Shown here: piece after piece, positions 1 to 48,624 of the stretch
Position numbering within the stretch: the stretch's first letter is position 1
How the letters are laid out: every line of letters begins with the position of its first letter
From: Candidatus Pacearchaeota archaeon
GTDB taxonomy: Archaea; Nanobdellota; Nanobdellia; Pacearchaeales; GW2011-AR1
Assembly (NCBI GenBank): GCA_002688875.1
Contig: NZDU01000041.1
Span: 1 to 48,624 of the forward strand
Length of the DNA: 48,624 nt
Direction: 5' to 3'
Program-made: the position numbers and the translations under genes
Notes under the pieces: generated by a model
What the model saw: the letters and a program-made list of their open reading frames with translations, nothing else
What the model was told of the DNA's origin: nothing
Databases searched by the model: none

Positions 1-423
1 CTTCTCTTCCTCAGTTTTCTCTTCTTTCTTCTCTTCAACTTTTTCAGTTTTCTTCCCACTTTCAACAACAGCTTTAGCCTTCTTCTTCAACTCCCTACTC
101 CTCTTAAACTTCAAAACATCTGGAATATCAACCAACTCCACCCTCACAATCCCATCATCATACTTAACAGCCTTAACCTTAATCCGAGCCGGAGGTTTCT
201 TCTCCCCTCTAAACCTCATCTCATTATTCAAATCAACATCCAACTTTATCTTACCAAGATCTTTATCATAAACCTTCATATGATTCACTAAAAATTCCTT
301 AAGCGTCTTAACAGTCTTCCTACTCCTCTTATATTTAGGAACCTTCAACCATCCCTTCCTAAGCGGAACAATATACTCACGCGACAACACAACCTTGCTC
401 TCAACTTTTTTCTCTTTCGCCAT
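1..423 (-). CDS. rpl31e: 50S ribosomal protein L31e (eL31); 3' end runs off the window
   Basis: Own translation from ATG at 423: MAKEKKVESKVVLSREYIVPLRKGWLKVPKYKRSRKTVKTLKEFLVNHMKVYDKDLGKIKLD... This fits the eL31 pattern. The frame is open to position 1. It is absent from the ORF track because there is no stop in the window. Confidence 0.85.
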   Translation of the reverse strand, partial: MAKEKKVESKVVLSREYIVPLRKGWLKVPKYKRSRKTVKTLKEFLVNHMKVYDKDLGKIKLDVDLNNEMRFRGEKKPPARIKVKAVKYDDGIVRVELVDIPDVLKFKRSRELKKKAKAVVESGKKTEKVEEKKEEKTEEEK

Positions 424-430
424 TTTCTAA

Positions 431-637
431 TTATCCCAACTGAGGCTTCCTCTGCCTTCTAGGTTTAATTTTTAATTTTGTCCTTCTCCAATTCCTTCTT
501 ATACTTGTTATAGCCGAAGGATGCACCCTTTTCCCACTTCCATACTTCCTCAAAACAGCCCAAACCGGCGCCCACTTCGTTCTCTTCCCAGCTTTACTCA
601 ACTTAATCTTCCTTTGCTGTTTTCGTTTTTCTCTCAT
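431..637 (-). CDS. rpl39e: 50S ribosomal protein L39e (eL39)
   Basis: KLSKAGKRTKWAPVWAVLRK...RRNWRRTKLKI matches the eL39 core. ATGA overlap with the upstream ORF. Confidence 0.85.
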   Translation of the reverse strand: MREKRKQQRKIKLSKAGKRTKWAPVWAVLRKYGSGKRVHPSAITSIRRNWRRTKLKIKPRRQRKPQLG

Positions 638-1065
638 TGTTTAACCACTCCACTATTTAATGATTCTAAATATTTAACCAATTTACTCCTCTTTTCCTTT
701 ACAATTTCTTTTAACTCATTAGGAATATGAGAAAAATTATCTGCAAAATAAAATCCAGGGTCGCCCCTCACTTTTAATCCTGTACTATTATCTTCACCAT
801 TCAAAAATACAACTACACCATCATAATCAGCCCTAGGATTTCTATCTTCATCTTTTTTATAGGCCACAAGTAATGGATTAAAATTATCAAGTTTTATAAC
901 AGCTCCTTCACGATTCCCAGGTACCATTGGTTTCACTTCATAATTTCCAGATTCATACACAATTTTATACTCACCCCTACTTCTTACTGGGAATAATTCA
1001 AAACAACTTTCCCCATCAACAAATCTAAGTCCTCTATGTTTATCTAACGTAGCATTTCCTATCAT
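634..1065 (-). CDS. Hypothetical protein (143 aa), unskewed codon class, embedded in the r-protein operon
   Basis: ORF track. ATGA overlaps at both ends (1062-1065 with rps19e, 634-637 with rpl39e). Codons end in A/T, unlike the neighbours. No family recognised. Confidence 0.6.
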   Translation of the reverse strand: MIGNATLDKHRGLRFVDGESCFELFPVRSRGEYKIVYESGNYEVKPMVPGNREGAVIKLDNFNPLLVAYKKDEDRNPRADYDGVVVFLNGEDNSTGLKVRGDPGFYFADNFSHIPNELKEIVKEKRSKLVKYLESLNSGVVKQ

Positions 1066-1481
1066 TCTATCCCCTCCATAAATTCCTTACCTTTATCCGT
1101 CAACCTTCTCCCAGCTCTCTTCCCACTCTCATTAAATCTCTCAATCAACCCCTCACTCTCCGCCTGTTGCAACAAAACTCTAATCATCTTCCCACTAGCC
1201 TTCTTAAATTTCTCAGGCTTCATACCCCGATTCTTCTTACTTCCATACCTAGTCTTCAACCTATTAACTCCCACAACATTCTGAACATAAATCTGCCGAA
1301 GTATACTCGCCGCCCGCTTAAACCAAAAATCATTATCAAGCGGAGGCAACTTCTTACTCAACCCACTCTTAACATACAAACTCCACTCCGGCTGCTCAAA
1401 CCCCTCCAACTTCTTAAGAGCCTCAGCTAACTTAGAATTATACTCATTCGCATTCATCGAATACACTATACTGGTTTTCAT
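1062..1481 (-). CDS. rps19e: 30S ribosomal protein S19e (eS19)
   Basis: NSKLAEALKK...PEWSLYVKSG...DFWFKRAASILRQIYV..VGVNRLKTRYG...LLQQAESEGLI is the typical eS19 pattern. Confidence 0.9.
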   Translation of the reverse strand: MKTSIVYSMNANEYNSKLAEALKKLEGFEQPEWSLYVKSGLSKKLPPLDNDFWFKRAASILRQIYVQNVVGVNRLKTRYGSKKNRGMKPEKFKKASGKMIRVLLQQAESEGLIERFNESGKRAGRRLTDKGKEFMEGIE

Positions 1482-1699
1482 TTTTTGTTTTACACTCCAT
1501 CAGGCATCCCTTTCGGAATTAGATAAGCTCGCAGAGCAAATTAACCTAATTATATCTAGAAAAAGAGTTTATAAATCTTACTCTATTGTTCTTATCATGA
1601 AAAATTCATCTAAAAAAATGACAAACCTCTTAAATCTCTTACTTCTAATAGCATATATATCTTTATTAATATTCATAATAATAAATCTATTATCATAAA

Positions 1700-1930
1700 A
1701 TGTCAGGCCCAGGATTCGGAAAAAAACTCTTAGGAAAAGCAAATGTCTATATCCACGAAAAAGGCAAAAGCAACGCACGCATCACTCATATAGACATAGA
1801 ACTCCCCGAACTAAACAAAATAATAAAACCAAAAGAACCAACCTATGTCCAAGGAAAACCTGGAGGGGTATTCATAGGATTAAAAAAGGAAATGATTAAG
1901 AGAGCCGAGGAATTATTAGACAAAGATTAA
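1700..1930 (+). CDS. Hypothetical small protein (76 aa)
   Basis: ORF track. Codons end in A/C, as expected for a resident plus-strand gene left of the skew switch. Confidence 0.45.
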   Translation: MSGPGFGKKLLGKANVYIHEKGKSNARITHIDIELPELNKIIKPKEPTYVQGKPGGVFIGLKKEMIKRAEELLDKD

Positions 1931-1974
1931 CCAAAAAAGAAACTTCTAAACCACTCTAATATTTGAGCAAAGAT

Positions 1975-2715
1975 ATTATAATGCGCCCGTAAAACTATCC
2001 AGCCTTTAGGCTGTGGATATAAGGGCGCGCGACAGTAGAAACGCTTTTACAATTCTAAGTATTAATAAAAGAGAGTTAGATTGTAACTCTCTCTAGAATT
2101 TCCAGTGATAGTTAGAACTTTCTCAAACTAATTAAATCTTTCTCTTGCTATTGCAAGAGAAAAAAGGAGACAAAAATGAAACAACAAACACTTAGCGAGA
2201 GCTATAAAGAAATTAAATATGAGAAGATCAACCATATGGTTGGAATGTCGATGTGGCACTTTGAGTGGTGCTCAAAGTATAGATATAAAGCTTTCAGGAA
2301 ATGGAAGTACAAAAAGTTAGCAGAAGGTTGCTTACGAAAGGCAGCAACCGAGTATGGAATCAAATGGTTTGAGCTTGATGTTCAACCAAACCATGTTCAT
2401 GGGAGCGCATCCATTCCAATGACCATGACTCCTTCAAAGGCTTTAGGACTTTTGAAAGGAAGAGCATCTAAACTGTTCTTTGAGAGGTGTCCAAATATGA
2501 GACTTCGATACAAGAAGGGGCATTTGTGGAGTCGAGGAAAGTTTGCAGCTTCATTAGGATTTGTCAATCTTGATGTAGTGAACAATTACATCAAGAATCA
2601 AGACAAACATCATAAAACAAAGTGGATTACGGAGTGACTAGAGGTTAGGAAGCTGGGGTCCGGAGCGAAGCGGAGGACTGGCCCGAAGGGCCACCCTTTA
2701 GGGCCCAGAGGATGT
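1975..2715 (+). mobile_element. IS200/IS605-family element (tnpA only); ends approximate
   Basis: tnpA is flanked by GC-rich imperfect hairpins. Left: gcgccc(1983-1988)...gggcgc(2023-2028), enclosing tatccagcc/ggctGTggata. Right: GUCC-GGA-GC-GAA-GC-GGA-GGAC (2658-2678), ggccc-gaa-gggcc (2680-2692), and the alternative gggcc...ggccc (2688-2706). Confidence 0.55.
2176..2637 (+). CDS. tnpA: IS200/IS605-family Y1 (HUH) transposase TnpA, or a RAYT-like relative
   Basis: WHFEWCSKYRYK..., HUH motif in QPNHVHGSASIP, and LWSRGKFAASLG. C-terminal helix VVNNYIKNQ aligns with the catalytic-Tyr helix of IS608 TnpA (VVKQYIENQ). 153 aa. Confidence 0.85.
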   Translation: MKQQTLSESYKEIKYEKINHMVGMSMWHFEWCSKYRYKAFRKWKYKKLAEGCLRKAATEYGIKWFELDVQPNHVHGSASIPMTMTPSKALGLLKGRASKLFFERCPNMRLRYKKGHLWSRGKFAASLGFVNLDVVNNYIKNQDKHHKTKWITE

Positions 2716-2750
2716 CACAAAGTATGTATTAGAGTTTAAAAGTGTATCTT

Positions 2751-3122
2751 TTATTTATGGATAAATTGCATTATGTGTAAGGTTAGGATGGCGAATCCTG
2801 CTGCTATTCTTATGATTCTTGTTAGTTGTCTTTTTATTGTTGCGTTTGGATGTTCGAAGATTCTTGCTAGACCTTCGACGATTAGAAATACTCCTGCTAA
2901 GAAAGCTAGGATGTCTATGATTATTGGATCTAAGTAACTGCAAGCGTTTAAGGATTTTTGGCCGTTGAGTTGGACTGTTATTGCAAGGATGATTGCTATA
3001 AGAGATGTTAGTAGAGTTGTTAGTAGAGTTGTTAGTAGAGTTGTTAGGATTGTTTTTTTGAGATTTGTTGAAATGTTCTTTTGAGATTTTTTATTTTTAG
3101 ATATTTTTTCCCTCTTTTTCAT
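2751..3122 (-). CDS. Small membrane protein with a (TTLL)n repeat
   Basis: Lys-rich N-terminus followed by hydrophobic segments. A/C-ending codons, the resident minus-strand pattern right of the switch. Confidence 0.55.
   Translation of the reverse strand: MKKREKISKNKKSQKNISTNLKKTILTTLLTTLLTTLLTSLIAIILAITVQLNGQKSLNACSYLDPIIIDILAFLAGVFLIVEGLARIFEHPNATIKRQLTRIIRIAAGFAILTLHIMQFIHK
3007..3049. repeat. 12-bp tandem repeat gttagtagagtt, about 3.5 copies, inside the CDS
   Basis: Read directly at 3007-3018, 3019-3030 and 3031-3042, plus a partial copy. Encodes TTLLTTLLTTLL. Confidence 0.9.
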
Positions 3123-3316
3123 GTAGTTGATAAGTGGAGAGGGTATATAAATTATTCACCTTCAAAATCTATCACGGAGAATACGGGCCACTTGGTTAGT
3201 TTGTTTCTTCCTTTTAGATCTGGGAGTTCGATGATGAATGCTATTTCGTGGATTTTTCCTTGGAGTTTTTCGATTCGAGGAAAACATTTAAATAATATGA
3301 ATACATACTAGTATGT

Positions 3317-3469
3317 ATGAATAATAAATATGAAAGGATTACCATAACCTTACCACAAGATGTTTTGCAAAAATTCAGAGAATTCTGCAAAAGAAATGGG
3401 ATTAATATGAGCTCTAGAATATCCTTGCTTGTGGAAAAAGATTTGAAAGAAAAAAATCCTCTAAAATAG
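3317..3469 (+). CDS. Ribbon-helix-helix (CopG/MetJ-like) protein, 50 aa
   Basis: Own translation: MNNKYERITITLPQDVLQKFREFCKRNGINMSSRISLLVEKDLKEKNPLK. The beta-strand ITITLP followed by two helices is the RHH pattern. It falls below the ORF-track size cutoff. Confidence 0.6.
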   Translation: MNNKYERITITLPQDVLQKFREFCKRNGINMSSRISLLVEKDLKEKNPLK

Positions 3470-3491
3470 AATCTTCAAAAAGAAAAATAAT

Positions 3492-4385
3492 ATGAAACAT
3501 GTTGAAATGAGGGATAGAGTGGGAACTTTGCTTAGAAAAGATCTTTCTATAGATGAGATCTCAAAAAAATTATCCATTCCAGTTGGGACTCGGTATCAAA
3601 AAGGAAGCGTTAAATGGTATAAGTATTGTTTAGTAGCTAAAGAAAATCAGAAAAGGGCCATCGAGAAACATTCTGATTTGTATAGTCGAGCTGGGAAAAT
3701 TGCTCAACAAAAGCATCCTTGGTTGGGGAGGATGTTGGGTAAGAAGTATGGTCCTATTCAGGGAAAGATAAATGCTAAAAGATTGAAGGGAAATTCTGAT
3801 TATTTCTCGAAAATGGCTAAGAAACTACATAAAATTAATATAAATCATTCTAGAGATAACATGAGGAAAGCTCATGAAACAATGAAGAAGAAAGGAACTT
3901 TTATTGAGCATCAAAGAAAGGCTGCTCTAAAATGTATGGAAAAAAACCCTGGTCAGTTAAAAAATATGTCTAAGGTAGCACATGAAAAGTATTCATTGGC
4001 ATTGTTAGCCCTTGAGAGTAAAAGGAGAAATTATCCTTATAGGTTTATGAATTGTAGTTTTGATTCAAATGAAGAAATGATATTTTGTGAGAAATTAGTT
4101 GAGTTTGGATTAATTGAAAGACCTATTGAGGGGTTAAATGTTCATTTTAGGATTGGAAGATCTCATGTTGATTTTTTTATTCAAAATAGGATATTTATTG
4201 AATATCATCCTCCGAGGAAGTTTGGTAGAGTAATAGAAACAGAAGAAAGCTACCATAATGATAGGAGGAGTTTGTTAAATGCCTATGGATTTAGTAACTA
4301 TCCTTTAATTGTTGTTTCTAATTTGAGGGAGGCCGAGGATAAATTAATGAATGTTAAGAAGCTTATCCAGAATCTTGAAAATTAA
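3492..4385 (+). CDS. HTH protein with NUMOD3-like basic repeats and a C-terminal Vsr/DUF559-like PD-(D/E)xK nuclease-like domain (homing-endonuclease-like)
   Basis: N-terminal LSIDEISKKLSIPVGT (HTH). Repeats such as NHSRDNMRKAHETMKKKG and EHQRKAALKCMEKNPG. C-terminal FDSNEEMIFCEKLVEFGL...GRSHVDFFIQNRIFIEYH. The function call is inference. Confidence 0.55.
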   Translation: MKHVEMRDRVGTLLRKDLSIDEISKKLSIPVGTRYQKGSVKWYKYCLVAKENQKRAIEKHSDLYSRAGKIAQQKHPWLGRMLGKKYGPIQGKINAKRLKGNSDYFSKMAKKLHKININHSRDNMRKAHETMKKKGTFIEHQRKAALKCMEKNPGQLKNMSKVAHEKYSLALLALESKRRNYPYRFMNCSFDSNEEMIFCEKLVEFGLIERPIEGLNVHFRIGRSHVDFFIQNRIFIEYHPPRKFGRVIETEESYHNDRRSLLNAYGFSNYPLIVVSNLREAEDKLMNVKKLIQNLEN

Positions 4386-5643
4386 TTACACTAAAAACTT
4401 TATGCCCTTTTTTTTCAAGTTTTTCCCTTCCGCCTAGGTCATCTAATTCAATAATAAAGGCTATTTCTTCAATCTTACCTTCTAATTTTTGAATTAATTC
4501 AGCCGATGCAAGAGCGGTACCTGCAGTAGCCACCAAGTCGTCGACTAGTAATATGTTTTGGTCGGGTTTTATTGCGTCTTTGTGGATTTCTACTTTGTCG
4601 GTTCCGTATTCTAATTGGTATTCGTGGCTTATTGTTTCGTATGGGAGTTTGTTTGGTTTTCGTATTGGGATTAGTCCGATTCCTAGTTTGTCTGCTAGAA
4701 TTCCTGCGATTATGAATCCACGGGCTTCGATTCCTGCTATGGCGTCGATTGGTTGGTCTTTGTAGCGGTTGTAAAGGATGTTGATTGTTCTTTTCATTGC
4801 TTCTGGATCTAATAATAAGGTTGTTATGTCTCGGAACATGATTCCCGGTTTTGGGAAGTTGGGGATTGTTCTGATTTTGCTTTTTATTAATTGTTGATCT
4901 TTTTTTGCAATTTTTGGGATGACGTTTGTTAGAAGAGTTTTTACTTTTTCTGCGTTTTGTTTCATTGTTTGCATTACCATTTCGAAAGTTACTGGGAATT
5001 CGTCTTCTTTCCAACAATCGTAGTCGGTTGACATTGCTATGCTTGCGTATGGGATTTCTAGTTCCACTGCTAATTGGGCTTCGGGGCATGTGGTCATTCC
5101 GATGATGTCGGCAAAGTTTTTGAACATGAACGATTCGGCTTTTGTTGAGAATCTTGGGCCTTCAATTACCACTATTGTGGCTTTGGAGTGGTGGTTGTAG
5201 TTGAGAAGTTTGGTTTCTTCTATTAGTAATTGTCTTAATTCTTTTGAGAAGGGTTCTGCTGAACTTATGTGTCTTACATCTCCGTATTGATCAGAGAATG
5301 TAAGTTTTCTTAATTTGGTTTGATCTATGAATTGATCTGGGAAAACTAGGTGGCCTGGTTTGATTTCTTCCTTTAAACTGCCAACTGCGCTTGTGGCTAG
5401 GATGTGAGTGCAACCTTCTTGTTTTAGGGCTTTGATGTTGGCTCGGTAGTTTACTTTGGTTGGATAGATCTCATGGTTTTTCCCGTGTCTTGCTAGTATT
5501 ACTACTTCTACTCCGTTTAGTTTACCACATGTTAATTTTGAGCTTGGATCTCCGTAAGGTGTTGTTATTTCTTTTTCGGTGTAGTTTTCTATGAGGTTTG
5601 GGTCGTCTAAACCAGAGCCTCCTATGATTCCTATTTTTACCAT
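4363..5643 (-). CDS. mtnP-apt: Bifunctional fusion: 5'-methylthioadenosine/purine nucleoside phosphorylase (N-terminal, about 4900-5643) and adenine phosphoribosyltransferase (C-terminal, about 4366-4899)
   Basis: N-terminal KIGIIGGSGL...ILARHG...YRANI.AL...GMTTCPEA.LA.E (MTAP/PNP family). C-terminal IRTIPNFPKPGIMFRDITTLL...GIEARGFI...ILLVDDLVATAGT (APRT PRPP motif). Single ORF of 426 aa. Confidence 0.85.
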   Translation of the reverse strand: MVKIGIIGGSGLDDPNLIENYTEKEITTPYGDPSSKLTCGKLNGVEVVILARHGKNHEIYPTKVNYRANIKALKQEGCTHILATSAVGSLKEEIKPGHLVFPDQFIDQTKLRKLTFSDQYGDVRHISSAEPFSKELRQLLIEETKLLNYNHHSKATIVVIEGPRFSTKAESFMFKNFADIIGMTTCPEAQLAVELEIPYASIAMSTDYDCWKEDEFPVTFEMVMQTMKQNAEKVKTLLTNVIPKIAKKDQQLIKSKIRTIPNFPKPGIMFRDITTLLLDPEAMKRTINILYNRYKDQPIDAIAGIEARGFIIAGILADKLGIGLIPIRKPNKLPYETISHEYQLEYGTDKVEIHKDAIKPDQNILLVDDLVATAGTALASAELIQKLEGKIEEIAFIIELDDLGGREKLEKKGHKVFSVINFQDSG

Positions 5644-5705
5644 CTTTTGATAGATAGGATAGTGAGAATTGTTTTTTAAAGATAATAGAAATGTAAAATA
5701 TATAA

Positions 5706-8177
5706 TCAGTATTTATAATGTTCAGATTTGTAAGGGCCTTCGATTGGGATTCCGAGATAGTCTGATTGTTCTTTGGTGAGGGTTGAGAGTTTTACGCCTA
5801 GTCTTTCTAAATGTAGTCGGGCTACTTCTTCGTCTAGTTTTTTTGATAGCATGTAGACTCCGATGGGGTAGTTTTTTTGCCAGAGATCGATTTGGGCTAG
5901 GACTTGGTTTGTGAAGGAGTTGCTCATTACGAAGCTTGAGTGGCCTGTTGCGCATCCTAGATTTACTAGACGTCCTTCGGCTAGAATAAAAATTTCATGT
6001 GATGAGAAGATGTATTTGTCGACTTGGGGTTTGATGTTCAGCCTTGTTATGTCTTGGGCTTGATTTAGTTTTTCCATTTGGATTTCGTTGTCGAAGTGGC
6101 CGATGTTGCAGACTATTGCTTGATCTTTCATGTTTCTCATGTGTTCTAAGGTTATCACGTCTTTGTTTCCAGTTGTTGTTACGTAGATGTCTCCTTCCTT
6201 TAGGGAATCTTCTATCGGTTCAACTTGGAAACCTTCCATAGCTGCTTGTAATGCATTTATTGGGTCGATTTCATTTACTATGACTTTTGCACCGAAGCCA
6301 CGCATGCTTTGGGCGCAGCCTTTTCCTACGTCGCCGTAACCGCAGATGACTGCCGTTTTTCCGGCGATCATTACGTCTGTTGCTCGTTTGATTCCATCGG
6401 CTAGGCTTTCTCGGCATCCGTAAAGATTGTCAAATTTGCTTTTTGTTACTGAATCGTTTACGTTGATTGCGGGGAAAAGTAGTTTTTTTTGTTCTAGCAT
6501 TTGATAGAGTCGATGAACTCCGGTTGTGGTTTCTTCAGAGACCCCTTTGACTTCTCTTCCGATTTTGTGCCAGAAGTTTGGGTCTTCTTGGTATGTGGTT
6601 TTTAGTAAATTCATTAGTTCTCTATAGTCTTCTCCTTCGCTTGAATAATCTTGATTTAGTAAAGATGGGTTGTCTTCGATTTCCATTCCTTTGTGTATCA
6701 TTAGTGTTGCATCACCACCATCGTCTACTATTAGTTGAGGGCCTAGTCCGTTTTTGAAATCTAGGGCGTCTTTAGCTAATTCCCAGTATTCTTTTAGTGT
6801 TTCACCTTTCCAAGCGAAAACTGGGACTCCTATTTTGGCTATTGCTGCTGCGGCATGGTCTTGAGTTGAGAAAATGTTACAGGATGCCCATCTTATGTCG
6901 GCACCTAATTCTTTTAGAGTTTCAATTAGGACTGCGGTTTGGATAGTCATATGTAAGCTTCCAGTGATTCTTACATTTTGTAGTGGTTTTTCTAGTTGAT
7001 ATTTTTTTCTAATGGCCATAAGTCCTGGCATTTCTTTTTCGGCTATTGTGATTTCTTTTCTTCCGAAATCTGCTAGAGAAATATCTTTGATTTTATAATC
7101 TGGATTGTTAGAAATTGTATTTGTATTGTAATTGGGTTTACTGAAATCTTGATTTTGAATTAATGCCTCTTCCATGTTATTTATTTGATTGTTTGAGTTT
7201 AAAAGCTTTATCTCAGTCTGTTGGATAGGTGTTAGTCTTGCCCCTTCGTTTTTTATTACCATTGATGCTATTTTGCTTGCTTGTTTTCCGGCTTCGGATA
7301 AGTGGATGTTGTTTGCTATTCCGTGGAGAATTCCTGCGGCGTATGCGTCTCCGGCTCCGTTGGTGTTTACTACAATTGTTTTTTCTGGTTCTATCCTATG
7401 GACTTCATTGTTTGTTTTGATTAGGCTTCCTTTTTCTCCTAGTTTTACTATTGCTATCTCGGCATGGTCTGCGATGTCGTGTAGGGCTTGTTCTGGGTCT
7501 TTTCCGGTGAAGGCTTTTGCTTCGTCTTCGTTTAGGAAGATTATGTCTACGTGTTCTTTTACGAATTCCTTGAAGAATTGATGGTCGTTTTTTATTATTG
7601 TTGCATCGGATAGGTCTATCGATATTTTGGTTTGGTTTTGTTTTGCTATGTTCACTGCGTGTAGGATGACTTCTTTTGATTTTGGTGCTGCTAGTTGGTA
7701 TCCTTCTAAATGAAGTATTTTTGAATTGGTTATTATGTCGTGGGATAGAGTTTCTAAGTCGAGTTCTGCTGAGGCTCCTAGGTGTGTTGCGAAGGATCTT
7801 TCACCGTCGGGAGTTATTAAGGTTATGGCGTGTCCTGTTGTCTCGTTTTCATGTTTTGATAATTTAGAGGTTGTTACGGTTTCAGAGGTTTTTGTTTCGT
7901 AGATATTTCCATGAGGGTCGTTTCCTATTTTTCCGAAGAAGGCTGTTTTTCCTCCAAGATTTGAAACGCTTGCAATTGTGTTCGAGCAACTTCCTCCAGG
8001 GATTAAGCTTGAAGAATGGAATTCTAGTCTGTCTAATATCGATTTGCTTTCTTCTTTGTTTATTAGTTTCATCTCGCCTTTTTTTAGTCCTAATTCTTGT
8101 AAAAGAGATTCGTCTACATTGTATACTAGATCTAATATTGAATTTCCTATACCAGAAACGTCGTACTCTTTTTCCAT
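5706..8177 (-). CDS. ahcY: Bifunctional fusion: PfkB-family adenosine kinase (N-terminal, about 7230-8177), Asn/Gln-rich linker (about 7104-7229), and S-adenosyl-L-homocysteine hydrolase (C-terminal, about 5709-7103)
   Basis: N-terminal [31 protein letters not shown]...[12 protein letters not shown] (PfkB). C-terminal [28 protein letters not shown]...[16 protein letters not shown]...[11 protein letters not shown]...[12 protein letters not shown] (SAHH with NAD site). Single ORF of 823 aa. Confidence 0.85.
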
Positions 8178-8475
8178 CTTTTATGTTGTTAAGGAAGTTT
8201 TTTGGTTTAAAAAGATATTTGTGATGGGAGTATCTCCGCAGGGATATATTTTTAGTTAAATTCCGAATTGGGCTTGGTGGATTAGTTCATTAACTTTAGT
8301 TAATGAAGGTCACACAATTCTCCCTTATTTTTTCTGAAATGTGCTAAATTACCCTCTATAATCAATAAGCGGACTTGGTTGGTGTTATTCTTGTAGGTTA
8401 CTAAGATCAACTTTTAATTCCTGTGCGGAAATACTGGATGAGAAAGGTTAAAAGGTTCTTAATATTTTGTTTGTT

Positions 8476-9435
8476 ATGAGTGTTCGAAGAAATTATGAGC
8501 CTAAGGAGAAGTTTGTTGAGAGGATGCGGGAGTTGCTTTCTGGGAATGAGGATGTTGAGAGGTATTTTGAGGTTGCGAAATCGGTTCCTTTGAAATCGAT
8601 TAGGGTTAATACACTGAAGATTGGGGTTGATGAGTTGAAGTCTAAGTTGTTGGGGAAAGGATGGGAGGTTAGACAGCCGTTTTCTGAATATCCTGAGATA
8701 ATTATTGTTGATGGGATTGAGCCGGGGGAGATTGGGAAGGCGCGGGAACATTTACTTGGTTATTATTATGTGCAGGAGATAACTAGTATGATGCCGGTTA
8801 TTGCGCTTGGTTTGAGGAAGGATGAGAGGTTTTTGGATTTGTGTGCTAGTCCTGGATCGAAGACGACGCAGGCTGCGATGTTGATGGAGAATACTGGGTC
8901 GATAATTGCTAATGATGTTTCGCTTGGTCGTATATCGATTTTGTCGGCTAATTTGCAGAGGTGTGGGGTTATGAATAGCGTTGTGACTAGGCATCCTGGA
9001 AGTGAGTTGGTTCTTAAGCTTTCTAAATTGGGGATGGGGTTTGATAAGATATTGGTTGATGCGCCTTGTAGTGGGGAGGGGAATATTCGTTGTTCGCCGA
9101 GGACTTATCTTGAATGGAGTGAGAAGTTGTTGAAGTCGATGGGTCGGAAGCAGAAGAAGATTGTTAGTGAGGTTGTCGGGTTGCTTGCTGAAAATGGGGA
9201 GATGGTTTATAGTACTTGTACTCATGCTCCGGAAGAGAATGAAGAGGTTGTGCAGTATTTGATTGATGAGTTTGGTTTGGAGATTGTTCCTGTGAAATTG
9301 CCTTTGAAGGTTCGTCCTGGTTTGTTGTATTGGAGGGGGAAGAAGTTTTCGAAAGAGATGAAGAATGCGGTTAGGATTTATCATCATGATAATGATATGG
9401 AGGGGTTTTTTCTTTGTAAACTTAAAAAATCCTAG
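8476..9435 (+). CDS. NOL1/NOP2/Sun-family RNA cytosine-C5 methyltransferase
   Basis: YYVQEITSM, DLCASPGSKT, DAPCSGEG and YSTCT motifs. The start was moved to the ATG at 8476 because the track start is TTG. Confidence 0.85.
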   Translation: MSVRRNYEPKEKFVERMRELLSGNEDVERYFEVAKSVPLKSIRVNTLKIGVDELKSKLLGKGWEVRQPFSEYPEIIIVDGIEPGEIGKAREHLLGYYYVQEITSMMPVIALGLRKDERFLDLCASPGSKTTQAAMLMENTGSIIANDVSLGRISILSANLQRCGVMNSVVTRHPGSELVLKLSKLGMGFDKILVDAPCSGEGNIRCSPRTYLEWSEKLLKSMGRKQKKIVSEVVGLLAENGEMVYSTCTHAPEENEEVVQYLIDEFGLEIVPVKLPLKVRPGLLYWRGKKFSKEMKNAVRIYHHDNDMEGFFLCKLKKS

Positions 9436-9563
9436 AAGATAAAATCTTCGTGCCTCTTACCCACCAAAGTCCTAAAGCTAGATAGATTTTATCTTGGAAG
9501 GTTTTTTTGTGTAAGTTGAGGAGGAAGGGGTAGGTTTATAAGGTAGTATTAAATTATTTTTTA

Positions 9564-9917
9564 ATGGTTGGACATAACAATAGTGTGAAACAAAGGCGAG
9601 GAAATGCTCAATATCTGGCTTCTAAAAGATTAGGAGAACCATTATATACTTCAAGTCAGGTGAGTAGAATGATAAAAGAATCTGTTGGTAGGGGGTATAA
9701 GCTTCCTGGGAAGGCAGCAATTGAATCTGAAGTAAGAGCTGGTAATTTTGGTATAGATATAAGTGAATTTGATGGTATTGAGATTGATTCAGCTAATGGA
9801 GATAATAGATATCAAATTAGAAAATCTGATTTAGTTAAGGTTGTTAGAGTTATTGATTTAGGAATAGATGTTGATGATCTGGTTACTGCTGCTTGTGTTC
9901 TGGGTTTTAAAACTTAG
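9564..9917 (+). CDS. Hypothetical protein (117 aa), unskewed class
   Basis: ORF track. TATA-like gtttataagg lies about 25-30 nt upstream. No family recognised. Confidence 0.5.
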   Translation: MVGHNNSVKQRRGNAQYLASKRLGEPLYTSSQVSRMIKESVGRGYKLPGKAAIESEVRAGNFGIDISEFDGIEIDSANGDNRYQIRKSDLVKVVRVIDLGIDVDDLVTAACVLGFKT

Positions 9918-9971
9918 TTTTTACTGGTTGTTTCTACAAAAGTTTTTATATCGCTAGTTATTTCTTTTAAT

Positions 9972-11267
9972 ATGAAAAAATCTTTTAAGAAAGCTAAGGT
10001 AGGGGATGAAGTTGAAGTTATTGTTAATGGGAAGAGTGAGAATGGGAGGTTGTTGGAGAGTTATGATGTTGGGGTTGTTTTGTTGAAGTTGGAAAATGGG
10101 TATAATGTTGGGTTTAAGAGGGAGGATGTTTCGGAGATTAAGGTTGTTCGGGAGAGGAAGGTTGATTCTAAGAAAGATGAGGGGGTTAAGGTGAGTGGTA
10201 GGAAGCCGGTGATTGAGATGATTGTGACGGGGGGGACTATAAGTAGTAAGTTGGATAGTTCGACGGGGGGGGTTGAGGGGTTGATTGATAATAATGAGTT
10301 GTTGAAGATGTATCCGGAGATTTTTGAGATTGCGGATTTTAGGATTAAGAGTCCGTTTATGAAAGTTAGTGAGAATATGACTCCTGTGGATTGGATTAAG
10401 ATTGCTAAGTTGGTTGGGAAGGCTTTGAATGATCCGGGGGTTAAGGGAGTTATAGTTAGTCATGGGACTGATACTTTGCATTATACTGCGTCGGCGTTGT
10501 CGTTTATGTTGGGGAAGTTGAATAAGCCGGTTGTTTTGACTTATAGTCAGAGGAGTTCGGATCGTGGGAGTAGTGATGCTAGGATGAATTTGATATGTTC
10601 GGTTCGTGCGGCGCTTTCGGATGTTAGTGAGGTGATGTTGGTTGGGCATGCGACTATTAATGATGATTATTGTTTTATGTTGCAGGGGAATAAGTGTAGG
10701 AAGTTGCATAGTTCTAGGAGGGATACTTTTAGGCCGGTTAATTGTAAACCTTATGGGAAGATATGGCCGGATGGGAAGATGGAGATGATTAGGAATGATT
10801 ATAGGAAGAGGAATAAAAATGAGGTTGAGGTGGATGCGGTTTTTGATCCTAAGGTTGGATTGTTTAAAGCCCATCCTGCTAGCAATCCTTCTATTTTGGA
10901 TTATTATAAAAAGAATTGTAAGGGGTTGGTGATTGAGGGGACTGGATTTGGGCATGTGATAACTGAGGGGAAGAGTAATTGGTTGCCGAAGTTGAAGGAG
11001 GCTATGGGTAAGGGGTTGTTGATTTATATGGCAAGTCAGACGATTTTTGGGCGTGTCGATTCTTATGTTTATAGTCCTGGGAGGAAGATTGCGGATAGTG
11101 GGGTTGTGTTTTTGGGGGATATGTTATCGGAGACTGCGTTGGTTAAATTGGGATGGGTGTTGGGGCATAAGGATTGGCGCGGATCTGTGAGTACTAAGTT
11201 GAAGATGTTGGAGAATGTTAGTGGGGAGTTTAATGATAGGTTGGATGAGGGGTTTTTGGAAATGTAA
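9972..11267 (+). CDS. gatD: Glu-tRNA(Gln) amidotransferase subunit D
   Basis: Asparaginase-like core: MIVTGGTISS, VSHGTDTLHYTA, GTGFGH. The N-terminal GatD-specific domain is present. Confidence 0.9.
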   Translation: MKKSFKKAKVGDEVEVIVNGKSENGRLLESYDVGVVLLKLENGYNVGFKREDVSEIKVVRERKVDSKKDEGVKVSGRKPVIEMIVTGGTISSKLDSSTGGVEGLIDNNELLKMYPEIFEIADFRIKSPFMKVSENMTPVDWIKIAKLVGKALNDPGVKGVIVSHGTDTLHYTASALSFMLGKLNKPVVLTYSQRSSDRGSSDARMNLICSVRAALSDVSEVMLVGHATINDDYCFMLQGNKCRKLHSSRRDTFRPVNCKPYGKIWPDGKMEMIRNDYRKRNKNEVEVDAVFDPKVGLFKAHPASNPSILDYYKKNCKGLVIEGTGFGHVITEGKSNWLPKLKEAMGKGLLIYMASQTIFGRVDSYVYSPGRKIADSGVVFLGDMLSETALVKLGWVLGHKDWRGSVSTKLKMLENVSGEFNDRLDEGFLEM

Positions 11268-11302
11268 TAATATTTATAAATATGATTTTTTGTTAATAGT
11301 CT

Positions 11303-11521
11303 ATGGGATATAGTGAAAGATTTGAAAGAGTTATGGAAGGATTAGCTGAATTATCTAGGTCTGGTAATTATGAAGCTAGTATGGTGGCTAGACCTCATCT
11401 GAGATATTTGACACATCATACTGCTAAGGGTTATATGCATGAATCTGGAGGGAATCGTGTGGATTTGGATCCGCTTGAGAGATTTATTTCTAATTGTCTG
11501 AGTACTAGTGTTTCAGAATAA
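11303..11521 (+). CDS. Hypothetical protein (72 aa), unskewed class
   Basis: ORF track. TATA tttataaat lies about 28 nt upstream. Confidence 0.4.
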   Translation: MGYSERFERVMEGLAELSRSGNYEASMVARPHLRYLTHHTAKGYMHESGGNRVDLDPLERFISNCLSTSVSE

Positions 11522-11574
11522 TTTGTAATCTAGATTACCTAAATCTTTTAAAATTGATTTTGTTTCTTAGAGTT

Positions 11575-12498
11575 ATGAAAATTTTAGTTACAGGAGGTAG
11601 TGGATTTATAGGAAGTTGGGTTGTTGATAGGTTGGTTGATGGGGGTTATGAGGTTGTTGTGGTGGATAAGGTTAGGTATGATTGGATAAATAAGGATAGG
11701 GTTCAGTTTTGTGAGTGTGATATTTTGGATAGTGAGGGGTTGAATGGGGTTTTTGAGAGGGAGGGGTTTGATCTTGTTATTCATATGGCTGCTAATACTT
11801 TGCTTCGTAAGAGTATTGAGGATCCGATGTATGATGCTCGGTTGAATATTTTGGGGTCGATAAGTGTGTTGGAATGTTGTAGGAAGAATGGTGTTGAGAA
11901 ATTGATTTATACTTCTACTGGAGGGGCGAGGGTTGGGGAGCCTAAGTATTTACCTGTTGATGAGAAGCATCCTTTGAATCCTATGAGTCCTTATGGGATA
12001 TCGAAGCATAGTGTTGAGCATTATGTGGAGATGTACGGGGAGTTGTATGGTATTGATTATTTTATATTTTGTTTTGGAAATGTTTATGGGCCGAGGGATA
12101 GTGTTGATACTAAAAGATTGGTTCCGGTGTTTTTGGATAAGTTTCTTAAGAAGGAGAGGCCGATGATATTTGGGGATGGGGGGAAGACTAGGGATTTTAT
12201 TTATGTGATGGATTTGGTAGATTTTATGATTGGGAGTATTGATAAGATGGGCAAGACTGAGAATAGGTTGTTTCATTTGGCTAATGGTAAGGAGGTTAGT
12301 GTTAATGAGATGGTTAGGATTATGAAGGAGGTTAGTGGTTCGGATGTTGAGCCCTTGAAAGTTGATGAGATTAAGGGAGAAGTTGATAGGATTGTTTTGG
12401 ATACTCGACTTGCTAGGGAGGAATTGGGGTGGAATCCTGAGACTAGTATTGAAGAGGGGTTGAGGAAGAGTTGGGAGTGGGTTGAGGGTCGGGATTGA
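11575..12498 (+). CDS. NAD-dependent epimerase/dehydratase (GalE-like SDR)
   Basis: MKILVTGGSGFIGS (Rossmann motif) and YGISK (YxxxK). Start taken at the ATG at 11575. Confidence 0.85.
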   Translation: MKILVTGGSGFIGSWVVDRLVDGGYEVVVVDKVRYDWINKDRVQFCECDILDSEGLNGVFEREGFDLVIHMAANTLLRKSIEDPMYDARLNILGSISVLECCRKNGVEKLIYTSTGGARVGEPKYLPVDEKHPLNPMSPYGISKHSVEHYVEMYGELYGIDYFIFCFGNVYGPRDSVDTKRLVPVFLDKFLKKERPMIFGDGGKTRDFIYVMDLVDFMIGSIDKMGKTENRLFHLANGKEVSVNEMVRIMKEVSGSDVEPLKVDEIKGEVDRIVLDTRLAREELGWNPETSIEEGLRKSWEWVEGRD

Positions 12499-12505
12499 TT
12501 TCTAC

Positions 12506-12590
12506 GCTTTCGGATTTGACTTCGTCTAAATCCTTCGCTAAAGTGTTGGTAGTGCTAAATAATTATTAGATCGAGATTGTGGTTTTCTTT
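12506..12590 (+). repeat. Modular intergenic element, copy L1 (hairpin + M1 + TATA-like + M2)
   Basis: Hairpin ggatttga-CTTCG-tctaaatcc (12512-12533), gttggta (12545-12551), taaataat (12556-12563), gagattgtggttttcttt (12573-12590). Confidence 0.7.
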
Positions 12591-12622
12591 GAAGTTGAAT
12601 ATAACTTAATAGATTGTGATTA

Positions 12623-13123
12623 TTATCTTTTATTAAATTTTCTTTCGATTCTGTTTAGTTGTTTTTTCATTTCTCTTATTTCTTTCTCTGCAACACGGTT
12701 AACTTTGTAGTCGTATTCTGCTCTTAGTCTGTCTCTTTCTGCGGCTCGATTTTGCGACATTAATATTACTGGGGCTTGGAGTGCTGCAAGGCATGAAAGG
12801 ACTAAGTTTAATAATATGAAGGGGTAGGGGTCGAAGGGTTGTCCTGATTGGTATTTTGACCAGTAGTATGTGTTGACGATTATCCAGAGGATTAGGATTG
12901 CGATGAATCCTAGGATGAATGTCCAGGATCCAGCCCATTTTGCTAAGCCGTCGGAGGTTTTTTGTCCTATGGTTAATTTTCTTTTGTCTTGGAAAGGTAT
13001 TTTTATTCCTTTAGTTAATTTAGAAGTTATTTTTTCAACTTTTTTCTCTGTTTTTTTTAGATCTGTTGTTATAGAGTTGTTTTTTATTATTAGTTTTTTT
13101 TGGTTTGCGTTCTTGCGTGGCAT
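12623..13123 (-). CDS. DUF1003-family membrane protein
   Basis: GSWTFILGF...FDPYPFILLNLVLSCLAALQAPVILMSQNRAAERDR...DY.VN..AE.EI is the DUF1003 signature. Confidence 0.8.
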   Translation of the reverse strand: MPRKNANQKKLIIKNNSITTDLKKTEKKVEKITSKLTKGIKIPFQDKRKLTIGQKTSDGLAKWAGSWTFILGFIAILILWIIVNTYYWSKYQSGQPFDPYPFILLNLVLSCLAALQAPVILMSQNRAAERDRLRAEYDYKVNRVAEKEIREMKKQLNRIERKFNKR

Positions 13124-13182
13124 TTTATCACTTCTCTTTTGTTTGTGAAAGGTTAAGAGGTTTATATAGGTTTTTCTTGGGG

Positions 13183-13216
13183 GGTTTTATAGGGGTTTTA
13201 CTGGAGGTTTTACTGG
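13183..13216. repeat. Three GGTTTTA(T/C) repeats spaced about 11-12 nt apart in a divergent promoter region
   Basis: ggttttat (13183-13190), ggttttactgg (13194-13204) and ggttttactgg (13206-13216), read directly. Confidence 0.6.
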
Positions 13217-13284
13217 GGTGGAGTTGTAACTAAGTAGTGGTTATAAATGGGAAGGTTTATAAGTGTGGGATAGGTTGATTTTTT

Positions 13285-14112
13285 ATGGTAAGGTTAATTC
13301 AGGTCTTGAGTGAAGCGAAAGGTTCAAATCATGGAGGTGTATGTAGATTTGATTTTCCGAAGACTAGTGATAATAATAATGAATTTTATGTGAAGCATTG
13401 TAGTAGAATGAATCATAAAGGAGATAGTAGTTTTGCTTATCAGCATCAACCGGTTTATGAGGCGGTCACTTGTGAAATGGCAAGAATATTGGGTCTTGAG
13501 ACTCCAAATTTTTATGTTCTAATGAATGATCAAGATAACTTGGGATTTGTATCTTTTGGGGGGCAGAAAATGGATATTAAGCCTCATCAACCTTTTTATT
13601 TTGCGTCTGAAATGTTAGTTCATCCAAAAAATGAGAGTATTAGCGAGGCTGCTAAAATCTTAGAACAAGAAGAATTCTATTTGAATATGTTAATGATTTC
13701 AGATGTCGTTGGTAAAAAGAATAATTATATTCATGATCCTCATTCTGATCGAGTGATTTATGTTGATTTGGGGTGTAATATTGTTGATGCTCATGAAAAT
13801 ATTATGGCGTTTAAAACAAGACATAAATCTCCATTAAAGAAAAAAGATAGAAGGAATGCTGTGAAAAAGTTTAGTAGATATGAAATTGTAACTAAGAAAG
13901 GCGAAGGGGGTAAAATTGGCTTGATGGATTTTTTGGAATCTCCAAGAGATATGAAATTACTTTCTTTGAATCCAAGGGGAAATGTTAGATTAGATTCTTT
14001 AATCCCTAAGATTGAAATTGATGAAATTGTTGAGAGATTGATAGCTGGATTGTATTTGGGTAAGGGACTTTCAAAAAATGGTGATAACATTTATCTTAAT
14101 AGAATTAAATAA
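13285..14112 (+). CDS. Hypothetical protein (275 aa), unskewed class
   Basis: ORF track. TATA aggtttataag lies about 30 nt upstream. No secure family. Confidence 0.55.
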   Translation: MVRLIQVLSEAKGSNHGGVCRFDFPKTSDNNNEFYVKHCSRMNHKGDSSFAYQHQPVYEAVTCEMARILGLETPNFYVLMNDQDNLGFVSFGGQKMDIKPHQPFYFASEMLVHPKNESISEAAKILEQEEFYLNMLMISDVVGKKNNYIHDPHSDRVIYVDLGCNIVDAHENIMAFKTRHKSPLKKKDRRNAVKKFSRYEIVTKKGEGGKIGLMDFLESPRDMKLLSLNPRGNVRLDSLIPKIEIDEIVERLIAGLYLGKGLSKNGDNIYLNRIK

Positions 14113-14152
14113 TTTTCAATACATTTATTAATTTATATTTCTAGATTGTTTT

Positions 14153-15670
14153 ATGGTTAAGATCAAATCTGGGATAGAGATTCATCAGCAATTGGATACT
14201 CACAAGTTGTTTTGTGAATGTCCTTCGGTGTTGAGGAGTGATGATGCTTCTTTTAAGATTAATAGGAAATTGCATGCTGTGGTTGGGGAAGAAGGTAAGG
14301 TTGATGTTGCGGCTGAGCATGAGGCCTTGTTGGATCGGGAGTTTGTTTATGAAGGGTTTGATAGTACTTGTTTGGTTGAGCTGGATGAGGAACCGCCTAG
14401 GTTGATTAATTTGGAGGCCTTGGAAATTGGATTGCATGTTGCTATGTTGTTGAATTGTGAGATAGTTCCGATTTCGCAGATTATGAGGAAGACTGTTGTT
14501 GATGGTTCGAATACTAGTGGGTTTCAGAGGACTGTTTTGATAGCTCGGGACGGGTATGTTGAGACGGAGAGTGGGAGGGTTGGGATTGATAATGTTTCTT
14601 TAGAGGAGGATTCGGCTAGAGTTGTTGGGGGGAAAGGTGGAAGTGGTAAGGGTGGGGGTGGGGATGGTAGTGATGAAGATGATAATGATGAAAATGATGA
14701 AGATGGGAAGAGTGGAAGTGGGAAGAAGACTTATAGGTTGGATAGATTGGGGATTCCGTTGATTGAGATTGGGACTGCGCCAGATATTAAAACGGCTGAG
14801 CAGGCTAAGGGGGTTGCTTTGCATTTGGGAGATATACTTAGGAGTTGTAAGGTTAAGCGAGGGATTGGGACAATAAGGCAGGATGTTAATGTTTCTATTT
14901 CTGGGCATCCGAGAGTTGAGATTAAAGGGTTTCAGGATGTTAAGATGTTTGTTCCTACGATTGAGAAAGAGGTTTTACGTCAGGGGAAGAATTTGGGTAA
15001 GGTTGGGAAGAAAGGTAATGAGTTAAAGGGAGAGGTTAGGAATGCTCTTGCTGATGGGAGTAGTGAGTTCTTACGGCCGATGCCAGGGAGTGCTAGGATG
15101 TATCCTGAGACGGATTTGCCTTTGCTTCGGATTGAGAAGAAGATTATTGATAAGGCTAAGAGGAGTTTGCCTAAACTTAGGAGTGAGGTTAAGAAGGAAT
15201 TGGTTAAGAAGGGGTTGATGGAGGAGGAAGTAAGTGGGTTGTTGAAAAGTGGGAAGATTGAGGAGTTTAATGGATTGTTTAAGATTCTTAGGGATAGTAG
15301 GTTTGTGTTTAGGATTTTGATTGAGATTCCTAAGGAAATTGGAAGGAAGGAAGGGAAGGATGCTGAATCGGTTGATGATTTGTTGACGATTGATGTTGTG
15401 GAGAGGATTGTTGATGGAGTTAGTAAGGGGGAGATTGATAGAGGTGATGTTAAGCATGTTATGGAGGAGATTGTTAAGGGTAAGTCGGTTGAAGATGCTA
15501 TTGGAATGGAGAAGGTGGATCTGGGAGATGTTGAAAGTGAGATTGTTAAGTTGGTTAAGAAGAAGCCGGGGCTTTCTGTTGGGGGGTATATGGGGTTGAT
15601 AATGAAAGAGTTTAAGGGGAAGGTGAGTGGGAAGGAAGTTAGTGAGATACTTGGAAAGTTAGTTAAGTGA
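14153..15670 (+). CDS. gatE: Glu-tRNA(Gln) amidotransferase subunit E, short form with a Gly/Asp/Glu low-complexity insert
   Basis: GIEIHQQLDTHKLFCEC, CLVELDEEPP, RKTVVDGSNTSGFQRT, YRLDRLGIPLIEI and RQDVNVS. 505 aa. Confidence 0.85.
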   Translation: MVKIKSGIEIHQQLDTHKLFCECPSVLRSDDASFKINRKLHAVVGEEGKVDVAAEHEALLDREFVYEGFDSTCLVELDEEPPRLINLEALEIGLHVAMLLNCEIVPISQIMRKTVVDGSNTSGFQRTVLIARDGYVETESGRVGIDNVSLEEDSARVVGGKGGSGKGGGGDGSDEDDNDENDEDGKSGSGKKTYRLDRLGIPLIEIGTAPDIKTAEQAKGVALHLGDILRSCKVKRGIGTIRQDVNVSISGHPRVEIKGFQDVKMFVPTIEKEVLRQGKNLGKVGKKGNELKGEVRNALADGSSEFLRPMPGSARMYPETDLPLLRIEKKIIDKAKRSLPKLRSEVKKELVKKGLMEEEVSGLLKSGKIEEFNGLFKILRDSRFVFRILIEIPKEIGRKEGKDAESVDDLLTIDVVERIVDGVSKGEIDRGDVKHVMEEIVKGKSVEDAIGMEKVDLGDVESEIVKLVKKKPGLSVGGYMGLIMKEFKGKVSGKEVSEILGKLVK

Positions 15671-15703
15671 TAGATTTATAAATTCTTGTTAGATTGTTTT
15701 AAG

Positions 15704-17110
15704 ATGCTTAGAACACATAATATTGGTGAGGTTAATGAAAAGTTAGTTGGGAAGAAGGTAAAGCTTTGTGGGTGGGTGGATAGTATTAGGGAGCATGGGA
15801 AGGTTATTTTTCTTGATGTTAGAGATAGGTATAGTAAAATTCAGGCTGTGATTGTTAAGAGTAATGGTGATTTTGGTTTGGCTAAGGGGTTGACGAAGGA
15901 GAGTTGTGTGTTGGTTGAAGGAGAGGTTAATGCTCGGCCGAAGGGGACAGAGAATAAGGAGTTGAGTACTGGTAATGTGGAGTTGTTTATTGGGAAGCTT
16001 GAGGTTTTGAGTAAGAGTCCTGCCTTGCCGTTTGAGATTAATGAGGGAATTGAGAATGAAGAGCTTCGATTGAAGTATAGGTTTTTGGATTTGAGGAGTG
16101 AGAGGATGCATAAAAATATTATGTTGAGGAGTGATACATTACATGCAATTAGGGATTTTTATCATAATGAGGGTTTTGCTGAAATTGAAACTCCGATATT
16201 GGCGAAGTCGACTCCTGAAGGAGCTAGAGATTATTTGGTGCCTAGTAGAAATTTTAAGGGGAAGTTTTATGCTTTGCCACAATCGCCTCAATTGTTTAAA
16301 CAATTATCTCAGGTTGCAGGGTTTGATAAATATATACAAATTGCTAGATGTTTTAGAGATGAGGATTTGAGGAGTGATAGGCAACCGGAGTTTACGCAGA
16401 TAGATGTTGAGATGTCGTTTATAGAGCAGGATGATATTATTGAGAAAACTGAAAAAATGCTTGTTGAGGTTTTTGATAAAGTTTTAGGGGTCAAGGTTAA
16501 GACTCCATTTCCTAGAATTGGTTATGATGAGGCTATGAAAAAATATGGGAGTGATGCTCCAGATCTTCGGAAGGATAAAGGTGATAAGAAAGAGTTTGCG
16601 TTTTGTTGGGTAGTTGATTTTCCGTTGTTTGAGAAAAGTGATAATAGATGTAAGAGCACACATCATCCATTTACGATGCCTGTTGTTGGTAAAAATAAAT
16701 TGGATTTTGATTCAGGTAGTAAGTCAGTTGCTTATGATGTGGTTTTGAATGGGGTGGAGATTGGTGGTGGGAGTATAAGGATTCATGATTCTGATATTCA
16801 GGAGAAGGTTTTTGATATTTTGAAGCTTTCAAAAAATGAGGTTAAGGATAAGTTTGGGTTTTTGTTGGATGCTCTTAGTTTTGGTGCTCCGCCTCATGGA
16901 GGTATTGCCTTAGGGTTTGATCGTCTTATGCAGATAATGAGTGGAGAGGAGAGTATTAGGGAAGTAATTGCATATCCTAAAAATAAGGAGGCTAGGGATG
17001 TTATGTTGGATGCGCCTTCGGATGTTGATAATAAACAGTTGAAAGAGTTGGGAATAGAAGTTTTGAATAGTGGTAAAAAAAAGAGTGGTAAGAAAGGGAA
17101 GAAGAAATAA
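15704..17110 (+). CDS. aspS: Aspartyl-tRNA synthetase, bacterial type, without the GAD insertion domain
   Basis: MLRTHNIGEV...KLCGWV, YALPQSPQLFKQ, CFRDEDLRSDRQPEFTQIDVEMSF, HHPFTMP and GAPPHGGIALGFDRL. Start taken at the ATG at 15704. Confidence 0.9.
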   Translation: MLRTHNIGEVNEKLVGKKVKLCGWVDSIREHGKVIFLDVRDRYSKIQAVIVKSNGDFGLAKGLTKESCVLVEGEVNARPKGTENKELSTGNVELFIGKLEVLSKSPALPFEINEGIENEELRLKYRFLDLRSERMHKNIMLRSDTLHAIRDFYHNEGFAEIETPILAKSTPEGARDYLVPSRNFKGKFYALPQSPQLFKQLSQVAGFDKYIQIARCFRDEDLRSDRQPEFTQIDVEMSFIEQDDIIEKTEKMLVEVFDKVLGVKVKTPFPRIGYDEAMKKYGSDAPDLRKDKGDKKEFAFCWVVDFPLFEKSDNRCKSTHHPFTMPVVGKNKLDFDSGSKSVAYDVVLNGVEIGGGSIRIHDSDIQEKVFDILKLSKNEVKDKFGFLLDALSFGAPPHGGIALGFDRLMQIMSGEESIREVIAYPKNKEARDVMLDAPSDVDNKQLKELGIEVLNSGKKKSGKKGKKK

Positions 17111-17888
17111 GATAAGGATTCTAGCTATTGGAGATCCGCATGGAGATCTTGAAAAGATAAAAAAGATTCCTGTTGAGAATGTTGATTTAATATTGATTCC
17201 TGGGGATTTGAGTAAGGCTGATATTGCTCGGAAGATAAATTTTGGTAGAATTAATGGGAAGGAGAGTAGTGATGCCTTGAAGAGGAAAGCTTTTATGGAG
17301 ATTTATAAAAGTACATTTGCAGTTCTTAGATATTTGGGTAAGAAAGCTCCCGTATATTATATCTGGGGAGATTTTGATTATAGCGATAAGGCGGTTAAAA
17401 AAGGTATTAAAGATTTTGGAAGTAGTTTGCCTTTTTTTAGTAAGGAGTTTAAGAAGATTGATAATGTAAGGGCTATTAGGGATAAGAAAGTTAGGTTTAG
17501 AGGGTTGAGTATTGGAGGGTTAGAGAGGTTTGAGGATGTGAATTGGGTTCGGGATTTTAGGCCGGATGAGTTTGATAAGAGGATGAAAGTTGCTAGGAAA
17601 GAGACAAAGAGGGCTAAGAAGATTCTTGGTAAGTTTGGGAAGGTAGATATATTGTTGTGTCATCAGCCTCCATTTGAGGTGCTTGATAAAGTTAGTAACC
17701 CTGTTGCCCCTAAGAGGTGGAATGGGAAGAATGCGGGGAGTGAGTTAATATTGGATTATGTTAAGAAGAAAAAACCTAAGTATGTTTTTTGTGGGCATAT
17801 TCATGAAGGGAAGGGGATGAAGAAGGTTGGGAAGACTGTTGTTTTTAATTTGGGATGTTGTGGGTGGAAGGTTGTTGAGATTGAATAA
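17070..17888 (+). CDS. Calcineurin-like metallophosphoesterase
   Basis: ILAIGDPHGD, GDL, LLCHQPP and CGHIHEG motifs. There is no ATG before the GDPHG motif, so the start is uncertain (GTG at 17070 or 17085). It overlaps the aspS 3' end. Confidence 0.7.
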   Translation: MVKKRVVRKGRRNKIRILAIGDPHGDLEKIKKIPVENVDLILIPGDLSKADIARKINFGRINGKESSDALKRKAFMEIYKSTFAVLRYLGKKAPVYYIWGDFDYSDKAVKKGIKDFGSSLPFFSKEFKKIDNVRAIRDKKVRFRGLSIGGLERFEDVNWVRDFRPDEFDKRMKVARKETKRAKKILGKFGKVDILLCHQPPFEVLDKVSNPVAPKRWNGKNAGSELILDYVKKKKPKYVFCGHIHEGKGMKKVGKTVVFNLGCCGWKVVEIE

Positions 17889-17918
17889 TTTTATATAATG
17901 ATTATTTCTTAGTAAGTT

Positions 17919-18164
17919 ATGGATAAGAAGGTTATTGATAAGAAAGTTGTAGGGAAGGAAGCGAAGGGGATTCTTGATAAGTTTGCTAAGGCTCTTGAGA
18001 GGGTTGATTCTAAGGATAGTGATAGCTGGTTTGTGGATAGGGATGAGTTTGAGAGGGAGGAGGGGAAAGGGGAGAAGTGTTGGGAGTTTAAGGAGAAGTT
18101 TTTGGGGAATGCTCCGAGGGTGGATGGGGATTTTGTGGTTGCGGAGAAAGGAGGGTGGAAGTGA
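17919..18164 (+). CDS. gatC: GatC-like amidotransferase subunit (tentative)
   Basis: ILDKFAKALERVD...FKEKFLGNAPRVDGDFVVAEKGGW resembles the GatC C-terminal half (..nAP...dGyf.VP). Sits immediately upstream of gatA. Confidence 0.5.
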   Translation: MDKKVIDKKVVGKEAKGILDKFAKALERVDSKDSDSWFVDRDEFEREEGKGEKCWEFKEKFLGNAPRVDGDFVVAEKGGWK

Positions 18165-18436
18165 TGGTTTTGAGTAGAAGTAGACTTAAGGTTCTTCAGG
18201 ATTCTTATGAGCGTCTTGAGATGTATGTTAAATCTAAGAGGAATAGTGAGGGAAAGTTAGCTGAGAATTTATTCTGGGATGGTAAATTTAATGGATTGGA
18301 TTCTAATTTCTGTAATTTAGTTAATAGTTATGATAGTTCAGATACAGATGTTTCAGATTGCAAGGTTAGATATGATTCGCTTATGGAATTTGTGGAATCA
18401 GAAGCTTCGGAGGTATCTGGAAATCAGGAGTCTTAA
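18164..18436 (+). CDS. Hypothetical protein (90 aa), unskewed class, between gatC-like and gatA
   Basis: ATG at 18164 overlaps the gatC-like stop (TGATG). Its stop at 18434-18436 lies 1 nt before the gatA ATG. Confidence 0.45.
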   Translation: MVLSRSRLKVLQDSYERLEMYVKSKRNSEGKLAENLFWDGKFNGLDSNFCNLVNSYDSSDTDVSDCKVRYDSLMEFVESEASEVSGNQES

Positions 18437-18437
18437 A

Positions 18438-19787
18438 ATGATAAAAGAAAAATTAAAGTTGATTAAATCTGGGAAGCTTTCGGCTGTTGATAATGTTAAA
18501 GGGTTTATTGATAAGATTAAGAGGGAGAATAAGAAGATGAATATTGTGTTGCATGTTAATGGTGATGCTGTTGAGCAGGCTCGGGTGGTTGATGAGAAGA
18601 TTAAGAAAGGGAAGACTGGGAAGTTGGCGGGTTTGGGGTTTTTGGTTAAGTCAAATATTAATGTTGAGGGGTTGATTGCTAATTGTGGTTCTCGGACTTT
18701 GGAGAATTATAAAAGTACTTATGATGCTACGGTTATTAAGAAATTGCTTAGCGAGGATGCTGTGGTTTTGGGGATGGCTAATATGGATGAGTTTGCTTGT
18801 GGTGCTAGTGGGGAGAATAGTGCGTTTGGGGTTTGTGTGAATCCTGCTGCTAAGAGTAGGGTTCCTGGAGGGAGTAGTAGTGGGGCTGCTAGTGGGGTTG
18901 CTGCAGGGTTTTGTGATTTTGCTCTTGGTTCGGATACTGGGGGGTCGATTAGGAATCCTGCGAGTCATTGTGGAGTTGTGGGGATGAAGCCGAGTTATGG
19001 GATGGTTAGTAGGTATGGGTTAGTTGATATGGCTATGAGCTTTGATCAGATTGGGCCTCTTGCCGAGGATGTTGCTGGTTGTGAGGTTGTGTTTGATGTG
19101 ATAAAAGGTAAGGATGATAATGATGCTGTGAGTCGGGATTTTGTGGAAGCAAGTTCTTCAAAGGATTTGAAAAAGATGAAAATAGGGGTTTTGAATATGA
19201 GTGCCGATCCTAGAATATGGGAGTTGGTTACTAATAGGATTAAAGAGGTTAAAGGAGATAAGTGGAAGGTTACTAGTTTTAATTTGGGGCATGTGGATCT
19301 TGGGATTCAAACTTATTATCCGATTGTTTATGTTGAGTTTTTTTCTGGGACTCGGAAGTTTGATGGGAGGAAGTATGGTTTGAATATAGATGAGGTTGGG
19401 GGTAAGGAAGTGTTGAGGCGTATAATTGGGGGTGGGGAGATAAGTAAGGCGGAGTTTGCGGGGAAGTATTATCGTCGTGCTTTGAAGGCTAAGAAGATAA
19501 TTGCTGATGAATTTGAGAAGGCTTTTGAAAAGTTTGATTTTATTATATTGCCTACTGTTCCTAAGTTGCCTCATAAGGTTGGGAAGAGGTTGAGTCTTGA
19601 TGATGAATATGATTATGATGCTTTGACTGTTTTGGCTAATTTGGCTGAAGTGCCTGCTATTAGTGTTCCTGTTGGTTTTGTGAATGATAAGGGGGAAGAG
19701 GTTCCGGTTGGGTTGCAGATTCTTGGTGCGCGTGGGAGCGATGAGGGGTTGTTGGGGGTTGCGAAGGTGTTTGAGGGTGAGGAATAG
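18438..19787 (+). CDS. gatA: Asp/Glu-tRNA amidotransferase subunit A (amidase family)
   Basis: Amidase signature GGSSSGAASGVAAG...GSDTGGSIRNPAS. Start at the ATG at 18438 (MIKEKLKLIKSGK). The upstream part of track ORF 18330 is a read-in. Confidence 0.9.
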   Translation: MIKEKLKLIKSGKLSAVDNVKGFIDKIKRENKKMNIVLHVNGDAVEQARVVDEKIKKGKTGKLAGLGFLVKSNINVEGLIANCGSRTLENYKSTYDATVIKKLLSEDAVVLGMANMDEFACGASGENSAFGVCVNPAAKSRVPGGSSSGAASGVAAGFCDFALGSDTGGSIRNPASHCGVVGMKPSYGMVSRYGLVDMAMSFDQIGPLAEDVAGCEVVFDVIKGKDDNDAVSRDFVEASSSKDLKKMKIGVLNMSADPRIWELVTNRIKEVKGDKWKVTSFNLGHVDLGIQTYYPIVYVEFFSGTRKFDGRKYGLNIDEVGGKEVLRRIIGGGEISKAEFAGKYYRRALKAKKIIADEFEKAFEKFDFIILPTVPKLPHKVGKRLSLDDEYDYDALTVLANLAEVPAISVPVGFVNDKGEEVPVGLQILGARGSDEGLLGVAKVFEGEE

Positions 19788-19853
19788 TCTTAGAGATTAA
19801 AATTTTTAACAGAATTTAGGTAAATTTAAAAACCCTATATTCTGATATTTATT

Positions 19854-20237
19854 ATGGTAAATTATGATAGGTATACTGATTCCACTGTACATGTTGCTAA
19901 TGAAATTCGAGATAGATTGATCGAGTTTTATCATGAGATTCATGTTGCAAATTTATCTTTTTTTGGATTCCCTTATGGGCATATTGTGGGGGGTTTGAGA
20001 AATAAATTAGATGTAGGTTCAAAGTGTACTCCAGAAGAGATTGCTAAGGCTTATATAAATGAATGGAATGATGAAGAAGTTTTACTTTGTTCTGTTGAAC
20101 CAGTTCAATCCAATGGTGAAGTGGGTAAAATATTTGTATATTCGCCGGATAGAGTGGTATTGGATCGATGTGAAAAAGTTGCTAAATTAATTCATGAGGA
20201 TATGAAAGTAGAAGAATATTTTGGTCATTTGGTGTAA
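19854..20237 (+). CDS. Hypothetical protein (127 aa), unskewed class
   Basis: ORF track. No family recognised. Confidence 0.5.
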   Translation: MVNYDRYTDSTVHVANEIRDRLIEFYHEIHVANLSFFGFPYGHIVGGLRNKLDVGSKCTPEEIAKAYINEWNDEEVLLCSVEPVQSNGEVGKIFVYSPDRVVLDRCEKVAKLIHEDMKVEEYFGHLV

Positions 20238-20357
20238 GTCTTGATGGTTATACTAACTTAATGTTCAATATAAAGATAGTAGGTTATAAGATTTAGGTTA
20301 ATTGTAACTCAGGGCAGTTTTAGGAAGATTTTTAAATTAAGGGTTGATTTCTGAAGT

Positions 20358-20480
20358 ATGGGATTTAAGGAAGAATTGAGTAATGTGATTGAGTTAAGTA
20401 GTGAGGAGCTTGGGAAGATTCCTAAGGGGTTTCAGAGGATTGGGGATATTGTGATTATTGGTTTGTTGAGATTTGAATAA
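20358..20480 (+). pseudogene. Truncated duplicate of the trm5 5' end (40 codons)
   Basis: MGFKEELSNVIELSSEELGKIPKGFQRIGDIVIIGLLRFE* compared with the intact MGFKEELVGVIELSSEELDKIPKGFQRIGDIVIVDLSRFD at 21157. The DNA similarity starts upstream of the ATG. Confidence 0.8.
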
Positions 20481-20490
20481 GAGGATTTAT

Positions 20491-20514
20491 ATATGTGTAT
20501 GCATATGTGTATGC
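20491..20514. promoter_or_regulatory. 12-bp tandem repeat atatgtgtatgc x2 abutting the vapB ATG (possible operator)
   Basis: Read directly at 20491-20502 and 20503-20514. Contains atgcat palindromes. Confidence 0.5.
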
Positions 20515-20751
20515 ATGGTAAAAGTTATATCATTATCGAATGAGGCATATGGGAAATTGAAGTCTATGAAGAGAGATAGGTCTTTTTCTGAAGTTGTTGT
20601 TGAGTTGGTTGATGATAATAGAGAAAGAAGAAAACAGAATCTTATGAAATTTGCTGGAGTTTTTGCTAAAGATGCAGATAAATGGGATAAAATTAAAAGT
20701 CAGATTTATGAAGATAGAGAGAAGTTTAAATTAAGAGATTATAAGTTTTGA
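20515..20751 (+). CDS. vapB: VapB-type antitoxin (archaeal DUF217/UPF0330-like)
   Basis: MVKVISLSNEAYGKLKSMKRDRSFSEVVVELV pattern. Overlaps the vapC start region. Confidence 0.7.
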   Translation: MVKVISLSNEAYGKLKSMKRDRSFSEVVVELVDDNRERRKQNLMKFAGVFAKDADKWDKIKSQIYEDREKFKLRDYKF

Positions 20752-20753
20752 AA

Positions 20754-21125
20754 ATGTATTGTTTAGATACTAATATTGTTATAGATTTATTGAAAGGGGA
20801 TAGGGAGTTATCTTTAAAGCTGGATAGTATTGAAGGGAGATTGTTTATTTCACCCATAACTATATTTGAGCTGTTTAAAGGAATAATTAATGAAGATGAA
20901 GTTAGGGTTATTGAAGATATGTTGTCTGAGTTTAGTATTTTAGAGTTTTCTATTGATGTAGGTAAGACTTTTGGCGAGCTGTTTAGAAATTTAAAAAATT
21001 CTGGAAGAACGATTCCAGAATCTGATTTAATGATTGCATCTTTTATTAAATCACATAATCTGATCTTTGTTACACGTGATAAGAAACATTTTGATAATAT
21101 TGGCGTTAAGGTTGAATTTTGGTAG
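20754..21125 (+). CDS. vapC: PIN-domain toxin VapC
   Basis: MYCLDTNIVIDLL (first Asp), FELFKG (Glu), ESDLMIAS (Asp) and FVTRDKKHF. Confidence 0.85.
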   Translation: MYCLDTNIVIDLLKGDRELSLKLDSIEGRLFISPITIFELFKGIINEDEVRVIEDMLSEFSILEFSIDVGKTFGELFRNLKNSGRTIPESDLMIASFIKSHNLIFVTRDKKHFDNIGVKVEFW

Positions 21126-21156
21126 GTTATTTAAATGGTTAATTGATTTCTGAAGT

Positions 21157-22017
21157 ATGGGATTTAAGGAAGAATTAGTTGGAGTGATTGAATTGAGTAG
21201 TGAGGAGCTTGATAAGATTCCTAAGGGGTTTCAGAGGATTGGAGATATTGTGATTGTGGATCTTAGTAGGTTTGATGATTCTCGGAAGGTTGAAATTGGG
21301 GAGGGGATTTTGAAAGTGTTTCCTTATATTAAGACGGTTTGTAGTAAGGAGGGGCCTATTGGTGGGGAGTTTAGGGAGCCTTCGGTTAAGGTGGTTGCGG
21401 GTCTTGAGGATACGGTTGTGACGCATGTTGAATCGGGGATTAAGTATAGGTTTGATGTTTGTAAGATTATGTTTGCTAAGGGGAATATGGTTGAAAGGGT
21501 TAGGATTCCTAAGTTGGTTAAGGATGGAGAGGTTATTGTGGATATGTTTGCGGGGATTGGGTATTTTTCGCTTGGGATTGGGAAATTGGCTAGGCCTGAG
21601 AAGGTTTATGCGATTGAGTTGAATCCGGTTTCGTTTGGGTTTTTGGAAGAGAATGTTGGGTTGAATAAGATTTCGGATAGGGTTGAAGTGGTTAATGGGG
21701 ATAATCGGGAGGTTATTGATGGGTTGGTTGCTAATGGTGTGAGGGCAGATAGGGTTGTGATGGGGTATTTGCCGCCTCCGAAGGAATTTCTTCCATGGGC
21801 GTTTAAGATTGTTAAGGATAATGGGGTTATTCATTATGAGGATTTGGTGAATGTGGATGATGTTGAAAATGAGGTTGAGAGGATTGTGAATGAGGTTCGT
21901 GAGGTTGCTAATGGGTGTGGGAAGGATGTGGAATTGGTAAGTGATAGGAAGATAAAGTCGTATGGGCCTAAGGTTGGGCATTGGGTGTTTGATATTAGGG
22001 TTGTGGGTAAGGTGTAG
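21157..22017 (+). CDS. trm5: Trm5/Taw2 (Met-10+ like) tRNA methyltransferase / acp-transferase family
   Basis: MFAKGNMVERVR, DMFAGIGYFSL and ELNP motifs. Confidence 0.8.
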   Translation: MGFKEELVGVIELSSEELDKIPKGFQRIGDIVIVDLSRFDDSRKVEIGEGILKVFPYIKTVCSKEGPIGGEFREPSVKVVAGLEDTVVTHVESGIKYRFDVCKIMFAKGNMVERVRIPKLVKDGEVIVDMFAGIGYFSLGIGKLARPEKVYAIELNPVSFGFLEENVGLNKISDRVEVVNGDNREVIDGLVANGVRADRVVMGYLPPPKEFLPWAFKIVKDNGVIHYEDLVNVDDVENEVERIVNEVREVANGCGKDVELVSDRKIKSYGPKVGHWVFDIRVVGKV

Positions 22018-22108
22018 CTATATGCTGGAATATATCATAAACAAAGCTTTAAATACCCTATAATTGTCTGAATATTATCAGATTAATTAAATAATCATGG
22101 AGGATATA

Positions 22109-22429
22109 ATGAAAGGTAAAGTAAAATTCTTTAATGTTTCTAAGAGATTCGGTTTTATAGCTGGAGACGATGGAAAAGAGTATTTTGTTCATCAAATGGG
22201 ACTTAAAGAAGGCGTTAGAATTAACGAAGATGACACTGTAGTTTTTGATACTGAAGACGGAGACAGAGGACCTAAAGCGGTTAATGTTGCTTTGGATGAT
22301 GGATCTAGTTCTGATAGTGGTGCTGATGAAGCTGCTCCTGCGGAATCGGAAGATGAAGCTGGTAGTGAAGAAGAAGCTGAGTCAGAAGATAGTGCTGATG
22401 AGTCGGAAGAAGAATCTAAAGACGAGTAA
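22109..22429 (+). CDS. Cold-shock domain protein with a long acidic C-terminal tail
   Basis: MKGKVKFFNVSKRFGFI...EYFVH (RNP1/RNP2-like), then SSSDSGADEAAPAESEDEAGSEEEAESEDSADESEEESKDE. ggagg lies 5 nt upstream of the ATG at 22109. Confidence 0.85.
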   Translation: MKGKVKFFNVSKRFGFIAGDDGKEYFVHQMGLKEGVRINEDDTVVFDTEDGDRGPKAVNVALDDGSSSDSGADEAAPAESEDEAGSEEEAESEDSADESEEESKDE

Positions 22430-22517
22430 ATCTTAGTGAATCTTAGTAGATAGTATTTTTTTTATTTTATTTTTGTTGTTGTTTTTGGTGGGGGTTGGTG
22501 AGTATTGGATAATTTTC

Positions 22518-23261
22518 TTATTTTTTACTCATTTTCCAAAGCATATTGAAGTAAGCAATATAACTTTCTGCGATCTTTTTATTTTTGATAACTATGCATT
22601 GAGGCTTATCGCCAAATAAAATTGTAGCTACCTGGTCTTTACTAATATCAACTAATACTGGTGTTCTAATAATCTTTGGAAGTATTTTTACTTCTGTTAG
22701 GGGGCTTTTCTTTCTCATTTCTACCCATTCTTTGGAGAAATCGTGATTGTATAATATTTTGCACTTTATACCTTTTTTTATACGTTTTTTATGCCATTCT
22801 TTGAAATAAGGGGCAAGAAATTCATTAGATTCTTTTGGAGCTCCTAGAATATAGAAAGTATCATCTTTATCTAATTTTTCAAGAATATCCTCAGTAAATG
22901 TTTTTATTCCTGATACTCCTTGCAAAATCTCTGCTTCTTGAGTGGGTTCTGCGAATTTACTTATTTCATCAAGTTCTGGTAAGATCTCTTCTACATCATT
23001 TATTTCGTTCTTTTTTGTTTCAATCAAATCTTTTAATCTTGAAGGGTTTTTAGCTTCGAATGTTCTCCCATTATTTTCTTTGGTTATTCCAACTAATCCT
23101 TTTTTGTTTAGTCTGTCTAGAATATCATATACCTTAGAATTTGAAACATTTGCCTCTTTTATTATATCTCCGATAGTTGATTTACCTATTCTTAGTAATG
23201 TTAAATAGACTCTGCTTTCGGCGTTAGTTAATCCTATTTTTTCAAGTATTTCATCATTCAT
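22518..23261 (-). CDS. TrmB-family transcriptional regulator
   Basis: LGLTNAESRVYLTLLRIGKSTIGDIIKEANVSNSKVYDILDRLNKKGLV (wHTH) plus a TrmB-like C-terminal domain. Confidence 0.8.
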   Translation of the reverse strand: MNDEILEKIGLTNAESRVYLTLLRIGKSTIGDIIKEANVSNSKVYDILDRLNKKGLVGITKENNGRTFEAKNPSRLKDLIETKKNEINDVEEILPELDEISKFAEPTQEAEILQGVSGIKTFTEDILEKLDKDDTFYILGAPKESNEFLAPYFKEWHKKRIKKGIKCKILYNHDFSKEWVEMRKKSPLTEVKILPKIIRTPVLVDISKDQVATILFGDKPQCIVIKNKKIAESYIAYFNMLWKMSKK

Positions 23262-23375
23262 GATTATAATATCTGTTGAAGCTATTTAAATACTTCGCCC
23301 CCCCGTGAGGAGATAATGTTTATAAGGGCTTTATTATCAAAACTTATTATATACTGATCGGAGGAATTGAATAAA

Positions 23376-24233
23376 ATGGAAATAGATCCGAATAAGGAAT
23401 CGCTAGAAAGAAATCATGTTCTTATGCATAAATATATAGAATCGGATGTGGCGAGAGCATTGGCTGATCCCTATAGGCAAGATAGACTGGAAAATTTTGT
23501 AGGGCTTATTCAAAAAGAATTTCAGGAAAGAGGATATCTATATTTGAGGGAATCTCCCGCATATATCCCTTATGAGTTATACAATCCAAATGATTTAGGG
23601 TTTGAGTTAAAGGGACTTGAATTAGGCACTGGGGAACATAGAATTAGTCATTATAGTGCATATCTTGATATCCCGTTTTTTGATCACACAGATGAGGATA
23701 TTTTAATTGCTGAAACATTAGATCAAGAGAAAGGCTTATTGCATAAAATTTCTATGAATCTTGGAGCAGAAGGAATAGAGGTTTTAGGCGATTCTTCTAA
23801 TAGAAAATCTAAGAAATATTCCAATATTGTTTTAGCGACTAATCAGGATATAAGAAAAACCTCTAATGGACTAGCTACTCACGTACAATCTTTGCACCAA
23901 TCTAAAGAAAGTATCAAAATTCTTTTTAATAGTCTTATTCAGGGATTTGTTGGATATGAGGTTCACCCGTTTGAAGGAAAATCTTCTTTTAGGGTTCATA
24001 ATGGTTTATCAGAAATAGAATTTAAGAAATATAGCCCAGGTATAAAAATATTAGGAAAAACTGCCTCGTTAATGGAGCCTGAATATATTGTTGGGCAACG
24101 GGGGGGTGGAAGATTACAATTATTCAATGAGGATAATCAGGGATATAGTCTAAAAGTTGATTTTAATGACGGAAGTGTTTTAACAATTGGGATGTCTATT
24201 CCAGATAATTGCGCATTTTTAGGATTTATTTGA
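23376..24233 (+). CDS. Hypothetical protein (285 aa), unskewed class
   Basis: ATG at 23376 with ggagg 11 nt upstream. Its stop abuts the stop of the convergent methyltransferase gene with zero spacer. Confidence 0.55.
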   Translation: MEIDPNKESLERNHVLMHKYIESDVARALADPYRQDRLENFVGLIQKEFQERGYLYLRESPAYIPYELYNPNDLGFELKGLELGTGEHRISHYSAYLDIPFFDHTDEDILIAETLDQEKGLLHKISMNLGAEGIEVLGDSSNRKSKKYSNIVLATNQDIRKTSNGLATHVQSLHQSKESIKILFNSLIQGFVGYEVHPFEGKSSFRVHNGLSEIEFKKYSPGIKILGKTASLMEPEYIVGQRGGGRLQLFNEDNQGYSLKVDFNDGSVLTIGMSIPDNCAFLGFI

Positions 24234-24986
24234 CTATTCTTTCCAAGCATGAAAAATATATAGGTGATCTTTGAAATTGTGGGTTTTTGGTTCTAAGAAT
24301 GATTTTAGTTTTTCTTGGTTTTCTATTGTTAGATTGTTTTGGAAGTCGAAGAAGTGGAAGGTGTTGAAGATCGTTTCTAATTTTGGGAAGTTTAGATTTA
24401 GTGTGGTTTGTTTTTCGGTGTTGACTTGGAATCCTTGTTGTTTGAAATGGGTTGTTAATAGTGTTTTTAGTTCTTGTTTTTTGTTCTGTTCTGATTCATT
24501 TTTGGTATCTTGATTATTATTTAGGATTAGGTCTCGCATTTTTGGGATGTCGCCTTTGGGGCCGGGCATTATTATGATTATGTGGTTTTTGGTTACTCTT
24601 ATTAGTTCGTTTAGGTAGTTTGGGTTTTTTAGTAAGTTGGATGGGATCCAGCCTGCGTAGGTGATGTTGAATTCTTTGTCTTTGAAAGGTAGAGTTGTTT
24701 CGTTATTTGGTTTGATGGCTTTGAGTTTGGTTTGAAGGTTCCTGGTTTTGGCTAGGTTGTTAATTGTTTCGGTGTTGAAGGGGTCGATGCAGGTTATGTG
24801 GCTTGGTGGTTGGTTTGAGTTTAGGAGTTTGATTGCTATTCTTGCGTTTGGGCCGGCTCCGATTTCTAGGCAGGGTTTGTTTTTGAAATTTGTTGTTGAT
24901 AATAAGAGCGGGATTTCTTTAGTGTCTTGTTCGGTGCTTGCCTTTAATAGGGCTTGGTAGGCTTCTGGGAATTGGAAGGGTTTCAT
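24234..24986 (-). CDS. Class I SAM-dependent methyltransferase
   Basis: Motif I is CLEIGAGPN. A/C-ending codons. ATGA overlap with the upstream ORF. Confidence 0.7.
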   Translation of the reverse strand: MKPFQFPEAYQALLKASTEQDTKEIPLLLSTTNFKNKPCLEIGAGPNARIAIKLLNSNQPPSHITCIDPFNTETINNLAKTRNLQTKLKAIKPNNETTLPFKDKEFNITYAGWIPSNLLKNPNYLNELIRVTKNHIIIIMPGPKGDIPKMRDLILNNNQDTKNESEQNKKQELKTLLTTHFKQQGFQVNTEKQTTLNLNFPKLETIFNTFHFFDFQNNLTIENQEKLKSFLEPKTHNFKDHLYIFHAWKE

Positions 24987-25393
24987 TTTAATGGTAAGAG
25001 TCTACAGCAGAAATTAAAGGTTTCGGTTGCTTCATCTAGCTCTTCGTTTTCTGATATTTCTTTGGATAATCTTAAGAACTTACTTATTAGGTCTATTCTA
25101 TCTTTTGGAAGTGCATAATTTTTGATTATCTTTGTTACTTTTATTAGTCTTTTTTTAGGGAGGTAGTATTTTGGTTTATTTTCGTAGATTGTTGAAAAGT
25201 TTACTCTTCTTCTTTGCATTCGTCCATGTCTTCTTAACATCTCATTTTCTAAACACGCTACTGTATTCACTGCAATTTCTAGTTTATCATACCAATTAGA
25301 CTGATCTACCTCGGCCATATCTATTTCATATTTGTACTCGTCTCCATTATGTGTTAATGTGGCTATTCTTGTTAGCATCTTATTTCTTAACAT
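24983..25393 (-). CDS. Hypothetical protein (136 aa), unskewed class
   Basis: ORF track. Overlaps the decarboxylase stop (alternative ATG at 25378) and the methyltransferase start. Confidence 0.5.
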   Translation of the reverse strand: MLRNKMLTRIATLTHNGDEYKYEIDMAEVDQSNWYDKLEIAVNTVACLENEMLRRHGRMQRRRVNFSTIYENKPKYYLPKKRLIKVTKIIKNYALPKDRIDLISKFLRLSKEISENEELDEATETFNFCCRLLPLK

Positions 25394-26453
25394 AGATTCT
25401 AGGTTTTTTATAAGTTATCTCCCATGCTAAGTTGTAGCAATAGGCTCCGACGTTTTCTACTTTGATTAGGTCTTCTTCTTTTAGGTGTTCGTTTATGTTT
25501 GTTAGGTTGTCGTTTCCGAAAAGTAATGGGCCTGATAGTTGGTAGGTTTGTTTTTTCTGGTTATTGGTATTTTTTATATGAGAGTTTTTTATTTTTGAGA
25601 ATTTGTAATTAGCTAATGTTATTTTTGGGAGTAGATTTATTCCGGCGTCTAGGATTGCTATGTTCTTTTTGTTTTTGGTTTTTATTGATATTACTTTTGT
25701 GATTAGTTCGAAAGTATCGGCTGTTAGATATCTTCCGGGTTCTAGGATTATTGTTTTGTCTTTTTGGATTTGGGTTTTGAAGTTGGTTGCTATTTGTTTG
25801 ATGTAGTCTTCTAAAGTGGTTTGTTGGTTTTTTAGTTGGGGTTTGTCTGGGAGGCCTCCGCCTAGGTTTATGTATTTTATTTCAGGTAGTTGGGTTGTTA
25901 GGTTGTTTGTTATTTCTTTTGCTTGAGATAGGAATTCTTGGTATTGGGTTAGGTTTTGTTGGGTTCCGGGATGGAAATGGAGGGCTATTATTTTTAGGTT
26001 TTTGTTTTTGGCTTCTTTTAATAAGTTTGGTAGTTGGTTTTTGGAGAAACCGAATTTATCTTCTTTTAATGAGATTCTGATTCCGATTTGGAATGGATTG
26101 GTTTTTGAATTGGATTTTGTTAATATGTTGTGGATTTTGTTTAGTTCTGATAATGAGTCGATGTTGATTAGGAATTTGTTTTTGATTGCTAGTTCTAGTT
26201 CTTCTTGGGTTTTGGCTGGGCCGTTGAATATTAATTGTTTTTTTGGGGTTTCTTGGATTTCTTTTAAGGAGGTTACTTCGAAATGGGATCCTTCTGATGA
26301 TAAGTCTTTTAGAAGTTGATGATGGGAGTTGGTTTTTACGGAGTATGCGATTATATGGTTTTTTAGATATTTAGTTGTTAACTCTGATAGGTTTTGGTAG
26401 TTGGTTTTTAGTTGGGTTGGGTTGTAGAGGAGGTGGGGGGTTTTTGGGGTCAT
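25380..26453 (-). CDS. PLP-dependent decarboxylase, Orn/DAP/Arg decarboxylase family (alanine-racemase fold)
   Basis: AYSVKTN (PLP Lys), HFHPGTQ, NLGGGLP and EPGRYL motifs. The usual GPxC(E/D)xxD motif reads GPLLFGND. Confidence 0.75.
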   Translation of the reverse strand: MTPKTPHLLYNPTQLKTNYQNLSELTTKYLKNHIIAYSVKTNSHHQLLKDLSSEGSHFEVTSLKEIQETPKKQLIFNGPAKTQEELELAIKNKFLINIDSLSELNKIHNILTKSNSKTNPFQIGIRISLKEDKFGFSKNQLPNLLKEAKNKNLKIIALHFHPGTQQNLTQYQEFLSQAKEITNNLTTQLPEIKYINLGGGLPDKPQLKNQQTTLEDYIKQIATNFKTQIQKDKTIILEPGRYLTADTFELITKVISIKTKNKKNIAILDAGINLLPKITLANYKFSKIKNSHIKNTNNQKKQTYQLSGPLLFGNDNLTNINEHLKEEDLIKVENVGAYCYNLAWEITYKKPRIYVKK

Positions 26454-26869
26454 GTATAGGCTCTCCTGGTTTCTAGTAAAGTTTCTTTCCCTGTTTCTAA
26501 ATCAACTCTGGTTATTTCTGATCTCATTAATCCAAAACCTCTTATACCAAACAAAAATCTTGTTTCATAAACTAAAAATTCTTGAGATTGTTCGGTATTT
26601 CTAAGGTCATATACGTTTGTTCCTTCTGAAAACCATCCTTTATAGTAATTGATTCTAAATTGACGGTCATTTAAGGATGGGATGGTTATTTGAATATCTG
26701 TTCTCCATATACTTCTATCTATTTTCGGATTGTTATCATATAGTAGATTTCTAGCTAGTTTATGCAATTTTAACCTTGGACCTGTTCTTTCTCTTACTAA
26801 GTTTATTTTTCTGATTAGGTCTCCCAAGTTTTCACATTGATCTTCTATGCTTTGTCTAGTGGTTGTCAT
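26450..26869 (-). CDS. Hypothetical protein (139 aa), unskewed class, first gene of a 4-gene operon
   Basis: ORF track. ATGA overlap with the decarboxylase start. Confidence 0.5.
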   Translation of the reverse strand: MTTTRQSIEDQCENLGDLIRKINLVRERTGPRLKLHKLARNLLYDNNPKIDRSIWRTDIQITIPSLNDRQFRINYYKGWFSEGTNVYDLRNTEQSQEFLVYETRFLFGIRGFGLMRSEITRVDLETGKETLLETRRAYT

Positions 26870-26892
26870 ATTATTTAGTTAGTTGACGATTC

Positions 26893-26901
26893 TTTTATAA
26901 A
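26893..26901. promoter_or_regulatory. Near-palindromic TATA box (ttttataaa) shared by divergent genes
   Basis: Lies 24 nt from the minus-strand ATG (26869) and 22 nt from the plus-strand ATG (26923). Confidence 0.5.
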
Positions 26902-26922
26902 GGTTTCTTTTTATGGTTTGTT

Positions 26923-27492
26923 ATGTATAATTTTGATAATTCGAAGAAGAGTATTCTTGGGAAGGAAGATAAGAGTAGTATTGGGGAGGTTGATAGTAGG
27001 ATAGTTGGGTTGTGCGATGTTGTGAATGGTAGGGATGATATGTTTACGACTAGTTCGTGTAGTGGGAGGGTTGTTTTGATAAGGGATTCGGATAAGAAGG
27101 AAAGTGGGTTGTTTTTGTTTAGGTCCCATGAGTTGATTTCGTTTGAGGAATTGAAGAGGGAGATTGAGAGGGTTGCTGGGGAGGTTTCTAGTGGAATGGT
27201 TATGTTTAAGCAGGAGCCGTGTTTGTTGGTTGTTTCGTGTAAGGATGATGGGGTGATGGATTGGTTGTTTGGAATTGCTAGGAATAATGGGTGGAAGAAA
27301 TCGGGGGTTTTGGGGGGTAAGAAGAGGTTGGTTGAGTTGATGAGTAGTGGTTCGTTGGAGTTTCCGGTTGCTAAGGATGGGAGGGTTTTGGTTGATGATT
27401 CTTTTTTGAAAGTTGTGGTTGAGAGGGCGAATAGGAATCTTGTTAGGAGTTGGGAAAGGATTGGGGGATTGAAGGGGATGATAGAGGGCTAG
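26923..27492 (+). CDS. taw3: tRNA wyosine-derivative methyltransferase Taw3/TYW3
   Basis: DKSSIGEVDSRIVGLCDVVN...MFTTSSCSGRV is the TYW3 signature. Confidence 0.8.
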   Translation: MYNFDNSKKSILGKEDKSSIGEVDSRIVGLCDVVNGRDDMFTTSSCSGRVVLIRDSDKKESGLFLFRSHELISFEELKREIERVAGEVSSGMVMFKQEPCLLVVSCKDDGVMDWLFGIARNNGWKKSGVLGGKKRLVELMSSGSLEFPVAKDGRVLVDDSFLKVVVERANRNLVRSWERIGGLKGMIEG

Positions 27493-27569
27493 TAATTTTA
27501 TATAATCGGGTAGATTATCTATTAGTAGATTATAACTTATTTTAAATACTGGTTTTGTTAAGTTTGGTA

Positions 27570-28160
27570 ATGGCAACAAGTCCTTTAGTTAGTAATAAAC
27601 AAATACATGGTGTTGCTGGTGCTTATGAGGTTTTTAAGGAACTGGATTTACAAAGGTTTAGGGAGGGAGGGTTTACGACTAAAGTTGTGTATTATTTTGG
27701 AAAAGGCAACACTCCACAGGGATCTGAATCTGCTTTATTTAAGGGGGTTGCATTGTGTTATCAAAGAGTTTTTCTTCCAAGTCCGGTTTATACTTTTGAC
27801 AATCAACTTTCTAATAAAGGAGTTCTTCTAGCTACTGTTCTAAATGAACCTCCAAAAAAACTAGAATTTTGTCTGACTGCACGAACAGACTCAGAATATT
27901 TTGGATTACAGGAATTTAGAGATCGGTCTGTACCAGAACTATTTGCACGAGGGTATGATAGAGATAATCTGGATCATGACTCTGTATTTTGGCTTCATCT
28001 TGGTAAGGGAGAACCAGAAGAAGAGCCTTTTATTTCTGTAAGTTCTCATGGACTTTGGGTGCAAAGGGATTCCTTGGATGGTAGGACGGTTTTCACTGAA
28101 CGAGATTTAGATGGGTTTCGTTCTTTATCTAATTCTTCTTTATCACATAAAAATTTATAA
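27570..28160 (+). CDS. Hypothetical protein (196 aa), unskewed class
   Basis: ORF track, with the start moved to the ATG at 27570. Confidence 0.5.
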   Translation: MATSPLVSNKQIHGVAGAYEVFKELDLQRFREGGFTTKVVYYFGKGNTPQGSESALFKGVALCYQRVFLPSPVYTFDNQLSNKGVLLATVLNEPPKKLEFCLTARTDSEYFGLQEFRDRSVPELFARGYDRDNLDHDSVFWLHLGKGEPEEEPFISVSSHGLWVQRDSLDGRTVFTERDLDGFRSLSNSSLSHKNL

Positions 28161-28406
28161 AGAAAAAGGAACTAGGTATTTTATAAAAAGGTGAAAATTA
28201 AAATTCACTGATAGTTAAATGACTAGAATTACAGGGTCATTTATTCATAATCAATTTTATCATGGGGGTGATCAAATTGAATAAGGAGGTGATCTCTTTT
28301 TTGTGTACTTAGTTGAACCTTAAGTTCTAATAAATAATGCAACACTTATATATAAATGTTGTGTTGAAAAACGAATAGATGTAAGGAGGAATAAAAAGAA
28401 GAGAAA

Positions 28407-29489
28407 ATGGTTTTAGATTTTGCGAAAGAGGCGATCGATAATTTAGATAGTCATAGTATTAACTTTGACGAGCTGAAGGCAGGTAAGGCTAACATTAAGG
28501 TGTTTGGTGTTGGAGGGGCTGGTGGGAATGCGGTTACTTGGCTTTTTAATAAAGGTATTAATGGGGCGGGAGTTTATGCTGCGAATACTGATGCTTTGCA
28601 CTTGAGTATTACCAAGGCTGATGAGAAGATCCTTATTGGAAAGGAGTTGACTCGAGGTTTAGGTGCTGGAGGTAAAAGTGAAGTTGGTCGTGAGGCTGCT
28701 AAAGAATCTATTTCTGAGATTAAGAAGGCTGTAAATGGAAGTGATATGACGTTTATCATTGGGGGTATGGGTGGTGGAACTGCAACTGGAGCATGTCCTG
28801 TAATTGCGCAGATGGCTAAGGAAGCCGGTGCTGTTGTAATTGGGGTTGTGACTATGCCTTTTGAATGTGAGAAAGCTAGAATTGATAAAGCTGAATTTGG
28901 CTTGCAAGAACTTAGGGATCATGTTGATACTGCTATTGTTATTGATAATAATAGATTGGTTGATATTGCTGGTCAGTTGCCTATTCAACAGGCCTTTGCT
29001 GTGGCTAATGAGTTGATTAGTACGATGATTAAGGGAATTGTTGAGACGATTACTTTGCCGAGTTTGATTAATTTGGACTATGCTGATGTTAGTACGATTA
29101 TGAAGAAGGGCGAGGTTGCTGTTATTGGTATTGGCGAGGCGGATTCGAGTGATAGGGTAAACGAGGCCGTTAGACAGGCTCTTACACATCCATTGTTAGA
29201 CGTGGATTATAGAGGTGCTAGCGGAGCTTTGATACATATTACTTGTGGTCCAGATATGAAGCTTGAGGAATTTAGTCAGGTTGGTAAGTTGATTACCGAG
29301 AATATTGCGGCTGAGGCTCAGGTTATTATTGGTGCCAGAATTAACAAAGACTTTGAAGGTAAGGTTAGAGTTATTACAATAATGACTGGAGTTAATAGCC
29401 CGTATATTTTGGGTAAGCAGAGAATTCAAGATCTTGAAGTAGCTAGTCATTCAGAGTTCAACGAATTAGGAATAGATGTTGTTAGATAA
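28407..29489 (+). CDS. ftsZ: Cell division GTPase FtsZ
   Basis: GVGGAGGNA, GGMGGGTATG and NLDYADV motifs. aaggagg lies about 17 nt upstream. Confidence 0.95.
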   Translation: MVLDFAKEAIDNLDSHSINFDELKAGKANIKVFGVGGAGGNAVTWLFNKGINGAGVYAANTDALHLSITKADEKILIGKELTRGLGAGGKSEVGREAAKESISEIKKAVNGSDMTFIIGGMGGGTATGACPVIAQMAKEAGAVVIGVVTMPFECEKARIDKAEFGLQELRDHVDTAIVIDNNRLVDIAGQLPIQQAFAVANELISTMIKGIVETITLPSLINLDYADVSTIMKKGEVAVIGIGEADSSDRVNEAVRQALTHPLLDVDYRGASGALIHITCGPDMKLEEFSQVGKLITENIAAEAQVIIGARINKDFEGKVRVITIMTGVNSPYILGKQRIQDLEVASHSEFNELGIDVVR

Positions 29490-29525
29490 AGATAGTTAAG
29501 GGGAAGTCCATGTCTTATTTTTTAT

Positions 29526-29560
29526 GCCCGCTCTGGAGAAATCCGGGGTGGGCTTTTTTT
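29526..29560 (+). terminator. Stem-loop with a GAAA tetraloop followed by T7, downstream of ftsZ
   Basis: gcccgctctgga-GAAA-tccggggtgggc forms 12 bp including 3 G-U pairs, followed by ttttttt (29554-29560). A T6 run also lies at 29518-29523. Confidence 0.55.
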
Positions 29561-29612
29561 ATGTTTTTATGATAATACAAATGTTTAAAAGAGGAGTTTT
29601 CGATTTTCATGT

Positions 29613-29828
29613 ATGAGTGATGTTTTTGATGAAGGAGAAGTTCGGAAGAGTCTGGAAATGGCTAAGGAAGTTGAGTTGCAACCGTTTGAGCAGGCTGTGG
29701 CTCGGATGGCGAGGGAGGAGGGGGGGATTGATTTGAATGATAAGGATATAATTGCTATTCATAGAGTTTGTAATTTGTGTGATGAGATTTTGAGGAAGCA
29801 GTTTAATGGGAAGAGTTCTGGTAAGTAG
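29613..29828 (+). CDS. Hypothetical protein (71 aa), skewed (resident) class
   Basis: ORF track. G/T-ending codons. Confidence 0.45.
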   Translation: MSDVFDEGEVRKSLEMAKEVELQPFEQAVARMAREEGGIDLNDKDIIAIHRVCNLCDEILRKQFNGKSSGK

Positions 29829-29954
29829 GTTTTTCTTTTTCTTGGTAGTCTGATAATAGCCATGATTCTGAATCTTTTGTTATGTTTGTAGAACTTGGGA
29901 GATTAGATAAATCAATATATAGATTTCCAATTCCAAATGCTCTTTCGATTCCCA

Positions 29955-30524
29955 TTACATATCTCCTCGTCTTAATTTCTTTAGAGGTTTGTAGAATCTG
30001 TTTCCGTATGCGTTGAAGAATAGACGGCCGGTTAGTTCGGGTTTTTTTCTTTGTTTTGATATTGTTTTGTCTCTGTCCATTTTATATCCAAAGGTCATGA
30101 CTAGTTCTATTTCTTCTGGTGAGTTTATTGCGTTTTCTATTGTTGCTTCTGAGAAGGCTCCGATCCAGCTTCCTGAGAGGCCTAGTGAGCTTGCTTTTAA
30201 TAGTATGATTTGTGCTGCTGCTCCGGCATGGTGTTTGATGTATTTTTTTGCGCGTTTGTCGAAGAGTCTTTTTGCTTGGGTGTCTTTAGAGGTCATTACG
30301 ATGACGTAGGGTGCTTTTTCGATGTGTCTTTGTTGGCAACCTTCGGCTATGTCTTTTATGATGTCTGGGTCGTCTACTATTGTGAAAGATAGGATGTGGA
30401 TGTTGCCGTGTGTGAATGCTTTGTTTGCGGTTTCTACTAATTCAACTATGTCTTCTATAGGGGGTTTCTCGTTTGTGTATTTTCTTATTTGGACTGTGTT
30501 TGTTATTGCTTCGTCGAGTTCCAT
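29955..30524 (-). CDS. Nitroreductase-family protein
   Basis: IRKYTNEKPPIEDIVELVETA... and GSWIGAF... match the nitroreductase-fold pattern. Confidence 0.75.
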   Translation of the reverse strand: MELDEAITNTVQIRKYTNEKPPIEDIVELVETANKAFTHGNIHILSFTIVDDPDIIKDIAEGCQQRHIEKAPYVIVMTSKDTQAKRLFDKRAKKYIKHHAGAAAQIILLKASSLGLSGSWIGAFSEATIENAINSPEEIELVMTFGYKMDRDKTISKQRKKPELTGRLFFNAYGNRFYKPLKKLRRGDM

Positions 30525-30579
30525 TTTTATAAAAGGGGAAGGGGTTATAAAAAGGTTTTGTGGATGTATGAGTGAATGG

Positions 30580-30625
30580 ATTGTAGGTAGTGTAATGTAG
30601 GTGTTTGAGATACGTAAGTGTTCTT
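30580..30625 (+). repeat. Modular intergenic element, copy L2 (M1 + TATA-like + M2, no hairpin)
   Basis: attgtaggtagtgtaatgtaggtgtttgagatacgtaagtgttctt aligns along its length with the mcm-upstream copy at 40652-40716. Confidence 0.6.
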
Positions 30626-30645
30626 GATAGATGTTTGTAAAAAAA

Positions 30646-30718
30646 CGTCCCGGGCTGGACTCGAACCAACGACAACGCGATTAACAGTCGCGCGCTCTAC
30701 CAACTGAGCTACCGGGAC
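30646..30718 (-). tRNA. tRNA-Asn (GTT)
   Basis: Manual cloverleaf: GTCCCGG-TA-GCTC-AGTTGGTA-GAGC-G-CGCGA-CTGTTAA-TCGCG-TTGTC-GTTGG-TTCGAGT-CCAGC-CCGGGAC-G. No encoded CCA. T7 run follows. TATA tttaaata lies about 33 nt upstream. Confidence 0.9.
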
Positions 30719-30768
30719 ACCTAGTAATTTTAGAGAGAAATGGTATTTAAATTTATTCATTTGTTAGT

Positions 30769-31275
30769 TCAATCTTCCGATAAAGGTTCTTCTTGGTTTT
30801 TCTTTTTTCTGTGTCTTTCTAATCTGCCGTAGACGTGGCCTTGTTTGCTTCCTTGGACTAAAGATGTGATTGATTGGATTGCGTCGTCCATTTCTTCGGC
30901 TGGGCCGATGATTCCGATTTGGTTGTCGTGGAGTGAGAGGTTGCAGTTTGTTAGGTTGCTTAGGGTTTTGAGGGTTCTTCCGTGGGTTCCGATGATTCTT
31001 GCTCGGACTCTTTCTAGATCGTTTCTTTTGGTTAAGTCTTTTATGTTTAGGGTTTGTAAGATAATATTTTCGTTAGTTAAGTCTAATGCTGAGTGGGCTG
31101 AGAAACCTAGGTTGATTGCTTCGAGAACTTCTAGGGCTATGAATTCTTTGTCGGCTTTTCCTGTTGCGAAGACGTTTTTGCCTTTGTTTGTTAGTTTGAT
31201 GTTTAGCTCTGTCTCTATCTTTTTTTTGTTCGTTAGAACTTCTTTGAGGTTTTCGATGTATATTTCTTGTACCAT
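30769..31275 (-). CDS. KH-domain RNA-binding protein (Pno1/Dim2-like)
   Basis: Two KH-like modules (IIGTHGRTLKTL, IGIIGPAEEMD). Start placed at the internal ATG (MVQEIYIENL). The track start at 31338 is possible but would overlap the upstream ORF. Confidence 0.7.
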   Translation of the reverse strand: MVQEIYIENLKEVLTNKKKIETELNIKLTNKGKNVFATGKADKEFIALEVLEAINLGFSAHSALDLTNENIILQTLNIKDLTKRNDLERVRARIIGTHGRTLKTLSNLTNCNLSLHDNQIGIIGPAEEMDDAIQSITSLVQGSKQGHVYGRLERHRKKKNQEEPLSED

Positions 31276-31312
31276 TCCATATGAAGTTGATAGGGGTTTA
31301 TATTTTTTGTTG

Positions 31313-31594
31313 TTAGAAGTATTTGCTTGATTCTTCAACTAAACTTTGTTTTTTATTATATGCTGATTTGTAGGTTTGGAGTTCAATAGGTGAAAGTCTA
31401 CTTCTTAATGCGTTTATTCCTAAGGGCCCTCTTTGTTCCTGATTTTGTTCTTCTCTCATGATAATTGCTGCTAATTCGCCTATTTCTTTTGATGATGCCT
31501 TTCTTTTTAGATTGTTGATATATGTTAAAAGGAACATACTGAAAGCTCTGCTAGAATAATTCTTCTTACTGGAGGGAGGTTCTACTTCGTCCAT
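31313..31594 (-). CDS. Hypothetical protein (93 aa), unskewed class
   Basis: ORF track. Confidence 0.45.
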   Translation of the reverse strand: MDEVEPPSSKKNYSSRAFSMFLLTYINNLKRKASSKEIGELAAIIMREEQNQEQRGPLGINALRSRLSPIELQTYKSAYNKKQSLVEESSKYF

Positions 31595-31704
31595 TTTGGT
31601 GATTTAGAATAGTTGAATGGGTTAATAAGTCTTGTTATTTGTGGGAATCAATCTATTTAATAGAGAAGATAAATATTTATAATAGCAAAGATATATAAAA
31701 TTTC

Positions 31705-32109
31705 ATGGCAGGTCGTGTGACTTTAGATAAATTTGATGTTTTTTATGATTTAAGAGGTTCTTTTCCTAATAATGAGGCTCTTGGAGAAAGGACTAGTGTT
31801 GATAGATTTGGAAAATTATTGGAAATGATTGGTGAATGTTCTAACATTAAAGATACGTTTATTACGAGTTATGGTTCGAATGAGAAGTTTATGTTTGATG
31901 AGGTTAGTGTAGGCCAAACGGGAGTCACTGTTAACCCTGTTATTCTTAGTTATAAGGATGGAGGATTTGAATATCTAAAAGGTTTTGCGGGAAGTGGGAA
32001 GGCCGGATTTAAGTATAATTGTAGATTGGTTGTTCCTAGTGATAGATTTATTTTATTTTACACTCATAAGGTTGAAGATGAAAAATTGTTAGCTGAAGTT
32101 TCTAAATAA
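31705..32109 (+). CDS. Hypothetical protein (134 aa), unskewed class
   Basis: ORF track. TATA atttataat lies about 28 nt upstream. Its stop is 1 nt from the stop of the convergent aIF1A gene. Confidence 0.5.
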   Translation: MAGRVTLDKFDVFYDLRGSFPNNEALGERTSVDRFGKLLEMIGECSNIKDTFITSYGSNEKFMFDEVSVGQTGVTVNPVILSYKDGGFEYLKGFAGSGKAGFKYNCRLVVPSDRFILFYTHKVEDEKLLAEVSK

Positions 32110-32110
32110 T

Positions 32111-32470
32111 TTAAAACTCACTAGAAACTTCTTTGATGAATCCTTTCTTTTTTAGCCAGTCTATTGCTGCTGGGGTGTATTTGAATAGGATGTCGCCTTT
32201 TTTGTCTCCTTCGAATTCCCAAGGTTTTACGATTACTGTGTCGCCGGGACGGATCCAGAGTCTTCTTCTTAGGGATCCTGGGATTCTGCAGTTTCGTTCT
32301 TTGTCGTCTAGGCATTTTACTATCATTCGGTTTCCGCCGACTCGTTGTTCGACCATTCCTATGACTTCGCCTTCTCTTGGGGTTCTGACTCTGACTACTT
32401 CTGTTGAAACAGCAGGGCGTGGTGCGTTTTTCTTTGATTTGTCTTTTGGTTTTGGTTTTTTTATGTACAT
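32111..32470 (-). CDS. eif1a: Translation initiation factor aIF1A
   Basis: RVRTPREGEVIGMVEQRVGGNRMIVKCLDDKERNCRIPGSLRRRLWIRPGDTVIV (S1-like OB fold). Confidence 0.9.
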   Translation of the reverse strand: MYIKKPKPKDKSKKNAPRPAVSTEVVRVRTPREGEVIGMVEQRVGGNRMIVKCLDDKERNCRIPGSLRRRLWIRPGDTVIVKPWEFEGDKKGDILFKYTPAAIDWLKKKGFIKEVSSEF

Positions 32471-32637
32471 GGTAATGTGTAAGAAATTAGGTATATAAGT
32501 GTTGGGTTGGTGTTAAGAAAAGTGTATTTTTTAGAGAAAGATTTATGCTGGTCTCAACATCCATAATCTTTGTACGGCTTCTCTTAGTTCTCTGATTTCA
32601 GGATATTCTTGAAATTCAAAATTCTCATGTTCTTCAA

Positions 32638-32955
32638 TTATTTCTTCCTCGGTTTCTTGTTTTTCATCCATTTTAATTCTTCTTTATATTTGTATATAAG
32701 TGAGTCTTTGTTATAAAGTTTGCTATTTAATTTATTGATTAAGTTAGTTACATGAATTATTTCTTTTTTATATTTTTTTTCAATTAGGTGTTCTGCATAA
32801 TAGTTTCCTGTAATGTAGATTGATGGAAGGAGTATGACTTCTATAGTTAGGATTAGGATTGCGTAATCTGGGAAGAGATAACTTAGAAGGATGAAAATTA
32901 TTGCAGTAGTTGTCGCTATGAGTGTGATGATTACTCTTATATGGGTTAGTATCAT
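32638..32955 (-). CDS. Small membrane protein (105 aa)
   Basis: Two hydrophobic helices followed by a Lys-rich tail. Confidence 0.5.
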   Translation of the reverse strand: MILTHIRVIITLIATTTAIIFILLSYLFPDYAILILTIEVILLPSIYITGNYYAEHLIEKKYKKEIIHVTNLINKLNSKLYNKDSLIYKYKEELKWMKNKKPRKK

Positions 32956-33011
32956 TATTATTTTAAGGTGAAGGGTCTTAAATTATTTTGCGTGGTTTTT
33001 GAGTTGAGTGT

Positions 33012-33308
33012 TTAGAACAATCCCAATGCAACTGGTATGTTATCAATCTTCATAACCCCTTCTTGATTGATGATTCCTGCTTCTAATGCGGTTTCTACTG
33101 ATTCTTTGCCTACTATGTTGAATGTTGCGTCTTCTTGGTTCATTTCTTTTAGAATCTGGATTATTTCTTCTTTTGTTTTTTTGTCTCCTTCGAAGAAGTT
33201 GGGTCTGACTTCTATTTGTTTGATTCCTTCTATGAAGGTTTGACCTATTATGTCTGAGTCGGCTAAGGCGACTATGCTTCTGTATGCTTCGTGTATTTTT
33301 ATGTGCAT
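33012..33308 (-). CDS. DUF424-family protein
   Basis: MHIKIHEAY..IVALADSDIIGQTF.EG...IEV...FFEGD...NIVGKESV... matches archaeal DUF424. Confidence 0.65.
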   Translation of the reverse strand: MHIKIHEAYRSIVALADSDIIGQTFIEGIKQIEVRPNFFEGDKKTKEEIIQILKEMNQEDATFNIVGKESVETALEAGIINQEGVMKIDNIPVALGLF

Positions 33309-33428
33309 CTCGTATGAAAATCCAGGAACCTAGGTTTCTAGATGCGACCTCCTGTTTTATTGTTCTGACAAGTCACCTTTCCTAGGTAACCTGGCGGTTT
33401 ATTTATTTTGATTGTTGGTTGTTATAAT

Positions 33429-33533
33429 GCTCCGCTACCCACTTCGTTGGGTAGCTCCGCATATTTTATTGGTAAGTTATAATTACAAGGAGAGTTTTGT
33501 AAGTATTCTCTTTGTGAGATGAGTGTTTCTCCT
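33429..33533 (+). repeat. Modular intergenic element, copy L3 (hairpin + M1 + TATA-like + M2)
   Basis: Hairpin ctaccca-CTTCG-ttgggtag (33435-33454), attggta (33467-33473), tataat, then ttctctttgtgagatgagtgtt (33506-33527), identical over 22 nt to 40690-40711. Confidence 0.75.
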
Positions 33534-33633
33534 TGTTAGGGGGTTTGTTTCCTCTTGCTTGTATGTGTGATTAGGTGTTGAGATATATAAAAATATCTGT
33601 TAGAAGGTATATAAAAAATAAAAATAAAAATTA

Positions 33634-33777
33634 TTAGTCTACTTTGAATGTGCAAACAGTTGTTCCGCATGTTGGGCATTTACCCTTCATCATGTCTTTA
33701 CCCTTTGAAGTTTTGGTCTTCTGAGCGTCTTTGATTTCTGTTTTTGCTTTGCACTTTACACAATATCCATTGGCCAT
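33634..33777 (-). CDS. Small zinc-ribbon protein (DUF5679-like), 47 aa
   Basis: Own translation: MANGYCVKCKAKTEIKDAQKTKTSKGKDMMKGKCPTCGTTVCTFKVD (CxxC...CxxC). ggagg lies 8 nt upstream and T-runs follow the stop. It falls below the ORF-track cutoff. Confidence 0.6.
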   Translation of the reverse strand: MANGYCVKCKAKTEIKDAQKTKTSKGKDMMKGKCPTCGTTVCTFKVD

Positions 33778-33922
33778 ATTTTTTTATCCTCCCTTGTAAT
33801 TTAAGGTCTTTTGATGATTTAGCTATGTTTTATTGGTATTTAAAGGTTGTTTAAGTGTGGGGAGGGGGTTTTTTGGGTGTGGGGAAGGGAGGGGTTCGGG
33901 GGAATTGGGGGGTTTTGTAGAA

Positions 33923-34333
33923 TTAAATCTTACTCCTAACGCTATGCTTCGCGCCACAAGCTAAACAATGTAGGAATGAGAAGCCTTTTTCTTTGATGAT
34001 TTCGGTGTCGGGTTTTTTGCATTGAGTGCATAGGACGAATTCTTTAGTGTAGTCTTGGATTTTTTCGTTGATTTTTTGGGAGTTTATTTTTCTTTGGAGG
34101 ATTACGCGGTTGTTTTTTATGGATCCTGAGGTTGCTAGTTCTCTTAATAGGAATTTTAGTAAGTGTTCTTGGTCGCGTCTTAGATATGAGGCTACTTGTG
34201 GGAAGTTTGTTAGGATTGTTTTGGTTCCTTCTAGGTGGCCTTCTATTTTTGGGATTTCGAATCTTGCGTTGGATTTCTCAATGGGTTTGAGGTCTTTGTA
34301 TGCTTCGTTCAATAAAGTTTCGTAGGTTTCCAT
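33923..34333 (-). CDS. eif2b: Translation initiation factor aIF2 beta subunit
   Basis: YETLLNEAY...RFEIPK..., FVLCTQCKKPDT...CLACGA (zinc ribbon). Confidence 0.9.
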   Translation of the reverse strand: METYETLLNEAYKDLKPIEKSNARFEIPKIEGHLEGTKTILTNFPQVASYLRRDQEHLLKFLLRELATSGSIKNNRVILQRKINSQKINEKIQDYTKEFVLCTQCKKPDTEIIKEKGFSFLHCLACGAKHSVRSKI

Positions 34334-34440
34334 GGTGTTTGAGGGTAAATGGGGTTTAAAAATGTTTAGAGCTGTATTTGTGTGTAATTTTTTGATTTAG
34401 GGATAGGAAGGTTTATAAAATAGATTTTTGTAGTTTTCTG

Positions 34441-34716
34441 ATGGGATCAGATGTTGGTGAGGAGAAGATATTGTATATTTATAGGAATAGAGTTGTTGGA
34501 GATGTAGGGGGTCCTTTCTATATTTTTTCTCCTAATTATAAGGGTTCAGGTAGAGGAGAGGTTAGGCTGGTTCCGAAATTTAGAGAATGGGTTAAAAATG
34601 CTGAGAAAGAGGGATATAGACTAAGGTTAGATGAGGATGATAATGGTAAACTCCAACATAGGCTTAATGAAGATGATATGGCTTTGATTGGTAGGCCTTG
34701 GTCAAGAGTTTGTTAG
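34441..34716 (+). CDS. Hypothetical protein (91 aa), unskewed class
   Basis: ORF track. TATA aggtttataaa lies about 27 nt upstream. Confidence 0.45.
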   Translation: MGSDVGEEKILYIYRNRVVGDVGGPFYIFSPNYKGSGRGEVRLVPKFREWVKNAEKEGYRLRLDEDDNGKLQHRLNEDDMALIGRPWSRVC

Positions 34717-34763
34717 TTGGATTTATTCATCTTAATACTTGACAATTTAATAAGATACAATAT

Positions 34764-35405
34764 TTATCCTAAATATCGTACTCTACCTGGACGTGGTTCG
34801 TAAATAATTCCTTCTTCTAATAGCTTTTGGATTTCTTGAGTGATTAGTTCGGGTTTTGAGTCTTTGAATTTCATGATTATTTGATCTTTGTCGATTCCTT
34901 CGTTTTGTTCTTCGGCTTTTATTGAGTCGATGATGTTGTCTCTTAGGGATTTTATTTCTTGTTTTTGGTTGGTTGTTAGTGGTTTGGGTTGGTCTTTTTC
35001 TATTTCGAGTTTTCTTACTAAAAGATATCTTGGGTCTTGTTTTTTTATTATTTCTGGGAGAATGTAGAGTTCTTCGTTGAAGGAGCGTAGGAGGCCGATG
35101 ATTAGGATTGTGTCTCCTTGGGTTAAGTTCTCGAATTTTTTTAGGTCTTCGCCGAAGACTCTTGTTTTGATTTGGCCGGAGCCGTCGTCTACTGTTAGGG
35201 ATGCGAATCTTTTTTCTCCGTCGGATTGGTATTTGTCTATGATGTTTGCTATTAGGTTTACTCGGACTAGTTTGTTGGTTCCTAGTTCGATGTGGAGAAG
35301 TTTTGGGTTAGTTGTTTCTTGGGATTGGTCGAAGATTTGGTTGCCTTTTAGTAAGTCTCCTACTCGGATTTTGTAAGCTATTTCTCTTTTTTTGAAATCT
35401 GGCAT
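34764..35405 (-). CDS. OB-fold protein with a C-terminal winged helix (RPA32/Stn1-like ssDNA-binding protein)
   Basis: VRVNLIANIIDKY...LTVDDGSGQIKTRVFGED...GDTILIIG (OB fold). C-terminal ELITQEIQKLLEEGIIYEPRPGRVRYL (wH). The family call is inference. Confidence 0.55.
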   Translation of the reverse strand: MPDFKKREIAYKIRVGDLLKGNQIFDQSQETTNPKLLHIELGTNKLVRVNLIANIIDKYQSDGEKRFASLTVDDGSGQIKTRVFGEDLKKFENLTQGDTILIIGLLRSFNEELYILPEIIKKQDPRYLLVRKLEIEKDQPKPLTTNQKQEIKSLRDNIIDSIKAEEQNEGIDKDQIIMKFKDSKPELITQEIQKLLEEGIIYEPRPGRVRYLG

Positions 35406-35503
35406 AGGGATGAATATTAAAATTTGTATATAAAGATTTATGTAGGGGAGTAGAATTATTTTGGTTTCATAATGTTTATAATTGATGTTAGTATTTTTTG
35501 ATA

Positions 35504-35995
35504 ATGAAATATTTAATATATTTTAATTCAAGTAGGGAGTTGTCTGATCTCATTGCTGGACATTCTTTTGATGTGATTCCTGGGATTGGTTTGCATTCAA
35601 CTCTTTGTTATTTTGTTGGTGATAATGCTAATGAAAGGAGTTTAATTGAAGATTTAGATGGGATTAATTTTCAAGGGTTTAATGTTAAAACAGGGAGTTT
35701 GGATACTTTTGATGATAATTTAGTTTTAAGGCTGTTAAAGACTGATGAATTATCTTTATTACATAATGAGATTTATTCTGTTGTTAGAAGGCATGTTGTT
35801 GGGGATGGTTGTGGTGTTTTAGATGAGTATTTTGGAGAGAATTATAATCCTCATATAACCTTGTCTAGATCGTCATCTGAACTTGATAGAGGGGTAGGTG
35901 ATTTAAATGGAGTGGAGTTTTCTGTGTCTAATTATGTGCTTGCGAGAAAATATCAGGAAAATTGGGTTGATATTAGGGCTTTTTCAGTTGGTTAG
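35504..35995 (+). CDS. 2H phosphoesterase superfamily protein (LigT / 2'-5' RNA ligase-like), unskewed class
   Basis: Two HxTx motifs: GLHSTLCYF and NPHITLSRS. Start taken at the ATG at 35504. Confidence 0.6.
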   Translation: MKYLIYFNSSRELSDLIAGHSFDVIPGIGLHSTLCYFVGDNANERSLIEDLDGINFQGFNVKTGSLDTFDDNLVLRLLKTDELSLLHNEIYSVVRRHVVGDGCGVLDEYFGENYNPHITLSRSSSELDRGVGDLNGVEFSVSNYVLARKYQENWVDIRAFSVG

Positions 35996-36571
35996 TTATA
36001 TCTTGCCGACTAGGTCTAGGCCGGGTTTTAAAGTTTCTTTTCCTGGTTCCCAGTTTATGGGGCAGACTTCGCCTCCGTGTTGGCTGACGAATTGGGCTGC
36101 TTGGACTTTTCTTATTAGTTCTTTTGTTGAACGGCCGATGGAGTTGTCATGTAGTTCGAAGGCTTTTAGGATTCCTTCTGGGTCGATTATGAAAGTTCCT
36201 CTGAGGCTTAGGCCTTCTTCTTCTATGTAGGTTTGATAGGATTTGCAGATTTTTCCGGTCGGGTCGGCTAGCATTGGGAATTTTATTTTTTTTATTGTTT
36301 CTGAGTTGTCGTGCCAGGCTTTGTGGACGAAGGTTGTGTCTGTTGAGACGCTTAGGATTTCTGCGTTTAGGTCTTGGAATGTTTGATAGTTGTCGGCTAA
36401 ATCTCCTAGTTCAGTTGGGCAGACGAAGGTGAAGTCGGCGGGGTAGAAGAATAATATGACCCATTTGCCTCTGAATTGGTCGAGGTTTATTTTTTTGACT
36501 TCGTTGTTATGGAAGGCTTCGGCTTGGAATCTTGGTGCTGGTTCATTTATTTCTAGAATTTGGGGTTCCAT
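35996..36571 (-). CDS. Typical 2-Cys peroxiredoxin (AhpC/Prx1 family)
   Basis: FFYPADFTFVCPTE (peroxidatic Cys) and GGEVCPINW (resolving Cys). Confidence 0.9.
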   Translation of the reverse strand: MEPQILEINEPAPRFQAEAFHNNEVKKINLDQFRGKWVILFFYPADFTFVCPTELGDLADNYQTFQDLNAEILSVSTDTTFVHKAWHDNSETIKKIKFPMLADPTGKICKSYQTYIEEEGLSLRGTFIIDPEGILKAFELHDNSIGRSTKELIRKVQAAQFVSQHGGEVCPINWEPGKETLKPGLDLVGKI

Positions 36572-36716
36572 GTTGTTGGTTGTTAGTAGGGATATTTAAG
36601 TTTATTTGTGATTGAGTTTACTTGTTGTTTGTGTTTTTTTAATGAGGTCTGTGTTCTTTTAGTATAATGTGTTTCCCATTAACATATGTCACCCTCTAAA
36701 ATAATTTATTGCACAT

Positions 36717-36826
36717 AAAATTTAGGAAGCTTCGCTAACCTAAATTTTATTATTTTATTGATATCTGATAAATAATCCAATATATGATTAAGTAATCCTA
36801 GATCTCTAGGGTCTAGATGTTCTTTT
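36717..36826 (+). repeat. Modular intergenic element, copy L4 (hairpin + M1-like + TATA-like + partial M2)
   Basis: Perfect 10-bp stem aaaatttagg/cctaaatttt (36717-36726 / 36739-36748) encloses agCTTCGct, which reads GCGAAGC on the minus strand. It is followed by ttattttattgatatctgataaataat (36750-36776), nearly identical to 47289-47312, and then agatgttctttt. Confidence 0.7.
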
Positions 36827-36867
36827 AGTATAATAAAGTTTAAAAATGGACTAGATATAGGTTTTTT

Positions 36868-37245
36868 ATGAGAATTGATGGGTTTAGAGCGATAGTTTTG
36901 GGAATTGTGTTGTGGTTGTTGATATTTGTAGAGGTAAGTGTGTTGTTGTTTGGGTTTAGGTTTCCGATGGGGAGTGATGCTTATTATGTTTCGCATTTTG
37001 TTTTGTTGGTGTTTTTTTCGTTGTTGGTTAGTTTGGTTTATTTTTATAAGGTTAGAATGAGGGGTGGGTTTTTGCATGGGCTTTGTGCTGGGATTTTGTT
37101 TATTGTGGTTGGGGTGTTGTTGGATTTGGCTATAACTGTTCCATTTTTTGTTAAGGATTATGGTTTCTTTTTGAGAGGTGATGTTTTGATTGGGATGGTG
37201 GTGGTTTTGGTGATTTCGGGGTTGGTGGGGATGGGGAAGCGGTGA
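36868..37245 (+). CDS. Small multi-pass membrane protein (125 aa)
   Basis: Four hydrophobic segments. G/T-ending codons (resident class). Confidence 0.55.
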   Translation: MRIDGFRAIVLGIVLWLLIFVEVSVLLFGFRFPMGSDAYYVSHFVLLVFFSLLVSLVYFYKVRMRGGFLHGLCAGILFIVVGVLLDLAITVPFFVKDYGFFLRGDVLIGMVVVLVISGLVGMGKR

Positions 37246-37249
37246 GAAG

Positions 37250-37585
37250 ATGTTGAGTGATTATATTGATGCTGAGATTCCTGTTGATGAGTATTTTTGT
37301 AATAGGGAACGGTTTAATGTTTTTCCATTTGATGCTCATGCTCCTCAGTTGTTTGAAATAAATAAGAGGTTGTTCAAGGTTTCTAAATCTAATGTTTTGT
37401 TCGGTCCTGATCCTTTACTTAGTGCCAAAAATTTTCCTAGGTTGGATGGATCTAGGGATATTGATGTTTATACATATGTTCATACTAGTAATCCTTCTTA
37501 TGATAAGAGGTTTCATAAAGTAAGTTTAAGATCTGCTCTTGAGAATTTAGATGAGTTATTTAAGCGGATGTCTGAATCTTTTTGA
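37250..37585 (+). CDS. Hypothetical protein (111 aa), unskewed class
   Basis: ORF track. Starts 4 nt after the upstream stop and ends 3 nt before the stop of the convergent mcm gene. Confidence 0.45.
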   Translation: MLSDYIDAEIPVDEYFCNRERFNVFPFDAHAPQLFEINKRLFKVSKSNVLFGPDPLLSAKNFPRLDGSRDIDVYTYVHTSNPSYDKRFHKVSLRSALENLDELFKRMSESF

Positions 37586-37588
37586 TGG

Positions 37589-40500
37589 TTATACATTCTG
37601 CACAAACCCCGTTTTGGGTTGGAAAATGTCCCCGGACTTTTTGAGTTTTTCTATGGCTTCTTCGAATTCGTTGTCGTTTAGGTCTTTGAGTTCTTTTCTT
37701 AGTTCGTTTAAAGGGATTTGTTTTCCGAATTTGTCTTCTAGGTTTTTGATTGTTTCTCTTAATAGGACTATTTTGTTTCTTTGGCTGCTGGAGATTTTGG
37801 ATGTGAAACGGTCTATGTCGAAGGTTTTTGTTTCTGGGTCGTAGCCGACTTGCATTAAGTAGTAGTTTGTTAGTCTGATTGCTACTTGGGCATCTTGAGT
37901 GTCTACGGTGTGTGATAGGCGGGATTTCGCGTGGGCTTCGGCTAAACGGACTAGTCCTTGGAGTTGTCTTGCTGAGATTGAGATGGATCTGGATTCTCCT
38001 TCTTGGCTTGCTTTTCTCATTTTGACGTAGAAGTTCTTGATTTCGTTGACTGCTTCTTCGGTTAGTTTTGGTTCTATTTTTTGTTTTGCGTAGGCCACAT
38101 ATTTTTTGAAAAGGTCTGCTTCGATGTCTGGTATTTTGTCTTTCATTTGATGTAGGTTTAGGACGTGGGTTGCTATTGCGTCGTCTTGTTTTTGGTTTGG
38201 GAGATCTCTGAGGATGAAGATTAGGTCGAATCTGTTGATTAGGGCTGGGGGTAAGTCGATTTGTTCAGAGATTGATTGAGATGGTTCAAAACGGCCGTAT
38301 TTTGGGTTTCCGGCGGCTAGGACTGAGGTTTGTGCTGAAAGTGTGTTTCCCTGGATGGCTATTTTTCCATTTCTTCTTGTTATGAAGAATCCTGTTTCTG
38401 TTTCGAAGCAAAAGACTTTTCCGTTGTAGTTTATCTCTTTTATGTGTTTGGAATCTTTTCTGATGCAAAGCTCTGTTTTGTCTGATAGTGAGATTCGGTA
38501 CATATCTTTTCGGTTTCCTCTTTTTTCTCCTTTATAGTTGAGGTTTTTATTTGCTGATTTTCCGATTAGGCAGGCTATTGCTTGGAAAGTGTCAATTAGT
38601 TCTTGCGAGGTTGATCCGTAAGACTTATTATCTGATGATCCATCTCCCAACATCATGGCATTATATAAGATAATTAATTGGTTTTTTGATAAGTCTGATA
38701 GTTTTATGTCTTCAGACGGAAATCTTTTGAGGTAGCTTTTTTTGCCTAGTTTTTCTAGATATTTAGATAATTGAGTGTTTGTTATCTTGAATTTTGTGTA
38801 ATCTTGTTTTTTTATTTCAGTTAGGGTGAATCCTATGTGTGAGGATAGTTTTGTTAGACAGGATTTTATTTTTTTTATATTTTCTTTGTTTTTCTGTGTG
38901 ATTCCTATTGTTGGTTTGGTTTCGATTCCGCCTTCTGTTAAATAGTATCCTAAGAATTCTAGCCATAGGTCTAATGGGATTTTTTTTGGTTGGTGTTGGT
39001 GAGTGTATTTTGGGTGTTTTCTGTTTTGTTTGTGTTTGATTGGAGGTAGGATGAAGTGGTTAGTTGTTTTTTTGTTGATGAATTCTCCGGAGTTGAGGAC
39101 TTTTATTCTTTGATATGGGATGTCTTTAGCTTTTATTTCTTTGTAGTGTTTGTGTCTTTCTTCTTTTAGGAGCATTTTGTGGTCTGGAGTTACTAGTATG
39201 TCGTTTCTTTTATTTTTGAAATGGAACATTTTTCCTTTGTGATTATATTCATAGAGTCCTTTGTGAGTGATGAAGTTTATTGTTTTTGTTTTTGGGTTGT
39301 ATTGTGCTATTTTTAGTTTTTTTATTTCGTTGTATTTTTTCCATCCTTCTTCAGTTAGAGTTTCTGTGTCTTCTGAATAGCATGCCTGAACATTAGCTTT
39401 TGAAATTGTTACGGTTTGCTGTTCTAGGGCTTCATGCATGGCCGATCTGTCGGTTGCGTCCATTTTCTCTATTTCGTCTATGCAGATTACTCCTTTGTTT
39501 GCTAGGACCATTGCTCCGGCTTCTAAGCTCCAACCTTTTAGGAATTCGTCTTTGACTACTGTTGCGGTGATTCCTGCTCCTGTTGCTGCTTTTCCTACTA
39601 TGTAACGTCCTTTGGGGGCTATGTTTGATATGAATTTTAGGGTTACGGATTTTGCTACACCTGGATCTCCTATTAGGAATAGATGGATGTCTCCTCTTGA
39701 TACGGTTCCGTCTTGACTTGTTTTTCTGACGCCGCTGAACATTTGGAGGACTAATGCTTCTTTGATTTCTTCGTATCCCCAGATACTTGGTGCGATGCTT
39801 TCTCTTAATTTTGTGAATAGTTCTGGGTCTTCGGCTAGTTCTTGGATTTGTCTTTCGTCTTCTTCGGATATGTCTAGGTCTTCGTAAGTTGCTTCTAAGG
39901 GGATGAGGTTGTTGGCTTCAACTGCTAGGTCGAAACGGGTTGAGATTGCGCCGGTTTGTAATGGGACTGGGACTTCTTTTAATATCCCAAGGATTCTGAC
40001 TTTACTTCCAGGAGTTGTTTTTTCTTCCATGTTGGGTTCTACTAAATCTTCTTTTAAGAAAACGTTTAAACGTCTTGGTTGTTCTCCTCCGATTAGTGAT
40101 TCTGGGGATTCTTCGATGACTAAACGTTGGGCATCGACCATGACTTTGCTTAATAATCTGAATTGGCCTTTTCTTCCGCAGGAACATCTTGAGGGTTCTC
40201 TAAATTTTTTTTCGATTTGGAGAACTGAGATTACTGTTCCGCATGAAGGGCATTCGAATTTGGCGTTTACAACTTGAGGTCTTACTTCGGATGCTTGTCT
40301 TACTAAACCTTCGAAGTAGATTAGCTGGTTTAGATGGTGTGAACGGATTGTTCTGATACGTACTTTTTGGGTTTCTGGGAGGTTGAGGAATCTGATTCTG
40401 GGAGTTTTTATTAATCCTGAGTCTTCTAATGCTGTTTCTAAGAGTTGGAGGATTTCTTCTGGATTTCCTATGAGGGCTTCTGCCAGGACTGGGGAGTTTG

Positions 40501-40630
40501 AAGATAGGTCGTCGAAATTTACGAAGATTACTTTTTTACCTTTTCTTATTGACTCGCCTATTTCTTTTTTGTAAGTGTCGAAGAAGAGTTTTGCTTCTGC
40601 GATTAGTTCTTCTGTGTTTGATTGTGGCAT
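37589..40630 (-). CDS. mcm: MCM replicative helicase, interrupted by an intein
   Basis: Zn finger CPSCG...CSCG, Walker A GDPGVAKS, Walker B ICIDEIEKM, sensor-1 SVLAAGNP and arginine finger region SRFDLIF-like (NRFDLIF). 1013 aa including a 346-aa intein. Confidence 0.95.
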   Translation of the reverse strand: MPQSNTEELIAEAKLFFDTYKKEIGESIRKGKKVIFVNFDDLSSNSPVLAEALIGNPEEILQLLETALEDSGLIKTPRIRFLNLPETQKVRIRTIRSHHLNQLIYFEGLVRQASEVRPQVVNAKFECPSCGTVISVLQIEKKFREPSRCSCGRKGQFRLLSKVMVDAQRLVIEESPESLIGGEQPRRLNVFLKEDLVEPNMEEKTTPGSKVRILGILKEVPVPLQTGAISTRFDLAVEANNLIPLEATYEDLDISEEDERQIQELAEDPELFTKLRESIAPSIWGYEEIKEALVLQMFSGVRKTSQDGTVSRGDIHLFLIGDPGVAKSVTLKFISNIAPKGRYIVGKAATGAGITATVVKDEFLKGWSLEAGAMVLANKGVICIDEIEKMDATDRSAMHEALEQQTVTISKANVQACYSEDTETLTEEGWKKYNEIKKLKIAQYNPKTKTINFITHKGLYEYNHKGKMFHFKNKRNDILVTPDHKMLLKEERHKHYKEIKAKDIPYQRIKVLNSGEFINKKTTNHFILPPIKHKQNRKHPKYTHQHQPKKIPLDLWLEFLGYYLTEGGIETKPTIGITQKNKENIKKIKSCLTKLSSHIGFTLTEIKKQDYTKFKITNTQLSKYLEKLGKKSYLKRFPSEDIKLSDLSKNQLIILYNAMMLGDGSSDNKSYGSTSQELIDTFQAIACLIGKSANKNLNYKGEKRGNRKDMYRISLSDKTELCIRKDSKHIKEINYNGKVFCFETETGFFITRRNGKIAIQGNTLSAQTSVLAAGNPKYGRFEPSQSISEQIDLPPALINRFDLIFILRDLPNQKQDDAIATHVLNLHQMKDKIPDIEADLFKKYVAYAKQKIEPKLTEEAVNEIKNFYVKMRKASQEGESRSISISARQLQGLVRLAEAHAKSRLSHTVDTQDAQVAIRLTNYYLMQVGYDPETKTFDIDRFTSKISSSQRNKIVLLRETIKNLEDKFGKQIPLNELRKELKDLNDNEFEEAIEKLKKSGDIFQPKTGFVQNV
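38345..39382 (-). mobile_element. Intein with a LAGLIDADG homing-endonuclease domain (residues C417-N762 of the mcm ORF)
   Basis: Extein junctions are ...TISKANVQA|CYSEDTE... and ...KIAIQGN|TLSAQTSVLAAGNP. Block B is VTPDH. LAGLIDADG motifs are LEFLGYYLTEGG and NAMMLGDGSS. Codon boundaries were checked on the DNA (tgc at 39380-39382, aac at 38345-38347). Confidence 0.85.
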
Positions 40631-40651
40631 TTTGTGATGGAAATTAATTTA

Positions 40652-40716
40652 ATTGGTAGTTTGTAAATTCTAGGTGAGATAGGTGAGTGTTCTCTTTGTG
40701 AGATGAGTGTTCTCTT
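40652..40716 (+). repeat. Modular intergenic element, copy L5 (M1 + TATA-like + two tandem M2 units), directly upstream of mcm
   Basis: attggta (40652-40658), tttgtaaat, then ggtgagat-a-ggtgagtgttctcttt-gtgagatgagtgttctctttt. gagtgttctct recurs at 40685 and 40705, a 20-nt period. Confidence 0.7.
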
Positions 40717-40827
40717 TTTTGGTTGTTAAACATCTTTTATTTGGGGTCCTCCTTTTCTGTATGGTAAGTAGAGGTTGGGGATTTATAAGTATTTATTGGG
40801 TTTAAAGAAGGGGATGTGAAATAAAGA

Positions 40828-41262
40828 TTAGTCTCTTTGATAGTTTTCTATTTTTCTGAAGGGTTTATATCCAATTTCTTCTGATATTTCTAATACTTCA
40901 AAATCTATTTTGTATTTTTTATGGTCAGTAAATCTGTGTGGAAAGTCCATGAATTTGATACCCCATCCTTTATCTGTCATAGTTTCTAATTTTTCATCAG
41001 GGATTTCAACCAATCCTTTTTTTACTTTTCTGGAAATGTTTTTCTTCATGAATTTGTGAGCAATTAGATGGTTTGTAAAAAGAGGGATTATTACTTTTCC
41101 GTTTTCTTCTCTTAGTGCAAGTAAGGGGAGCCATCCTTCATTTATGCATTCATATCTAATGTTTTGGGTAGAAAGATTTCCGTCATTATATAGAATTGCG
41201 TATTGTTTTTTTGTTGGTTCTTTTCTTTGTTCGGATGTATTGTCTGGTATATTTCGTAACAT
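40828..41262 (-). CDS. Hypothetical protein (144 aa), unskewed class
   Basis: ORF track. TATA-like cttaaataatt (minus strand) lies about 25 nt upstream. Confidence 0.5.
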   Translation of the reverse strand: MLRNIPDNTSEQRKEPTKKQYAILYNDGNLSTQNIRYECINEGWLPLLALREENGKVIIPLFTNHLIAHKFMKKNISRKVKKGLVEIPDEKLETMTDKGWGIKFMDFPHRFTDHKKYKIDFEVLEISEEIGYKPFRKIENYQRD

Positions 41263-41340
41263 TTTTATTATTGGAAATTTAATTATTTAAGTATTGTGTT
41301 TAGAATGGGCTGATTTTAATTATTGTTTGTTAGTTGTTAG

Positions 41341-41898
41341 TTATCCCTTGTTCTTCTCAGCTTCCTTTAGTGTAGCTACGAGTTGGTCCATTGAATCTGC
41401 TAGTTGTTGGTTGTTTTTTGTTCCGGTGCAGACTAGCTTTCCGTTTGAAAATAATAGGAAGGTTGCTGGGGGGTCGACTAGTTTATAGACTAGGCCTGGG
41501 AATTGTTCGGGTTCGTATTCTGTGTTTTCGAGTTCTAGTGATAAGTAGTTTAGATTTAGCATCATGTCGATGCTTCCGGATGCTACGATGTTTTGGACGG
41601 TTATTTTTGGTTTGTCTGTTATTTTGACGTTGATTTTTTTTAGGGTTTTGATTACTTGCTCTATGACTTCTTTTACTTGGGCTATTGATTTGGTTCCTGT
41701 GCAGACTAAATTTCCAGAGGAGAAGACTAGGACTGCTGATTTTGGTTCTTTGACTCTTAGAACTAGTCCTGGGAATTGTTCGGGATTGTATTCGGTGTTG
41801 GGGATTGTTTTTGCTAGTTTGGTTAGTGGGACGTCTTTACCAAGAGAAGTTGTTGCTACGATGTTTTGGATTTTTGAAGAAACTTTTGATTTTGCCAT
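41341..41898 (-). CDS. tbp: TATA-box binding protein
   Basis: Two direct repeats: IQNIVAT...YNPEQFPGLVLR...LVFSSGNLVCTG and VQNIVAS...YEPEQFPGLVYK...LLFSNGKLVCTG. Confidence 0.95.
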   Translation of the reverse strand: MAKSKVSSKIQNIVATTSLGKDVPLTKLAKTIPNTEYNPEQFPGLVLRVKEPKSAVLVFSSGNLVCTGTKSIAQVKEVIEQVIKTLKKINVKITDKPKITVQNIVASGSIDMMLNLNYLSLELENTEYEPEQFPGLVYKLVDPPATFLLFSNGKLVCTGTKNNQQLADSMDQLVATLKEAEKNKG

Positions 41899-42069
41899 TT
41901 GTTACTTGATAGTGTTAATGATAAATCTAGATTGGTTTGGTTTATAAAGGTTTTGTTTCTTGATTTTTTTGTCGACGGTGGTTATGATGGAGTGGGGGAA
42001 GGTTTTTAAAGGTGGGATGTTGTTTTTTGGTTTCATAAATATTATAAATGGATAATTATTATATGATTC

Positions 42070-42525
42070 ATGGAACTTGATTCAAGTGTGTTAACAGGTT
42101 ATTTGAGAGATTCTGTTCGGGATATTGGGAAAATTAGAGGTAGATTATATAGGATTCAGGGAAATCCTAATTTTCAAGGAGAGCCATTTACTTTAGATGT
42201 TTCTGGTGGGTTGGATAAGGTTGTGAGTAGTATGCAGGATCTTCAAAGGAAAAATAGACTTTCAACTTGGGATAAAGATAATGTGGAACCGTATGATTTT
42301 AAGATATTTAGTGCTGGTTATAACTTTTGTAATGATGTTATGCTATATTTTTTATTTAATGGGAATGTTCCAGAAGATAATTTGAGGGGGGTTGTGGGAA
42401 GGATTAAATTAAGAGGGGCTGATGAGTTATCTAGAGTGATTGAATATGCGGGTAGTGTTGAAAAGAAGATTAGTCATTATAGAGGTAAGTTGAATGAAGA
42501 AAGAAATGTTAGTATGGTTCAATAA
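42070..42525 (+). CDS. Hypothetical protein (151 aa), unskewed class
   Basis: ORF track. TATA-like attataaat lies about 25 nt upstream. Confidence 0.5.
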   Translation: MELDSSVLTGYLRDSVRDIGKIRGRLYRIQGNPNFQGEPFTLDVSGGLDKVVSSMQDLQRKNRLSTWDKDNVEPYDFKIFSAGYNFCNDVMLYFLFNGNVPEDNLRGVVGRIKLRGADELSRVIEYAGSVEKKISHYRGKLNEERNVSMVQ

Positions 42526-42542
42526 TGTATTTTCAATTCATG

Positions 42543-44276
42543 TCAGTTGTAGTCGTTGGCTATTTCTTTGAGTTTTGCGATGTCGTGTAATCCCATGTCA
42601 TCTCTTACGATTGTGATTCTTGGGAAACGTAAGGCGAATCCTGATTTGTAAGTTGGGGAGCGTTGGATGTTTTGATAAATTATTCTGACTATTATTTTTG
42701 GTTTGATGGTTACTTGTCTGCCTGATTCTTTTGTGACTAAAGGTAATAGTTTGTTGGTTAGTTCTTGGTATGATAGGCCTAGTTCTTCTTTTTCTTTTAG
42801 GCCTGTTGAGGCTTTTCCGATTTCTAGGAAGTTTCCTTGTTCGTCTTTGCAGGATAGAGTGAATGATGATAGGATTCCAAAGCGTTTTCCTTTTCCGTAT
42901 TCGGCTGCTGTGATTACTAGGTCGAGTTCGTTTTCTGCTGGTTTTAGTTTTAGCATGTGGCCGACTCTGGCTCCGGGGCTGTATTCAGAAGTGAGGTTTT
43001 TTATCATTAGTCCTTCTTGATTGTCTTTTAAGGCTTCTTTGTAAAAATCTTGGGCTTCTTTTTCATTGCTTGTTATGATTTGATGTGAGCATCTGATTTT
43101 GTGTTTGTAAGGTTTGATGAGTTTTCTCATGAGGCTTGTTCTTTTTTTGAAAGGTAGTTCTAGAAGGCTTTTTCCGTTGAGGTAGAGAATGTCGAAGGTG
43201 TTGATTTCTATTGGGAGTTGTTTGATTAATTGGTTTATATTGTGTTTTCGTCTGATACGTTGGGAGATTGCTTCGAACGGTTTGTATTTTTTTGTTTTAG
43301 GGTCGAAGCCTATGGCTTCGCTTTCAATTATGAAACTTTTTGCTTTGATGTGTTCGTTTATATATTGCACTACTTCTGGGAATTGTTTTGTTACTTCGTC
43401 TAAACGTCTTGTGAATAGTTTGATTTCTCCTTTGTCATCTTTGTTAATTAGCATTCTGAATCCGTCGTATTTATATTCGAATGCCGCGGGTTTGCCGACA
43501 CGTTTGAATCCGTCCTCGATGCTATCTGCTTTTAGGGCTAGCATTTGTCTCATTGGATGTCCTGGATTTAGTTTGATTTTTTTTAATTCTTTTATACCTC
43601 TCGAGGCTTTTTCGAAGACTAGTAGGAAGTCGCTTGTTTTGTCGTAGGCTTCTTGGACGGCTTGTGTGAACTTTTTTTTGTTTTCAGAATCCAAGACACC
43701 TAACGGTTTCTTAGATGTATCTTCCCTAGAATTTGCCTTAAAAAATGTTTTTATTATTGAATCTCTGATTGTTCCGGATGCTACTCCGATTCTTAAATCT
43801 CCTATGAGTGTTCTGATGATGTATTTTGCTTCTTTGCCTGATGCGGAAGTTAGTAGTTCTGAGATTAATGAGAGTTTTTTGTCAACGGTTCCTTTGCCTT
43901 CGAGTTCTGGGAGTTTTTTGATGTTTTCTAGAACTTTTTTGGTTGTTATTTTTTCGGAGAACAATGTGTTTTGTTTCTTTTTGTTTATGATTTGTTCTGC
44001 TACTTTTCCTAAGTCACCTAGCTTTTTCCAGTGTTCTATTATTATGTCTGATGAAAGTCCTGATGCTTTGCTTAATGCTTTGATGCAGAGTTTTTCGGAT
44101 ATTCCAAGTTCTTTTTCGGAATAATCTGGATAGGCTTTTCCTTGGATTAGATAGATAGTTTCTAAGTCGTCTTTTTTTAGGGTTTTTAAGAAATCTGAAA
44201 GTATCTCAGTTTTTTTTAATCTTGAAGGGTTTTCTTCTAGGTTTTCATATAGGTTTGTTAGAGTTTGGTAGTCCAT
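42543..44276 (-). CDS. lig: ATP-dependent DNA ligase (Lig1 type)
   Basis: Motif I is EYKYDGFRM. The full DNA-binding, adenylation and OB-domain length is present (577 aa). Confidence 0.9.
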   Translation of the reverse strand: MDYQTLTNLYENLEENPSRLKKTEILSDFLKTLKKDDLETIYLIQGKAYPDYSEKELGISEKLCIKALSKASGLSSDIIIEHWKKLGDLGKVAEQIINKKKQNTLFSEKITTKKVLENIKKLPELEGKGTVDKKLSLISELLTSASGKEAKYIIRTLIGDLRIGVASGTIRDSIIKTFFKANSREDTSKKPLGVLDSENKKKFTQAVQEAYDKTSDFLLVFEKASRGIKELKKIKLNPGHPMRQMLALKADSIEDGFKRVGKPAAFEYKYDGFRMLINKDDKGEIKLFTRRLDEVTKQFPEVVQYINEHIKAKSFIIESEAIGFDPKTKKYKPFEAISQRIRRKHNINQLIKQLPIEINTFDILYLNGKSLLELPFKKRTSLMRKLIKPYKHKIRCSHQIITSNEKEAQDFYKEALKDNQEGLMIKNLTSEYSPGARVGHMLKLKPAENELDLVITAAEYGKGKRFGILSSFTLSCKDEQGNFLEIGKASTGLKEKEELGLSYQELTNKLLPLVTKESGRQVTIKPKIIVRIIYQNIQRSPTYKSGFALRFPRITIVRDDMGLHDIAKLKEIANDYN

Positions 44277-44333
44277 CTTTTTTATAGAAAAGGTTGGTAG
44301 GTTTTTATAGGTTTAGATAAATTAGATTTTGGT

Positions 44334-44615
44334 CTAGAGTTCTTCCACTTCGCAAGGGGTTGAAATGGCTTCTAATCCTGATGATGATATATCTTTTCCT
44401 TTGTTATTTCTTAAGGTATATCTAGTTATTCTTTCTAATGGTATTTCTAGATTAAGTTCTGTATCTTCTCCTCCTACTCCTACATAAAATACTTTTAATA
44501 AGCTTATATAACCTTTATATTTTCCAGTAGGTTCTTGATTTGTAGTCCATTCTAGATATATTTCGTCACGTATATTTGCATGTTCTAAAAATTTATCTCT
44601 TTCTTCATCATTCAT
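44334..44615 (-). CDS. Hypothetical protein (93 aa), unskewed class
   Basis: ORF track. Confidence 0.45.
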   Translation of the reverse strand: MNDEERDKFLEHANIRDEIYLEWTTNQEPTGKYKGYISLLKVFYVGVGGEDTELNLEIPLERITRYTLRNNKGKDISSSGLEAISTPCEVEEL

Positions 44616-44656
44616 ATTTTGTTATGGTTTAAAAAGTATAAAAAGATTGTTATGTT

Positions 44657-45055
44657 ATGGTGTTGGATTATATTTTTGTGTTGGCTGTGATTGGGTTTTT
44701 GTTGTCGTTGTATTTTTATTTTGTTGGTAGGAGGTTGTTGGTTGATAGGAATTATAGGGCTGGATGTGATTTGAGTGAGGGGGTTTCTTGTACGAAGGTT
44801 GCTAGTAGTGATTATAGTAAGATGTTTGGTTTTTCTAATGCTTTGATTGGGATTGGGTTTTACTTAATTGTTTTGTTGTTGGCTTGGTTTTCGATTTATA
44901 ATTGGTTGTTTTGGTTGGAATTGTTTGCTTCGTTATTTTCGGTTTATTTGATTTATTTGATGTTTAGGATTAGGTTGTTGTGTGTGGTTTGTGTTGGGAT
45001 TCATGTGGTGAATTTTTTGTTATTGTGGTTGAGTTATGTTAGGGTTTTTGGGTAG
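44657..45055 (+). CDS. VKOR-family (vitamin K epoxide reductase-like) membrane thiol oxidoreductase
   Basis: Loop cysteines C..SEGVSC, then SKMFGFSNALIGIGFY, and CVVC in the last helix. Confidence 0.7.
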   Translation: MVLDYIFVLAVIGFLLSLYFYFVGRRLLVDRNYRAGCDLSEGVSCTKVASSDYSKMFGFSNALIGIGFYLIVLLLAWFSIYNWLFWLELFASLFSVYLIYLMFRIRLLCVVCVGIHVVNFLLLWLSYVRVFG

Positions 45056-45065
45056 TTGGTTAGAA

Positions 45066-45557
45066 TTAGAATGGAGTCCAGATTCCTTGATTGAATTTAA
45101 TTTCTGGAGGATTTGCAGTTTCTTGAAGTCTTTTTGCGGATACGTATTTCTGGATATAGCATATATAGCTGATTAATTGATCATTGTATTCCCTAAAAGT
45201 TACTGTTTGATTTTTTGATCTTTTATATTTTTTAAATTGTAATCTAATTCGGTTTTTAACTATGTGGTCCTCATCAGCTATTTTTTCAATTTCTCTAATT
45301 TGTTTTTCTTTGATACCTTTTCTAGGATAGCTGAATGCATTTCCATTTTTAAAAACTATTATTTTATTTGCTCTATCATCTTCCAAGAAATCTTGGAGTA
45401 ACCATCTAGAATTTGCATAAACTATTGGTTTTGTAATTCTGCAATAACTTGGTGTTGTATTGTTTGGATCATTTGTGTTGCTTATTCCCCAATAATTGAG
45501 ATATTCAACATATTTTTCAAAAGTGATAGTTTCGAATTTAAAATCTCTGAGGTCCAT
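45066..45557 (-). CDS. Hypothetical protein (163 aa), unskewed class
   Basis: ORF track. Confidence 0.5.
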   Translation of the reverse strand: MDLRDFKFETITFEKYVEYLNYWGISNTNDPNNTTPSYCRITKPIVYANSRWLLQDFLEDDRANKIIVFKNGNAFSYPRKGIKEKQIREIEKIADEDHIVKNRIRLQFKKYKRSKNQTVTFREYNDQLISYICYIQKYVSAKRLQETANPPEIKFNQGIWTPF

Positions 45558-45602
45558 AAAATATATTCTTAAAAATTTATTTATTAATCTTGTATAGTAA
45601 GT

Positions 45603-46172
45603 TTATTTTCCTCTTCGTTTCCCTGCACGTACACTAGGTCTTGATTTGTTGGTTGGGGATTTGTCTCTTAATCCTCGGGATTTTCTTGCGGCGCTTGTTT
45701 TGCCCCTTAGGGCTCGTTTTTGGTTGGCTTTTTTTGTGAGGAATTTTGTTTCTTTGTTGTTTTTGATTTCTGGTTTGCTGTAGTCGACTAAGATTACTTC
45801 GAAGAAATAATGGATTCCATCTTTGGCTAGGTTGTATGAGTTTAAGACTTCTAGGTTTGGGTATTTTCTTTGGGCTCTTTGTTCGGCTATCCATTTGTAG
45901 CTCATCTTGACTACTTTTTTGTTGGTTGTGTTTTTTGATCTTCTTGCTTTGTTTTTTGTTTCTCTTTTTCTTCCTCCTCTTCTTAGTCTGACTCTTACTA
46001 CGACGAATCCTTTTTTGGCTTTGTAACCTAGGCTTCTTGCACGGTCTAGTCTTGTGGGTTTATTGATTTTTAGGATTGTTGGTTGTTTACGCCATTCGAT
46101 CATCAGTTCTCTGAGTCTAGCTGTGTCTGGTTTTTTCCATGCGTTTCTTAATTGGTGGTAGAGTCCTTTCAT
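45603..46172 (-). CDS. rpl15e: 50S ribosomal protein L15e (eL15)
   Basis: MKGLYHQLRNAWKKP...EWRKQPTI..I.KPTRLDRARSLGYKAKKGFVVVRVRLRRGG is the eL15 signature. Confidence 0.9.
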   Translation of the reverse strand: MKGLYHQLRNAWKKPDTARLRELMIEWRKQPTILKINKPTRLDRARSLGYKAKKGFVVVRVRLRRGGRKRETKNKARRSKNTTNKKVVKMSYKWIAEQRAQRKYPNLEVLNSYNLAKDGIHYFFEVILVDYSKPEIKNNKETKFLTKKANQKRALRGKTSAARKSRGLRDKSPTNKSRPSVRAGKRRGK

Positions 46173-46231
46173 GGAAATGAGAGATAAATTGTGTTTTTAA
46201 AGGTTTGGGAGGGGATGGGGGGTTTGGGAGA

Positions 46232-46305
46232 TGGTCCTGCCAAGTCCAGAGATTGGAAATCTCTGGCTCTTCAGATTCTGACGAATCTTCAGATTTTGAA
46301 CTTGG
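46232..46305 (-). pseudogene. Fragmentary second copy of the tRNA-Ile 3' part (T-arm + acceptor 3' strand), interrupted by a 47-nt insert
   Basis: The minus strand reads CCAAGTTCAAAAT[47 nt]CTTGGCAGGACCA, against CCAAGTTCAAATCTTGGCAGGACCA in the intact tRNA. No 5' half is present. Confidence 0.6.
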
Positions 46306-46331
46306 AAGTGGAAATTAAGAATCTTAACGGG

Positions 46332-46354
46332 ATACTATTTCTTTGAAATAGTAT
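46332..46354. other. Perfect 10-bp hairpin atactatttc-ttt-gaaatagtat, 1 nt beyond the tRNA-Ile 3' end
   Basis: Read directly. The palindrome ttaagaAtcttaa follows at 46315-46327. Confidence 0.6.
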
Positions 46355-46355
46355 A

Positions 46356-46430
46356 TGGTCCTGCCAAGATTTGAACTTGGGACCCCCGCCTTATCAGAGC
46401 GGTACTCTAACCTGGCTGAGCTACAGGACC
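46356..46430 (-). tRNA. tRNA-Ile (GAT)
   Basis: Manual cloverleaf: GGTCCTG-TA-GCTC-AGCCAGGTTA-GAGT-A-CCGCT-CTGATAA-GGCGG-GGGTC-CCAAG-TTCAAAT-CTTGG-CAGGACC-A. TATA cttataaac lies about 26 nt upstream. Confidence 0.9.
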
Positions 46431-46477
46431 ATGTAAGAACTTATTGGAATAGGTTTATAAGGGTTTTGATTATTTTA

Positions 46478-47188
46478 TCATCCTTGCAACTCAATAGTTA
46501 GAAAATCGTTTTTGAGTTTGTATCTTAGGATGGGGAGGTTGAGGTTTAGGCTTTTTGAGTAGAGGTGTTTGTTTGAGAGGGCTTTGATTTCGATTGAGTT
46601 TTCTAGTTGGTTGATTAGAATGTCTTCGACGGATTTGACTCCTGGGACGTGGAGTTCGTAGACGATTTTGTTTGAGATACGTTTTAGTTTTGATTGGGGT
46701 TCTTTTTTTGGGAGTTTTGAGGATTTTTTTAATTTGTCTGTGAATACTTTTGGGTCGATTCTGATTTGGTTTACTTGGGCTTGAGTTTGTTGTTGATTGT
46801 TTTGGTTATTGAGGTGTTGATTGTTTGGGTTGTTGAAAACTTTTTTACCGTTTACGAAGAATTGAATGTTTAGATCGTTGGGAAGGTTTTGTCGATGTCT
46901 TTTATTGCGGGGGTTCATGGGGTGGTTTGGGTTTCTTGCGACTTCTTCGTTTAAGTTTCTCATTTGGTTTTCTAGCATTTTCATTGCGGTGCTGAACATT
47001 TTGTCCATGAAAGAGTCTGAGAAATTAGGGAAGGAATCTTGGATTGGTTCTTCTACTGAGTCGTTTCTTCCTAGGAATCCGAAGTCTTCTTTTTCGAAGT
47101 TAGAGTTGAGGTCGCTACCACATGATGGGCAGAATTCAAAGTCTTTTCTGACTCTTGTGTTGCAATTAGAACATTTGTTTCCGAACAT
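46478..47188 (-). CDS. Zinc-ribbon protein with an Asn/Gln-rich linker and a C-terminal Hsp20/alpha-crystallin-like domain
   Basis: MFGNKCSNCNTRVRKDFEFCPSCGSDL, then NNPNNQHLNNQNNQQQTQAQVNQ, then VYELHVPGVKSVEDILINQLENSIEIKA...LNLPILRYKLKNDFLTIEL. Start moved to the ATG at 47188. Confidence 0.65.
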   Translation of the reverse strand: MFGNKCSNCNTRVRKDFEFCPSCGSDLNSNFEKEDFGFLGRNDSVEEPIQDSFPNFSDSFMDKMFSTAMKMLENQMRNLNEEVARNPNHPMNPRNKRHRQNLPNDLNIQFFVNGKKVFNNPNNQHLNNQNNQQQTQAQVNQIRIDPKVFTDKLKKSSKLPKKEPQSKLKRISNKIVYELHVPGVKSVEDILINQLENSIEIKALSNKHLYSKSLNLNLPILRYKLKNDFLTIELQG

Positions 47189-47255
47189 GGTAATGTTAAT
47201 GATGGTTGATTTAAAAGGTTTTGGATGGGGTTTGGTTGGAATTAGTATTGCATTA

Positions 47256-47343
47256 GTTCCACATCCCACTTCGTTGGGATGTTTCACTTATTTTATTGGT
47301 ATCTGATAATAACATTTATATCGAGATGTAAGTGATTTTTTTT
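47256..47343 (+). repeat. Modular intergenic element, copy L6 (hairpin + M1 + TATA-like + M2)
   Basis: Hairpin catccca-CTTCG-ttgggatg (47262-47281), attggta (47295-47301), tctgataataac, then gagatgtaagtgatttttttt (47323-47343). Confidence 0.75.
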
Positions 47344-47472
47344 AGATGGTAGGTTTTTTGGTTATATTGGTTTTTGTTAATTTTACCTATTTTATCGGTT
47401 GTTTCTGTTTTAGGAAAAACTTTTTAAATGGGTTGTGTTGGTATGTTTAGGTAAGGAGCTGAATGTGATAAA

Positions 47473-48177
47473 ATGACAGAGAACAAAATGACGGATTTGG
47501 ATTCTCGTAAGGATGAGCTTGCGAAGAAGTATGGGATTGATTTTGATAGTTTGGAGAGGGAGCAGGTGAAGTTGGCTAGGGATGTTGTGGTTAGGGATGG
47601 GTTTGATATGGGGTTGGTTGAGAGGTATGGGGCGGTTGAGAGTGTGTTTGTTGGGAATCGTATATTGTCGTGTGTTGTGGTTTGTGATAGGGATTTTGAG
47701 ATAGTTGATCAGGCTTATGTGATTGATAAGGTTAGGTTTCCTTATTTTCCGGGGTTTAGGAGTTATAGGGAGTTGCCTTCGATGATTGCGGCGTTTGAGA
47801 AGCTTCGGGAGAGGCCGGATGTTATGTTTGTTTCGGGGCAGGGAGTGATTCATCCTAGATTGGGGTTGGCTAGTCATTTTGGGATTGCTTCGGGGATTGC
47901 TACTATTGGGGTTTCTGGTTCTTTGGTTGGGTGTGAGACTGGGGATAATGATGGGGATGATATTGTTCGTGATGGGAAGAGGATAGGGAAGGTGTTGATT
48001 GGGAAGGAAGGGAGTAAGCCTTTGTTTATTAGTCCTGGGCATAATATTGGGGTTGATAGTTCGTATAAAGTTTCTAGGGAGTTGATTAAGTTGCCACATA
48101 AAAGGCCGGAGCCGATTCATTTGGCTAGTAAGTATGCTAAGGAAGTTAGGAAGGAGTTGGATGTTGGGATTAAGTGA
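47473..48177 (+). CDS. nfi: Endonuclease V (deoxyinosine 3' endonuclease)
   Basis: FPYFPGFRSYRELP, GQGVIHPRLGLASHFG and IGVS motifs. Confidence 0.85.
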   Translation: MTENKMTDLDSRKDELAKKYGIDFDSLEREQVKLARDVVVRDGFDMGLVERYGAVESVFVGNRILSCVVVCDRDFEIVDQAYVIDKVRFPYFPGFRSYRELPSMIAAFEKLRERPDVMFVSGQGVIHPRLGLASHFGIASGIATIGVSGSLVGCETGDNDGDDIVRDGKRIGKVLIGKEGSKPLFISPGHNIGVDSSYKVSRELIKLPHKRPEPIHLASKYAKEVRKELDVGIK

Positions 48178-48565
48178 AGTTTTTTATTCTTGGTAAGACT
48201 AAACGTGCTATAAGGGCTATTATTGAGAGGCTTAGGATTCCGACGATGATTACGTATATGAAGTATGAGCTTGTGGTGTAGAGTTCGCCTTGTTGGATTG
48301 CTTCGGTTGGGGGTTTTGGTGGTTGGTTGTTAGTTTCTTTTTGGTTATCTTGGGTTGATTTTTTATTTTCCTCTAGTTGGTTTTCTTGATCTTCTAGTGG
48401 GGGTTCGTTTTCTATTGCTAGTCCGGTTAGTCCTTTTATTTTTATGTTCTGGTTGATGTTTAGGTCTTCTTCTAAGATTCCTATTACGTTGAAAGTTAGT
48501 AAGAGGGCTACGGCTGTTATTGAGATTGACATTACTAGTGTGAAATGTTTGTTGTCTAGGATCAT
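48170..48565 (-). CDS. Membrane protein (131 aa) with terminal TM helices and an Asn/Gln/Glu/Pro-rich middle
   Basis: ORF track. A/C-ending codons. Confidence 0.5.
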   Translation of the reverse strand: MILDNKHFTLVMSISITAVALLLTFNVIGILEEDLNINQNIKIKGLTGLAIENEPPLEDQENQLEENKKSTQDNQKETNNQPPKPPTEAIQQGELYTTSSYFIYVIIVGILSLSIIALIARLVLPRIKNFT

Positions 48566-48624
48566 TGTTTTTCTTCGGGGTCGAAGTCTATGGCTAGGTA
48601 GTCGCCTTCTTTTAGTTTGAATCT
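48562..48624 (-). CDS. C-terminal fragment of an unidentified gene (runs off the window)
   Basis: Own translation ends ...RFKLKEGDYLAIDFDPEEKQ*. ATGA overlap with the next gene. Confidence 0.3.
   Translation of the reverse strand, partial: RFKLKEGDYLAIDFDPEEKQ

Follow-up and report, generated by a model that had tools for sequence, protein, structure and literature searches.

Extreme strand-wide keto enrichment in a Pacearchaeote chromosome segment divides codon and amino acid usage by gene orientation and probably reflects replication-linked mutation bias

What could lead genes on the two strands of one chromosome to favour opposite codons and to differ in the amino acids of their products? 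This question is raised by a 48,624-nucleotide contig (NZDU01000041.1, assembly GCA_002688875.1; its full length is hereafter the window) of chromosomal DNA from a marine Pacearchaeote, a member of the DPANN archaea. The + strand of the window contains A 12007, C 5868, G 12072 and T 18677, and its overall disparity is 0.39 for G/C and 0.23 for T/A. From 2751 to 48624 base counts, fourfold-degenerate sites and intergenic DNA all mark the + strand as keto-rich irrespective of the coding strand (A.243, C.113, G.255, T.389), with the excess of G over C falling on the same strand as that of T over A. In 2-kb windows the GC skew lies between +0.13 and +0.66 from 2 kb on, and from 3 kb on T outnumbers A.

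The bias is strand-wide and belongs to the DNA strand rather than to the genes. At the fourfold sites of 29 Pfam-confirmed genes right of 2751 the + strand carries 53-56% T, 28-36% G, 9-14% A and 2% C on either coding strand: pooled + strand genes have A.09, C.022, G.36 and T.53, and pooled - strand genes, in + strand coordinates, A.14, C.022, G.28 and T.56. Both the GC skew (0.40 to 1.00) and the TA skew (0.17 to 0.90) of the + strand are positive in all 29 genes, and the GC skew is likewise positive in 22 of 22 intergenic segments, as expected from the initial annotation, which had described a G/T-rich, C-poor + strand from about 2.75 kb on. The fourfold-site quantification for which it had called yields skews that are not modest, with a strand component of 0.87 for GC (CI 0.84-0.90) and 0.65 for TA (CI 0.62-0.68). 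We assign the bias to the strand because the component due to gene orientation is a mere 0.015 (GC) and 0.05 (TA). Mutation or repair coupled to transcription, or selection acting on codon usage or on the composition of proteins, might account for this small orientation component; as the main cause they are refuted by the identical + strand sign in + and - genes (29/29), by codon preferences that mirror each other between strands and by intergenic DNA with the same skew, which leaves them with a negligible probability. Further, the bias is centred on neutral sites, being largest at fourfold sites, smaller in intergenic DNA (pooled +0.41 for GC and +0.17 for TA) and smallest at codon positions 1 and 2. 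The genes for tRNA-Asn(GTT) (30645-30719, - strand) and tRNA-Ile(GAT) (46355-46431) are of ordinary composition, selection overriding the strand bias there.

Third codon positions are 87% G/T in + genes and 84% A/C in - genes, bearing out the opposite codon choice by strand that the initial annotation had described, and all its gene names (GatD, GatE, GatA, Trm5, EndoV, MCM, ligase, TBP, the decarboxylase and both fusions) are confirmed by Pfam or NCBIfam. Thus, + genes encode Phe by TTT 185 times and TTC twice, and Lys by AAG 285 and AAA 103 times, whereas - genes use TTC 172, TTT 25, AAA 564 and AAG 39 times. Pfam/NCBIfam matches and codon counts define a + strand run of genes with G/T-ending codons at 9972-22017, comprising GatD (9972-11267), an epimerase (11554-12498), GatE (14153-15670), AspRS (15686-17110), a phosphoesterase (17070-17888), a GatC-like protein (17919-18164), GatA (18330-19787), a PIN protein (20748-21125) and Trm5 (21157-22017), and broken by a - strand DUF1003 gene (12623-13123). 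Similarly, A/C-ending codons typify the mostly - strand genes of 29955-47287 (Pfam, codon counts), namely those for a nitroreductase, a KH protein, eIF1A, eIF2beta, an RPA-like protein, a peroxiredoxin, L15e, an intein-bearing MCM (37589-40630), TBP (41341-41898), DNA ligase (42543-44276) and a zinc-ribbon protein, as well as two - strand fusion genes at 4363-8177, MTAP+APRT (4363-5643) and PfkB kinase+SAHH (5706-8177).

The proteins are shifted too, in the direction predicted from gene orientation. Val (9.9% vs 4.4%) and Gly (9.4% vs 5.5%) are commoner in the products of + genes, and Thr (2.6% vs 6.0%), Gln (1.3% vs 4.2%) and Asn (3.8% vs 6.1%) in those of - genes, differences of about 1.6- to 3-fold; across 239 orthologue pairs, the keto content of codon positions 1 and 2 changes 0.12 times as much as that of fourfold sites (r = 0.80). 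The three low-complexity inserts quoted in the initial annotation are present: a Gly/Asp/Glu stretch in GatE (GGKGGSGKGGGGDGSDEDDNDENDEDG; 14627-14707, + strand), an Asn/Gln stretch in the zinc-ribbon protein (NNPNNQHLNNQNNQQQTQAQ; 46775-46834, - strand) and the Asn-rich linker of the PfkB kinase+SAHH fusion (about 7050-7199, - strand). Its statement that the antisense of every + gene is stop-free stands as regards long open frames but not as regards 'every': in the antisense frame aligned with the codons, + genes show 0-9 stops vs 6-101 for - genes, and among + genes only TYW3 and EndoV have none. These long frames arise because + strand genes avoid TTA, CTA and TCA. They include a spurious 333-aa ORF on the - strand opposite GatD (9954-10955) and others opposite Trm5 (21175-21981), TYW3 (26911-27579) and EndoV (47410-48120), and the antisense ORFs tested against Pfam gave no matches.

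The left end of the window departs from this pattern. At 1-1930 the polarity is reversed, with a keto-rich - strand, as judged from composition and the fourfold sites of S19e. The - strand of this region encodes L31e (cut by the contig end), an L39e-like protein, a 143-aa ORF and S19e, while its + strand has a 76-aa ORF. Read along the coding strand, the fourfold sites of S19e are G.49, T.44, C.02 and A.05, that is, a GC skew of -0.90 and a TA skew of -0.80 in + strand coordinates. The reversed domain reaches at least 1.6 kb beyond the left end of the window in contig L073 (overall C 9%, G 28%), and a further contig, L055, presumably from the same genome, likewise shows reversed polarity. Exactly at the flip sits a 745-bp IS200/IS605-family insertion sequence (1975-2719, + strand; tnpA at 2176-2637, transpos_IS200 87 bits), which is multicopy, with 100% identical copies in at least six contexts, and at which other assemblies break. 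This copy is unskewed (fourfold GC skew 0.20, TA skew -0.23) and the PIN, FtsZ and TrmB genes are less skewed at fourfold sites than other genes, pointing to a bias that is mutational and takes hold with a lag.

Could such a skew be an artefact of assembly or sequencing chemistry? The one point in favour is the unverified join across the insertion sequence: NCBI, JGI and Logan contigs overlap the left end of the window, but our search for independent contigs spanning both junctions with the window's flanks found none, and contig L060 continues from the same left flank into another right flank. Since the flip falls on this multicopy element, the one change of polarity observed could stem from a misjoin or from an inversion mediated by the IS. 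The doubt is confined to this junction. The bias itself is common to independent assemblies, with ENA/Tara, JGI and Logan assemblies of Tara runs yielding contigs 99.99-100% identical to the window; reading frames are intact and conserved, the tRNAs are normal, and related genomes from other projects have the same kind of skew. An artefact as the source of the skew is thereby refuted, and we accord it practically no probability. To the right, the keto-rich domain continues for about 5.5 kb in L084, an 88%-identical strain, giving a single polarity over at least 52 kb.

We hold it to be probable that a strand-specific, most likely replication-linked mutation bias, arising from damage of the exposed lagging-strand template, has run almost to saturation in this chromosome. 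Under such a regime the + strand from 2.75 kb on would steadily lose C and A and gain T and G, whatever the gene direction. The keto-rich strand has the sequence expected of a leading strand and would be the parental strand that templates lagging-strand synthesis; while single-stranded, it would accumulate deamination of C to U and of A to hypoxanthine, and would also suffer purine loss or oxidation read out as changes to T, and such damage would be poorly repaired in a reduced genome. The mirror-image dialects of G/T-ending and A/C-ending codons, the drift towards Val/Gly/Asp/Arg-rich or Thr/Gln/Asn/Pro/His-rich proteins with matching low-complexity inserts, and the long stop-free antisense frames opposite keto-coded genes would then be mechanical outcomes. 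The link to replication direction is drawn by analogy with bacteria and Euryarchaeota, and both it and the lesion chemistry are inferred.

In bacteria such as Borrelia burgdorferi, Blochmannia floridanus, Ehrlichia and Lawsonia, with Lobry-type keto-rich leading strands, G exceeds C and T exceeds A on one strand independently of gene orientation, and, as in the window, the bias peaks at fourfold sites and splits codon and amino acid usage by strand (PMC2099444, PMC2671203). The magnitude differs: a 2007 survey of 352 bacterial chromosomes gave maxima of 0.433 for RG (Blochmannia), 0.300 for RT (Borrelia) and 0.446 for their composite, against 0.87, 0.65 and 1.09 here (PMC2099444). At about twice the strongest replication-linked skew of that survey, the asymmetry is, as had been surmised, unusual for a cellular chromosome (PMC2099444). 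Unlike these hosts, ours is an archaeon, and a link to an origin is presumed by analogy. Our literature search found no archaeal skew of comparable strength and no earlier report of such a skew for Pacearchaeota. Euryarchaeal GC skews are weak. GC-skew inversions at oriC in Euryarchaeota provide archaeal chromosomes with replication-linked skew, a peaked pattern having been seen in 18 of 224 RefSeq archaeal genomes, all Euryarchaeota, and also in one DPANN genome (PMC7111523). In the window, the sign change at about 1.9-2.7 kb, from C-rich to G-rich along the + strand, has origin-type polarity and lies on the multicopy insertion sequence with its unverified join; no Orc1/Cdc6 gene or ORB repeat was found near it.

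The classical explanation for the strand asymmetry of vertebrate mitochondria is that C and A deaminate where DNA lies exposed as a single strand. The initial annotation had likened the window to these genomes, and the likeness extends to an identical base rank at fourfold sites, T>G>A>C on one strand and A>C>T>G on its complement, with gene composition inverting with the coding strand (PMC4182315). It had also hinted at a strongly asymmetric mode of replication. Such a mode could be unidirectional or strand-displacing as in animal mitochondria, or could involve uncoupled lagging-strand synthesis, and would leave one strand single-stranded for long. Besides the magnitude and base rank, the single polarity over at least 52 kb and the multicopy IS200/IS605 element, from a family that transposes through single-stranded DNA, would suit it. 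In addition, an unusual mode has been proposed for the CPR bacterium Ch65 and other UBA1400 Microgenomates, in which a one-directional G/C disparity runs through the whole chromosome (Kadnikov et al. 2020, PMC7143001). Like the source of the window, Ch65 is an uncultured prokaryote of ultra-small size whose G/C disparity is very large and whose genes lie on both strands, but this disparity (C 29.8% vs G 15.0%, skew about 0.33) has no A/T counterpart (PMC7143001). The window differs in its strong T/A disparity (T 38.9% vs A 24.3%) and its polarity switch, and is thus not a case of G/C-only disparity. Nor does one polarity of the mitochondrial type extend over the whole replicon, since opposite domains occur at 1-1930 and in L073 and, if it is from the same genome, L055. 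Moreover, in contrast to mitochondrial DNA, the window belongs to a cellular chromosome whose replication genes are of the ordinary archaeal kind (MCM, the RPA-like protein and the ATP-dependent ligase in the window give no sign of a non-standard replisome), G<->T transversions are prominent, and no positional gradient was seen: G/(G+A), T/(T+C) and the GC and TA skews have no significant slope along this 46-kb piece of chromosome (P 0.14-0.28). An unusual replication mode is therefore neither needed nor directly supported, and we regard it as very unlikely.

The substitution pattern bears on the chemistry. Relative to L003, a 93%-identical relative with the same skew, the window has 180 unpolarised differences in - strand genes, the only ones used; G<->T is the commonest class with 78, and A<->C accounts for one, a 78:1 ratio beyond strand-symmetric transversion rates (P = 0.023 or lower). 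Rates estimated on the assumption of stationarity and reversibility put C->T at about eight times G->A and A->G at about eight times T->C on the + strand, with all classes, transversions included, biased toward G/T. The initial annotation had invoked deamination of C and A on an exposed strand; the strand-bound character of the bias, its strength at neutral sites and the mitochondrial base rank agree with this, but deamination alone is incomplete, because of the 78:1 excess and the T-dominated skews of two relatives (L045 and L035). Purine loss or oxidation, or an asymmetry of polymerase errors, must also contribute. A keto-rich nascent strand type in every class is what would be expected were polymerase errors or nucleotide pools, rather than template damage, the source, with leading and lagging strands copied at different fidelity (by PolB and PolD, for instance), no effective mismatch correction, and error-prone synthesis over-inserting dGTP, dTTP or 8-oxo-dGTP. 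The G/T bias of every class fits this, as does the spectrum of 115 polarised replacement changes at conserved codon positions, in which T->G on the + strand is the most frequent class (30). However, that spectrum is strongly filtered by selection, with all 30 T->G changes in - genes and none in + genes, and many G<->T differences can likewise come from a model of damage that is non-reversible (A->G, G->T, C->T, A->T). Hence, we consider this alternative to template damage rather unlikely, though less so than an unusual replication mode.

The presence of an endonuclease V gene had been taken to bear on hypoxanthine repair. The homologue (47473-48177, + strand) scores 141.5 bits against Pfam PF04493, above the cut-off, and 131 bits against NCBIfam, below the equivalog cut-offs of 230 and 300. 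Of the residues that we take from T. maritima structures to be catalytic (D43, E89, D110, K139 and H214), residue alignment shows Glu for D43, Ser for D110, Gly for K139 and Ser for H214, with E89 and the wedge residue Tyr80 retained. This divergent gene is not evidence of working repair. D110 and K139 are replaced in the EndoV of 16 of 16 relatives, and H214 in all but one; as the loss extends to low-skew relatives, it does not explain the difference in skew between lineages. The degenerate homologue may nonetheless be one sign of a broader, speculative and on balance doubtful scenario, in which Pacearchaeota chromosomes evolve like animal mitochondrial DNA, with one parental strand left single-stranded for far longer than in other cells, or with the repair of deaminated, oxidised and depurinated bases in single-stranded DNA almost entirely lost. 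If so, no cellular chromosome would be known to have a stronger strand asymmetry, two codon dialects would coexist within one genome, and the clade would offer a natural experiment in which to find the genes behind strand-asymmetric mutation in archaea, because close relatives span the range from no skew to extreme skew. Comparison with sister genomes, as had been suggested, recovers this whole range in either polarity: among 42 Pacearchaeota the fourfold keto fraction of the MCM orthologue runs from 0.14 to 0.88. Across these relatives the GC skew correlates with the TA skew (r = 0.78), and the skew tracks the loss of A on one strand, with T taking its place as often as G.

The forward strand is keto-rich from 2751 to the right end of the window (A.243, C.113, G.255, T.389), with a GC skew of +0.13 to +0.66 in 2-kb windows and T exceeding A from 3 kb on; the 48,624 nt as a whole have 37% G+C (A 12,007, C 5,868, G 12,072, T 18,677). 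The initial annotation had described this bias as holding whatever the coding strand, and fourfold-degenerate sites bear it out: in forward-strand coordinates, GC and TA skew are both positive in 29/29 confirmed genes right of 2751, and the values are extreme, not modest. Pooled fourfold values are nearly equal for both gene orientations, namely A.091, C.022, G.360, T.527 for the plus-strand genes and, again in forward-strand coordinates, A.137, C.022, G.283, T.558 for the minus-strand genes. The component of the skew fixed to the DNA strand amounts to 0.870 for GC (bootstrap 95% CI 0.840-0.896) and 0.655 for TA (0.622-0.684), against 0.015 and 0.049 for the component that follows coding direction, and restriction to the five four-codon amino acids leaves the fourfold results unaltered. 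GC skew is also positive in 22 of 22 intergenic segments (pooled +0.41 for GC and +0.17 for TA), both tRNA genes are of ordinary composition, and no significant positional gradient of the skew was found along the 46 kb. In the genes for FtsZ (28407-29489), a PIN protein (20748-21125) and TrmB (22518-23261), the skew is clearly lower than in the genes around them, with FtsZ being the gene closest at the DNA level to the low-skew relatives (72-81%); recent transfer or recombination, or an extra constraint on synonymous sites, are possible explanations.

The same strand sign in both gene orientations, the skewed intergenic DNA and the mirror-image codon preferences of the two strands rule out transcription-coupled processes and codon or protein selection as the main cause. 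With both excluded, a strand-wide mutation bias remains. The codon preferences, which had been read as G/T-ending in plus-strand and A/C-ending in minus-strand genes, are indeed of this kind, as 87% of third codon positions are G/T in the former and 84% are A/C in the latter. Thus, Phe TTT/TTC counts are 185/2 in plus-strand and 25/172 in minus-strand genes, those of Asp GAT/GAC 274/5 and 72/191, and those of Lys AAA/AAG 103/285 and 564/39, while Asn in plus-strand genes is AAT 148 times and AAC 7 times. NNT is nearly the sole choice in the two-codon families of genes on the keto-rich strand, and, given the GTT and GAT anticodons encoded in the window, these codons would presumably be read by wobble. 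The effect extends to the proteins: between plus- and minus-strand genes, Val stands at 9.9 versus 4.4%, Gly at 9.4 versus 5.5%, Thr at 2.6 versus 6.0%, Gln at 1.3 versus 4.2% and Asn at 3.8 versus 6.1%. Since the two gene sets comprise different proteins, orthologues were compared as well. Across 239 window-relative pairs from ten genes, which are not independent of each other, keto content at codon positions 1+2 changes 0.12 times as much as at fourfold sites (r = 0.80), with a slope of only 0.06 within the conserved MCM and the clearest shift in the EndoV homologue (0.578 in the window versus 0.483 in relatives). The three low-complexity inserts noted at the outset are all present. The long antisense frames said to be stop-free opposite every plus-strand gene are a real but mechanical effect, arising from the avoidance of TTA, CTA and TCA as sense codons; ‘every’ was too strong, as the codon-aligned antisense frames hold 0-9 stops opposite plus-strand genes and 6-101 opposite minus-strand genes. 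Spurious antisense ORFs are accordingly to be expected from gene callers on such genomes, which may also be split by composition-based binning, and phylogenies of these archaea may carry strand-dependent compositional artefacts.

As the source of the skew, an assembly or sequencing artefact is ruled out by separate assemblies carrying the same sequence: a 46.6-kb ENA contig equals window positions 1975-48593, matches of 99.99-100% identity over 2.5-9 kb come from a Tara scaffold and from one contig each of Logan and JGI, and L003, a related locus from another project with about 93% identity over 10.4 kb, shows the same skew. An archaeal housekeeping gene set was confirmed with Pfam and NCBIfam. 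The plus strand encodes an IS200 transposase, an RsmB-like methyltransferase, GatD, an epimerase, GatE, a bacterial-type AspRS, a metallophosphoesterase, a GatC-like protein, GatA, the PIN protein, Trm5, TYW3, FtsZ, VKOR and the EndoV homologue. The minus strand encodes ribosomal S19e, an MTAP+APRT fusion, a PfkB-kinase+SAHH fusion, a DUF1003 protein, TrmB, an Orn/DAP decarboxylase, a nitroreductase, a KH protein, eIF1A, eIF2beta, an RPA-like protein, a peroxiredoxin, MCM with an intein, TBP, an ATP-dependent DNA ligase, L15e, a zinc-ribbon protein, tRNA Asn-GTT and tRNA Ile-GAT. The window is a piece of a cellular chromosome, not of a virus or plasmid. The MCM protein retrieved 46 related loci from genomes labelled Pacearchaeota, Woesearchaeota or Nanoarchaeota, and marine metagenome assemblies, those of Tara Oceans among them, contain contigs 99.99-100% identical to the window; therefore, the host is a marine Pacearchaeote (DPANN).

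Strand compositional asymmetry is a textbook phenomenon, and skews are usually weak in archaea. The survey of replication-dependent fourfold skew in 352 bacterial chromosomes by Morton and Morton, whose index (RG, RT) is essentially the normalised skew, provides a scale (PMC2099444): Blochmannia floridanus is the strongest (RG 0.433, RT 0.107, composite 0.446), Borrelia burgdorferi is also among the strongest (0.229, 0.300), and E. coli stands at 0.07 and 0.02. The composite of the window is 1.09, and its asymmetry is about twice as strong as that of the most skewed of these chromosomes. In the CPR bacterium Ch65, described as unusual, C is 29.8% versus G 15.0% and an A/T disparity is absent (PMC7143001), whereas the window has both a larger G/C disparity and a strong T/A disparity. 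The likeness to vertebrate mitochondria that had been drawn extends to the rank order of the fourfold bases, which is the same in vertebrate mitochondrial genes (PMC4182315). Among archaea, a bacterial-type skew pattern has been reported in 18/224 RefSeq genomes, all Euryarchaeota (PMC7111523), and our literature search found no relevant account of such GC skew or strand asymmetry in Pacearchaeota, Woesearchaeota or DPANN. The kind of phenomenon is already known, but the literature searched contains no report of such strength, of such a host or of a graded spread between close relatives.

In the MCM orthologue of 42 Pacearchaeota, the fourfold keto fraction spans 0.14 (the window and L003) to 0.88 (the related locus L012), GC and TA skews correlate (r = 0.78), and 14 of the 42 exceed the bacterial GC-skew record in this one gene. 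In the strongly skewed loci L003, L012, L035, L034, L006 and L026, the sign agrees between plus- and minus-strand genes locus-wide. Low-skew relatives have about 85-90% A+T at fourfold sites and are nearly symmetric. Across loci, the skew is tracked by how much A one strand has lost (slope -0.84, r = -0.93), with T (slope 0.55) and G (0.45) taking its place. T dominates in some lineages (L045, T.72, G.05), and the lineage of the window is unusual in having G near 0.3. With close relatives differing by degrees in this way, comparison between them offers a direct means of tracing the replication or repair genes responsible. In low-skew pairs (L010/L024 and L028/L029/L030), used as a baseline only, synonymous differences are most often A↔T transversions, with a transition/transversion ratio of about 0.5.

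The window and L003 form the sole close pair among the strongly skewed loci compared, differing at 180 of 901 shared fourfold sites. In forward-strand bases, G↔T makes up 78 of these differences, A↔G 46, C↔T 28 and A↔T 26, with a single A↔C and a single C↔G. If stationarity and reversibility are assumed, C→T is about 8 times as frequent as G→A on the forward strand, and A→G about 8 times as frequent as T→C. This transition asymmetry fits the deamination of both C and A on one strand that had initially been proposed. However, G↔T outnumbers A↔C by a ratio of 78:1, which lies beyond any strand-symmetric transversion model (P between 0.023 and 4e-6), and therefore the transversions are asymmetric as well, which that proposal had not covered. 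One account that accommodates this ratio is a polymerase or nucleotide-pool asymmetry, where asymmetric misinsertion would yield the transversion bias, and it too fits the data. Alternatively, purine loss or oxidation, read as →T, would be added to deamination, and with cyclic substitution fluxes this model would not require T→G changes. We favour the latter, as damage linked to replication, inferring both the link and the chemistry: the damage would strike the strand exposed as the lagging-strand template, in a genome in which repair would be weak. The observation of the initial annotation is confirmed and its interpretation supported in part. The polarised replacement spectrum at conserved codon positions was discarded as a guide to the chemistry, being filtered by selection (T→G 30 in minus-strand and 0 in plus-strand genes). 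More generally, the window shows how far mutation pressure alone can drive a cellular genome, with C nearly gone from the neutral sites of one strand, codon usage mirrored and orthologous protein positions measurably shifted.

The EndoV homologue (47473-48177, plus strand) had been taken for a deoxyinosine nickase. Its NCBIfam score of 131 bits falls short of the equivalog cut-offs (230 and 300), and, aligned to T. maritima EndoV, it retains the wedge Tyr80 and Glu89 and carries the replacements Asp43→Glu, Asp110→Ser, Lys139→Gly and His214→Ser. With these residues replaced, the gene is no evidence of working hypoxanthine repair. Asp110 and Lys139 are absent from 16/16 Pacearchaeota EndoV orthologues, and His214 from all but one, whatever the skew; such a clade-wide loss, unrelated to skew strength, was rejected as the cause of skew differences between lineages. 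Judging from these residues, the ‘EndoV’ of Pacearchaeota may be inactive or work differently.

Left of the keto-rich domain, 1-1930 has the reverse polarity, with fourfold G.49 and T.44 in the minus-strand S19e gene. In the locus L073 (C 9%, G 28%), this domain reaches at least another 1.6 kb to the left, and L084, from an 88%-identical strain, carries the keto-rich domain ~5.5 kb past the right end of the window. Exactly at the switch lies an unskewed IS200/IS605-family element of 745 bp with tnpA only (1975-2719), of which 100%-identical copies occur in at least six other contexts in marine metagenomes, and other assemblies have contig ends at its borders. The polarity of the flip is as expected of an origin, yet it may reflect a misjoin or an IS-mediated rearrangement. 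The left junction is backed by L065-L069 and the right by L058 and L062, each separately; among the contigs of other assemblies, none was found to cross both with the window's flanks, and L060 connects the same left module, via the IS, to another right flank. We therefore dropped the claim of an origin at the flip. Neither an Orc1/Cdc6 gene nor an ORB-like repeat family was found near it, the repeats being at chance level only, and the neighbouring 297-aa protein (3492-4385) has no family match. A further IS-flanked contig, L055, has extreme skew of opposite sign, and therefore both polarities seem to exist in the genome. IS orientation was rejected as a marker of replication direction, the only four informative flanks being mutually conflicting. 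Separately, L064 (ENA ERZ909154) links window positions 30648-31650 to 1583-2049, both 100% identical and in the same orientation, across a ~955-nt element encoding an rve-type integrase, a link that reflects either a structural variant or a sequence arranged differently in another sample.

Several other features of the window deserve mention. The MCM gene (37589-40630, minus strand) contains an intein of ~350 residues bearing a LAGLIDADG-like domain, which is missing from most relatives, whose MCM matches cover only ~2 kb. GatD, GatE, the bacterial-type AspRS, the GatC-like protein and GatA are grouped on the plus strand at 9972-19787; GatE is short (505 aa versus about 620-630), and no GatB was found in the window. 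Two adjacent minus-strand fusion genes for adenosine/methionine salvage combine MTAP with adenine phosphoribosyltransferase (4363-5643) and a PfkB-type kinase with S-adenosylhomocysteine hydrolase (5706-8177). Finally, the minus-strand ORF 2751-3122, which adjoins the IS and whose product is a small predicted membrane protein, contains four copies of a 12-nt tandem repeat (2993-3052) encoding a TLLT repeat.

What the first reader, a model, noticed from the sequence alone, without database searches (positions are those of the whole stretch)
634..45557. Orphan genes with a different codon dialect sit one by one between conserved genes, several translationally coupled to them
Conserved genes obey a strict orientation rule. 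Plus-strand genes use G/T-ending codons (AAG, GAG, GGG, TTG, AAT, TAT). Minus-strand genes right of 2.75 kb use A/C-ending codons (AAA, GAA, AAC, TAC, TTC, ATC, CTA, ACC). About 23 ORFs ignore the rule and use A/T-ending codons on either strand. They are 634-1065, 3317-3469, 3492-4385, 9564-9917, 11303-11521, 13285-14112, 18164-18436, 19854-20237, 20515-21125, 22518-23261, 23376-24233, 24983-25393, 26450-26869, 27570-28160, 31313-31594, 31705-32109, 34441-34716, 35504-35995, 37250-37585, 40828-41262, 42070-42525, 44334-44615 and 45066-45557. Almost none has a recognisable family. Those that do are accessory types (VapBC, RHH, TrmB, LigT-like). They do not form islands; over long stretches they alternate with core genes almost one-for-one. 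Several share ATGA or TGATG overlaps with skewed neighbours: 634-1065 inside the S19e-L39e operon, 24983-25393 and 26450-26869 interleaved with the decarboxylase and methyltransferase, and 18164-18436 between gatC-like and gatA. The plus-strand ones have their own GGTTTATAAG-type TATA 25-32 nt upstream. Recent acquisition would explain the composition but not the precise coupling. Long residence would explain the coupling but not the missing skew. I cannot resolve this from the sequence, which is why it is interesting. Possibilities are a cassette-like turnover mechanism, a family of selfish gene-sized inserts, or protection from the mutational process.
Basis: partly seen in the sequence, partly recalled or inferred. 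Interest (0 to 1): 0.8.

Follow-up and report, generated by a model that had tools for sequence, protein, structure and literature searches.

The report
Fast-turnover single genes escape strand skew
In this marine Pacearchaeota genome, one DNA strand is steadily converting A to G, and the roughly 23 'odd-dialect' genes are lineage-specific genes that come and go one at a time between conserved genes too quickly to pick up that change.

Summary
The window is a marine (TARA) Pacearchaeota (DPANN) contig with extreme strand asymmetry.

**Composition.** At fourfold sites, in + strand terms, conserved genes are T .53-.57, G .29-.37, A .09-.13, C .02 on either coding strand. They do follow the strand rule in direction. 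What they lack is the A-to-G step.

**Conservation.** Class membership predicts conservation. Skewed genes have orthologues in up to 79 related species. The orphans have essentially none.

**Turnover.** A sister species (FtsZ 98% identical) is collinear except for clean gene-sized indels that remove o13, o14 and o16. The S19e-L39e slot holds o1 here, an unrelated gene in a near relative, and nothing in two others.

**Coupling.** The ATGA overlaps are created at insertion: o13 sits exactly at the old OrnDC start codon, and o1 sits three codons before the old S19e stop.

**Best explanation (0.65).** A scattered, fast-turnover flexible gene set whose residence time is shorter than the amelioration time. 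No shared ends, repeats or integrase were found, so a dedicated cassette system is not supported. One orphan, o6, keeps its slot in distant relatives and remains unexplained.

The parts
634..1065 (-). o1, orphan inserted between rpS19e (1062-1481) and rpL39e (431-637)
   Evidence: No Pfam, PHROG or PADLOC hit. ATGA overlaps at both ends. The slot is empty in L100 and L101 and holds an unrelated 90-aa ORF in L097. The insert is flanked by TGGAG[G/T]G and lies 3 codons before the old S19e stop.
3317..3469 (+). RHH_5 (CopG-like) small orphan
   Evidence: Pfam RHH_5, E 1e-6. Essentially unskewed.
3492..4385 (+). o3, 297-aa orphan
   Evidence: No family hit. No relative on viral contigs. Orphan-type composition.
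9564..9917 (+). o4 orphan between RsmB and GatD
   Evidence: No Pfam hit. GC3 .14. TATA-like box at -29.
11303..11521 (+). o5 orphan between GatD and epimerase
   Evidence: No Pfam hit. The same slot holds a NYN-domain gene in L106 and is 39 nt long in one other relative.
13285..14112 (+). o6, kinase-like 'orphan' directly upstream of GatE
   Evidence: 140 representative homologues; the four that carry a source name are Pacearchaeota/Woesearchaeota/Nanoarchaeia hypothetical proteins. Also directly upstream of GatE in L103 and L108. Replaced by unrelated genes in L105 and L106. Model pLDDT 93; the 50 PDB fold matches listed are all kinase-type folds, but the scores are weak.
18164..18436 (+). 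o7 orphan between gatC-like and GatA
   Evidence: No Pfam hit. GTGATG overlap with gatC-like. The gatC-GatA gap is -1 to 17 nt in 4 relatives and holds other genes in 16.
19854..20237 (+). o8 orphan
   Evidence: No Pfam match reaches its cutoff (RimP_N, E 0.004, below threshold). No PADLOC hit. Orphan-type composition.
20473..21125 (+). vapB (to 20751) and vapC (20754-21125) toxin-antitoxin cassette
   Evidence: Pfam VAPB_antitox and PIN. Flanked by the 159-nt direct repeat.
20318..20476 (+). Left copy of the 159-nt direct repeat (promoter plus first ~40 codons of Trm5/TYW2); the right copy is 21117-21275
   Evidence: the repeat finder family D1, 81% identity, spacing 799 nt. It is the only orphan-flanking repeat above the null. 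The left copy is called as a 40-aa TYW2_N fragment.
22109..22429 (+).
   Evidence: Pfam CSD. GC3 .19, G+T index .58, no orthologue in the 80 loci.
22518..23261 (-). TrmB-family regulator, orphan-type
   Evidence: Pfam TrmB, 6e-17. Homologues occur in relatives, in one checked case in a different slot.
23376..24233 (+). o11, 285-aa orphan
   Evidence: No family hit. No viral relative.
24983..25393 (-). o12 orphan between OrnDC and methyltransferase-like n24234
   Evidence: ATGA overlap with n24234 and a 14-nt overlap with OrnDC. The slot is 16-61 nt in 3 of 4 relatives.
26450..26869 (-). o13 orphan coupled to OrnDC
   Evidence: Absent from sister L015 as a clean 416-nt indel. Its only homologue among 5.8 billion proteins is itself. 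It uses the old OrnDC promoter and 5' UTR. Flanked by ATGAC.
27570..28160 (+). o14 orphan upstream of FtsZ
   Evidence: Window 27489-28139 is replaced by ~25 nt in L015. Has its own TATA box. The single-sequence model is uninformative (pLDDT 31).
31313..31594 (-). o15 orphan, the only one shared with sister L015
   Evidence: 88% aa identity to L015. dN/dS .55 and dS .106, against core dS .20-.35. Unrelated to the ORF in the same slot of L016.
31705..32109 (+). o16 orphan next to eIF1A
   Evidence: Window 31643-32110 is absent from L015 as a clean indel. Has its own TATA box at -29.
   Evidence: No Pfam hit. No orthologue in relatives. G+T index .70.
34441..34716 (+). o17 orphan between aIF2-beta-like and OB-fold genes
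   Evidence: No Pfam hit. The slot ranges from 33 to 5306 nt across 26 relatives.
35504..35995 (+). LigT-like orphan
   Evidence: Weak 2_5_RNA_ligase2 match below the Pfam cutoff. The slot is 85 nt in L016.
37250..37585 (+). o19 orphan; the most skewed of the class
   Evidence: No Pfam hit. G+T index .83.
40828..41262 (-). o20 orphan between MCM and TBP
   Evidence: No family hit. The MCM-TBP gap is 99-353 nt in 13 of 14 relatives, against 710 nt here.
42070..42525 (+). o21 orphan between TBP and DNA ligase
   Evidence: No family hit. The gap is 81-113 nt in 3 of 6 relatives.
44334..44615 (-). o22 orphan
   Evidence: No Pfam hit. GC3 .11.
45066..45557 (-). o23 orphan between VKOR and rpL15e
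   Evidence: No Pfam, PHROG or PADLOC hit.
1930..2750 (.). Point where the strand skew changes sign, occupied by an IS200-like element (Y1 transposase 2176-2637)
   Evidence: Skew profile. Pfam Y1_Tnp. The transposase gene itself is unskewed. Hairpins at 1983-2030 and 2139-2162.

Best explanation
The window comes from a marine Pacearchaeota lineage with a strong replication-strand-specific mutational pressure. On the G/T-rich strand, A becomes G, and more weakly C becomes T. This is the signature expected from deamination of the strand that is exposed as single-stranded DNA.

Genes that have stayed in this lineage for a long time have third positions driven almost entirely to G/T on that strand, whichever way they are transcribed. 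That produces the 'orientation rule'.

The roughly 23 orphans are the flexible part of the genome. They are single genes gained and lost one at a time at the junctions between syntenic core genes. Their residence times are shorter than the time needed to ameliorate. They therefore still look like ordinary Pacearchaeota genes: AT-rich third positions and only moderate skew.

Insertion looks illegitimate or microhomology-mediated. Some inserts bring their own leaderless promoter. Others land at a start codon or in the last codons of an operon gene. Selection keeps only those that leave the downstream essential gene translated, so the ATGA coupling exists from the moment of insertion.

Shown directly: the two composition classes, their link to conservation, the gene-sized indels against a sister species, and the junction anatomy.

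Inferred: the deamination chemistry, the direction of each indel (insertion rather than loss), the source pool, and the insertion mechanism.
For: 1. **A single mutational axis separates the classes.** In + strand terms T is identical and C differs slightly; the large difference is A versus G. This holds in all 16 neighbour contexts.

2. **The axis appears active now.** Near-identical population contigs differ from the window at five isolated sites, and all five are A (window)/G (other) on the + strand. Four of six differences in a clustered tract at the end of L002 are of the same type. A/G mismatches are the commonest synonymous difference from sister L015.108 of purine sites, against .039 for C/T at pyrimidine sites.

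3. **Composition class predicts conservation.** Skewed genes, including ones first seen without a Pfam hit (TYW3, nitroreductase, KH, gatC-like), have orthologues in 24-79 of the 80 related loci. Orphans have none, apart from o15 (sister species only) and the TrmB and VapBC families (Fisher p 6e-4).

4. **Direct turnover.** L015 (FtsZ 98% aa, dS .2-.35) is collinear, but o13, o14 and o16 are missing as clean indels. L015 carries its own orphan-type genes instead. The S19e-L39e slot holds o1 here, an unrelated 90-aa ORF in L097, and nothing in L100 and L101. The GatE-upstream slot holds three unrelated occupants in four lineages.

5. **Slots vary across the order.** Gaps between the same core pairs range from 0 to 5 kb across 80 species, and the occupants are mostly unrelated.

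6. **The dichotomy tracks the core shift.** Across 66 loci, core and accessory genes match in composition except where the core G/(G+A) has risen. There the accessory genes stay near the order-wide baseline: L015 .74 vs .40, L093 .59/.36, L016 .54/.21, L045 .53/.33.

7. **The time scales fit.** Only about 30% of the purine-axis relaxation has happened since the L015 split. Even o15, which is shared with L015, is therefore not expected to be ameliorated.

8. **Composition follows residence time, not gene class.** An old selfish insert, the LAGLIDADG intein in MCM, is largely core-like. A real recent mobile gene, the Y1 transposase, is unskewed.

9. **Coupling is made at the junction**.
Against: - **o6 has orphan-type composition yet keeps its slot.** Its homologues sit directly upstream of GatE in two other lineages (L108, 55% identity; L103, 42%). 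This needs either slot-to-slot re-import or long residence without the shift.
- **Intergenic DNA also has the orphan-type A:G ratio** (G/(G+A) .44). This can be put down to promoter constraints or co-arrival with the orphans, but neither was shown.
- **No donor was found.** o13 has no homologue in 5.8 billion proteins. Three viral-contig scans were empty.
- **Insertion versus loss rests on parsimony.** It is inferred from outgroup gap sizes, not from a dated tree.
- **Only about 7 kb of sister-species sequence was available.** Turnover is directly shown for 4 orphans (o1, o13, o14, o16). A further 8 have relatives with an empty slot.
- **All orphans are skewed in the resident direction.** This is expected only if donor skew is weak and partial in-situ change has occurred. 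With strongly skewed donors it would require insertion that preserves polarity.
- **o15 has lower dS than its neighbours** (.106 vs .22-.35). That fits later lateral spread, but it equally fits a locally lower mutation rate.
Confidence: 0.65

Rival explanations
1. The orphans are long-term residents that are shielded from the strand-specific A-to-G process, or sit at a different mutational equilibrium. An example would be a chromatin or silencing protein that coats AT-rich accessory genes. The differences between relatives would then be differential losses.
For: - o6 keeps its slot upstream of GatE in other lineages yet is unshifted.
- Intergenic DNA shares the orphan A:G ratio.
- o15 has about half the synonymous divergence of its neighbours.
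- Every orphan carries skew in the resident polarity.
- Composition changes sharply at gene borders.
Against: - Differential loss alone would require ancestors that held every alternative occupant of every slot: three unrelated genes upstream of GatE and two in the S19e-L39e slot.
- Most relatives have empty slots.
- No sequence-context effect was found.
- The MCM intein, also a non-core insert, is shifted.
- One of the five isolated A/G strain differences lies inside o6.
- No known mechanism gives replication-strand-specific mutation that spares individual 300-900 bp genes.
Confidence: 0.12
2. A dedicated gene-cassette or selfish-element system moves the orphans. Candidates are an integron-like recombination system, cargo mobilised by the IS200/IS605-type Y1 transposase, or replicative template switching that preserves strand polarity.
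For: - Gene-sized, precise indels.
- The same slot is hit repeatedly by different genes.
- The same families appear in different slots: TrmB, VapC and a further small family shared between the gatC-GatA and KH-eIF1A slots.
- A Y1 transposase lies in the window.
- 5-7 nt junction microhomologies at o1 and o13.
- vapBC is flanked by a 159-nt duplication, as a single-crossover integration would leave.
- Uniform skew polarity.
Against: - No repeat flanks any orphan except vapBC above the null.
- No terminal hairpins or shared end motifs.
- No integrase or attC-like sites.
- The orphans lie on both strands, with and without their own promoters.
- The o14 junction is a 25-nt-for-640-nt substitution rather than a clean insertion.
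- The polarity argument is statistically weak once the weak donor skew is allowed for.
Confidence: 0.1
3. The difference reflects selection or biased gene conversion on core genes. Options are codon selection linked to expression, selection on GC3, or GC-biased conversion in recombining genes. It would not reflect age.
For: - Core genes have higher GC3 (.40 vs .22).
- CSD and FtsZ, which are probably highly expressed, deviate from the other core genes.
- Strain mosaics show that homologous recombination occurs.
Against: - Any AT-to-GC fixation bias strong enough to raise G:A five- to seven-fold should raise + strand C:T equally. Instead C is the same or lower in core genes.019-.021 vs .024-.045 at fourfold sites.
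- The preferred codons reverse with gene orientation, so translational selection cannot be the cause.
- Ribosomal proteins S19e and L15e and factors TBP and eIF1A are fully shifted.
- Length explains little (rho .34).
Confidence: 0.05
4. The orphans are not real imported genes. They would be spurious ORFs or genes born de novo from AT-rich spacer DNA.
For: - Most have no homologue or family.
- o14 gives a pLDDT of 31.
- dN/dS is .55 for o15.
- Gene callers are unreliable in this skewed DNA.
Against: - ORFs of 90-297 codons nearly fill each insert in ~30% GC DNA, where stop codons are frequent (a simple base-frequency estimate, not computed with a tool here, puts a random 140-codon ORF at about 1e-5).
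- GC at positions 1+2 (.36-.38) exceeds GC3 (.22), as in coding sequence.
- Several orphans have families: VapBC, TrmB, RHH, and the o6 family with a pLDDT 93 model.
- Many have proper -29 TATA boxes.
- The arrangement is identical in independent assemblies.
Confidence: 0.04

Closest known systems
Compositionally atypical, unameliorated horizontally acquired genes and ORFans. [quoted passage not shown]
   Same: The genes are short, AT-richer, lineage-specific and fast-evolving (dN/dS .55). They have no homologues and are patchily distributed among close relatives. Composition is read as a clock of residence time.
   Different: - The informative axis is not GC content or codon adaptation. It is one strand-specific transition (A to G on the G/T-rich strand), so the same gene class looks different on the two coding strands.
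- The genes are not in islands or next to integrases or tRNAs. They are interleaved singly, including inside a ribosomal-protein operon.
- No integrative element was identified.
Replacement-type flexible genomic islands and HGT hotspots between conserved core genes, as described for marine bacteria and in surveys of bacterial HGT hotspots (own knowledge; not tested here).
   Same: The flanking core genes stay constant while the occupants are variable and unrelated between close relatives. The same family can sit in the same slot in distant lineages (o6).
   Different: - The slots are single genes, not multi-gene islands.
- Nearly every core-core junction varies across the order, rather than about 1% of junctions being hotspots.
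- No imported flanking tracts are visible. Composition switches at the insert border.
Strand asymmetry of vertebrate mitochondrial DNA, where C-to-T and A-to-G deamination affects the strand exposed as single-stranded DNA (own knowledge; background in PMC3269012), and the strong G/C strand disparity reported in some CPR bacteria (PMC7143001).
   Same: One strand is enriched in G and T. The effect is strongest at synonymous sites and independent of gene orientation. The overall magnitude (G:C about 2:1) resembles the CPR case (29.8% vs 15.0%).
   Different: - This is an archaeal chromosome.
- The A-to-G component varies greatly between close relatives: core G/(G+A) runs from .11 to .74 across Pacearchaeota.
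- A search of the paper library for Pacearchaeota together with GC skew found nothing.
Type II toxin-antitoxin modules as mobile accessory genes (VapBC, RHH/MazE-type antitoxins, HipA-like kinases).
   Same: The orphans that can be typed are of this kind: VapB/VapC, an RHH_5 protein, and o6 with a HipA/CtkA-like kinase fold. A MazE-domain protein is an alternative slot occupant in L015.
   Different: Most orphans have no detectable relation to toxin-antitoxin or defence families; the 10 scanned against PADLOC gave no hit. The o6 kinase assignment rests on weak fold matches (E 1e-3, TM about .3).

Membership tests
Recently acquired / flexible (accessory) genes | Composition departs from that of long-resident genes of the same genome | tested here: met
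   The two-component mixture separates 23 of 24 listed ORFs. A:G at third positions is .28.18 in orphans and .11.36 in core genes.
Recently acquired / flexible (accessory) genes | Present or absent among close relatives while the flanking genes stay intact | tested here: met
   o13, o14 and o16 are absent from sister L015 as clean indels. o1 is absent from L100 and L101 and replaced in L097. This was testable directly for only 5 orphans; 4 are variable and 1 (o15) is shared.
Recently acquired / flexible (accessory) genes | An identifiable donor, or phylogenetic incongruence | tested here: inconclusive
   No donor was found. o15's dS is lower than its neighbours' and o6 is patchy but slot-specific. 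Both are suggestive only.
Integron-type gene cassette array | Each cassette is bounded by a conserved recombination site (attC-like imperfect inverted repeat) | tested here: not met
   No inverted repeats at the mapped insert ends. No shared flanking repeats.
Integron-type gene cassette array | An adjacent integrase and a common promoter, with cassettes in one orientation in one array | tested here: not met
   No integrase appears in the precomputed Pfam lists for the called genes or in the Pfam scans run here. The orphans lie on both strands, are scattered over 45 kb, and many have their own promoters.
IS200/IS605-type (Y1 transposase) elements or their non-autonomous cargo derivatives | Subterminal hairpins at both ends of each mobile unit | tested here: not met
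   Hairpins occur only around the transposase gene itself (1983-2030, 2139-2162). There are none at the ends of the o1, o13, o14 or o16 inserts.
IS200/IS605-type (Y1 transposase) elements or their non-autonomous cargo derivatives | A Y1 transposase is available in the genome | tested here: met
   Pfam Y1_Tnp for 2176-2637.
Replication-associated strand compositional asymmetry | The skew follows the DNA strand rather than the coding strand, is strongest at synonymous sites, and changes sign at a discrete point | tested here: met
   Fourfold-site composition is the same for + and - genes in + strand terms. The sign changes at about 1.9-2.75 kb. Caveat: other assemblies end at 1975, so that junction rests on the window alone.
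Replication-associated strand compositional asymmetry | Caused by deamination of exposed single-stranded DNA | not testable with these tools
   Inferred from the A-to-G plus C-to-T direction and the A/G-dominated strain differences. The chemistry and the repair-gene complement cannot be assessed from a 48-kb window.
VapBC type II toxin-antitoxin | An adjacent small antitoxin gene and a PIN-domain toxin gene | tested here: met
   VAPB_antitox 20473-20751 and PIN 20754-21125.

The most novel reading that the evidence does not exclude
Pacearchaeota might have an undescribed way of adding and removing single genes at almost every core-gene junction. It would use microhomology, preserve strand polarity, and might be linked to replication-fork template switching. 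Alternatively, accessory genes might be physically shielded from strand-specific adenine deamination. Either would explain three things together: every orphan carries the ancestral level of skew in the resident polarity, o6 keeps its slot in distant lineages without shifting, and composition changes exactly at gene borders.
Probability: 0.12. Interest if true: 0.8.

Novelty: new variant of a known kind. Interest (0 to 1): 0.5.

Why it matters
**A residence-time clock.** If this reading is right, one strand-specific mutational process gives a built-in clock for each gene's residence time in an uncultured DPANN archaeon. A-to-G saturation at synonymous sites separates long-resident genes from newcomers gene by gene, without needing a phylogeny.

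**Rapid gene turnover.** The clock suggests that about a third of the genes in this tiny genome turn over faster than synonymous sites saturate. They do so one gene at a time, and even inside a ribosomal-protein operon. That bears on how reduced symbiont-like genomes keep a large 'dark matter' gene pool.

**A possible mutator lineage.** Some Pacearchaeota lineages appear to have an unusually strong adenine-to-guanine strand bias. I found no report of this in the paper library. It could point to a repair or replication peculiarity.

**A practical warning.** The skew creates long antisense ORFs that mislead gene callers. Public calls in this region are often on the wrong strand.

Tried and rejected
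1. **Metagenome scan with TYW3 (n26923)** to find strain-level relatives.
2. **Flanking direct repeats or target-site duplications.** Only vapBC exceeds the null.
3. **Terminal hairpins or IS200-type ends on mapped inserts.** None found.
4. **Sequence-context explanation of the A:G difference.** Rejected: the difference holds in all 16 contexts.
5. **GC-biased gene conversion or GC3 selection.** Rejected because + strand C is not raised in core genes.
6. **Imported flanking tracts (homologous exchange).**
   - The 40 codons of core genes next to o13 are core-like, and no consistent drop appears next to other orphans.
   - The GatE N-terminus shows no recombination signal.
7. **A 'two-clock' idea, in which C-to-T is fast and A-to-G slow.** Rejected: A/G is the faster axis.
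8. **A 'polarity puzzle'.** I first thought the uniform skew direction of the orphans required polarity-preserving insertion. Typical relatives have only weak skew (T .45, A .36, G .12, C .07). The uniform sign is therefore expected after partial in-situ change. Only 4 demonstrably recent inserts exist (4 of 4 concordant, p = .06). This is inconclusive.
9. **Comparing the two copies of the Trm5 5' duplication** for directional A-to-G change. Uninformative: 9 vs 7.
10. **Viral origin.** Three IMG/VR scans and the PHROGs scan were negative.
11. **Rfam.** Only the two tRNAs were found.
12. **Single-sequence structure prediction of o14.** pLDDT 31, no information.
13. **o1 as the PDCD5-like protein** that sits between S19e and L39e in many archaea (recalled from memory). 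No Pfam match, and relatives have the two ribosomal genes adjacent.

Full report
**What the window is**

The window is an archaeal contig. Near-identical copies (99.7-100%) occur in several independent TARA Oceans and other marine assemblies, so its gene order is not an assembly artefact. A scan of species-representative genomes with its FtsZ found 80 related loci. Most carry Pacearchaeota, Woesearchaeota or Nanoarchaeota (DPANN) titles.

Base counts are T 18677, G 12072, A 12007, C 5868. GC skew is about -0.5 in the first 2 kb and +0.13 to +0.66 afterwards.

**Checking the observation**

I built a gene set from ORFs, from the public gene calls with their precomputed Pfam hits, and from my own Pfam scans. 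Public gene calls are often on the wrong strand here, because skewed genes carry long antisense ORFs.

The orientation rule holds for conserved genes (third positions, coding-strand terms):

| Class | A | C | G | T |
|---|---|---|---|---|
| Core, + strand | .11 | .02 | .40 | .48 |
| Core, - strand | .52 | .33 | .04 | .11 |

Left of about 2 kb the rule is mirrored.

A two-component mixture on third-position base frequencies is preferred over one component (BIC -613 vs -531). It puts 23 of the 24 listed ORFs in one cluster. That cluster also holds the Y1 transposase, n32638 (32638-32955) and three family-bearing genes. Cluster labels were not printed per gene; the cold-shock gene (22109-22429) and DUF5679 lie in the orphan range of the composition index. 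FtsZ is intermediate.

The statement that these ORFs 'ignore the rule' is wrong. Fourfold sites, expressed in + strand terms, show this:

| Class | T | G | A | C |
|---|---|---|---|---|
| Core, + genes | .53 | .37 | .09 | .02 |
| Core, - genes | .57 | .29 | .13 | .02 |
| Orphans, + genes | .54 | .16 | .26 | .05 |
| Orphans, - genes | .56 | .14 | .28 | .02 |

The orphans are strongly strand-skewed in the resident direction (chi-square p about 1e-42). T is identical in the two classes and C differs only slightly. The large difference is A versus G. It persists in all 16 neighbour contexts.

The other claims check out as follows.
- The ATGA and TGATG overlaps are as described.
- The -29 TATA-like box is real but is shared with core genes. 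It is the general leaderless promoter layout of this genome.

**Independent evidence that the classes differ biologically**

I ran tblastn with every window protein against the 80 related loci.
- Every skewed gene within range has orthologues in many species. This includes genes first seen without a Pfam hit, later typed as TYW3, nitroreductase and KH-domain, plus the gatC-like gene. They hit 24-59 loci; FtsZ hits all 80.
- The orphans have none. The exceptions are o15 (sister species only), TrmB (8 loci, in one checked case in another slot) and VapB/VapC (1-2 loci).
- Composition cluster against conservation gives Fisher p = 6e-4.
- Pfam finds no family above its cutoff for the other orphans. 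PHROGs and PADLOC find nothing for the ten orphans scanned in each.
- o13 has no homologue other than itself among 5.8 billion proteins.

**Turnover shown directly**

L015 is a sister species. Its FtsZ is 98% identical at the protein level, nucleotide identity is 88-94%, and dS is .20-.35. It is collinear with window 26.1-32.5 kb except for clean gene-sized indels:
- 26454-26869, which is o13
- 27489-28139, which is o14
- 31643-32110, which is o16

Only o15 is shared. L015 has its own orphan-type genes: a 90-aa ORF after FtsZ, and 578-aa and 311-aa genes after eIF1A, the latter with a MazE domain. L015 shows the same compositional dichotomy.

The S19e-L39e slot tells the same story. It holds o1 here. 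It holds an unrelated 90-aa ORF in L097 (S19e 86% identical). In L100 and L101 the two ribosomal genes are adjacent.

Across the 80 loci, the gaps between the same core pairs range from about 0 to 5 kb. Slot ORFs are mostly unrelated between species, and a few families recur in different slots. For o12, o13, o14, o15/o16, o20 and o21, most or many relatives have an empty slot. Parsimony therefore favours insertion in the window lineage.

**How the coupling arises**

*o13.* In L015 the OrnDC start codon sits directly after a 5' UTR and TATA box. In the window that same UTR precedes the o13 start codon. o13 ends in ATGA on the OrnDC start. The insert is flanked by ATGAC.

*o1.* The insert lies three codons before the old S19e stop and is flanked by TGGAG[G/T]G. 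The old tail, GTTAAA-stop, now forms the C-terminus of o1. The insert supplies S19e with a new tail ending in ATGA.

*o14 and o16.* Each brings its own -29 TATA box.

*vapBC.* The cassette is flanked by a 159-nt duplication of the Trm5 promoter and first 40 codons, as a single-crossover integration would leave. No other orphan has flanking repeats above the null. No terminal hairpins were found.

Coupling is therefore a property of the insertion junction, filtered by the need to keep the downstream gene translated. It is not evidence of long residence.

**What the compositional axis is**

Near-identical population contigs differ from the window at five isolated sites. All five are A in the window and G in the other contig, on the + strand. 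One of them lies inside o6. Four of six differences in a short divergent tract at the end of L002 are of the same type.

Against L015, A/G mismatches affect .108 of synonymous purine sites, where saturation would be .36. C/T mismatches affect .039 of pyrimidine sites.

Core genes have more G and the same or less C than orphans on the + strand. This fits more A-to-G and C-to-T change on one strand. That is the direction expected from deamination of exposed single-stranded DNA, as in mitochondrial heavy strands (own knowledge; hypoxanthine gives AT-to-GC, PMC8438529). The chemistry is inferred, not shown. An intact EndoV gene is present (47488-48177).

A GC-favouring fixation bias is rejected. 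It would raise + strand C in core genes along with G, and it does not.

**Why age is the best explanation**

- Across 66 related loci, core and accessory genes have the same composition unless the core G/(G+A) is raised. In those lineages the accessory genes stay near the order-wide baseline:

| Locus | Core G/(G+A) | Accessory G/(G+A) |
|---|---|---|
| L015 | .74 | .40 |
| L093 | .59 | .36 |
| L016 | .54 | .21 |
| L045 | .53 | .33 |
| L020 | .48 | .25 |

- The window's orphans (T .50, A .28, G .18, C .05) look like that baseline (about T .45, A .36, G .12, C .07) after roughly a quarter to a third of the way toward the core state.
- Only about 30% of the purine-axis relaxation has occurred since the L015 split. 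Even the shared o15 is therefore not expected to be ameliorated.
- The four post-split inserts have the lowest mean G/(G+A).33 against .40 for the rest (my arithmetic; no significance test run).
- Two internal controls behave as age predicts. The LAGLIDADG intein inside MCM, an old selfish insert, is largely core-like. The Y1 transposase is unskewed.

**What does not fit cleanly**

*o6.* It is not an ORFan. It has 140 representative homologues; the four that carry a source name are Pacearchaeota, Woesearchaeota or Nanoarchaeia hypothetical proteins. In L108 (55% identity) and L103 (42%) it again lies directly upstream of GatE. The closer relatives L105 and L106 have unrelated 177-aa and 136-aa genes there. 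Either the family is re-imported slot to slot, or it is an old resident that did not shift. I found no recombination tract in GatE. Its AlphaFold model (pLDDT 93) matches only protein-kinase-like folds such as CtkA/HipA, Rio1 and OspG, and the scores are weak.

*Intergenic DNA.* It also has the orphan-type A:G ratio.

*o15.* Its dS (.106) is lower than its neighbours'. This could mean later lateral spread or a locally lower mutation rate.

*Skew direction.* All orphans are skewed in the resident direction. Because typical donors are only weakly skewed, this is expected after partial in-situ change. I do not regard it as strong evidence for polarity-preserving insertion. With only four dated inserts, the question stays open.

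**Comparison with what is known**

The phenomenon belongs with unameliorated acquired genes and ORFans (PMC3514957, PMC2718499; the amelioration concept is from my own knowledge).

It differs in three ways.
- The clock is one strand-specific transition.
- The genes are scattered singly at nearly every junction rather than in islands.
- Insertions reach into a ribosomal-protein operon between sister species.

Strand disparity of similar overall size is reported for some CPR bacteria (PMC7143001). A search for Pacearchaeota together with GC skew found no paper in the library.

**Verdict**

The best explanation is a fast-turnover flexible gene set seen against a strong strand-specific mutational background (confidence 0.65).

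Dedicated cassette machinery and shielding from mutation remain minority possibilities. It is a new variant of a known kind, of moderate interest.

Noticed in passing
window 1930-2750: The strand skew changes sign exactly where an IS200-like element sits: Y1 transposase 2176-2637, hairpins at 1983-2030 and 2139-2162, and a GC-rich structured tail at 2640-2710. The transposase gene is unskewed. The longest other assembly that reaches this region (L007) ends at window 1975, so the join across the flip rests on this window alone. It could be an origin or terminus, a rearrangement junction, or an assembly join at a repeated IS.
   Followed up: partly
window 20318-20476 and 21117-21275: A 159-nt direct repeat (81% identical) duplicates the promoter and first ~40 codons of Trm5/TYW2 on either side of vapBC. 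This is the scar expected from a single-crossover integration of a small circle carrying vapBC plus a Trm5 5' fragment.
   Followed up: partly
window 37589-40630 (-), MCM residues ~417-752: MCM (1013 aa) carries a LAGLIDADG-type intein. It starts at Cys after ...ANVQA and ends ...IAIQGN|T. Its third-position composition is largely core-like (G/(G+A) .58-.83 in 60-codon windows), which suggests long residence.
   Followed up: partly
window 28407-29489 (FtsZ): FtsZ is the most conserved gene but is only half shifted (G/(G+A) .59). It is internally patchy, from .30 to .94 in 40-codon windows. It is 97% identical in nucleotides to L015 over most of its length, while flanking genes are 88-91%. This may reflect mosaic recombination between lineages.
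   Followed up: partly
window 9427, 13419, 40334, 42545, 46306; also 21495-21795: Differences between the window and near-identical contigs from other samples are almost all A (window) versus G (other) on the + strand. This suggests an ongoing strand-specific A/G mutational process.
   Followed up: partly
window 12501-12707 vs L002; window 48310-48624 vs L005: There are strain-level mosaics. L002 has a 45-nt deletion and about 12% divergence over 160 nt, then becomes almost identical. L005 diverges from the window beyond 48346, inside n48170. These look like recombination or variable junctions between co-occurring strains.
   Followed up: no
window 13285-14112 (o6): o6 belongs to a family of ~270-aa proteins whose named members are all Pacearchaeota/Woesearchaeota/Nanoarchaeia. 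It has invariant N147, D161 and G163, and a confident model whose only fold matches are protein kinases (CtkA/HipA, Rio1, OspG). It lies next to GatE in three genomes. HipA-type kinases target aminoacyl-tRNA synthetases, so a functional link to the GatDE/AspRS cluster is conceivable.
   Followed up: partly
window-wide, e.g. 9535, 11274, 13256, 26898, 31676: A TATA-like box starts 27-30 nt upstream of the start codon in about 29 genes of both classes. This implies mostly leaderless mRNAs.
   Followed up: partly
window 8467-9435, 9954-10955, 21175-21981, 42703-44124; locus L005: The extreme skew produces long antisense ORFs, for example 333 aa opposite GatD. Public gene calls for the DNA ligase region and others are on the wrong strand.
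   Followed up: yes
window 1611-1830 (ORF 1700-1930 +): This stretch is 96% identical to L097, while the neighbouring S19e gene is only 85%. It contains a 76-aa ORF with no Pfam hit and an AT-rich palindromic tract (1643-1698). It could be a conserved small protein or an origin-proximal element.
   Followed up: no
window 4363-5643 and 5706-8177 (-): Two fusion proteins: PNP_UDP_1 + phosphoribosyltransferase (426 aa), and PfkB kinase + S-adenosylhomocysteine hydrolase (823 aa).
   Followed up: no
loci L016 vs L106 (same MAG, GCA_002688335.1): The FtsZ block of this relative has the opposite skew polarity to the window, while its GatE block has the same polarity. A 1316-aa ORF next to its FtsZ is nearly unskewed. 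This implies a different position of these blocks relative to the replication origin.
   Followed up: no

Follow-up and report, generated by a model that had tools for sequence, protein, structure and literature searches.

Two adjacent genes on the minus strand of a 48,624-nt stretch of Candidatus Pacearchaeota DNA (the whole analysed stretch is referred to as the window) appear to encode one truly bifunctional enzyme each; the host is a DPANN-type archaeon, tiny and of symbiotic type. We give a probability of roughly three in four to this reading taken together with the function in the salvage of SAM by-products and the origin by gene fusion proposed below. The gene at 5706–8177 (−) is a single 823-aa ORF in which an adenosine-kinase-like PfkB domain is followed by a linker and S-adenosylhomocysteine (SAH) hydrolase (SAHH). 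The gene at 4363–5643 (−) is a single 426-aa ORF combining 5′-methylthioadenosine (MTA) phosphorylase (MTAP) with adenine phosphoribosyltransferase (APRT). There is no stop codon inside either of them, and ORF reading places both exactly where a preliminary description of the window had put them. The adenosine produced by SAHH is the substrate of adenosine kinase (ADK), and the adenine produced by MTAP is the substrate of APRT. Judging by domain identities and established enzymology, each fusion appears to pair enzymes of consecutive reactions, as had been proposed, and SAH and MTA would probably be turned straight into AMP. Catalytic motifs are kept in all four domains.

In the 823-aa protein Pfam recognizes PfkB at residues 52–315 (168 bits), AdoHcyase at residues 360–822 (477 bits), and AdoHcyase_NAD at residues 584–745. 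The kinase half (residues 1–322; 7212–8177 (−)) and the SAHH half (residues 358–823; 5709–7106 (−), with the stop codon at 5706–5708) are joined by a low-complexity, non-conserved linker of 35 aa (residues 323–357), which we place at 7107–7211 (−); 7104–7229 was given previously for the joint. The length of the linker varies from 17 to 50 aa among homologues, and its sequence is only 12% identical, against 51% in the kinase domain and 76% in the SAHH domain. It contains Met335, encoded at 7173–7175 (−); a Met no more than 12 residues away from the N-terminal motif of SAHH is present in 31 of 36 fused homologues, with a chance expectation of 27%. Met335 is probably a relic start codon of an ancestral ahcY gene, and the conserved internal Met could also permit production of free SAHH. 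A flexible 35-aa linker by itself is no implication of channelling.

The SAHH half matches the NCBIfam model TIGR00936 (ahcY) with 617 bits at a cut-off of 498 and belongs to the long (bacterial/plant/protist) type. It aligns over its full length with 6uk3 (696 bits) and end to end with other long-type enzymes (5v96, 3ond, 4lvc, 3ce6, 1v8b), while archaeal-type SAHH/SIHH structures give merely ~310–340 bits. Alignment with mammalian enzymes is broken in two, the second stretch starting from segment position 186, which puts the extra ~41 aa at about residues 502–542 (6552–6674 (−)), just N-terminal of the SEETTTGV motif (residues 547–554). The insert of about 40 aa before this motif, noticed earlier in the unaligned sequence, is thus present.

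Pfam assigns residues 3–242 of the 426-aa protein to PNP_UDP_1 and residues 280–420 to Pribosyltran. The MTAP domain (residues 1–249; 4897–5643 (−)) passes TIGR01694 (307 bits, cut-off 275), matches human MTAP 1cb0 with 292 bits, and keeps the motifs ARHG, TSAVGS, GMTT, and TDYDCW. The APRT domain (residues 250–426; 4366–4896 (−)) passes TIGR01090 (apt; 224 bits, cut-off 186, residues 253–421), matches the solved APRTs 7y94, 7xi2, and 2dy0 with 189 bits, and contains FPKPGIMFRDIT, EARGF, RKPNKLP, EYQLEYG, and VDDLVATAGT. Motifs of both halves are invariant in 55 homologues. The domains abut with no linker at residues 249/250 (4896/4897 of the window, previously estimated as about 4900), and in the AF2 model (pLDDT 88.8, pTM 0.71) one unbroken predicted helix, residues 220–255, crosses the joint.

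Both architectures recur widely in independent contigs of JGI, ENA, NCBI, and Logan assemblies. With proteins clustered at 90% identity, the kinase-SAHH fusion has ~45 full-length homologous clusters (56–75% identity), found both in DPANN archaea and in bacteria of the CPR. The MTAP-APRT fusion has at least 120 clusters (63–96% identity), all with both domains and 407–455 aa long. Continuous ORFs, domain calls, and this recurrence bear out the earlier view that both genes are genuine fusions.

Relatives also carry unfused versions. In Gammaproteobacteria, with Aliidiomarina maris (L052) and a Pseudomonadota MAG (L059) as the loci read, pfkB and ahcY are adjacent, co-directional, and separate; in one Moraniibacteriota contig (L009) they are overlapping separate genes, versus the fused 812-aa ORF in a close relative (L010). 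In a further locus (L093) pfkB is followed, after a 5-nt gap with SD-like GGGGAGGG, by ahcY and then by the MTAP-APRT fusion, and a stand-alone kinase (P0405) is 82% identical. As in the window, all four gene pairs have a homologous kinase immediately upstream of SAHH and co-oriented with it, and in L093 MTAP-APRT lies directly downstream of ahcY. The difference is that a stop and a restart separate the paired genes (40–47-nt gaps, the 5-nt SD-like gap, or a 23-nt overlap), whereas in the window the stop is absent. The kinase-SAHH fusion was probably born from an ancestral pfkB-ahcY pair through loss of the stop codon, with the old ahcY start Met left in the linker; in the lineage of the window it lies next to the MTAP-APRT fusion, which is probably the older of the two. 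The four activities are linked repeatedly: L005/L006 and L091 show the order of the window, and L093 shows it with kinase and SAHH split. Adjacency of the two fusions is confined to the subclade to which the window belongs; archaeal and CPR genomes at a greater distance have one fusion, with the other not nearby. The idea that the pair forms a four-domain module is supported as a recurrent linkage, with direct adjacency of the fusions limited to this subclade.

We propose that the C-terminal SAHH domain would split SAH into homocysteine and adenosine, and that the N-terminal PfkB domain would convert adenosine and ATP to AMP. Since the SAHH equilibrium lies on the side of SAH synthesis and is pulled by ADK (PMC8190896), a kinase tethered at a fixed 1:1 stoichiometry would keep local adenosine low and make removal of SAH effectively irreversible. 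The MTAP domain would release adenine from MTA (probably from 5′-deoxyadenosine too) using phosphate, and the rigidly attached APRT domain would convert adenine and PRPP to AMP. A compact locus with both fusions would detoxify SAM by-products and recover the adenine ring. In this scheme we infer kinase substrate specificity, kinetic coupling, oligomeric state, and physiological role.

The same four activities, exactly as annotated, could also be accommodated without any channelling or kinetic benefit, if the fusions were neutral ‘Rosetta-stone’ products of genome streamlining that merely fix co-expression and stoichiometry; in very compact genomes adjoining operon genes would lose the stop codon and spacer between them. 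We regard this as a real, if not the favoured, possibility. Split and fused forms alternate in close relatives (L009 versus L010, L093 versus the window, P0405), so fusion is not required for function, and in a tree built from SAHH only the unfused SAHHs are nested among the fused ones. The unconserved linker and the retained relic start Met also fit neutral fusion. The MTAP-APRT joint, in contrast, is tight, length-conserved across its clusters, and predicted to be a single rigid helix, and it looks selected, while the kinase-SAHH frame is kept down to 56% identity across two domains of life.

The salvage reading further depends on the substrate of the kinase. Were it ribose, inosine/guanosine, ribose-1-phosphate, or a sugar, SAH hydrolysis would be unlinked to AMP. 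Sequence is a poor predictor of PfkB specificity, JGI names homologues merely ‘sugar/nucleoside kinase’, and no NCBIfam family was reached at cut-off in a scan of the kinase half: the best match had 122 bits (5-dehydro-2-deoxygluconokinase) versus a cut-off of 300, followed by inosine/guanosine kinase with 115 bits. The name ‘adenosine kinase’ is consequently based on conserved motifs and on ~38% similarity to entries from structural genomics. Yet the top solved relatives are 3ubo, an ‘adenosine kinase’ (6e-49), and 4e3a (1e-45), while sugar-kinase structures reach 1e-22 or worse, and adenosine-kinase entries score ~90 bits higher than any of them. Alignments to adenosine kinases and inosine-guanosine kinase begin near residue 7 and take in the N-terminal lid segment, whereas those to ribokinases and sugar kinases begin only at about residue 57. 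ADK-equivalent residues N12, D16, G61-G62-S63, N66, R127, Y160, and N273-GAG-D277 are kept, with counterparts of ADK N14, D18, G63-G64-S65, N68, R132, F170, and D300 conserved, and the positions that correspond to the ribose, adenine-stacking, and catalytic residues of ADK do not vary in 11 fused homologues. NCBI gives the name adenosine kinase to unfused homologues with 48–58% identity, and the kinase is repeatedly linked or fused with the very enzyme, SAHH, whose reaction liberates adenosine. A substrate other than adenosine is therefore improbable, and the PfkB half appears to belong, as initially suggested, to the nucleoside/adenosine-kinase branch and not to the sugar-kinase branch.

That frameshifts or chimeras of separate genes created the fused ORFs is close to refuted: although the genes occupy different frames in L009 and L093 and NCBI annotates just a 472-aa SAHH on the 38,104-bp L010 contig, the ORF there is unbroken over 812 aa, the identical window protein (P0001) is found on 4 contigs from several sources, and diverged clusters with differing linker lengths (~45 for one fusion, at least 120 for the other) keep the frame. 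Neither the literature nor the domain databases yielded a paper or curated family for either architecture, in line with the preliminary description, which suggested, subject to a database check, that neither had been characterized. Neither is rare, and both are already present in public databases under names for a single function, for example ‘adenosylhomocysteinase’ and ‘S-methyl-5′-thioadenosine phosphorylase’. The fusions are made of ordinary enzymes and recur in many genomes.

The two genes are separated by a 62-nt spacer (5644–5705 (−)), in which a TTTAAAAA box (5673–5680 (−)), some 34 nt ahead of the start codon of MTAP-APRT, may be an archaeal TATA box. A TTTTTAAA box (8206–8213 (−)), some 33 nt ahead of the kinase-SAHH start codon, may likewise function as a promoter. 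With an A/T-rich promoter-like box apparently present before each gene, it is not established that the two form one operon. The divergent neighbour at 8467–9435 (+) encodes an RsmB/F (NOL1/Nop2-type) SAM-dependent RNA methyltransferase (PF01189, PF17125) and is a conserved flank, also found at L005, L006, L091, and L089. Of four SAM-dependent enzymes previously listed for the window, this one and a TRM5/TYW2 methyltransferase (21157–22017) pass the Pfam threshold, a putative class I methyltransferase (24234–24986) has a sub-threshold match (Methyltransf_11, E = 0.0095), and Taw3/TYW3 was not found by Pfam in 42 window ORFs, a set that comprises nearly every ORF of 150 aa or more and four smaller ones but not ~25 others of 80–150 aa. 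The earlier suggestion of a likely lack of de novo purine synthesis goes beyond what 48 kb can show; in the literature, de novo nucleotide pathways are present in only about one-quarter of Pacearchaeota genomes (PMC8407392). Apart from the fusions, the strand GC skew of the window is extraordinary.

The representative library contains other elaborated SAHH proteins, namely tandem SAHH duplications, MerR-SAHH, and forms extended at the N terminus, which resemble the window protein in having an extra module on the SAHH core. Of the top 150 SAHH representatives the ten longest were scanned, and none of these ten contained a PfkB domain; kinase-SAHH is an architecture distinct from these forms. 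In the activated methyl cycle SAHH (EC 3.13.2.1) and adenosine kinase (EC 2.7.1.20) are separate enzymes; their non-covalent interaction has been reported in Arabidopsis, and the pair is used in in vitro SAM regeneration cascades. The window fusion would share with them the two reactions, their order, and the rationale of a pull by ADK (PMC8190896). The SAHH-ADK interaction has been reported from plants (PMC7367456), and a study in Psilocybe characterized the two jointly as enzymes of SAM salvage (PMC7317531). The SAHH half is of the same long, insert-bearing type as the plant and many bacterial enzymes. Unlike the separate enzymes, the window protein unites both in a single polypeptide, in which the kinase comes first and is followed, in its family, by a flexible 17–50-aa linker; its kinase is of the bacterial 3ubo/4e3a-like PfkB clade, just 27% identical to human ADK, and its DPANN and CPR hosts set it apart from separate SAHH/ADK systems.

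Human-type MTAP followed by APRT is the classical salvage route for adenine released from MTA. The MTAP-APRT fusion would carry out the same two reactions; it matches 1cb0 and the APRTs 2dy0 and 7y94 strongly and keeps the catalytic motifs, and no solved chain with both domains was found among the structures compared. Where human MTAP has a C-terminal tail of ~20 residues, the window protein instead has a directly abutting APRT domain, with a single predicted helix through the joint.

Two co-oriented open reading frames lie on the minus strand exactly where the preliminary description had placed them, at 5706-8177 and 4363-5643, with a 62-nt spacer in between. The first encodes an 823-aa kinase-SAHH protein, in which a PfkB domain (residues 52-315) is followed by the AdoHcyase and AdoHcyase_NAD domains of S-adenosylhomocysteine hydrolase (SAHH; residues 360-822). 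The second encodes a 426-aa MTAP-APRT protein, in which PNP_UDP_1 of MTA phosphorylase (3-242) precedes Pribosyltran of adenine phosphoribosyltransferase (280-420; all Pfam assignments). The kinase-SAHH architecture recurs in ~45 clusters at 56-75% identity, on contigs of up to 322 kb from JGI, ENA, NCBI and Logan. That of MTAP-APRT was found in all 120 of the 120 best clusters listed (63-96% identity, 407-455 aa), so that its cluster count is at least 120. Where homologues of the two fusions are named, they belong to MAGs of Pacearchaeota, Woesearchaeota and 'Nanoarchaeota', and these names point to a DPANN-type archaeon as the probable source; loci of relatives were read directly on 12 contigs. 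Averaged over 42 full-length kinase-SAHH proteins, the kinase is 51%, SAHH 76% and the linker 12% identical to the window protein; the linker is 17-50 aa long in the 23 proteins where it was measurable and is crossed by an open frame in all 42. Because the frame is kept through the linker in every one of these 42, a frameshift or chimera cannot explain kinase-SAHH, and the recurrence of full-length ORFs rules out an assembly artefact for either fusion. Continuous ORFs and recurrence on independent contigs thus bear out the earlier claim that both genes are real fusions.

In a whole-library search at 50% identity, full-length kinase-SAHH was not among the best 150 matches, probably because fused proteins are clustered there under plain SAHH representatives. 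Domain scanning covered the ten longest of these 150 SAHH matches and showed tandem SAHHs, a MerR-SAHH and proteins with N-terminal extensions; the representative library holds tandem double SAHHs of ~800 aa and a 614-aa MerR-HTH-SAHH (P0265, P0312, P0330, P0242).

The kinase half scores 168 bits with PF00294 (PfkB; Pfam gathering score 25.8), and no NCBIfam kinase model scored above its cut-off for it. Its best solved relatives are 3ubo, deposited as 'adenosine kinase' (170 bits, 6e-49), and 4e3a (159 bits), followed by inosine-guanosine kinase (83 bits) and eukaryotic adenosine kinases; sugar kinases and ribokinases align only from about residue 57 onward, without the N-terminal lid segment. 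PGGS (60-63) and NGAGD (273-277) are invariant in 11 fused homologues. For comparison we used key residues of human adenosine kinase (ADK), namely N14, D18, G63-G64-S65, N68 (ribose binding), R132, F170 (adenine stacking) and D300 (catalytic base). In an alignment to the human sequence, N12, D16, G61-G62-S63, N66, R127, Y160 and D277 occupy these positions. D16, G61, S63, N66, R127, Y160 and D277 are invariant across the 11 fused homologues and G62 is at least 90% conserved; the N14 equivalent varies, and at position 12 six of the other ten fused proteins have Ser. NCBI applies the name 'adenosine kinase' to unfused homologues that are 48-58% identical and belong to Woesearchaeota, Pacearchaeota, Nanoarchaeota, Moranbacteria and Parcubacteria. 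By its residues and its closest relatives alike, the kinase half fits a predicted adenosine kinase (EC 2.7.1.20). A stand-alone 344-aa kinase, P0405, on a 3.7-kb JGI contig is 82% identical to the window kinase domain; it may come from a close relative in which the gene split very recently, shows a frameshift or was called too short.

The assignment of the SAHH half rests on 617 bits with TIGR00936 (NCBIfam cut-off 497.6), with PF05221 (477 bits, profile positions 1-299) and PF00670 (264 bits) covering the substrate- and NAD-binding domains. The motifs SEETTTGV (547-554), GYGDVGKG (613-620; the NAD-binding GxGxxG) and HFDNEI (694-699) are kept, as is the C-terminal K..Y tail (YKSEHYKY). This half aligns end to end, at up to 696 bits, with long-type enzymes of protists, plants, rhizobia and mycobacteria; the alignment is unbroken to 6uk3, 3ond, 3ce6 and 1v8b but broken against the mammalian 431-aa enzymes. 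The insert of about 40 aa noticed earlier was found as ~41 aa at about residues 502-542, in the substrate-binding domain, and mammalian enzymes do not have it. As judged from these alignments, the SAHH half is of the long (bacterial/plant/protist) type. The archaeal-type SAHH / S-inosylhomocysteine hydrolase structures (7r37-7r3a) reach 312-340 bits, compared with 600-696 for long-type SAHH, and were rejected as its nearest relatives.

Both halves of MTAP-APRT also score above curated NCBIfam cut-offs. TIGR01694 (MTAP) scores 307 bits against a cut-off of 274.85, and the match to human MTAP 292 bits; the R-H, T-A, M-T and D-Y-D motifs are found as ARHG (51-54), TSAVGS (84-89), GMTT (182-185) and TDYDCW (206-211), with R52, H53, D207 and D209 invariant in 55 homologues. 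TIGR01090 (apt) scores 224 bits against 185.85, and the acidic PRPP-binding loop of APRT is VDDLVATAGT (367-376), with D368 and D369 invariant in the same 55.

The two joints differ in character. In kinase-SAHH the halves are connected by a flexible linker of low complexity (residues 323-357; 7107-7211, minus strand). In MTAP-APRT the domains abut without a linker, solved MTAPs matching residues 2-249 and solved APRTs residues 250-423, and in an AlphaFold2 model built with 55 homologues (pLDDT 88.8, pTM 0.71) a single predicted helix, 220-255, spans the joint and would make it rigid. The model of the 823-aa kinase-SAHH protein, run without an alignment, has a pLDDT of 37.5, too low for use. 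In 31 of 36 fused homologues a methionine occurs no more than 12 residues from DYKVKD, the motif at the SAHH N-terminus, most commonly at -5 (27% expected by chance), and can be read as the putative fossil start codon of a once-separate ahcY. In the window protein, Met335 (7173-7175) has been displaced 25 residues upstream by a lineage-specific insertion.

A series of split and fused forms was assembled by scanning GTDB genomes with the kinase alignment, followed by local tblastn and ORF reading; no DPANN genome was among the matches listed in that scan. In Aliidiomarina maris and a Pseudomonadota MAG, pfkB and ahcY are separate genes with a gap of 40-47 nt, and in one Moraniibacteriota locus (L009) they lie in different frames with a 23-nt overlap. 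Another (L010; Candidatus Moraniibacteriota, JBAQUL010000029.1) has at 5962-8400 an unbroken 812-aa kinase-SAHH ORF. An NCBI record of 38,104 bp, the same size as this contig, lists only a 472-aa adenosylhomocysteinase starting from an internal Met; thus, the fusion is under-annotated. A kinase-SAHH fusion also shares a contig with the bacterial ribosomal protein bL19 (L001/L002). Together with the Moraniibacteriota ORF, this places the fusion in both CPR bacteria and DPANN archaea; on the archaeal side, Cbf5 lies on the L003 locus and RpoN and Rpr2 on the contigs of homologues P0013 and P0017.

The Moraniibacteriota proteins group together in a neighbour-joining (NJ) tree without support values; their clade is sister to the window clade, and another archaeal group branches off outside the two. 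The pattern hints at a possible transfer of kinase-SAHH between domains of life. This tree and an SAHH-only NJ tree, likewise without support values, suggest a single origin but do not prove it. In the SAHH-only tree, unfused SAHHs are nested among fused ones, so fission, repeated fusion or exchange must have happened. The best unfused SAHH matches (L007 and L008, 76-78% identity) have no kinase neighbour and are therefore uninformative on how the fusion arose.

The preliminary description had treated the two fusions as one module. They do adjoin each other, in the order RsmB/NOL1 (divergent), kinase-SAHH, MTAP-APRT, both in the window and, at 75% identity, in L091, but more distant kinase-SAHH genes lie elsewhere in their genomes, so the claim holds for part of the family. 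The same order, with a 96-aa ORF in between, was found in L005/L006 (68% identity), and two further adjacencies are suggested by proteins on contigs of equal length (P0005 and P0134, 10,089 bp; P0007 and P0147, 7,270 bp). One locus (L089) has RsmB, a small ORF, MTAP-APRT and, farther on, PolB, without kinase-SAHH; another (L090) has MTAP-APRT and PolB without RsmB. These layouts, and the distant kinase-SAHH genes located elsewhere, indicate that MTAP-APRT is the older and wider fusion. Either kinase-SAHH was inserted beside it in the window subclade, or it was lost there in other lineages. In L093 (1029-4812) the window order recurs in a much more diverged set in which pfkB (338 aa) and ahcY (472 aa) are unfused, separated by 5 nt with an SD-like GGGGAGGG ahead of the ahcY start, and are followed by an MTAP-APRT fusion (426 aa), with 38%, 78% and 57% identity to the window kinase, SAHH and MTAP-APRT, respectively. 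That all four activities again lie together in a cluster is the strongest evidence for joint action, and the locus is a possible natural control for comparing fused and split forms. Two A/T boxes read by eye, TTTTTAAA (8206-8213) and TTTAAAAA (5673-5680), each lie ~33-34 nt upstream of the ATG of kinase-SAHH and MTAP-APRT, respectively; we consider separate promoters and one operon equally probable.

The other window genes are archaeal: an MCM helicase with an intein (37589-40630, minus strand, 1013 aa; Intein_splicing and LAGLIDADG_3 within residues 439-746), GatD/GatE, TBP, ribosomal protein L15e, ATP-dependent DNA ligase and FtsZ. The MCM intein carries a LAGLIDADG homing-endonuclease domain. 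A plus-strand tRNA-dependent amidation cluster (9972-19787) comprises GatD (9972-11267), a GatE/GatB-type subunit (14153-15670), a class II Asp/Asn/Lys-type tRNA synthetase (15686-17110) and a GatA-like amidase (18330-19787). Among the 42 window ORFs submitted to Pfam, Taw3, which the preliminary description had listed, was not detected above threshold, nor was a spermidine synthase or any other source of MTA. At 21157-22017 (plus strand), a TRM5/TYW2-family enzyme would, if it acts as Taw2, release MTA by transferring the aminocarboxypropyl group of SAM, and an Orn/Arg/DAP-type PLP decarboxylase at 25380-26453 (minus strand) may belong to polyamine synthesis; both are possible MTA sources.

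The strands differ to an extreme degree in composition, with a plus-strand GC skew of +0.35 for the whole window. Measured at third codon positions, the skew ranges from +0.57 to +1.00 in genes sampled from 2.2 to 46 kb, in either orientation, with two exceptions: an IS200-like Y1 transposase (2176-2637, plus strand; PF01797, 5.6e-26; +0.30) and a TrmB-type regulator (22518-23261; +0.17). The skew is reversed in two genes at 634-1481 (-0.67 and -0.97), and its sign switches at ~1500-2000, directly beside the transposase. Locus-wide skew is near zero in L003, L005 and L010 and lies between -0.21 and +0.17 at the other loci measured, with absolute values of 0.14-0.21 in L001, L091 and L093. The pattern resembles that of a replication origin or terminus at which mutation is biased between the strands to an unusual extent.

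SAHH releases adenosine and homocysteine from SAH with an equilibrium toward SAH, and so runs 'uphill' unless adenosine is removed; MTAP frees adenine, which APRT turns into AMP. We put the probability that both proteins are truly bifunctional and run these sequential pairs of reactions at roughly three in four. Fusion would secure 1:1 stoichiometry and proximity of the consecutive enzymes. Adenosine kinase makes the SAHH sequence irreversible (PMC8190896). De novo nucleotide pathways were found in only ~24.5% of Pacearchaeota genomes in one survey (PMC8407392). A far-reaching interpretation, which we consider doubtful, is that kinase-SAHH is an adaptive 'ATP-driven SAH hydrolase', moved horizontally between ultra-small DPANN and Moraniibacteriota-type CPR episymbionts, which in the window lineage, with MTAP-APRT, would channel all adenosyl by-products of SAM to AMP in purine-auxotrophic cells. 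It possibly extends to higher-order assemblies such as a D3 hexamer of MTAP trimers and APRT dimers. MTAP is a trimer, APRT a dimer and SAHH a tetramer, and assemblies deduced from these states are speculation. For kinase-SAHH, the flexible linker and the persisting split forms favour no more than proximity or co-expression; the modelled rigid joint makes MTAP-APRT look the more designed of the two.

The preliminary description knew of no characterisation of either architecture, and our searches agree: the full-text literature search yielded no description of either fusion, NCBIfam has no 'bifunctional' model for them, and no solved chain covers both halves of either protein. Both are numerous in public databases under single-function names. 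With at least one fused ORF annotated only from an internal Met, this means that metabolic reconstructions of these organisms under-count adenosine kinase and APRT. The value of the two proteins lies in the naturally occurring series of fused and split genes, in the distribution over DPANN and CPR, and in a possible use in SAM-recycling biocatalysis. The presence of both forms among close relatives allows tests of the kinetic gain of fusion. Kinase-SAHH, common to DPANN archaea and CPR bacteria, is a further probable example of genes exchanged between domains among episymbionts, and MTAP-APRT, widespread in Pacearchaeota-like archaea, offers a second and, by its model, structurally rigid case for adenine hand-over. 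As far as is known, SAH and MTA limit every reaction that uses SAM through product inhibition. The answer of minimal cells to this problem would be revealed by a natural covalent SAHH-adenosine kinase. Fusion of consecutive enzymes is a familiar evolutionary theme. SAHH and ADK are reported to be brought together non-covalently in plants (PMC7367456) and have been characterised together as SAM-salvage enzymes of Psilocybe (PMC7317531); SAM-regeneration cascades already pair them as separate enzymes (PMC8190896), and kinase-SAHH could serve directly in such cascades.

Follow-up and report, generated by a model that had tools for sequence, protein, structure and literature searches.

Dispersed non-coding repeats are rare in very small DPANN genomes. 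Bacterial BIMEs, REP sequences and REPINs are short, non-coding, intergenic elements in which a palindromic unit is variously combined with other short motifs, and they are present in tens to hundreds of copies, often as inverted pairs. Their stems are kept by compensatory change and they co-occur with the gene of a Y1 (HUH) transposase, which in REP systems is the single-copy, non-mobile RAYT gene; REPIN populations have been described (PMC8049555). PATEs, which derive from IS200/IS605 and are found in archaea and cyanobacteria, are short hairpin repeats that keep both ends and the target rule of the IS, and each copy of a classical MITE is bounded by terminal inverted repeats and a target-site duplication. 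Promoters can themselves be dispersed, since the reuse of prokaryotic promoters separately from their genes has been documented (PMC3575422). No paper describing dispersed non-coding repeats in Pacearchaeota was found in the literature. Here, six intergenic elements in the genome of an uncultured marine pacearchaeon, which may represent copied promoter-like cassettes with an optional hairpin, are compared with these systems.

Source of the DNA and related loci

The window, which is the whole stretch of DNA analysed, comprises the 48,624 nt of contig NZDU01000041.1 (assembly GCA_002688875.1, Candidatus Pacearchaeota archaeon), and copies in this species could be counted within these 48 kb. Its gene content is archaeal (MCM, TBP, FtsZ, eIF2-beta, eIF1A), the nearest relatives of the MCM protein are from MAGs named Pacearchaeota, Nanoarchaeota or 'archaeon', and identical genes were found on Tara Oceans contigs. 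A metagenome scan anchored on MCM gave 80 related loci, which carry three-digit labels here, while L1 to L6 denote the elements in the window. The loci include a sister strain (L072, L144 and L150; about 92% nucleotide identity) and a sister species with the same strong skew (L174 and L181-L183; 82-84% protein identity).

The plus strand contains 38% T, 25% G, 25% A and 12% C, and beyond about 2 kb the GC skew ranges between +0.13 and +0.66, for the most part between +0.2 and +0.65, irrespective of gene direction. A preliminary description had reported that all copies of the repeat share one orientation, with the G/T-rich version on the plus strand. The common orientation was confirmed, but since the strand skew is genome-wide, the G/T richness of the plus-strand version is a property of the whole genome. 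This clade-specific extreme strand asymmetry may be a more unusual feature than the repeats.

Members and modules of the family

All six sequences were found where the preliminary description had placed them. Read on the minus strand, an element holds up to three modules. The first is a 20-nt A/C-rich unit, M1 (AAAGAGAACACTCATCTCAC), in one or two copies per element; the second is a TATA-like octamer followed within 2-5 nt by the core TA(C/T)CAAT(A/T)AAAT; the third is a hairpin, present in L1, L3, L4 and L6. The features are as follows.

12499 to 12622, minus strand: L1, the entire spacer between the convergent epimerase and DUF1003 genes, with the hairpin at 12505-12541
Modules of L1, minus strand: M1-like AAAGAAAACCACAATCTCGAT (12570-12590), TATA-like AATTATTT (12557-12564) and degenerate core TACCAACACTTT (12540-12551)
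30580 to 30627, minus strand: L2, a marginal member, with M1-like TCAAGAACACTTACGTATCTC (30607-30627) and degenerate core CTACCTACAAT, without hairpin
33426 to 33463, minus strand: two-tier hairpin of L3, ATGC / GGA / GCTACCCA - ACGAAG - TGGGTAGC / GGA / GCAT
33463 to 33484, minus strand: promoter-like core of L3, with TATA-like AATTATAA (33477-33484) and TACCAATAAAAT (33463-33474)
33497 to 33533, minus strand: two tandem A/C-rich M1 units of L3, AAGGAGAAACACTCATCTCAC AAAGAGAATACTTAC, inside the match to L5
36715 to 36750, minus strand: hairpin of L4, AAAATTTAGG-TT-AGC(GAA)GCT-T-CCTAAATTTT, DNA fold z -7.0
36715 to 36776, minus strand: whole of L4, with core TATCAATAAAAT (36752-36763) and TATA-like ATTATTTA
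40644 to 40717, minus strand: L5, with two M1 units (40678-40717), TATA-like TTTACAAA and core TACCAATTAAAT (40645-40658), without hairpin
47253 to 47290, minus strand: two-tier hairpin of L6, AGT / GAA / ACATCCCA - ACGAAG - TGGGATGT / GGA / ACT
47290 to 47341, minus strand: upstream modules of L6, core TACCAATAAAAT (47290-47301), TATA-like TTATTATC (47305-47312) and M1-like AAAAAATCACTTACATCTCGAT (47320-47341)

Whole spacers were aligned in minus orientation in 15 pairwise comparisons and the scores were set against shuffles. The match between L3 and L5 extends over 75 nt (z=19), and the M1 region of L3 includes the block of 22 nt reported to be identical in L5 (E=3e-7). L3 and L6 match over 50-57 nt with 77-78% identity (z=11.6). 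A block described as almost identical in L4 and L6, TTATCAGATA(C/T)CAATAAAATAA, agrees in 21/22 bases (z=4.5). The alignment of L2 with L5, which had been put at about 50 nt, shrank to a match of 19 nt (z=3.8, p ~0.007 among 15 comparisons). L1 showed no significant sequence similarity to any other copy in the shuffle test (z at most 1.1) and shares with the family only the hairpin with its loop and the spacings ATCTCGAT-N18-TACCAA and TACCAA...-N13-ACGAAG. The repeats are thus real, but the family is looser than first claimed: L3, L4, L5 and L6 are the robust members, L1 is tied to them by structure and spacing, and L2 is marginal. The copies are mosaic, different pairs sharing different modules, and no common termini were seen in the spacer alignments of L1, L3, L5 and L6.

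The DUF5679 promoter (33825-33838, TACCAATAAAAC) was considered as a seventh copy and rejected; its counterpart is AACCAAAAAAAC in the sister strain and CTTAAAAAAAC in L079, and the promoter is therefore taken to be an ordinary one with a chance resemblance. Origin-recognition boxes and dif sites were likewise discarded as identities of the elements, the copies lying 3-18 kb apart and none of them beside an AT-rich unwinding region.

Hairpin structure and covariation

The hairpins follow a two-tier plan with an outer stem of 3-4 bp, a purine 3x3 internal loop, an inner stem of 8 bp and an ACGAAG loop. What look like direct repeats flanking the hairpins of L3 and L6, and imperfectly that of L1, are really the outer stem and the internal loop. 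The internal loops are GGA/GGA and GAA/GGA, and in L1, which has an outer stem of 2 bp, GAA/GAAA (3x4). Folding of L3 gives the outer 4 bp, the 3x3 loop and the inner 8 bp for RNA (-19.2 kcal/mol, z -5.4) as well as for DNA.

Four hairpins carry the CTTCG/CGAAG loop. Perfect stems of at least 7 bp with this loop occur three times in the window against 0.08 expected, and none of 300 dinucleotide shuffles reached three. The covarying stems and the compensatory swap between L3 and L6 were borne out, and the covariation extends into the outer stem. Among L3, its orthologue in the sister-strain contig L072, L6 and L1, 8/12 pairs are changed on both sides, and pairing is found in 87% of the cells against at most 37% with slid partners. 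The loop core is not invariant as had been stated, since the L3 element retained in the sister strain has TCAAAG in the loop of an intact stem. These observations suggest that the hairpin is under structural constraint, and it probably marks the 5′ end of transcripts.

A covariance model, R1, was trained on L3, its sister-strain orthologue, L6 and L1, and gave scores of 53.5 bits for L3, 51 bits for L6 and 38.9 bits for L1, itself part of the training set. R1 located no copy in the window beyond the training ones, so that the palindrome copies known in 48 kb are the three detectable by R1 plus L4. Scans with R1 of 0.89 Mb from related Pacearchaeota loci, of the sister-species contigs and of the viral matches were likewise negative. 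The simpler pattern TACCAATAAAAYA-N(11-15)-ACGAAG had no archaeal match in the GTDB species genomes, from which this organism and its close relatives were not recoverable; the 61 single matches there lie in unrelated bacteria and their number is near a rough estimate of chance. Six matches were obtained in viral contigs, none of them with the hairpin.

Two ordinary roles for a hairpin were rejected. As a plus-strand terminator it would lack an upstream plus-strand gene at L3 and L6. A coding role would require L3 and L6 to be read in different frames; moreover, comparison with the L079 orthologue places the start of the Zn-ribbon gene at 47188, and the true start is this ATG, which has its own TATA, and not the GTG at 47287.

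The promoter-like core and its gene context

Nearly all genes of the window are leaderless, with a TATA octamer that ends 20-22 nt before the ATG. The distance from the end of the TATA-like octamer to the inner stem is 21 nt in L3, 22 nt in L6, 23 nt in L1 and 20 nt in L4, and this octamer-to-hairpin spacing of 20-23 nt equals the TATA-to-ATG spacing at the leaderless genes.

The core has orthologues. In the unskewed relatives L076 and L074, TACCAATAAA stands in the promoter region of the DUF424 orthologue, and the sister species (L174) has it upstream of the Zn-ribbon gene. The DUF424 upstream regions of L076 and L074 carry TACCAATAAAT and CAATAAAAT, respectively; L076 reads TTTATATACTATAAGATACCAATAAATTAAGAGGG...ATG in front of DUF424, and in L074 CAATAAAAT lies 18-20 nt before the ATG. 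In the L174 spacer orthologous to that of L6, TTTTATAAGATACCAATAAT is kept at the same place. Its retention in front of orthologous DUF424 and Zn-ribbon genes marks the core as an old promoter sequence that belongs to two genes or more. In L072 the L3 hairpin and the DUF424 ATG are separated by 21 nt that contain no further TATA, from which it follows that the DUF424 mRNA of this strain would start at or upstream of the hairpin.

The other downstream genes differ. The nitroreductase, peroxiredoxin and Zn-ribbon genes are each preceded by a separate canonical TATA, 20-21 nt from the ATG, and since these promoters lie between element and ATG, L2, L4 and L6 are not the core promoters of these genes. 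L2 is located between the 3′ end of tRNA-Asn and the nitroreductase promoter. L5 ends 14 nt before the mcm ATG and lies inside a 29-codon upstream ORF (40644-40733) with a strong Shine-Dalgarno sequence; mcm itself has no proximal TATA and sits behind this ORF and the canonical promoter at 40781-40798. The earlier suggestion of a shared promoter/operator cassette is therefore sustained in part, by the orthologous core and by the constant spacing of the octamer, but not by the three of five downstream genes that have promoters of their own nor by L1, which has no downstream gene. Nothing was found to support the proposed 'stress regulon'.

As the best explanation, advanced tentatively and from sequence comparison, the elements may constitute a species-specific family of mosaic promoter/leader cassettes that were spread by duplication and are not autonomous genes. 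The second module would be the old promoter sequence of the DUF424 and Zn-ribbon genes, and the A/C-rich units and the hairpin would have been gained in this lineage. Whole or partial cassettes would then have been copied into the mcm leader (L5), upstream of the peroxiredoxin gene (L4) and between the convergent genes (L1). TBP and TFB would bind the TATA-like box and RNA polymerase, judging by spacing only, would start at the base of the optional hairpin, which begins to pair 20-23 nt after the octamer, so that the transcript would begin with a stable stem-loop. The predicted result, in a genome with almost exclusively leaderless mRNAs, is a hairpin-capped leader for the downstream minus-strand gene or, at L1, a short orphan RNA. 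The sequence comparisons show the homology of the copies, the covariation of the hairpins, the spacings, the orthologous core and the insertion and absence polymorphisms; that the elements act as promoters, where their transcripts begin and whether the hairpin influences RNA stability or translation are inferred.

Several observations count for the cassettes besides the significant pairwise homologies, the octamer spacings, the core at orthologous promoters, the arrangement at DUF424 in L072 and the lack of hairpin and M1 in relatives: compensatory change in both helices despite a strong C-to-T bias expected to erode palindromes, the insertion of L1, the polymorphism of L4 between strains and the strain-variable copy number of M1. 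The documented reuse of promoters apart from their genes (PMC3575422) is counted on the same side. On the other side, the spacing-based start sites are predicted in AT-rich DNA, where TATA-like octamers are common, and L1 has no gene to drive. L4, L6 and L2 would be redundant upstream promoters, since the peroxiredoxin, Zn-ribbon and nitroreductase genes already have canonical ones. The loop is changed in the sister strain. If CAATAAAA is the TATA, as its position in L074 and L076 allows, transcription would start in the hairpin loop and there would be no RNA hairpin. As to the copying mechanism, neither clean termini nor target duplications were seen at the copies.

Insertions and absences among relatives

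Two further segments are polymorphic between the window and the sister strain.

36624 to 36817, minus strand: indel segment of 194 bp holding L4, bounded by a 17-nt direct repeat, TGTTCTTTTAGTATAAT on the plus strand, at 36652 and 36818 (E=5e-4)
33309 to 33404, minus strand: insert of 96 bp that has the inverted ends CCAGGTTACCTAGG...CCTAGGTTCCTGG and sits at the start codon of DUF424, missing in L072

The segment with L4 is missing from the sister-strain contigs L072 and L144, and L5 has one M1 unit in L072, not two. The stop codons of DUF1003 and epimerase are 6 bp apart in the sister species (L181) and separated by 124 nt in the window, and the whole L1 spacer is therefore regarded as an insertion. 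The hairpin of L6 is missing in L174, and L076 and L074 have the DUF424 core without hairpin. Neither the hairpin nor the M1 unit was present in about 0.9 Mb of relatives, and M1 was discarded as a conserved factor site, being absent from all of them. By these comparisons this species has newly acquired both the hairpin and the A/C-rich unit, and cassettes entered new spacers. The elements thus behave as inserted or duplicated DNA, which upholds that part of the earlier REP/MITE-like interpretation. By eye, the 96-bp insert has a core-like GAACAATAAAAC and a CATCTAGAAACCTAG that resembles the L4 segment.

The same comparisons bear on the possibility that the elements are non-functional by-products of spacer growth, arising by local duplication, 20-nt slippage and patchy gene conversion, in which case the similarities are historical and the hairpins are quasi-palindromes from template switching. 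Such an origin is considered unlikely, but several features accord with it. The spacers are far longer than in relatives, 283 against 100 bp between EndoV and the Zn-ribbon gene and 325 against 8 bp between DUF5679 and DUF424 in the comparison with L079, as well as 124 against 6 bp at L1. The copies are mosaics with pairwise-different modules, and the number of tandem units varies with strain. The L3 region (82-89% identity) diverges faster than the neighbouring genes (90-93%), and the loop motif was not kept in the sister strain. What such by-products would not readily give is three independent stems that are fully paired, with 8/12 pairs changed on both sides against the mutation bias, and a hairpin at a constant position relative to the core and the TATA-like box at four loci, which is unlikely by chance.

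Relation to the IS200-type element

The window contains one element with a Y1 transposase gene. Among the contigs considered for extension beyond the window, which were about 2-5 kb long or spanned just the window region, those at the left end stop near it; two ORFs at the window edges had no recorded match.

1983 to 2718, plus strand: IS200-type element of 736 bp, with tnpA at 2176-2637 (153-aa product; Pfam Y1_Tnp, E=5.6e-26)

Identical IS ends recur in at least five different contexts, in each case on the 3′ side of TTATAAT (1976-1982 in the window). The GAA-triloop hairpins that had been noted at the right end of the IS are present, as GCGAAGC and GGCCCGAAGGGCC. The first, GTCC-GGA-GC(GAA)GC-GGA-GGAC, has the plan of L3, in which an outer stem of 4 bp is followed by a GGA/GGA loop and by an inner stem with C-GAA-G as its closure; GGCC(CGAAG)GGCC comes after it. 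As a DNA mini-hairpin, GCGAAGC has exceptional stability (PMC13037366). A BLAST search of the elements against the window gave no match in the IS ends (1983-2175 or 2638-2718).

Hairpin repeats of this type also occur in L079, a relative with conserved synteny. There, a repeat of 130 nt with sharp boundaries is present in both orientations, at five copies per 22 kb, and contains the hairpins CAAATC-CGAAG-GATTTG and CCTTTAGG-loop, and one hairpin module of this repeat adjoins a tnpA fragment in L103. From the L079 repeat and this fragment it can be concluded that IS200-derived hairpin repeats occur in the group.

The hairpins of the window might accordingly be REP- or PATE-like single-stranded DNA substrates of the IS200-type Y1 transposase, with TnpA or a relative recognising the two-tier GAA-loop hairpin and moving short units beside an AT-rich core, and with the promoter-like parts as the target and not the cargo. 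This reading is given a low probability. In its favour are the active-looking IS, inserted as identical copies 3′ of a TATA-like sequence, the plan shared by its right end and L3, the stability of GCGAAGC, the repeat of L079 with its module beside a tnpA fragment, and the place of the hairpin, which is fixed after the core at four loci and vacant at L5 and at the L174, L076 and L074 orthologues. Against it, the sequences do not resemble the IS ends significantly (with R1 the right end reaches 9.3 bits, E ~4), and the flanks of the four hairpins have no common target such as TTATAAT; on the plus strand this sequence stands beside the hairpin only at L3 in the window strain, and not at L1, L4, L6 or the sister-strain L3. 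The hairpins read GAA on the other strand than the top strand of the IS, a misfit with a common strand-biased mechanism. The homology of L3 and L6 continues well past the hairpin, which argues for cassette copying and not for separate hairpin insertions. Only three or four copies are known, and their stem sequences are strongly different. The Y1 gene is part of an IS whose ends are defined, and no L-type hairpins flank the gene. The link to the IS200-type TnpA, as first proposed, consists of likeness in loop and architecture, with no shared termini, target or duplication, and is thus retained only as a lead.

A related reading, that the hairpins are archaeal counterparts of REP sequences, Y1-recognised single-stranded units captured at transcription start sites and giving hairpin-capped leaders, seems distinctly doubtful. 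It assumes that replication leaves one strand extremely exposed. If true, an HUH transposase, the strand asymmetry of replication and the rewiring of promoters would be connected within one reduced archaeal genome.

Further readings of the hairpin

It is very unlikely that each element is a small-RNA gene, with its own promoter and a trans-acting RNA of 35-110 nt starting with the hairpin. The start sites predicted at the hairpin bases, the lack of a downstream gene at L1 and the TTTT directly after the L4 hairpin on the minus strand would agree with such genes, but L1, L3 and L6 share no downstream sequence or terminator, and no minus-strand T-run follows the hairpin at these three. The Rfam 15 search gave nothing at the elements up to E=1, only two tRNAs reaching the gathering score. 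Neither C/D boxes (searched by eye) nor H/ACA boxes were found in the elements. A C/D-box sRNA was rejected on this and on the finding, by eye, that L4 and L6 have no RUGAUGA at a suitable distance from CUGA. Absence from relatives would also be unusual for a trans-acting RNA with a conserved target.

Highly improbable is the palindrome as the operator of a dimeric transcription factor, with a repressor that blocks RNA polymerase at the genes of a small regulon. The inverted repeat has its centre about 20 nt after CAATAAAA, hence at the start site if that is the TATA, and overlaps the predicted start site in an 8-6-8 geometry resembling that of known archaeal repressor sites, and L3 and L6 share the inner 14 nt CCCAACGAAGTGGG, but the half-sites of L3/L6, L1 and L4 differ so that one factor cannot read all, symmetric compensatory changes are not expected of a protein operator, L1 has no gene to regulate and the hairpin is missing from the orthologous promoters of relatives.

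Comparison with known systems

The promoter/leader cassettes, as the elements are tentatively read here, share with BIMEs, REP sequences and REPINs their short, non-coding and intergenic nature, the variable combination of a palindromic unit with other motifs, the stems kept by compensatory change and the company of a Y1 transposase gene. They differ in being archaeal, with four to six diverged copies known, in one orientation and with a promoter-like core, and the Y1 gene of the window lies in an ordinary multi-copy IS, unlike the RAYT gene. With PATEs they have in common that short hairpin repeats occur in a genome with an IS200-type element and that the plan of loop and internal loop resembles the right end of the IS; L079 has a clear-cut family of this kind, whereas the elements of the window are not significantly similar to either end of the IS and share no target. 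No terminal inverted repeats or target-site duplications bound each copy as in a classical MITE: the 17-nt direct repeat of the L4 segment comes with 35 extra nt and is no clean duplication, and inverted ends are seen only in the 96-bp insert. Since the flanked single-copy, non-mobile Y1 gene of REP/RAYT systems and the defining features of PATEs and MITEs are lacking, the elements are assigned to the broad class of dispersed intergenic repeats.

5′-terminal stem-loops stabilise bacterial mRNAs, as in the ompA leader, and the stable hairpin predicted at the 5′ end of the transcripts would resemble such a leader, as a functional analogy only. L1, L3, L4 and L6 are concrete sites at which it can be asked whether copied promoters fire and whether 5′ hairpins mark leadered mRNAs. 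The intergenic DNA of one marine lineage would on this reading be growing by the copying of promoter-like cassettes and structured hairpins.

The likeness to mobile or reused promoters (PMC3575422) lies in homologous promoter regions before the unrelated mcm, DUF424, Zn-ribbon and peroxiredoxin genes and in the signs of recent copying. Those promoters are of the bacterial sigma-70 type and were found by high similarity, while the cassettes of the window are of a predicted archaeal TATA type, are 77-80% alike and include one copy without a gene. The gain is modest: set beside these systems, the elements represent a new, small and lineage-restricted family of a familiar kind of element and not a new type of system.

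The IS200-type element and the left end of the window

Window 1976-2718: IS200-type element together with its target; the element measures 736 bp and is unskewed in composition
Window 3005-3050: 12-nt unit GTTAGTAGAGTT, repeated in tandem about 3.5 times, within the 123-aa ORF adjoining the element

The terminal sequence of the IS200-type element is GGATGTCAC, and insertion was always found 3′ of TTATAAT, a target resembling a TATA box. In the contig collection, 53 blocks are indexed as carrying exactly the TnpA protein of this element. GC skew changes sign at the element, being -0.5 in positions 1-2100 of the window and positive from 2100 onward. Most short contigs from other assemblies (L152-L157, L170, L172 and L173 were compared) have their breakpoint near 2000-2100, and the two left and two right flanks of the element are present in all four combinations among the window, L170, L172 and L173. 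With these flank combinations, contig breaks and the skew flip taken together, the first 2 kb of the window may therefore be linked to what follows only through a repeat. Alternatively, the site may be that of an inversion mediated by the IS, or a landmark of replication.

Other repeats in the window and in a syntenic relative

L079 945-1087, 9696-9838, 18202-18344, 19083-19225 and 20031-20162 (the last in reverse): repeat of about 130 nt with sharp boundaries
Window 20318-20476 and 21117-21275: direct repeat, 159 nt, 81% identity, 799 bp apart

The repeat of about 130 nt in L079, a syntenic relative without skew, occurs in five copies per 22 kb with identity of up to 99%. It consists of four hairpins, the loops of which include CTTTAG, CCTTTAGG and CGAAG and resemble the ends of the IS200-type element of the window. 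The repeat has the appearance of a miniature element that arose from an IS200-type IS. A second repeat family in L079 is 83 nt long and has two copies.

Insertions and gene starts

Window 33309-33404: 96-bp insert exactly at the DUF424 start codon
L072 1-1076: unskewed segment of about 1 kb adjoining the L15e gene in the sister strain
Window 46478-47287, minus strand: Zn-ribbon/Hsp20-like gene in the public gene calls, with a GTG start at 47287 and 269 aa

The 96-bp insert, which is missing in the sister strain, has the inverted ends CCAGGTTACCTAGG / CCTAGGTTCCTGG and harbours GAACAATAAAAC, similar to the promoter-like core of the repeat family. It re-forms the ATG of DUF424 and takes away the proximal promoter of that gene. 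Synteny between the sister-strain contig L072 and the window ends past DUF424 (L072 13372-18473). At the start of L072, the segment adjoining the L15e gene is bounded by the inverted ends CTGACATATGTCGTAAC / TTACGACATATGTC and contains a long ORF on the reverse strand, which makes it a probable further insertion sequence.

The 269-aa public call of the Zn-ribbon/Hsp20-like gene reads through the hairpin of repeat copy L6. The orthologues in L079 and in the sister-species contig L174, as well as a TATA 20 nt upstream, indicate that the real start is the ATG at 47188, with a predicted product of 236 aa.

The mcm and TBP region

Window 37589-40630, minus strand: MCM, 1013 aa
Window 40644-40733, minus strand: small upstream ORF (MFNNQKRE...), located after the canonical promoter and ahead of mcm; its Shine-Dalgarno sequence is strong
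Window 40818-41284: 467-bp segment with a 144-aa ORF, flanked by the TBP gene and the promoter of mcm
Window 41416-41553 and 41689-41826: direct-repeat pair within the TBP gene, 273 bp apart

Many relatives have an MCM of about 670 aa. From this difference in length, together with matches to intein/LAGLIDADG Pfam families, it follows that an intein is present in the MCM of the window; a larger one (about 1470 aa) occurs in some relatives. In the relative L113, an ORF likewise beginning MFN... stops shortly ahead of the mcm ATG, and in L078 a short upstream ORF starting MLSQ... is positioned as in the window. An upstream ORF with a Shine-Dalgarno sequence is unusual in this genome, almost all genes of which are leaderless. 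The 467-bp segment is missing from the sister-strain contigs L072 and L150, and its 144-aa ORF gave no Pfam match. The repeat pair in the TBP gene probably reflects the internal duplication of TBP.

Strand asymmetry

The window as a whole has a GC skew of +0.35, with a local maximum of +0.66, and an AT skew of -0.22, and this extreme asymmetry is unrelated to gene direction. It is limited to a small clade (L001-L010, L072, L144, L150, L174 and L181-L183). Absolute GC skew is 0.27-0.47 in the species of the window and in a single sister species with 82-84% identity at the protein level. In every other Pacearchaeota locus GC skew is near 0, and this holds also for MCM relatives with 81-83% identity. 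A full-text literature search found no report of such strand disparity in DPANN; PMC7143001 describes a comparable one in a Microgenomates bacterium.
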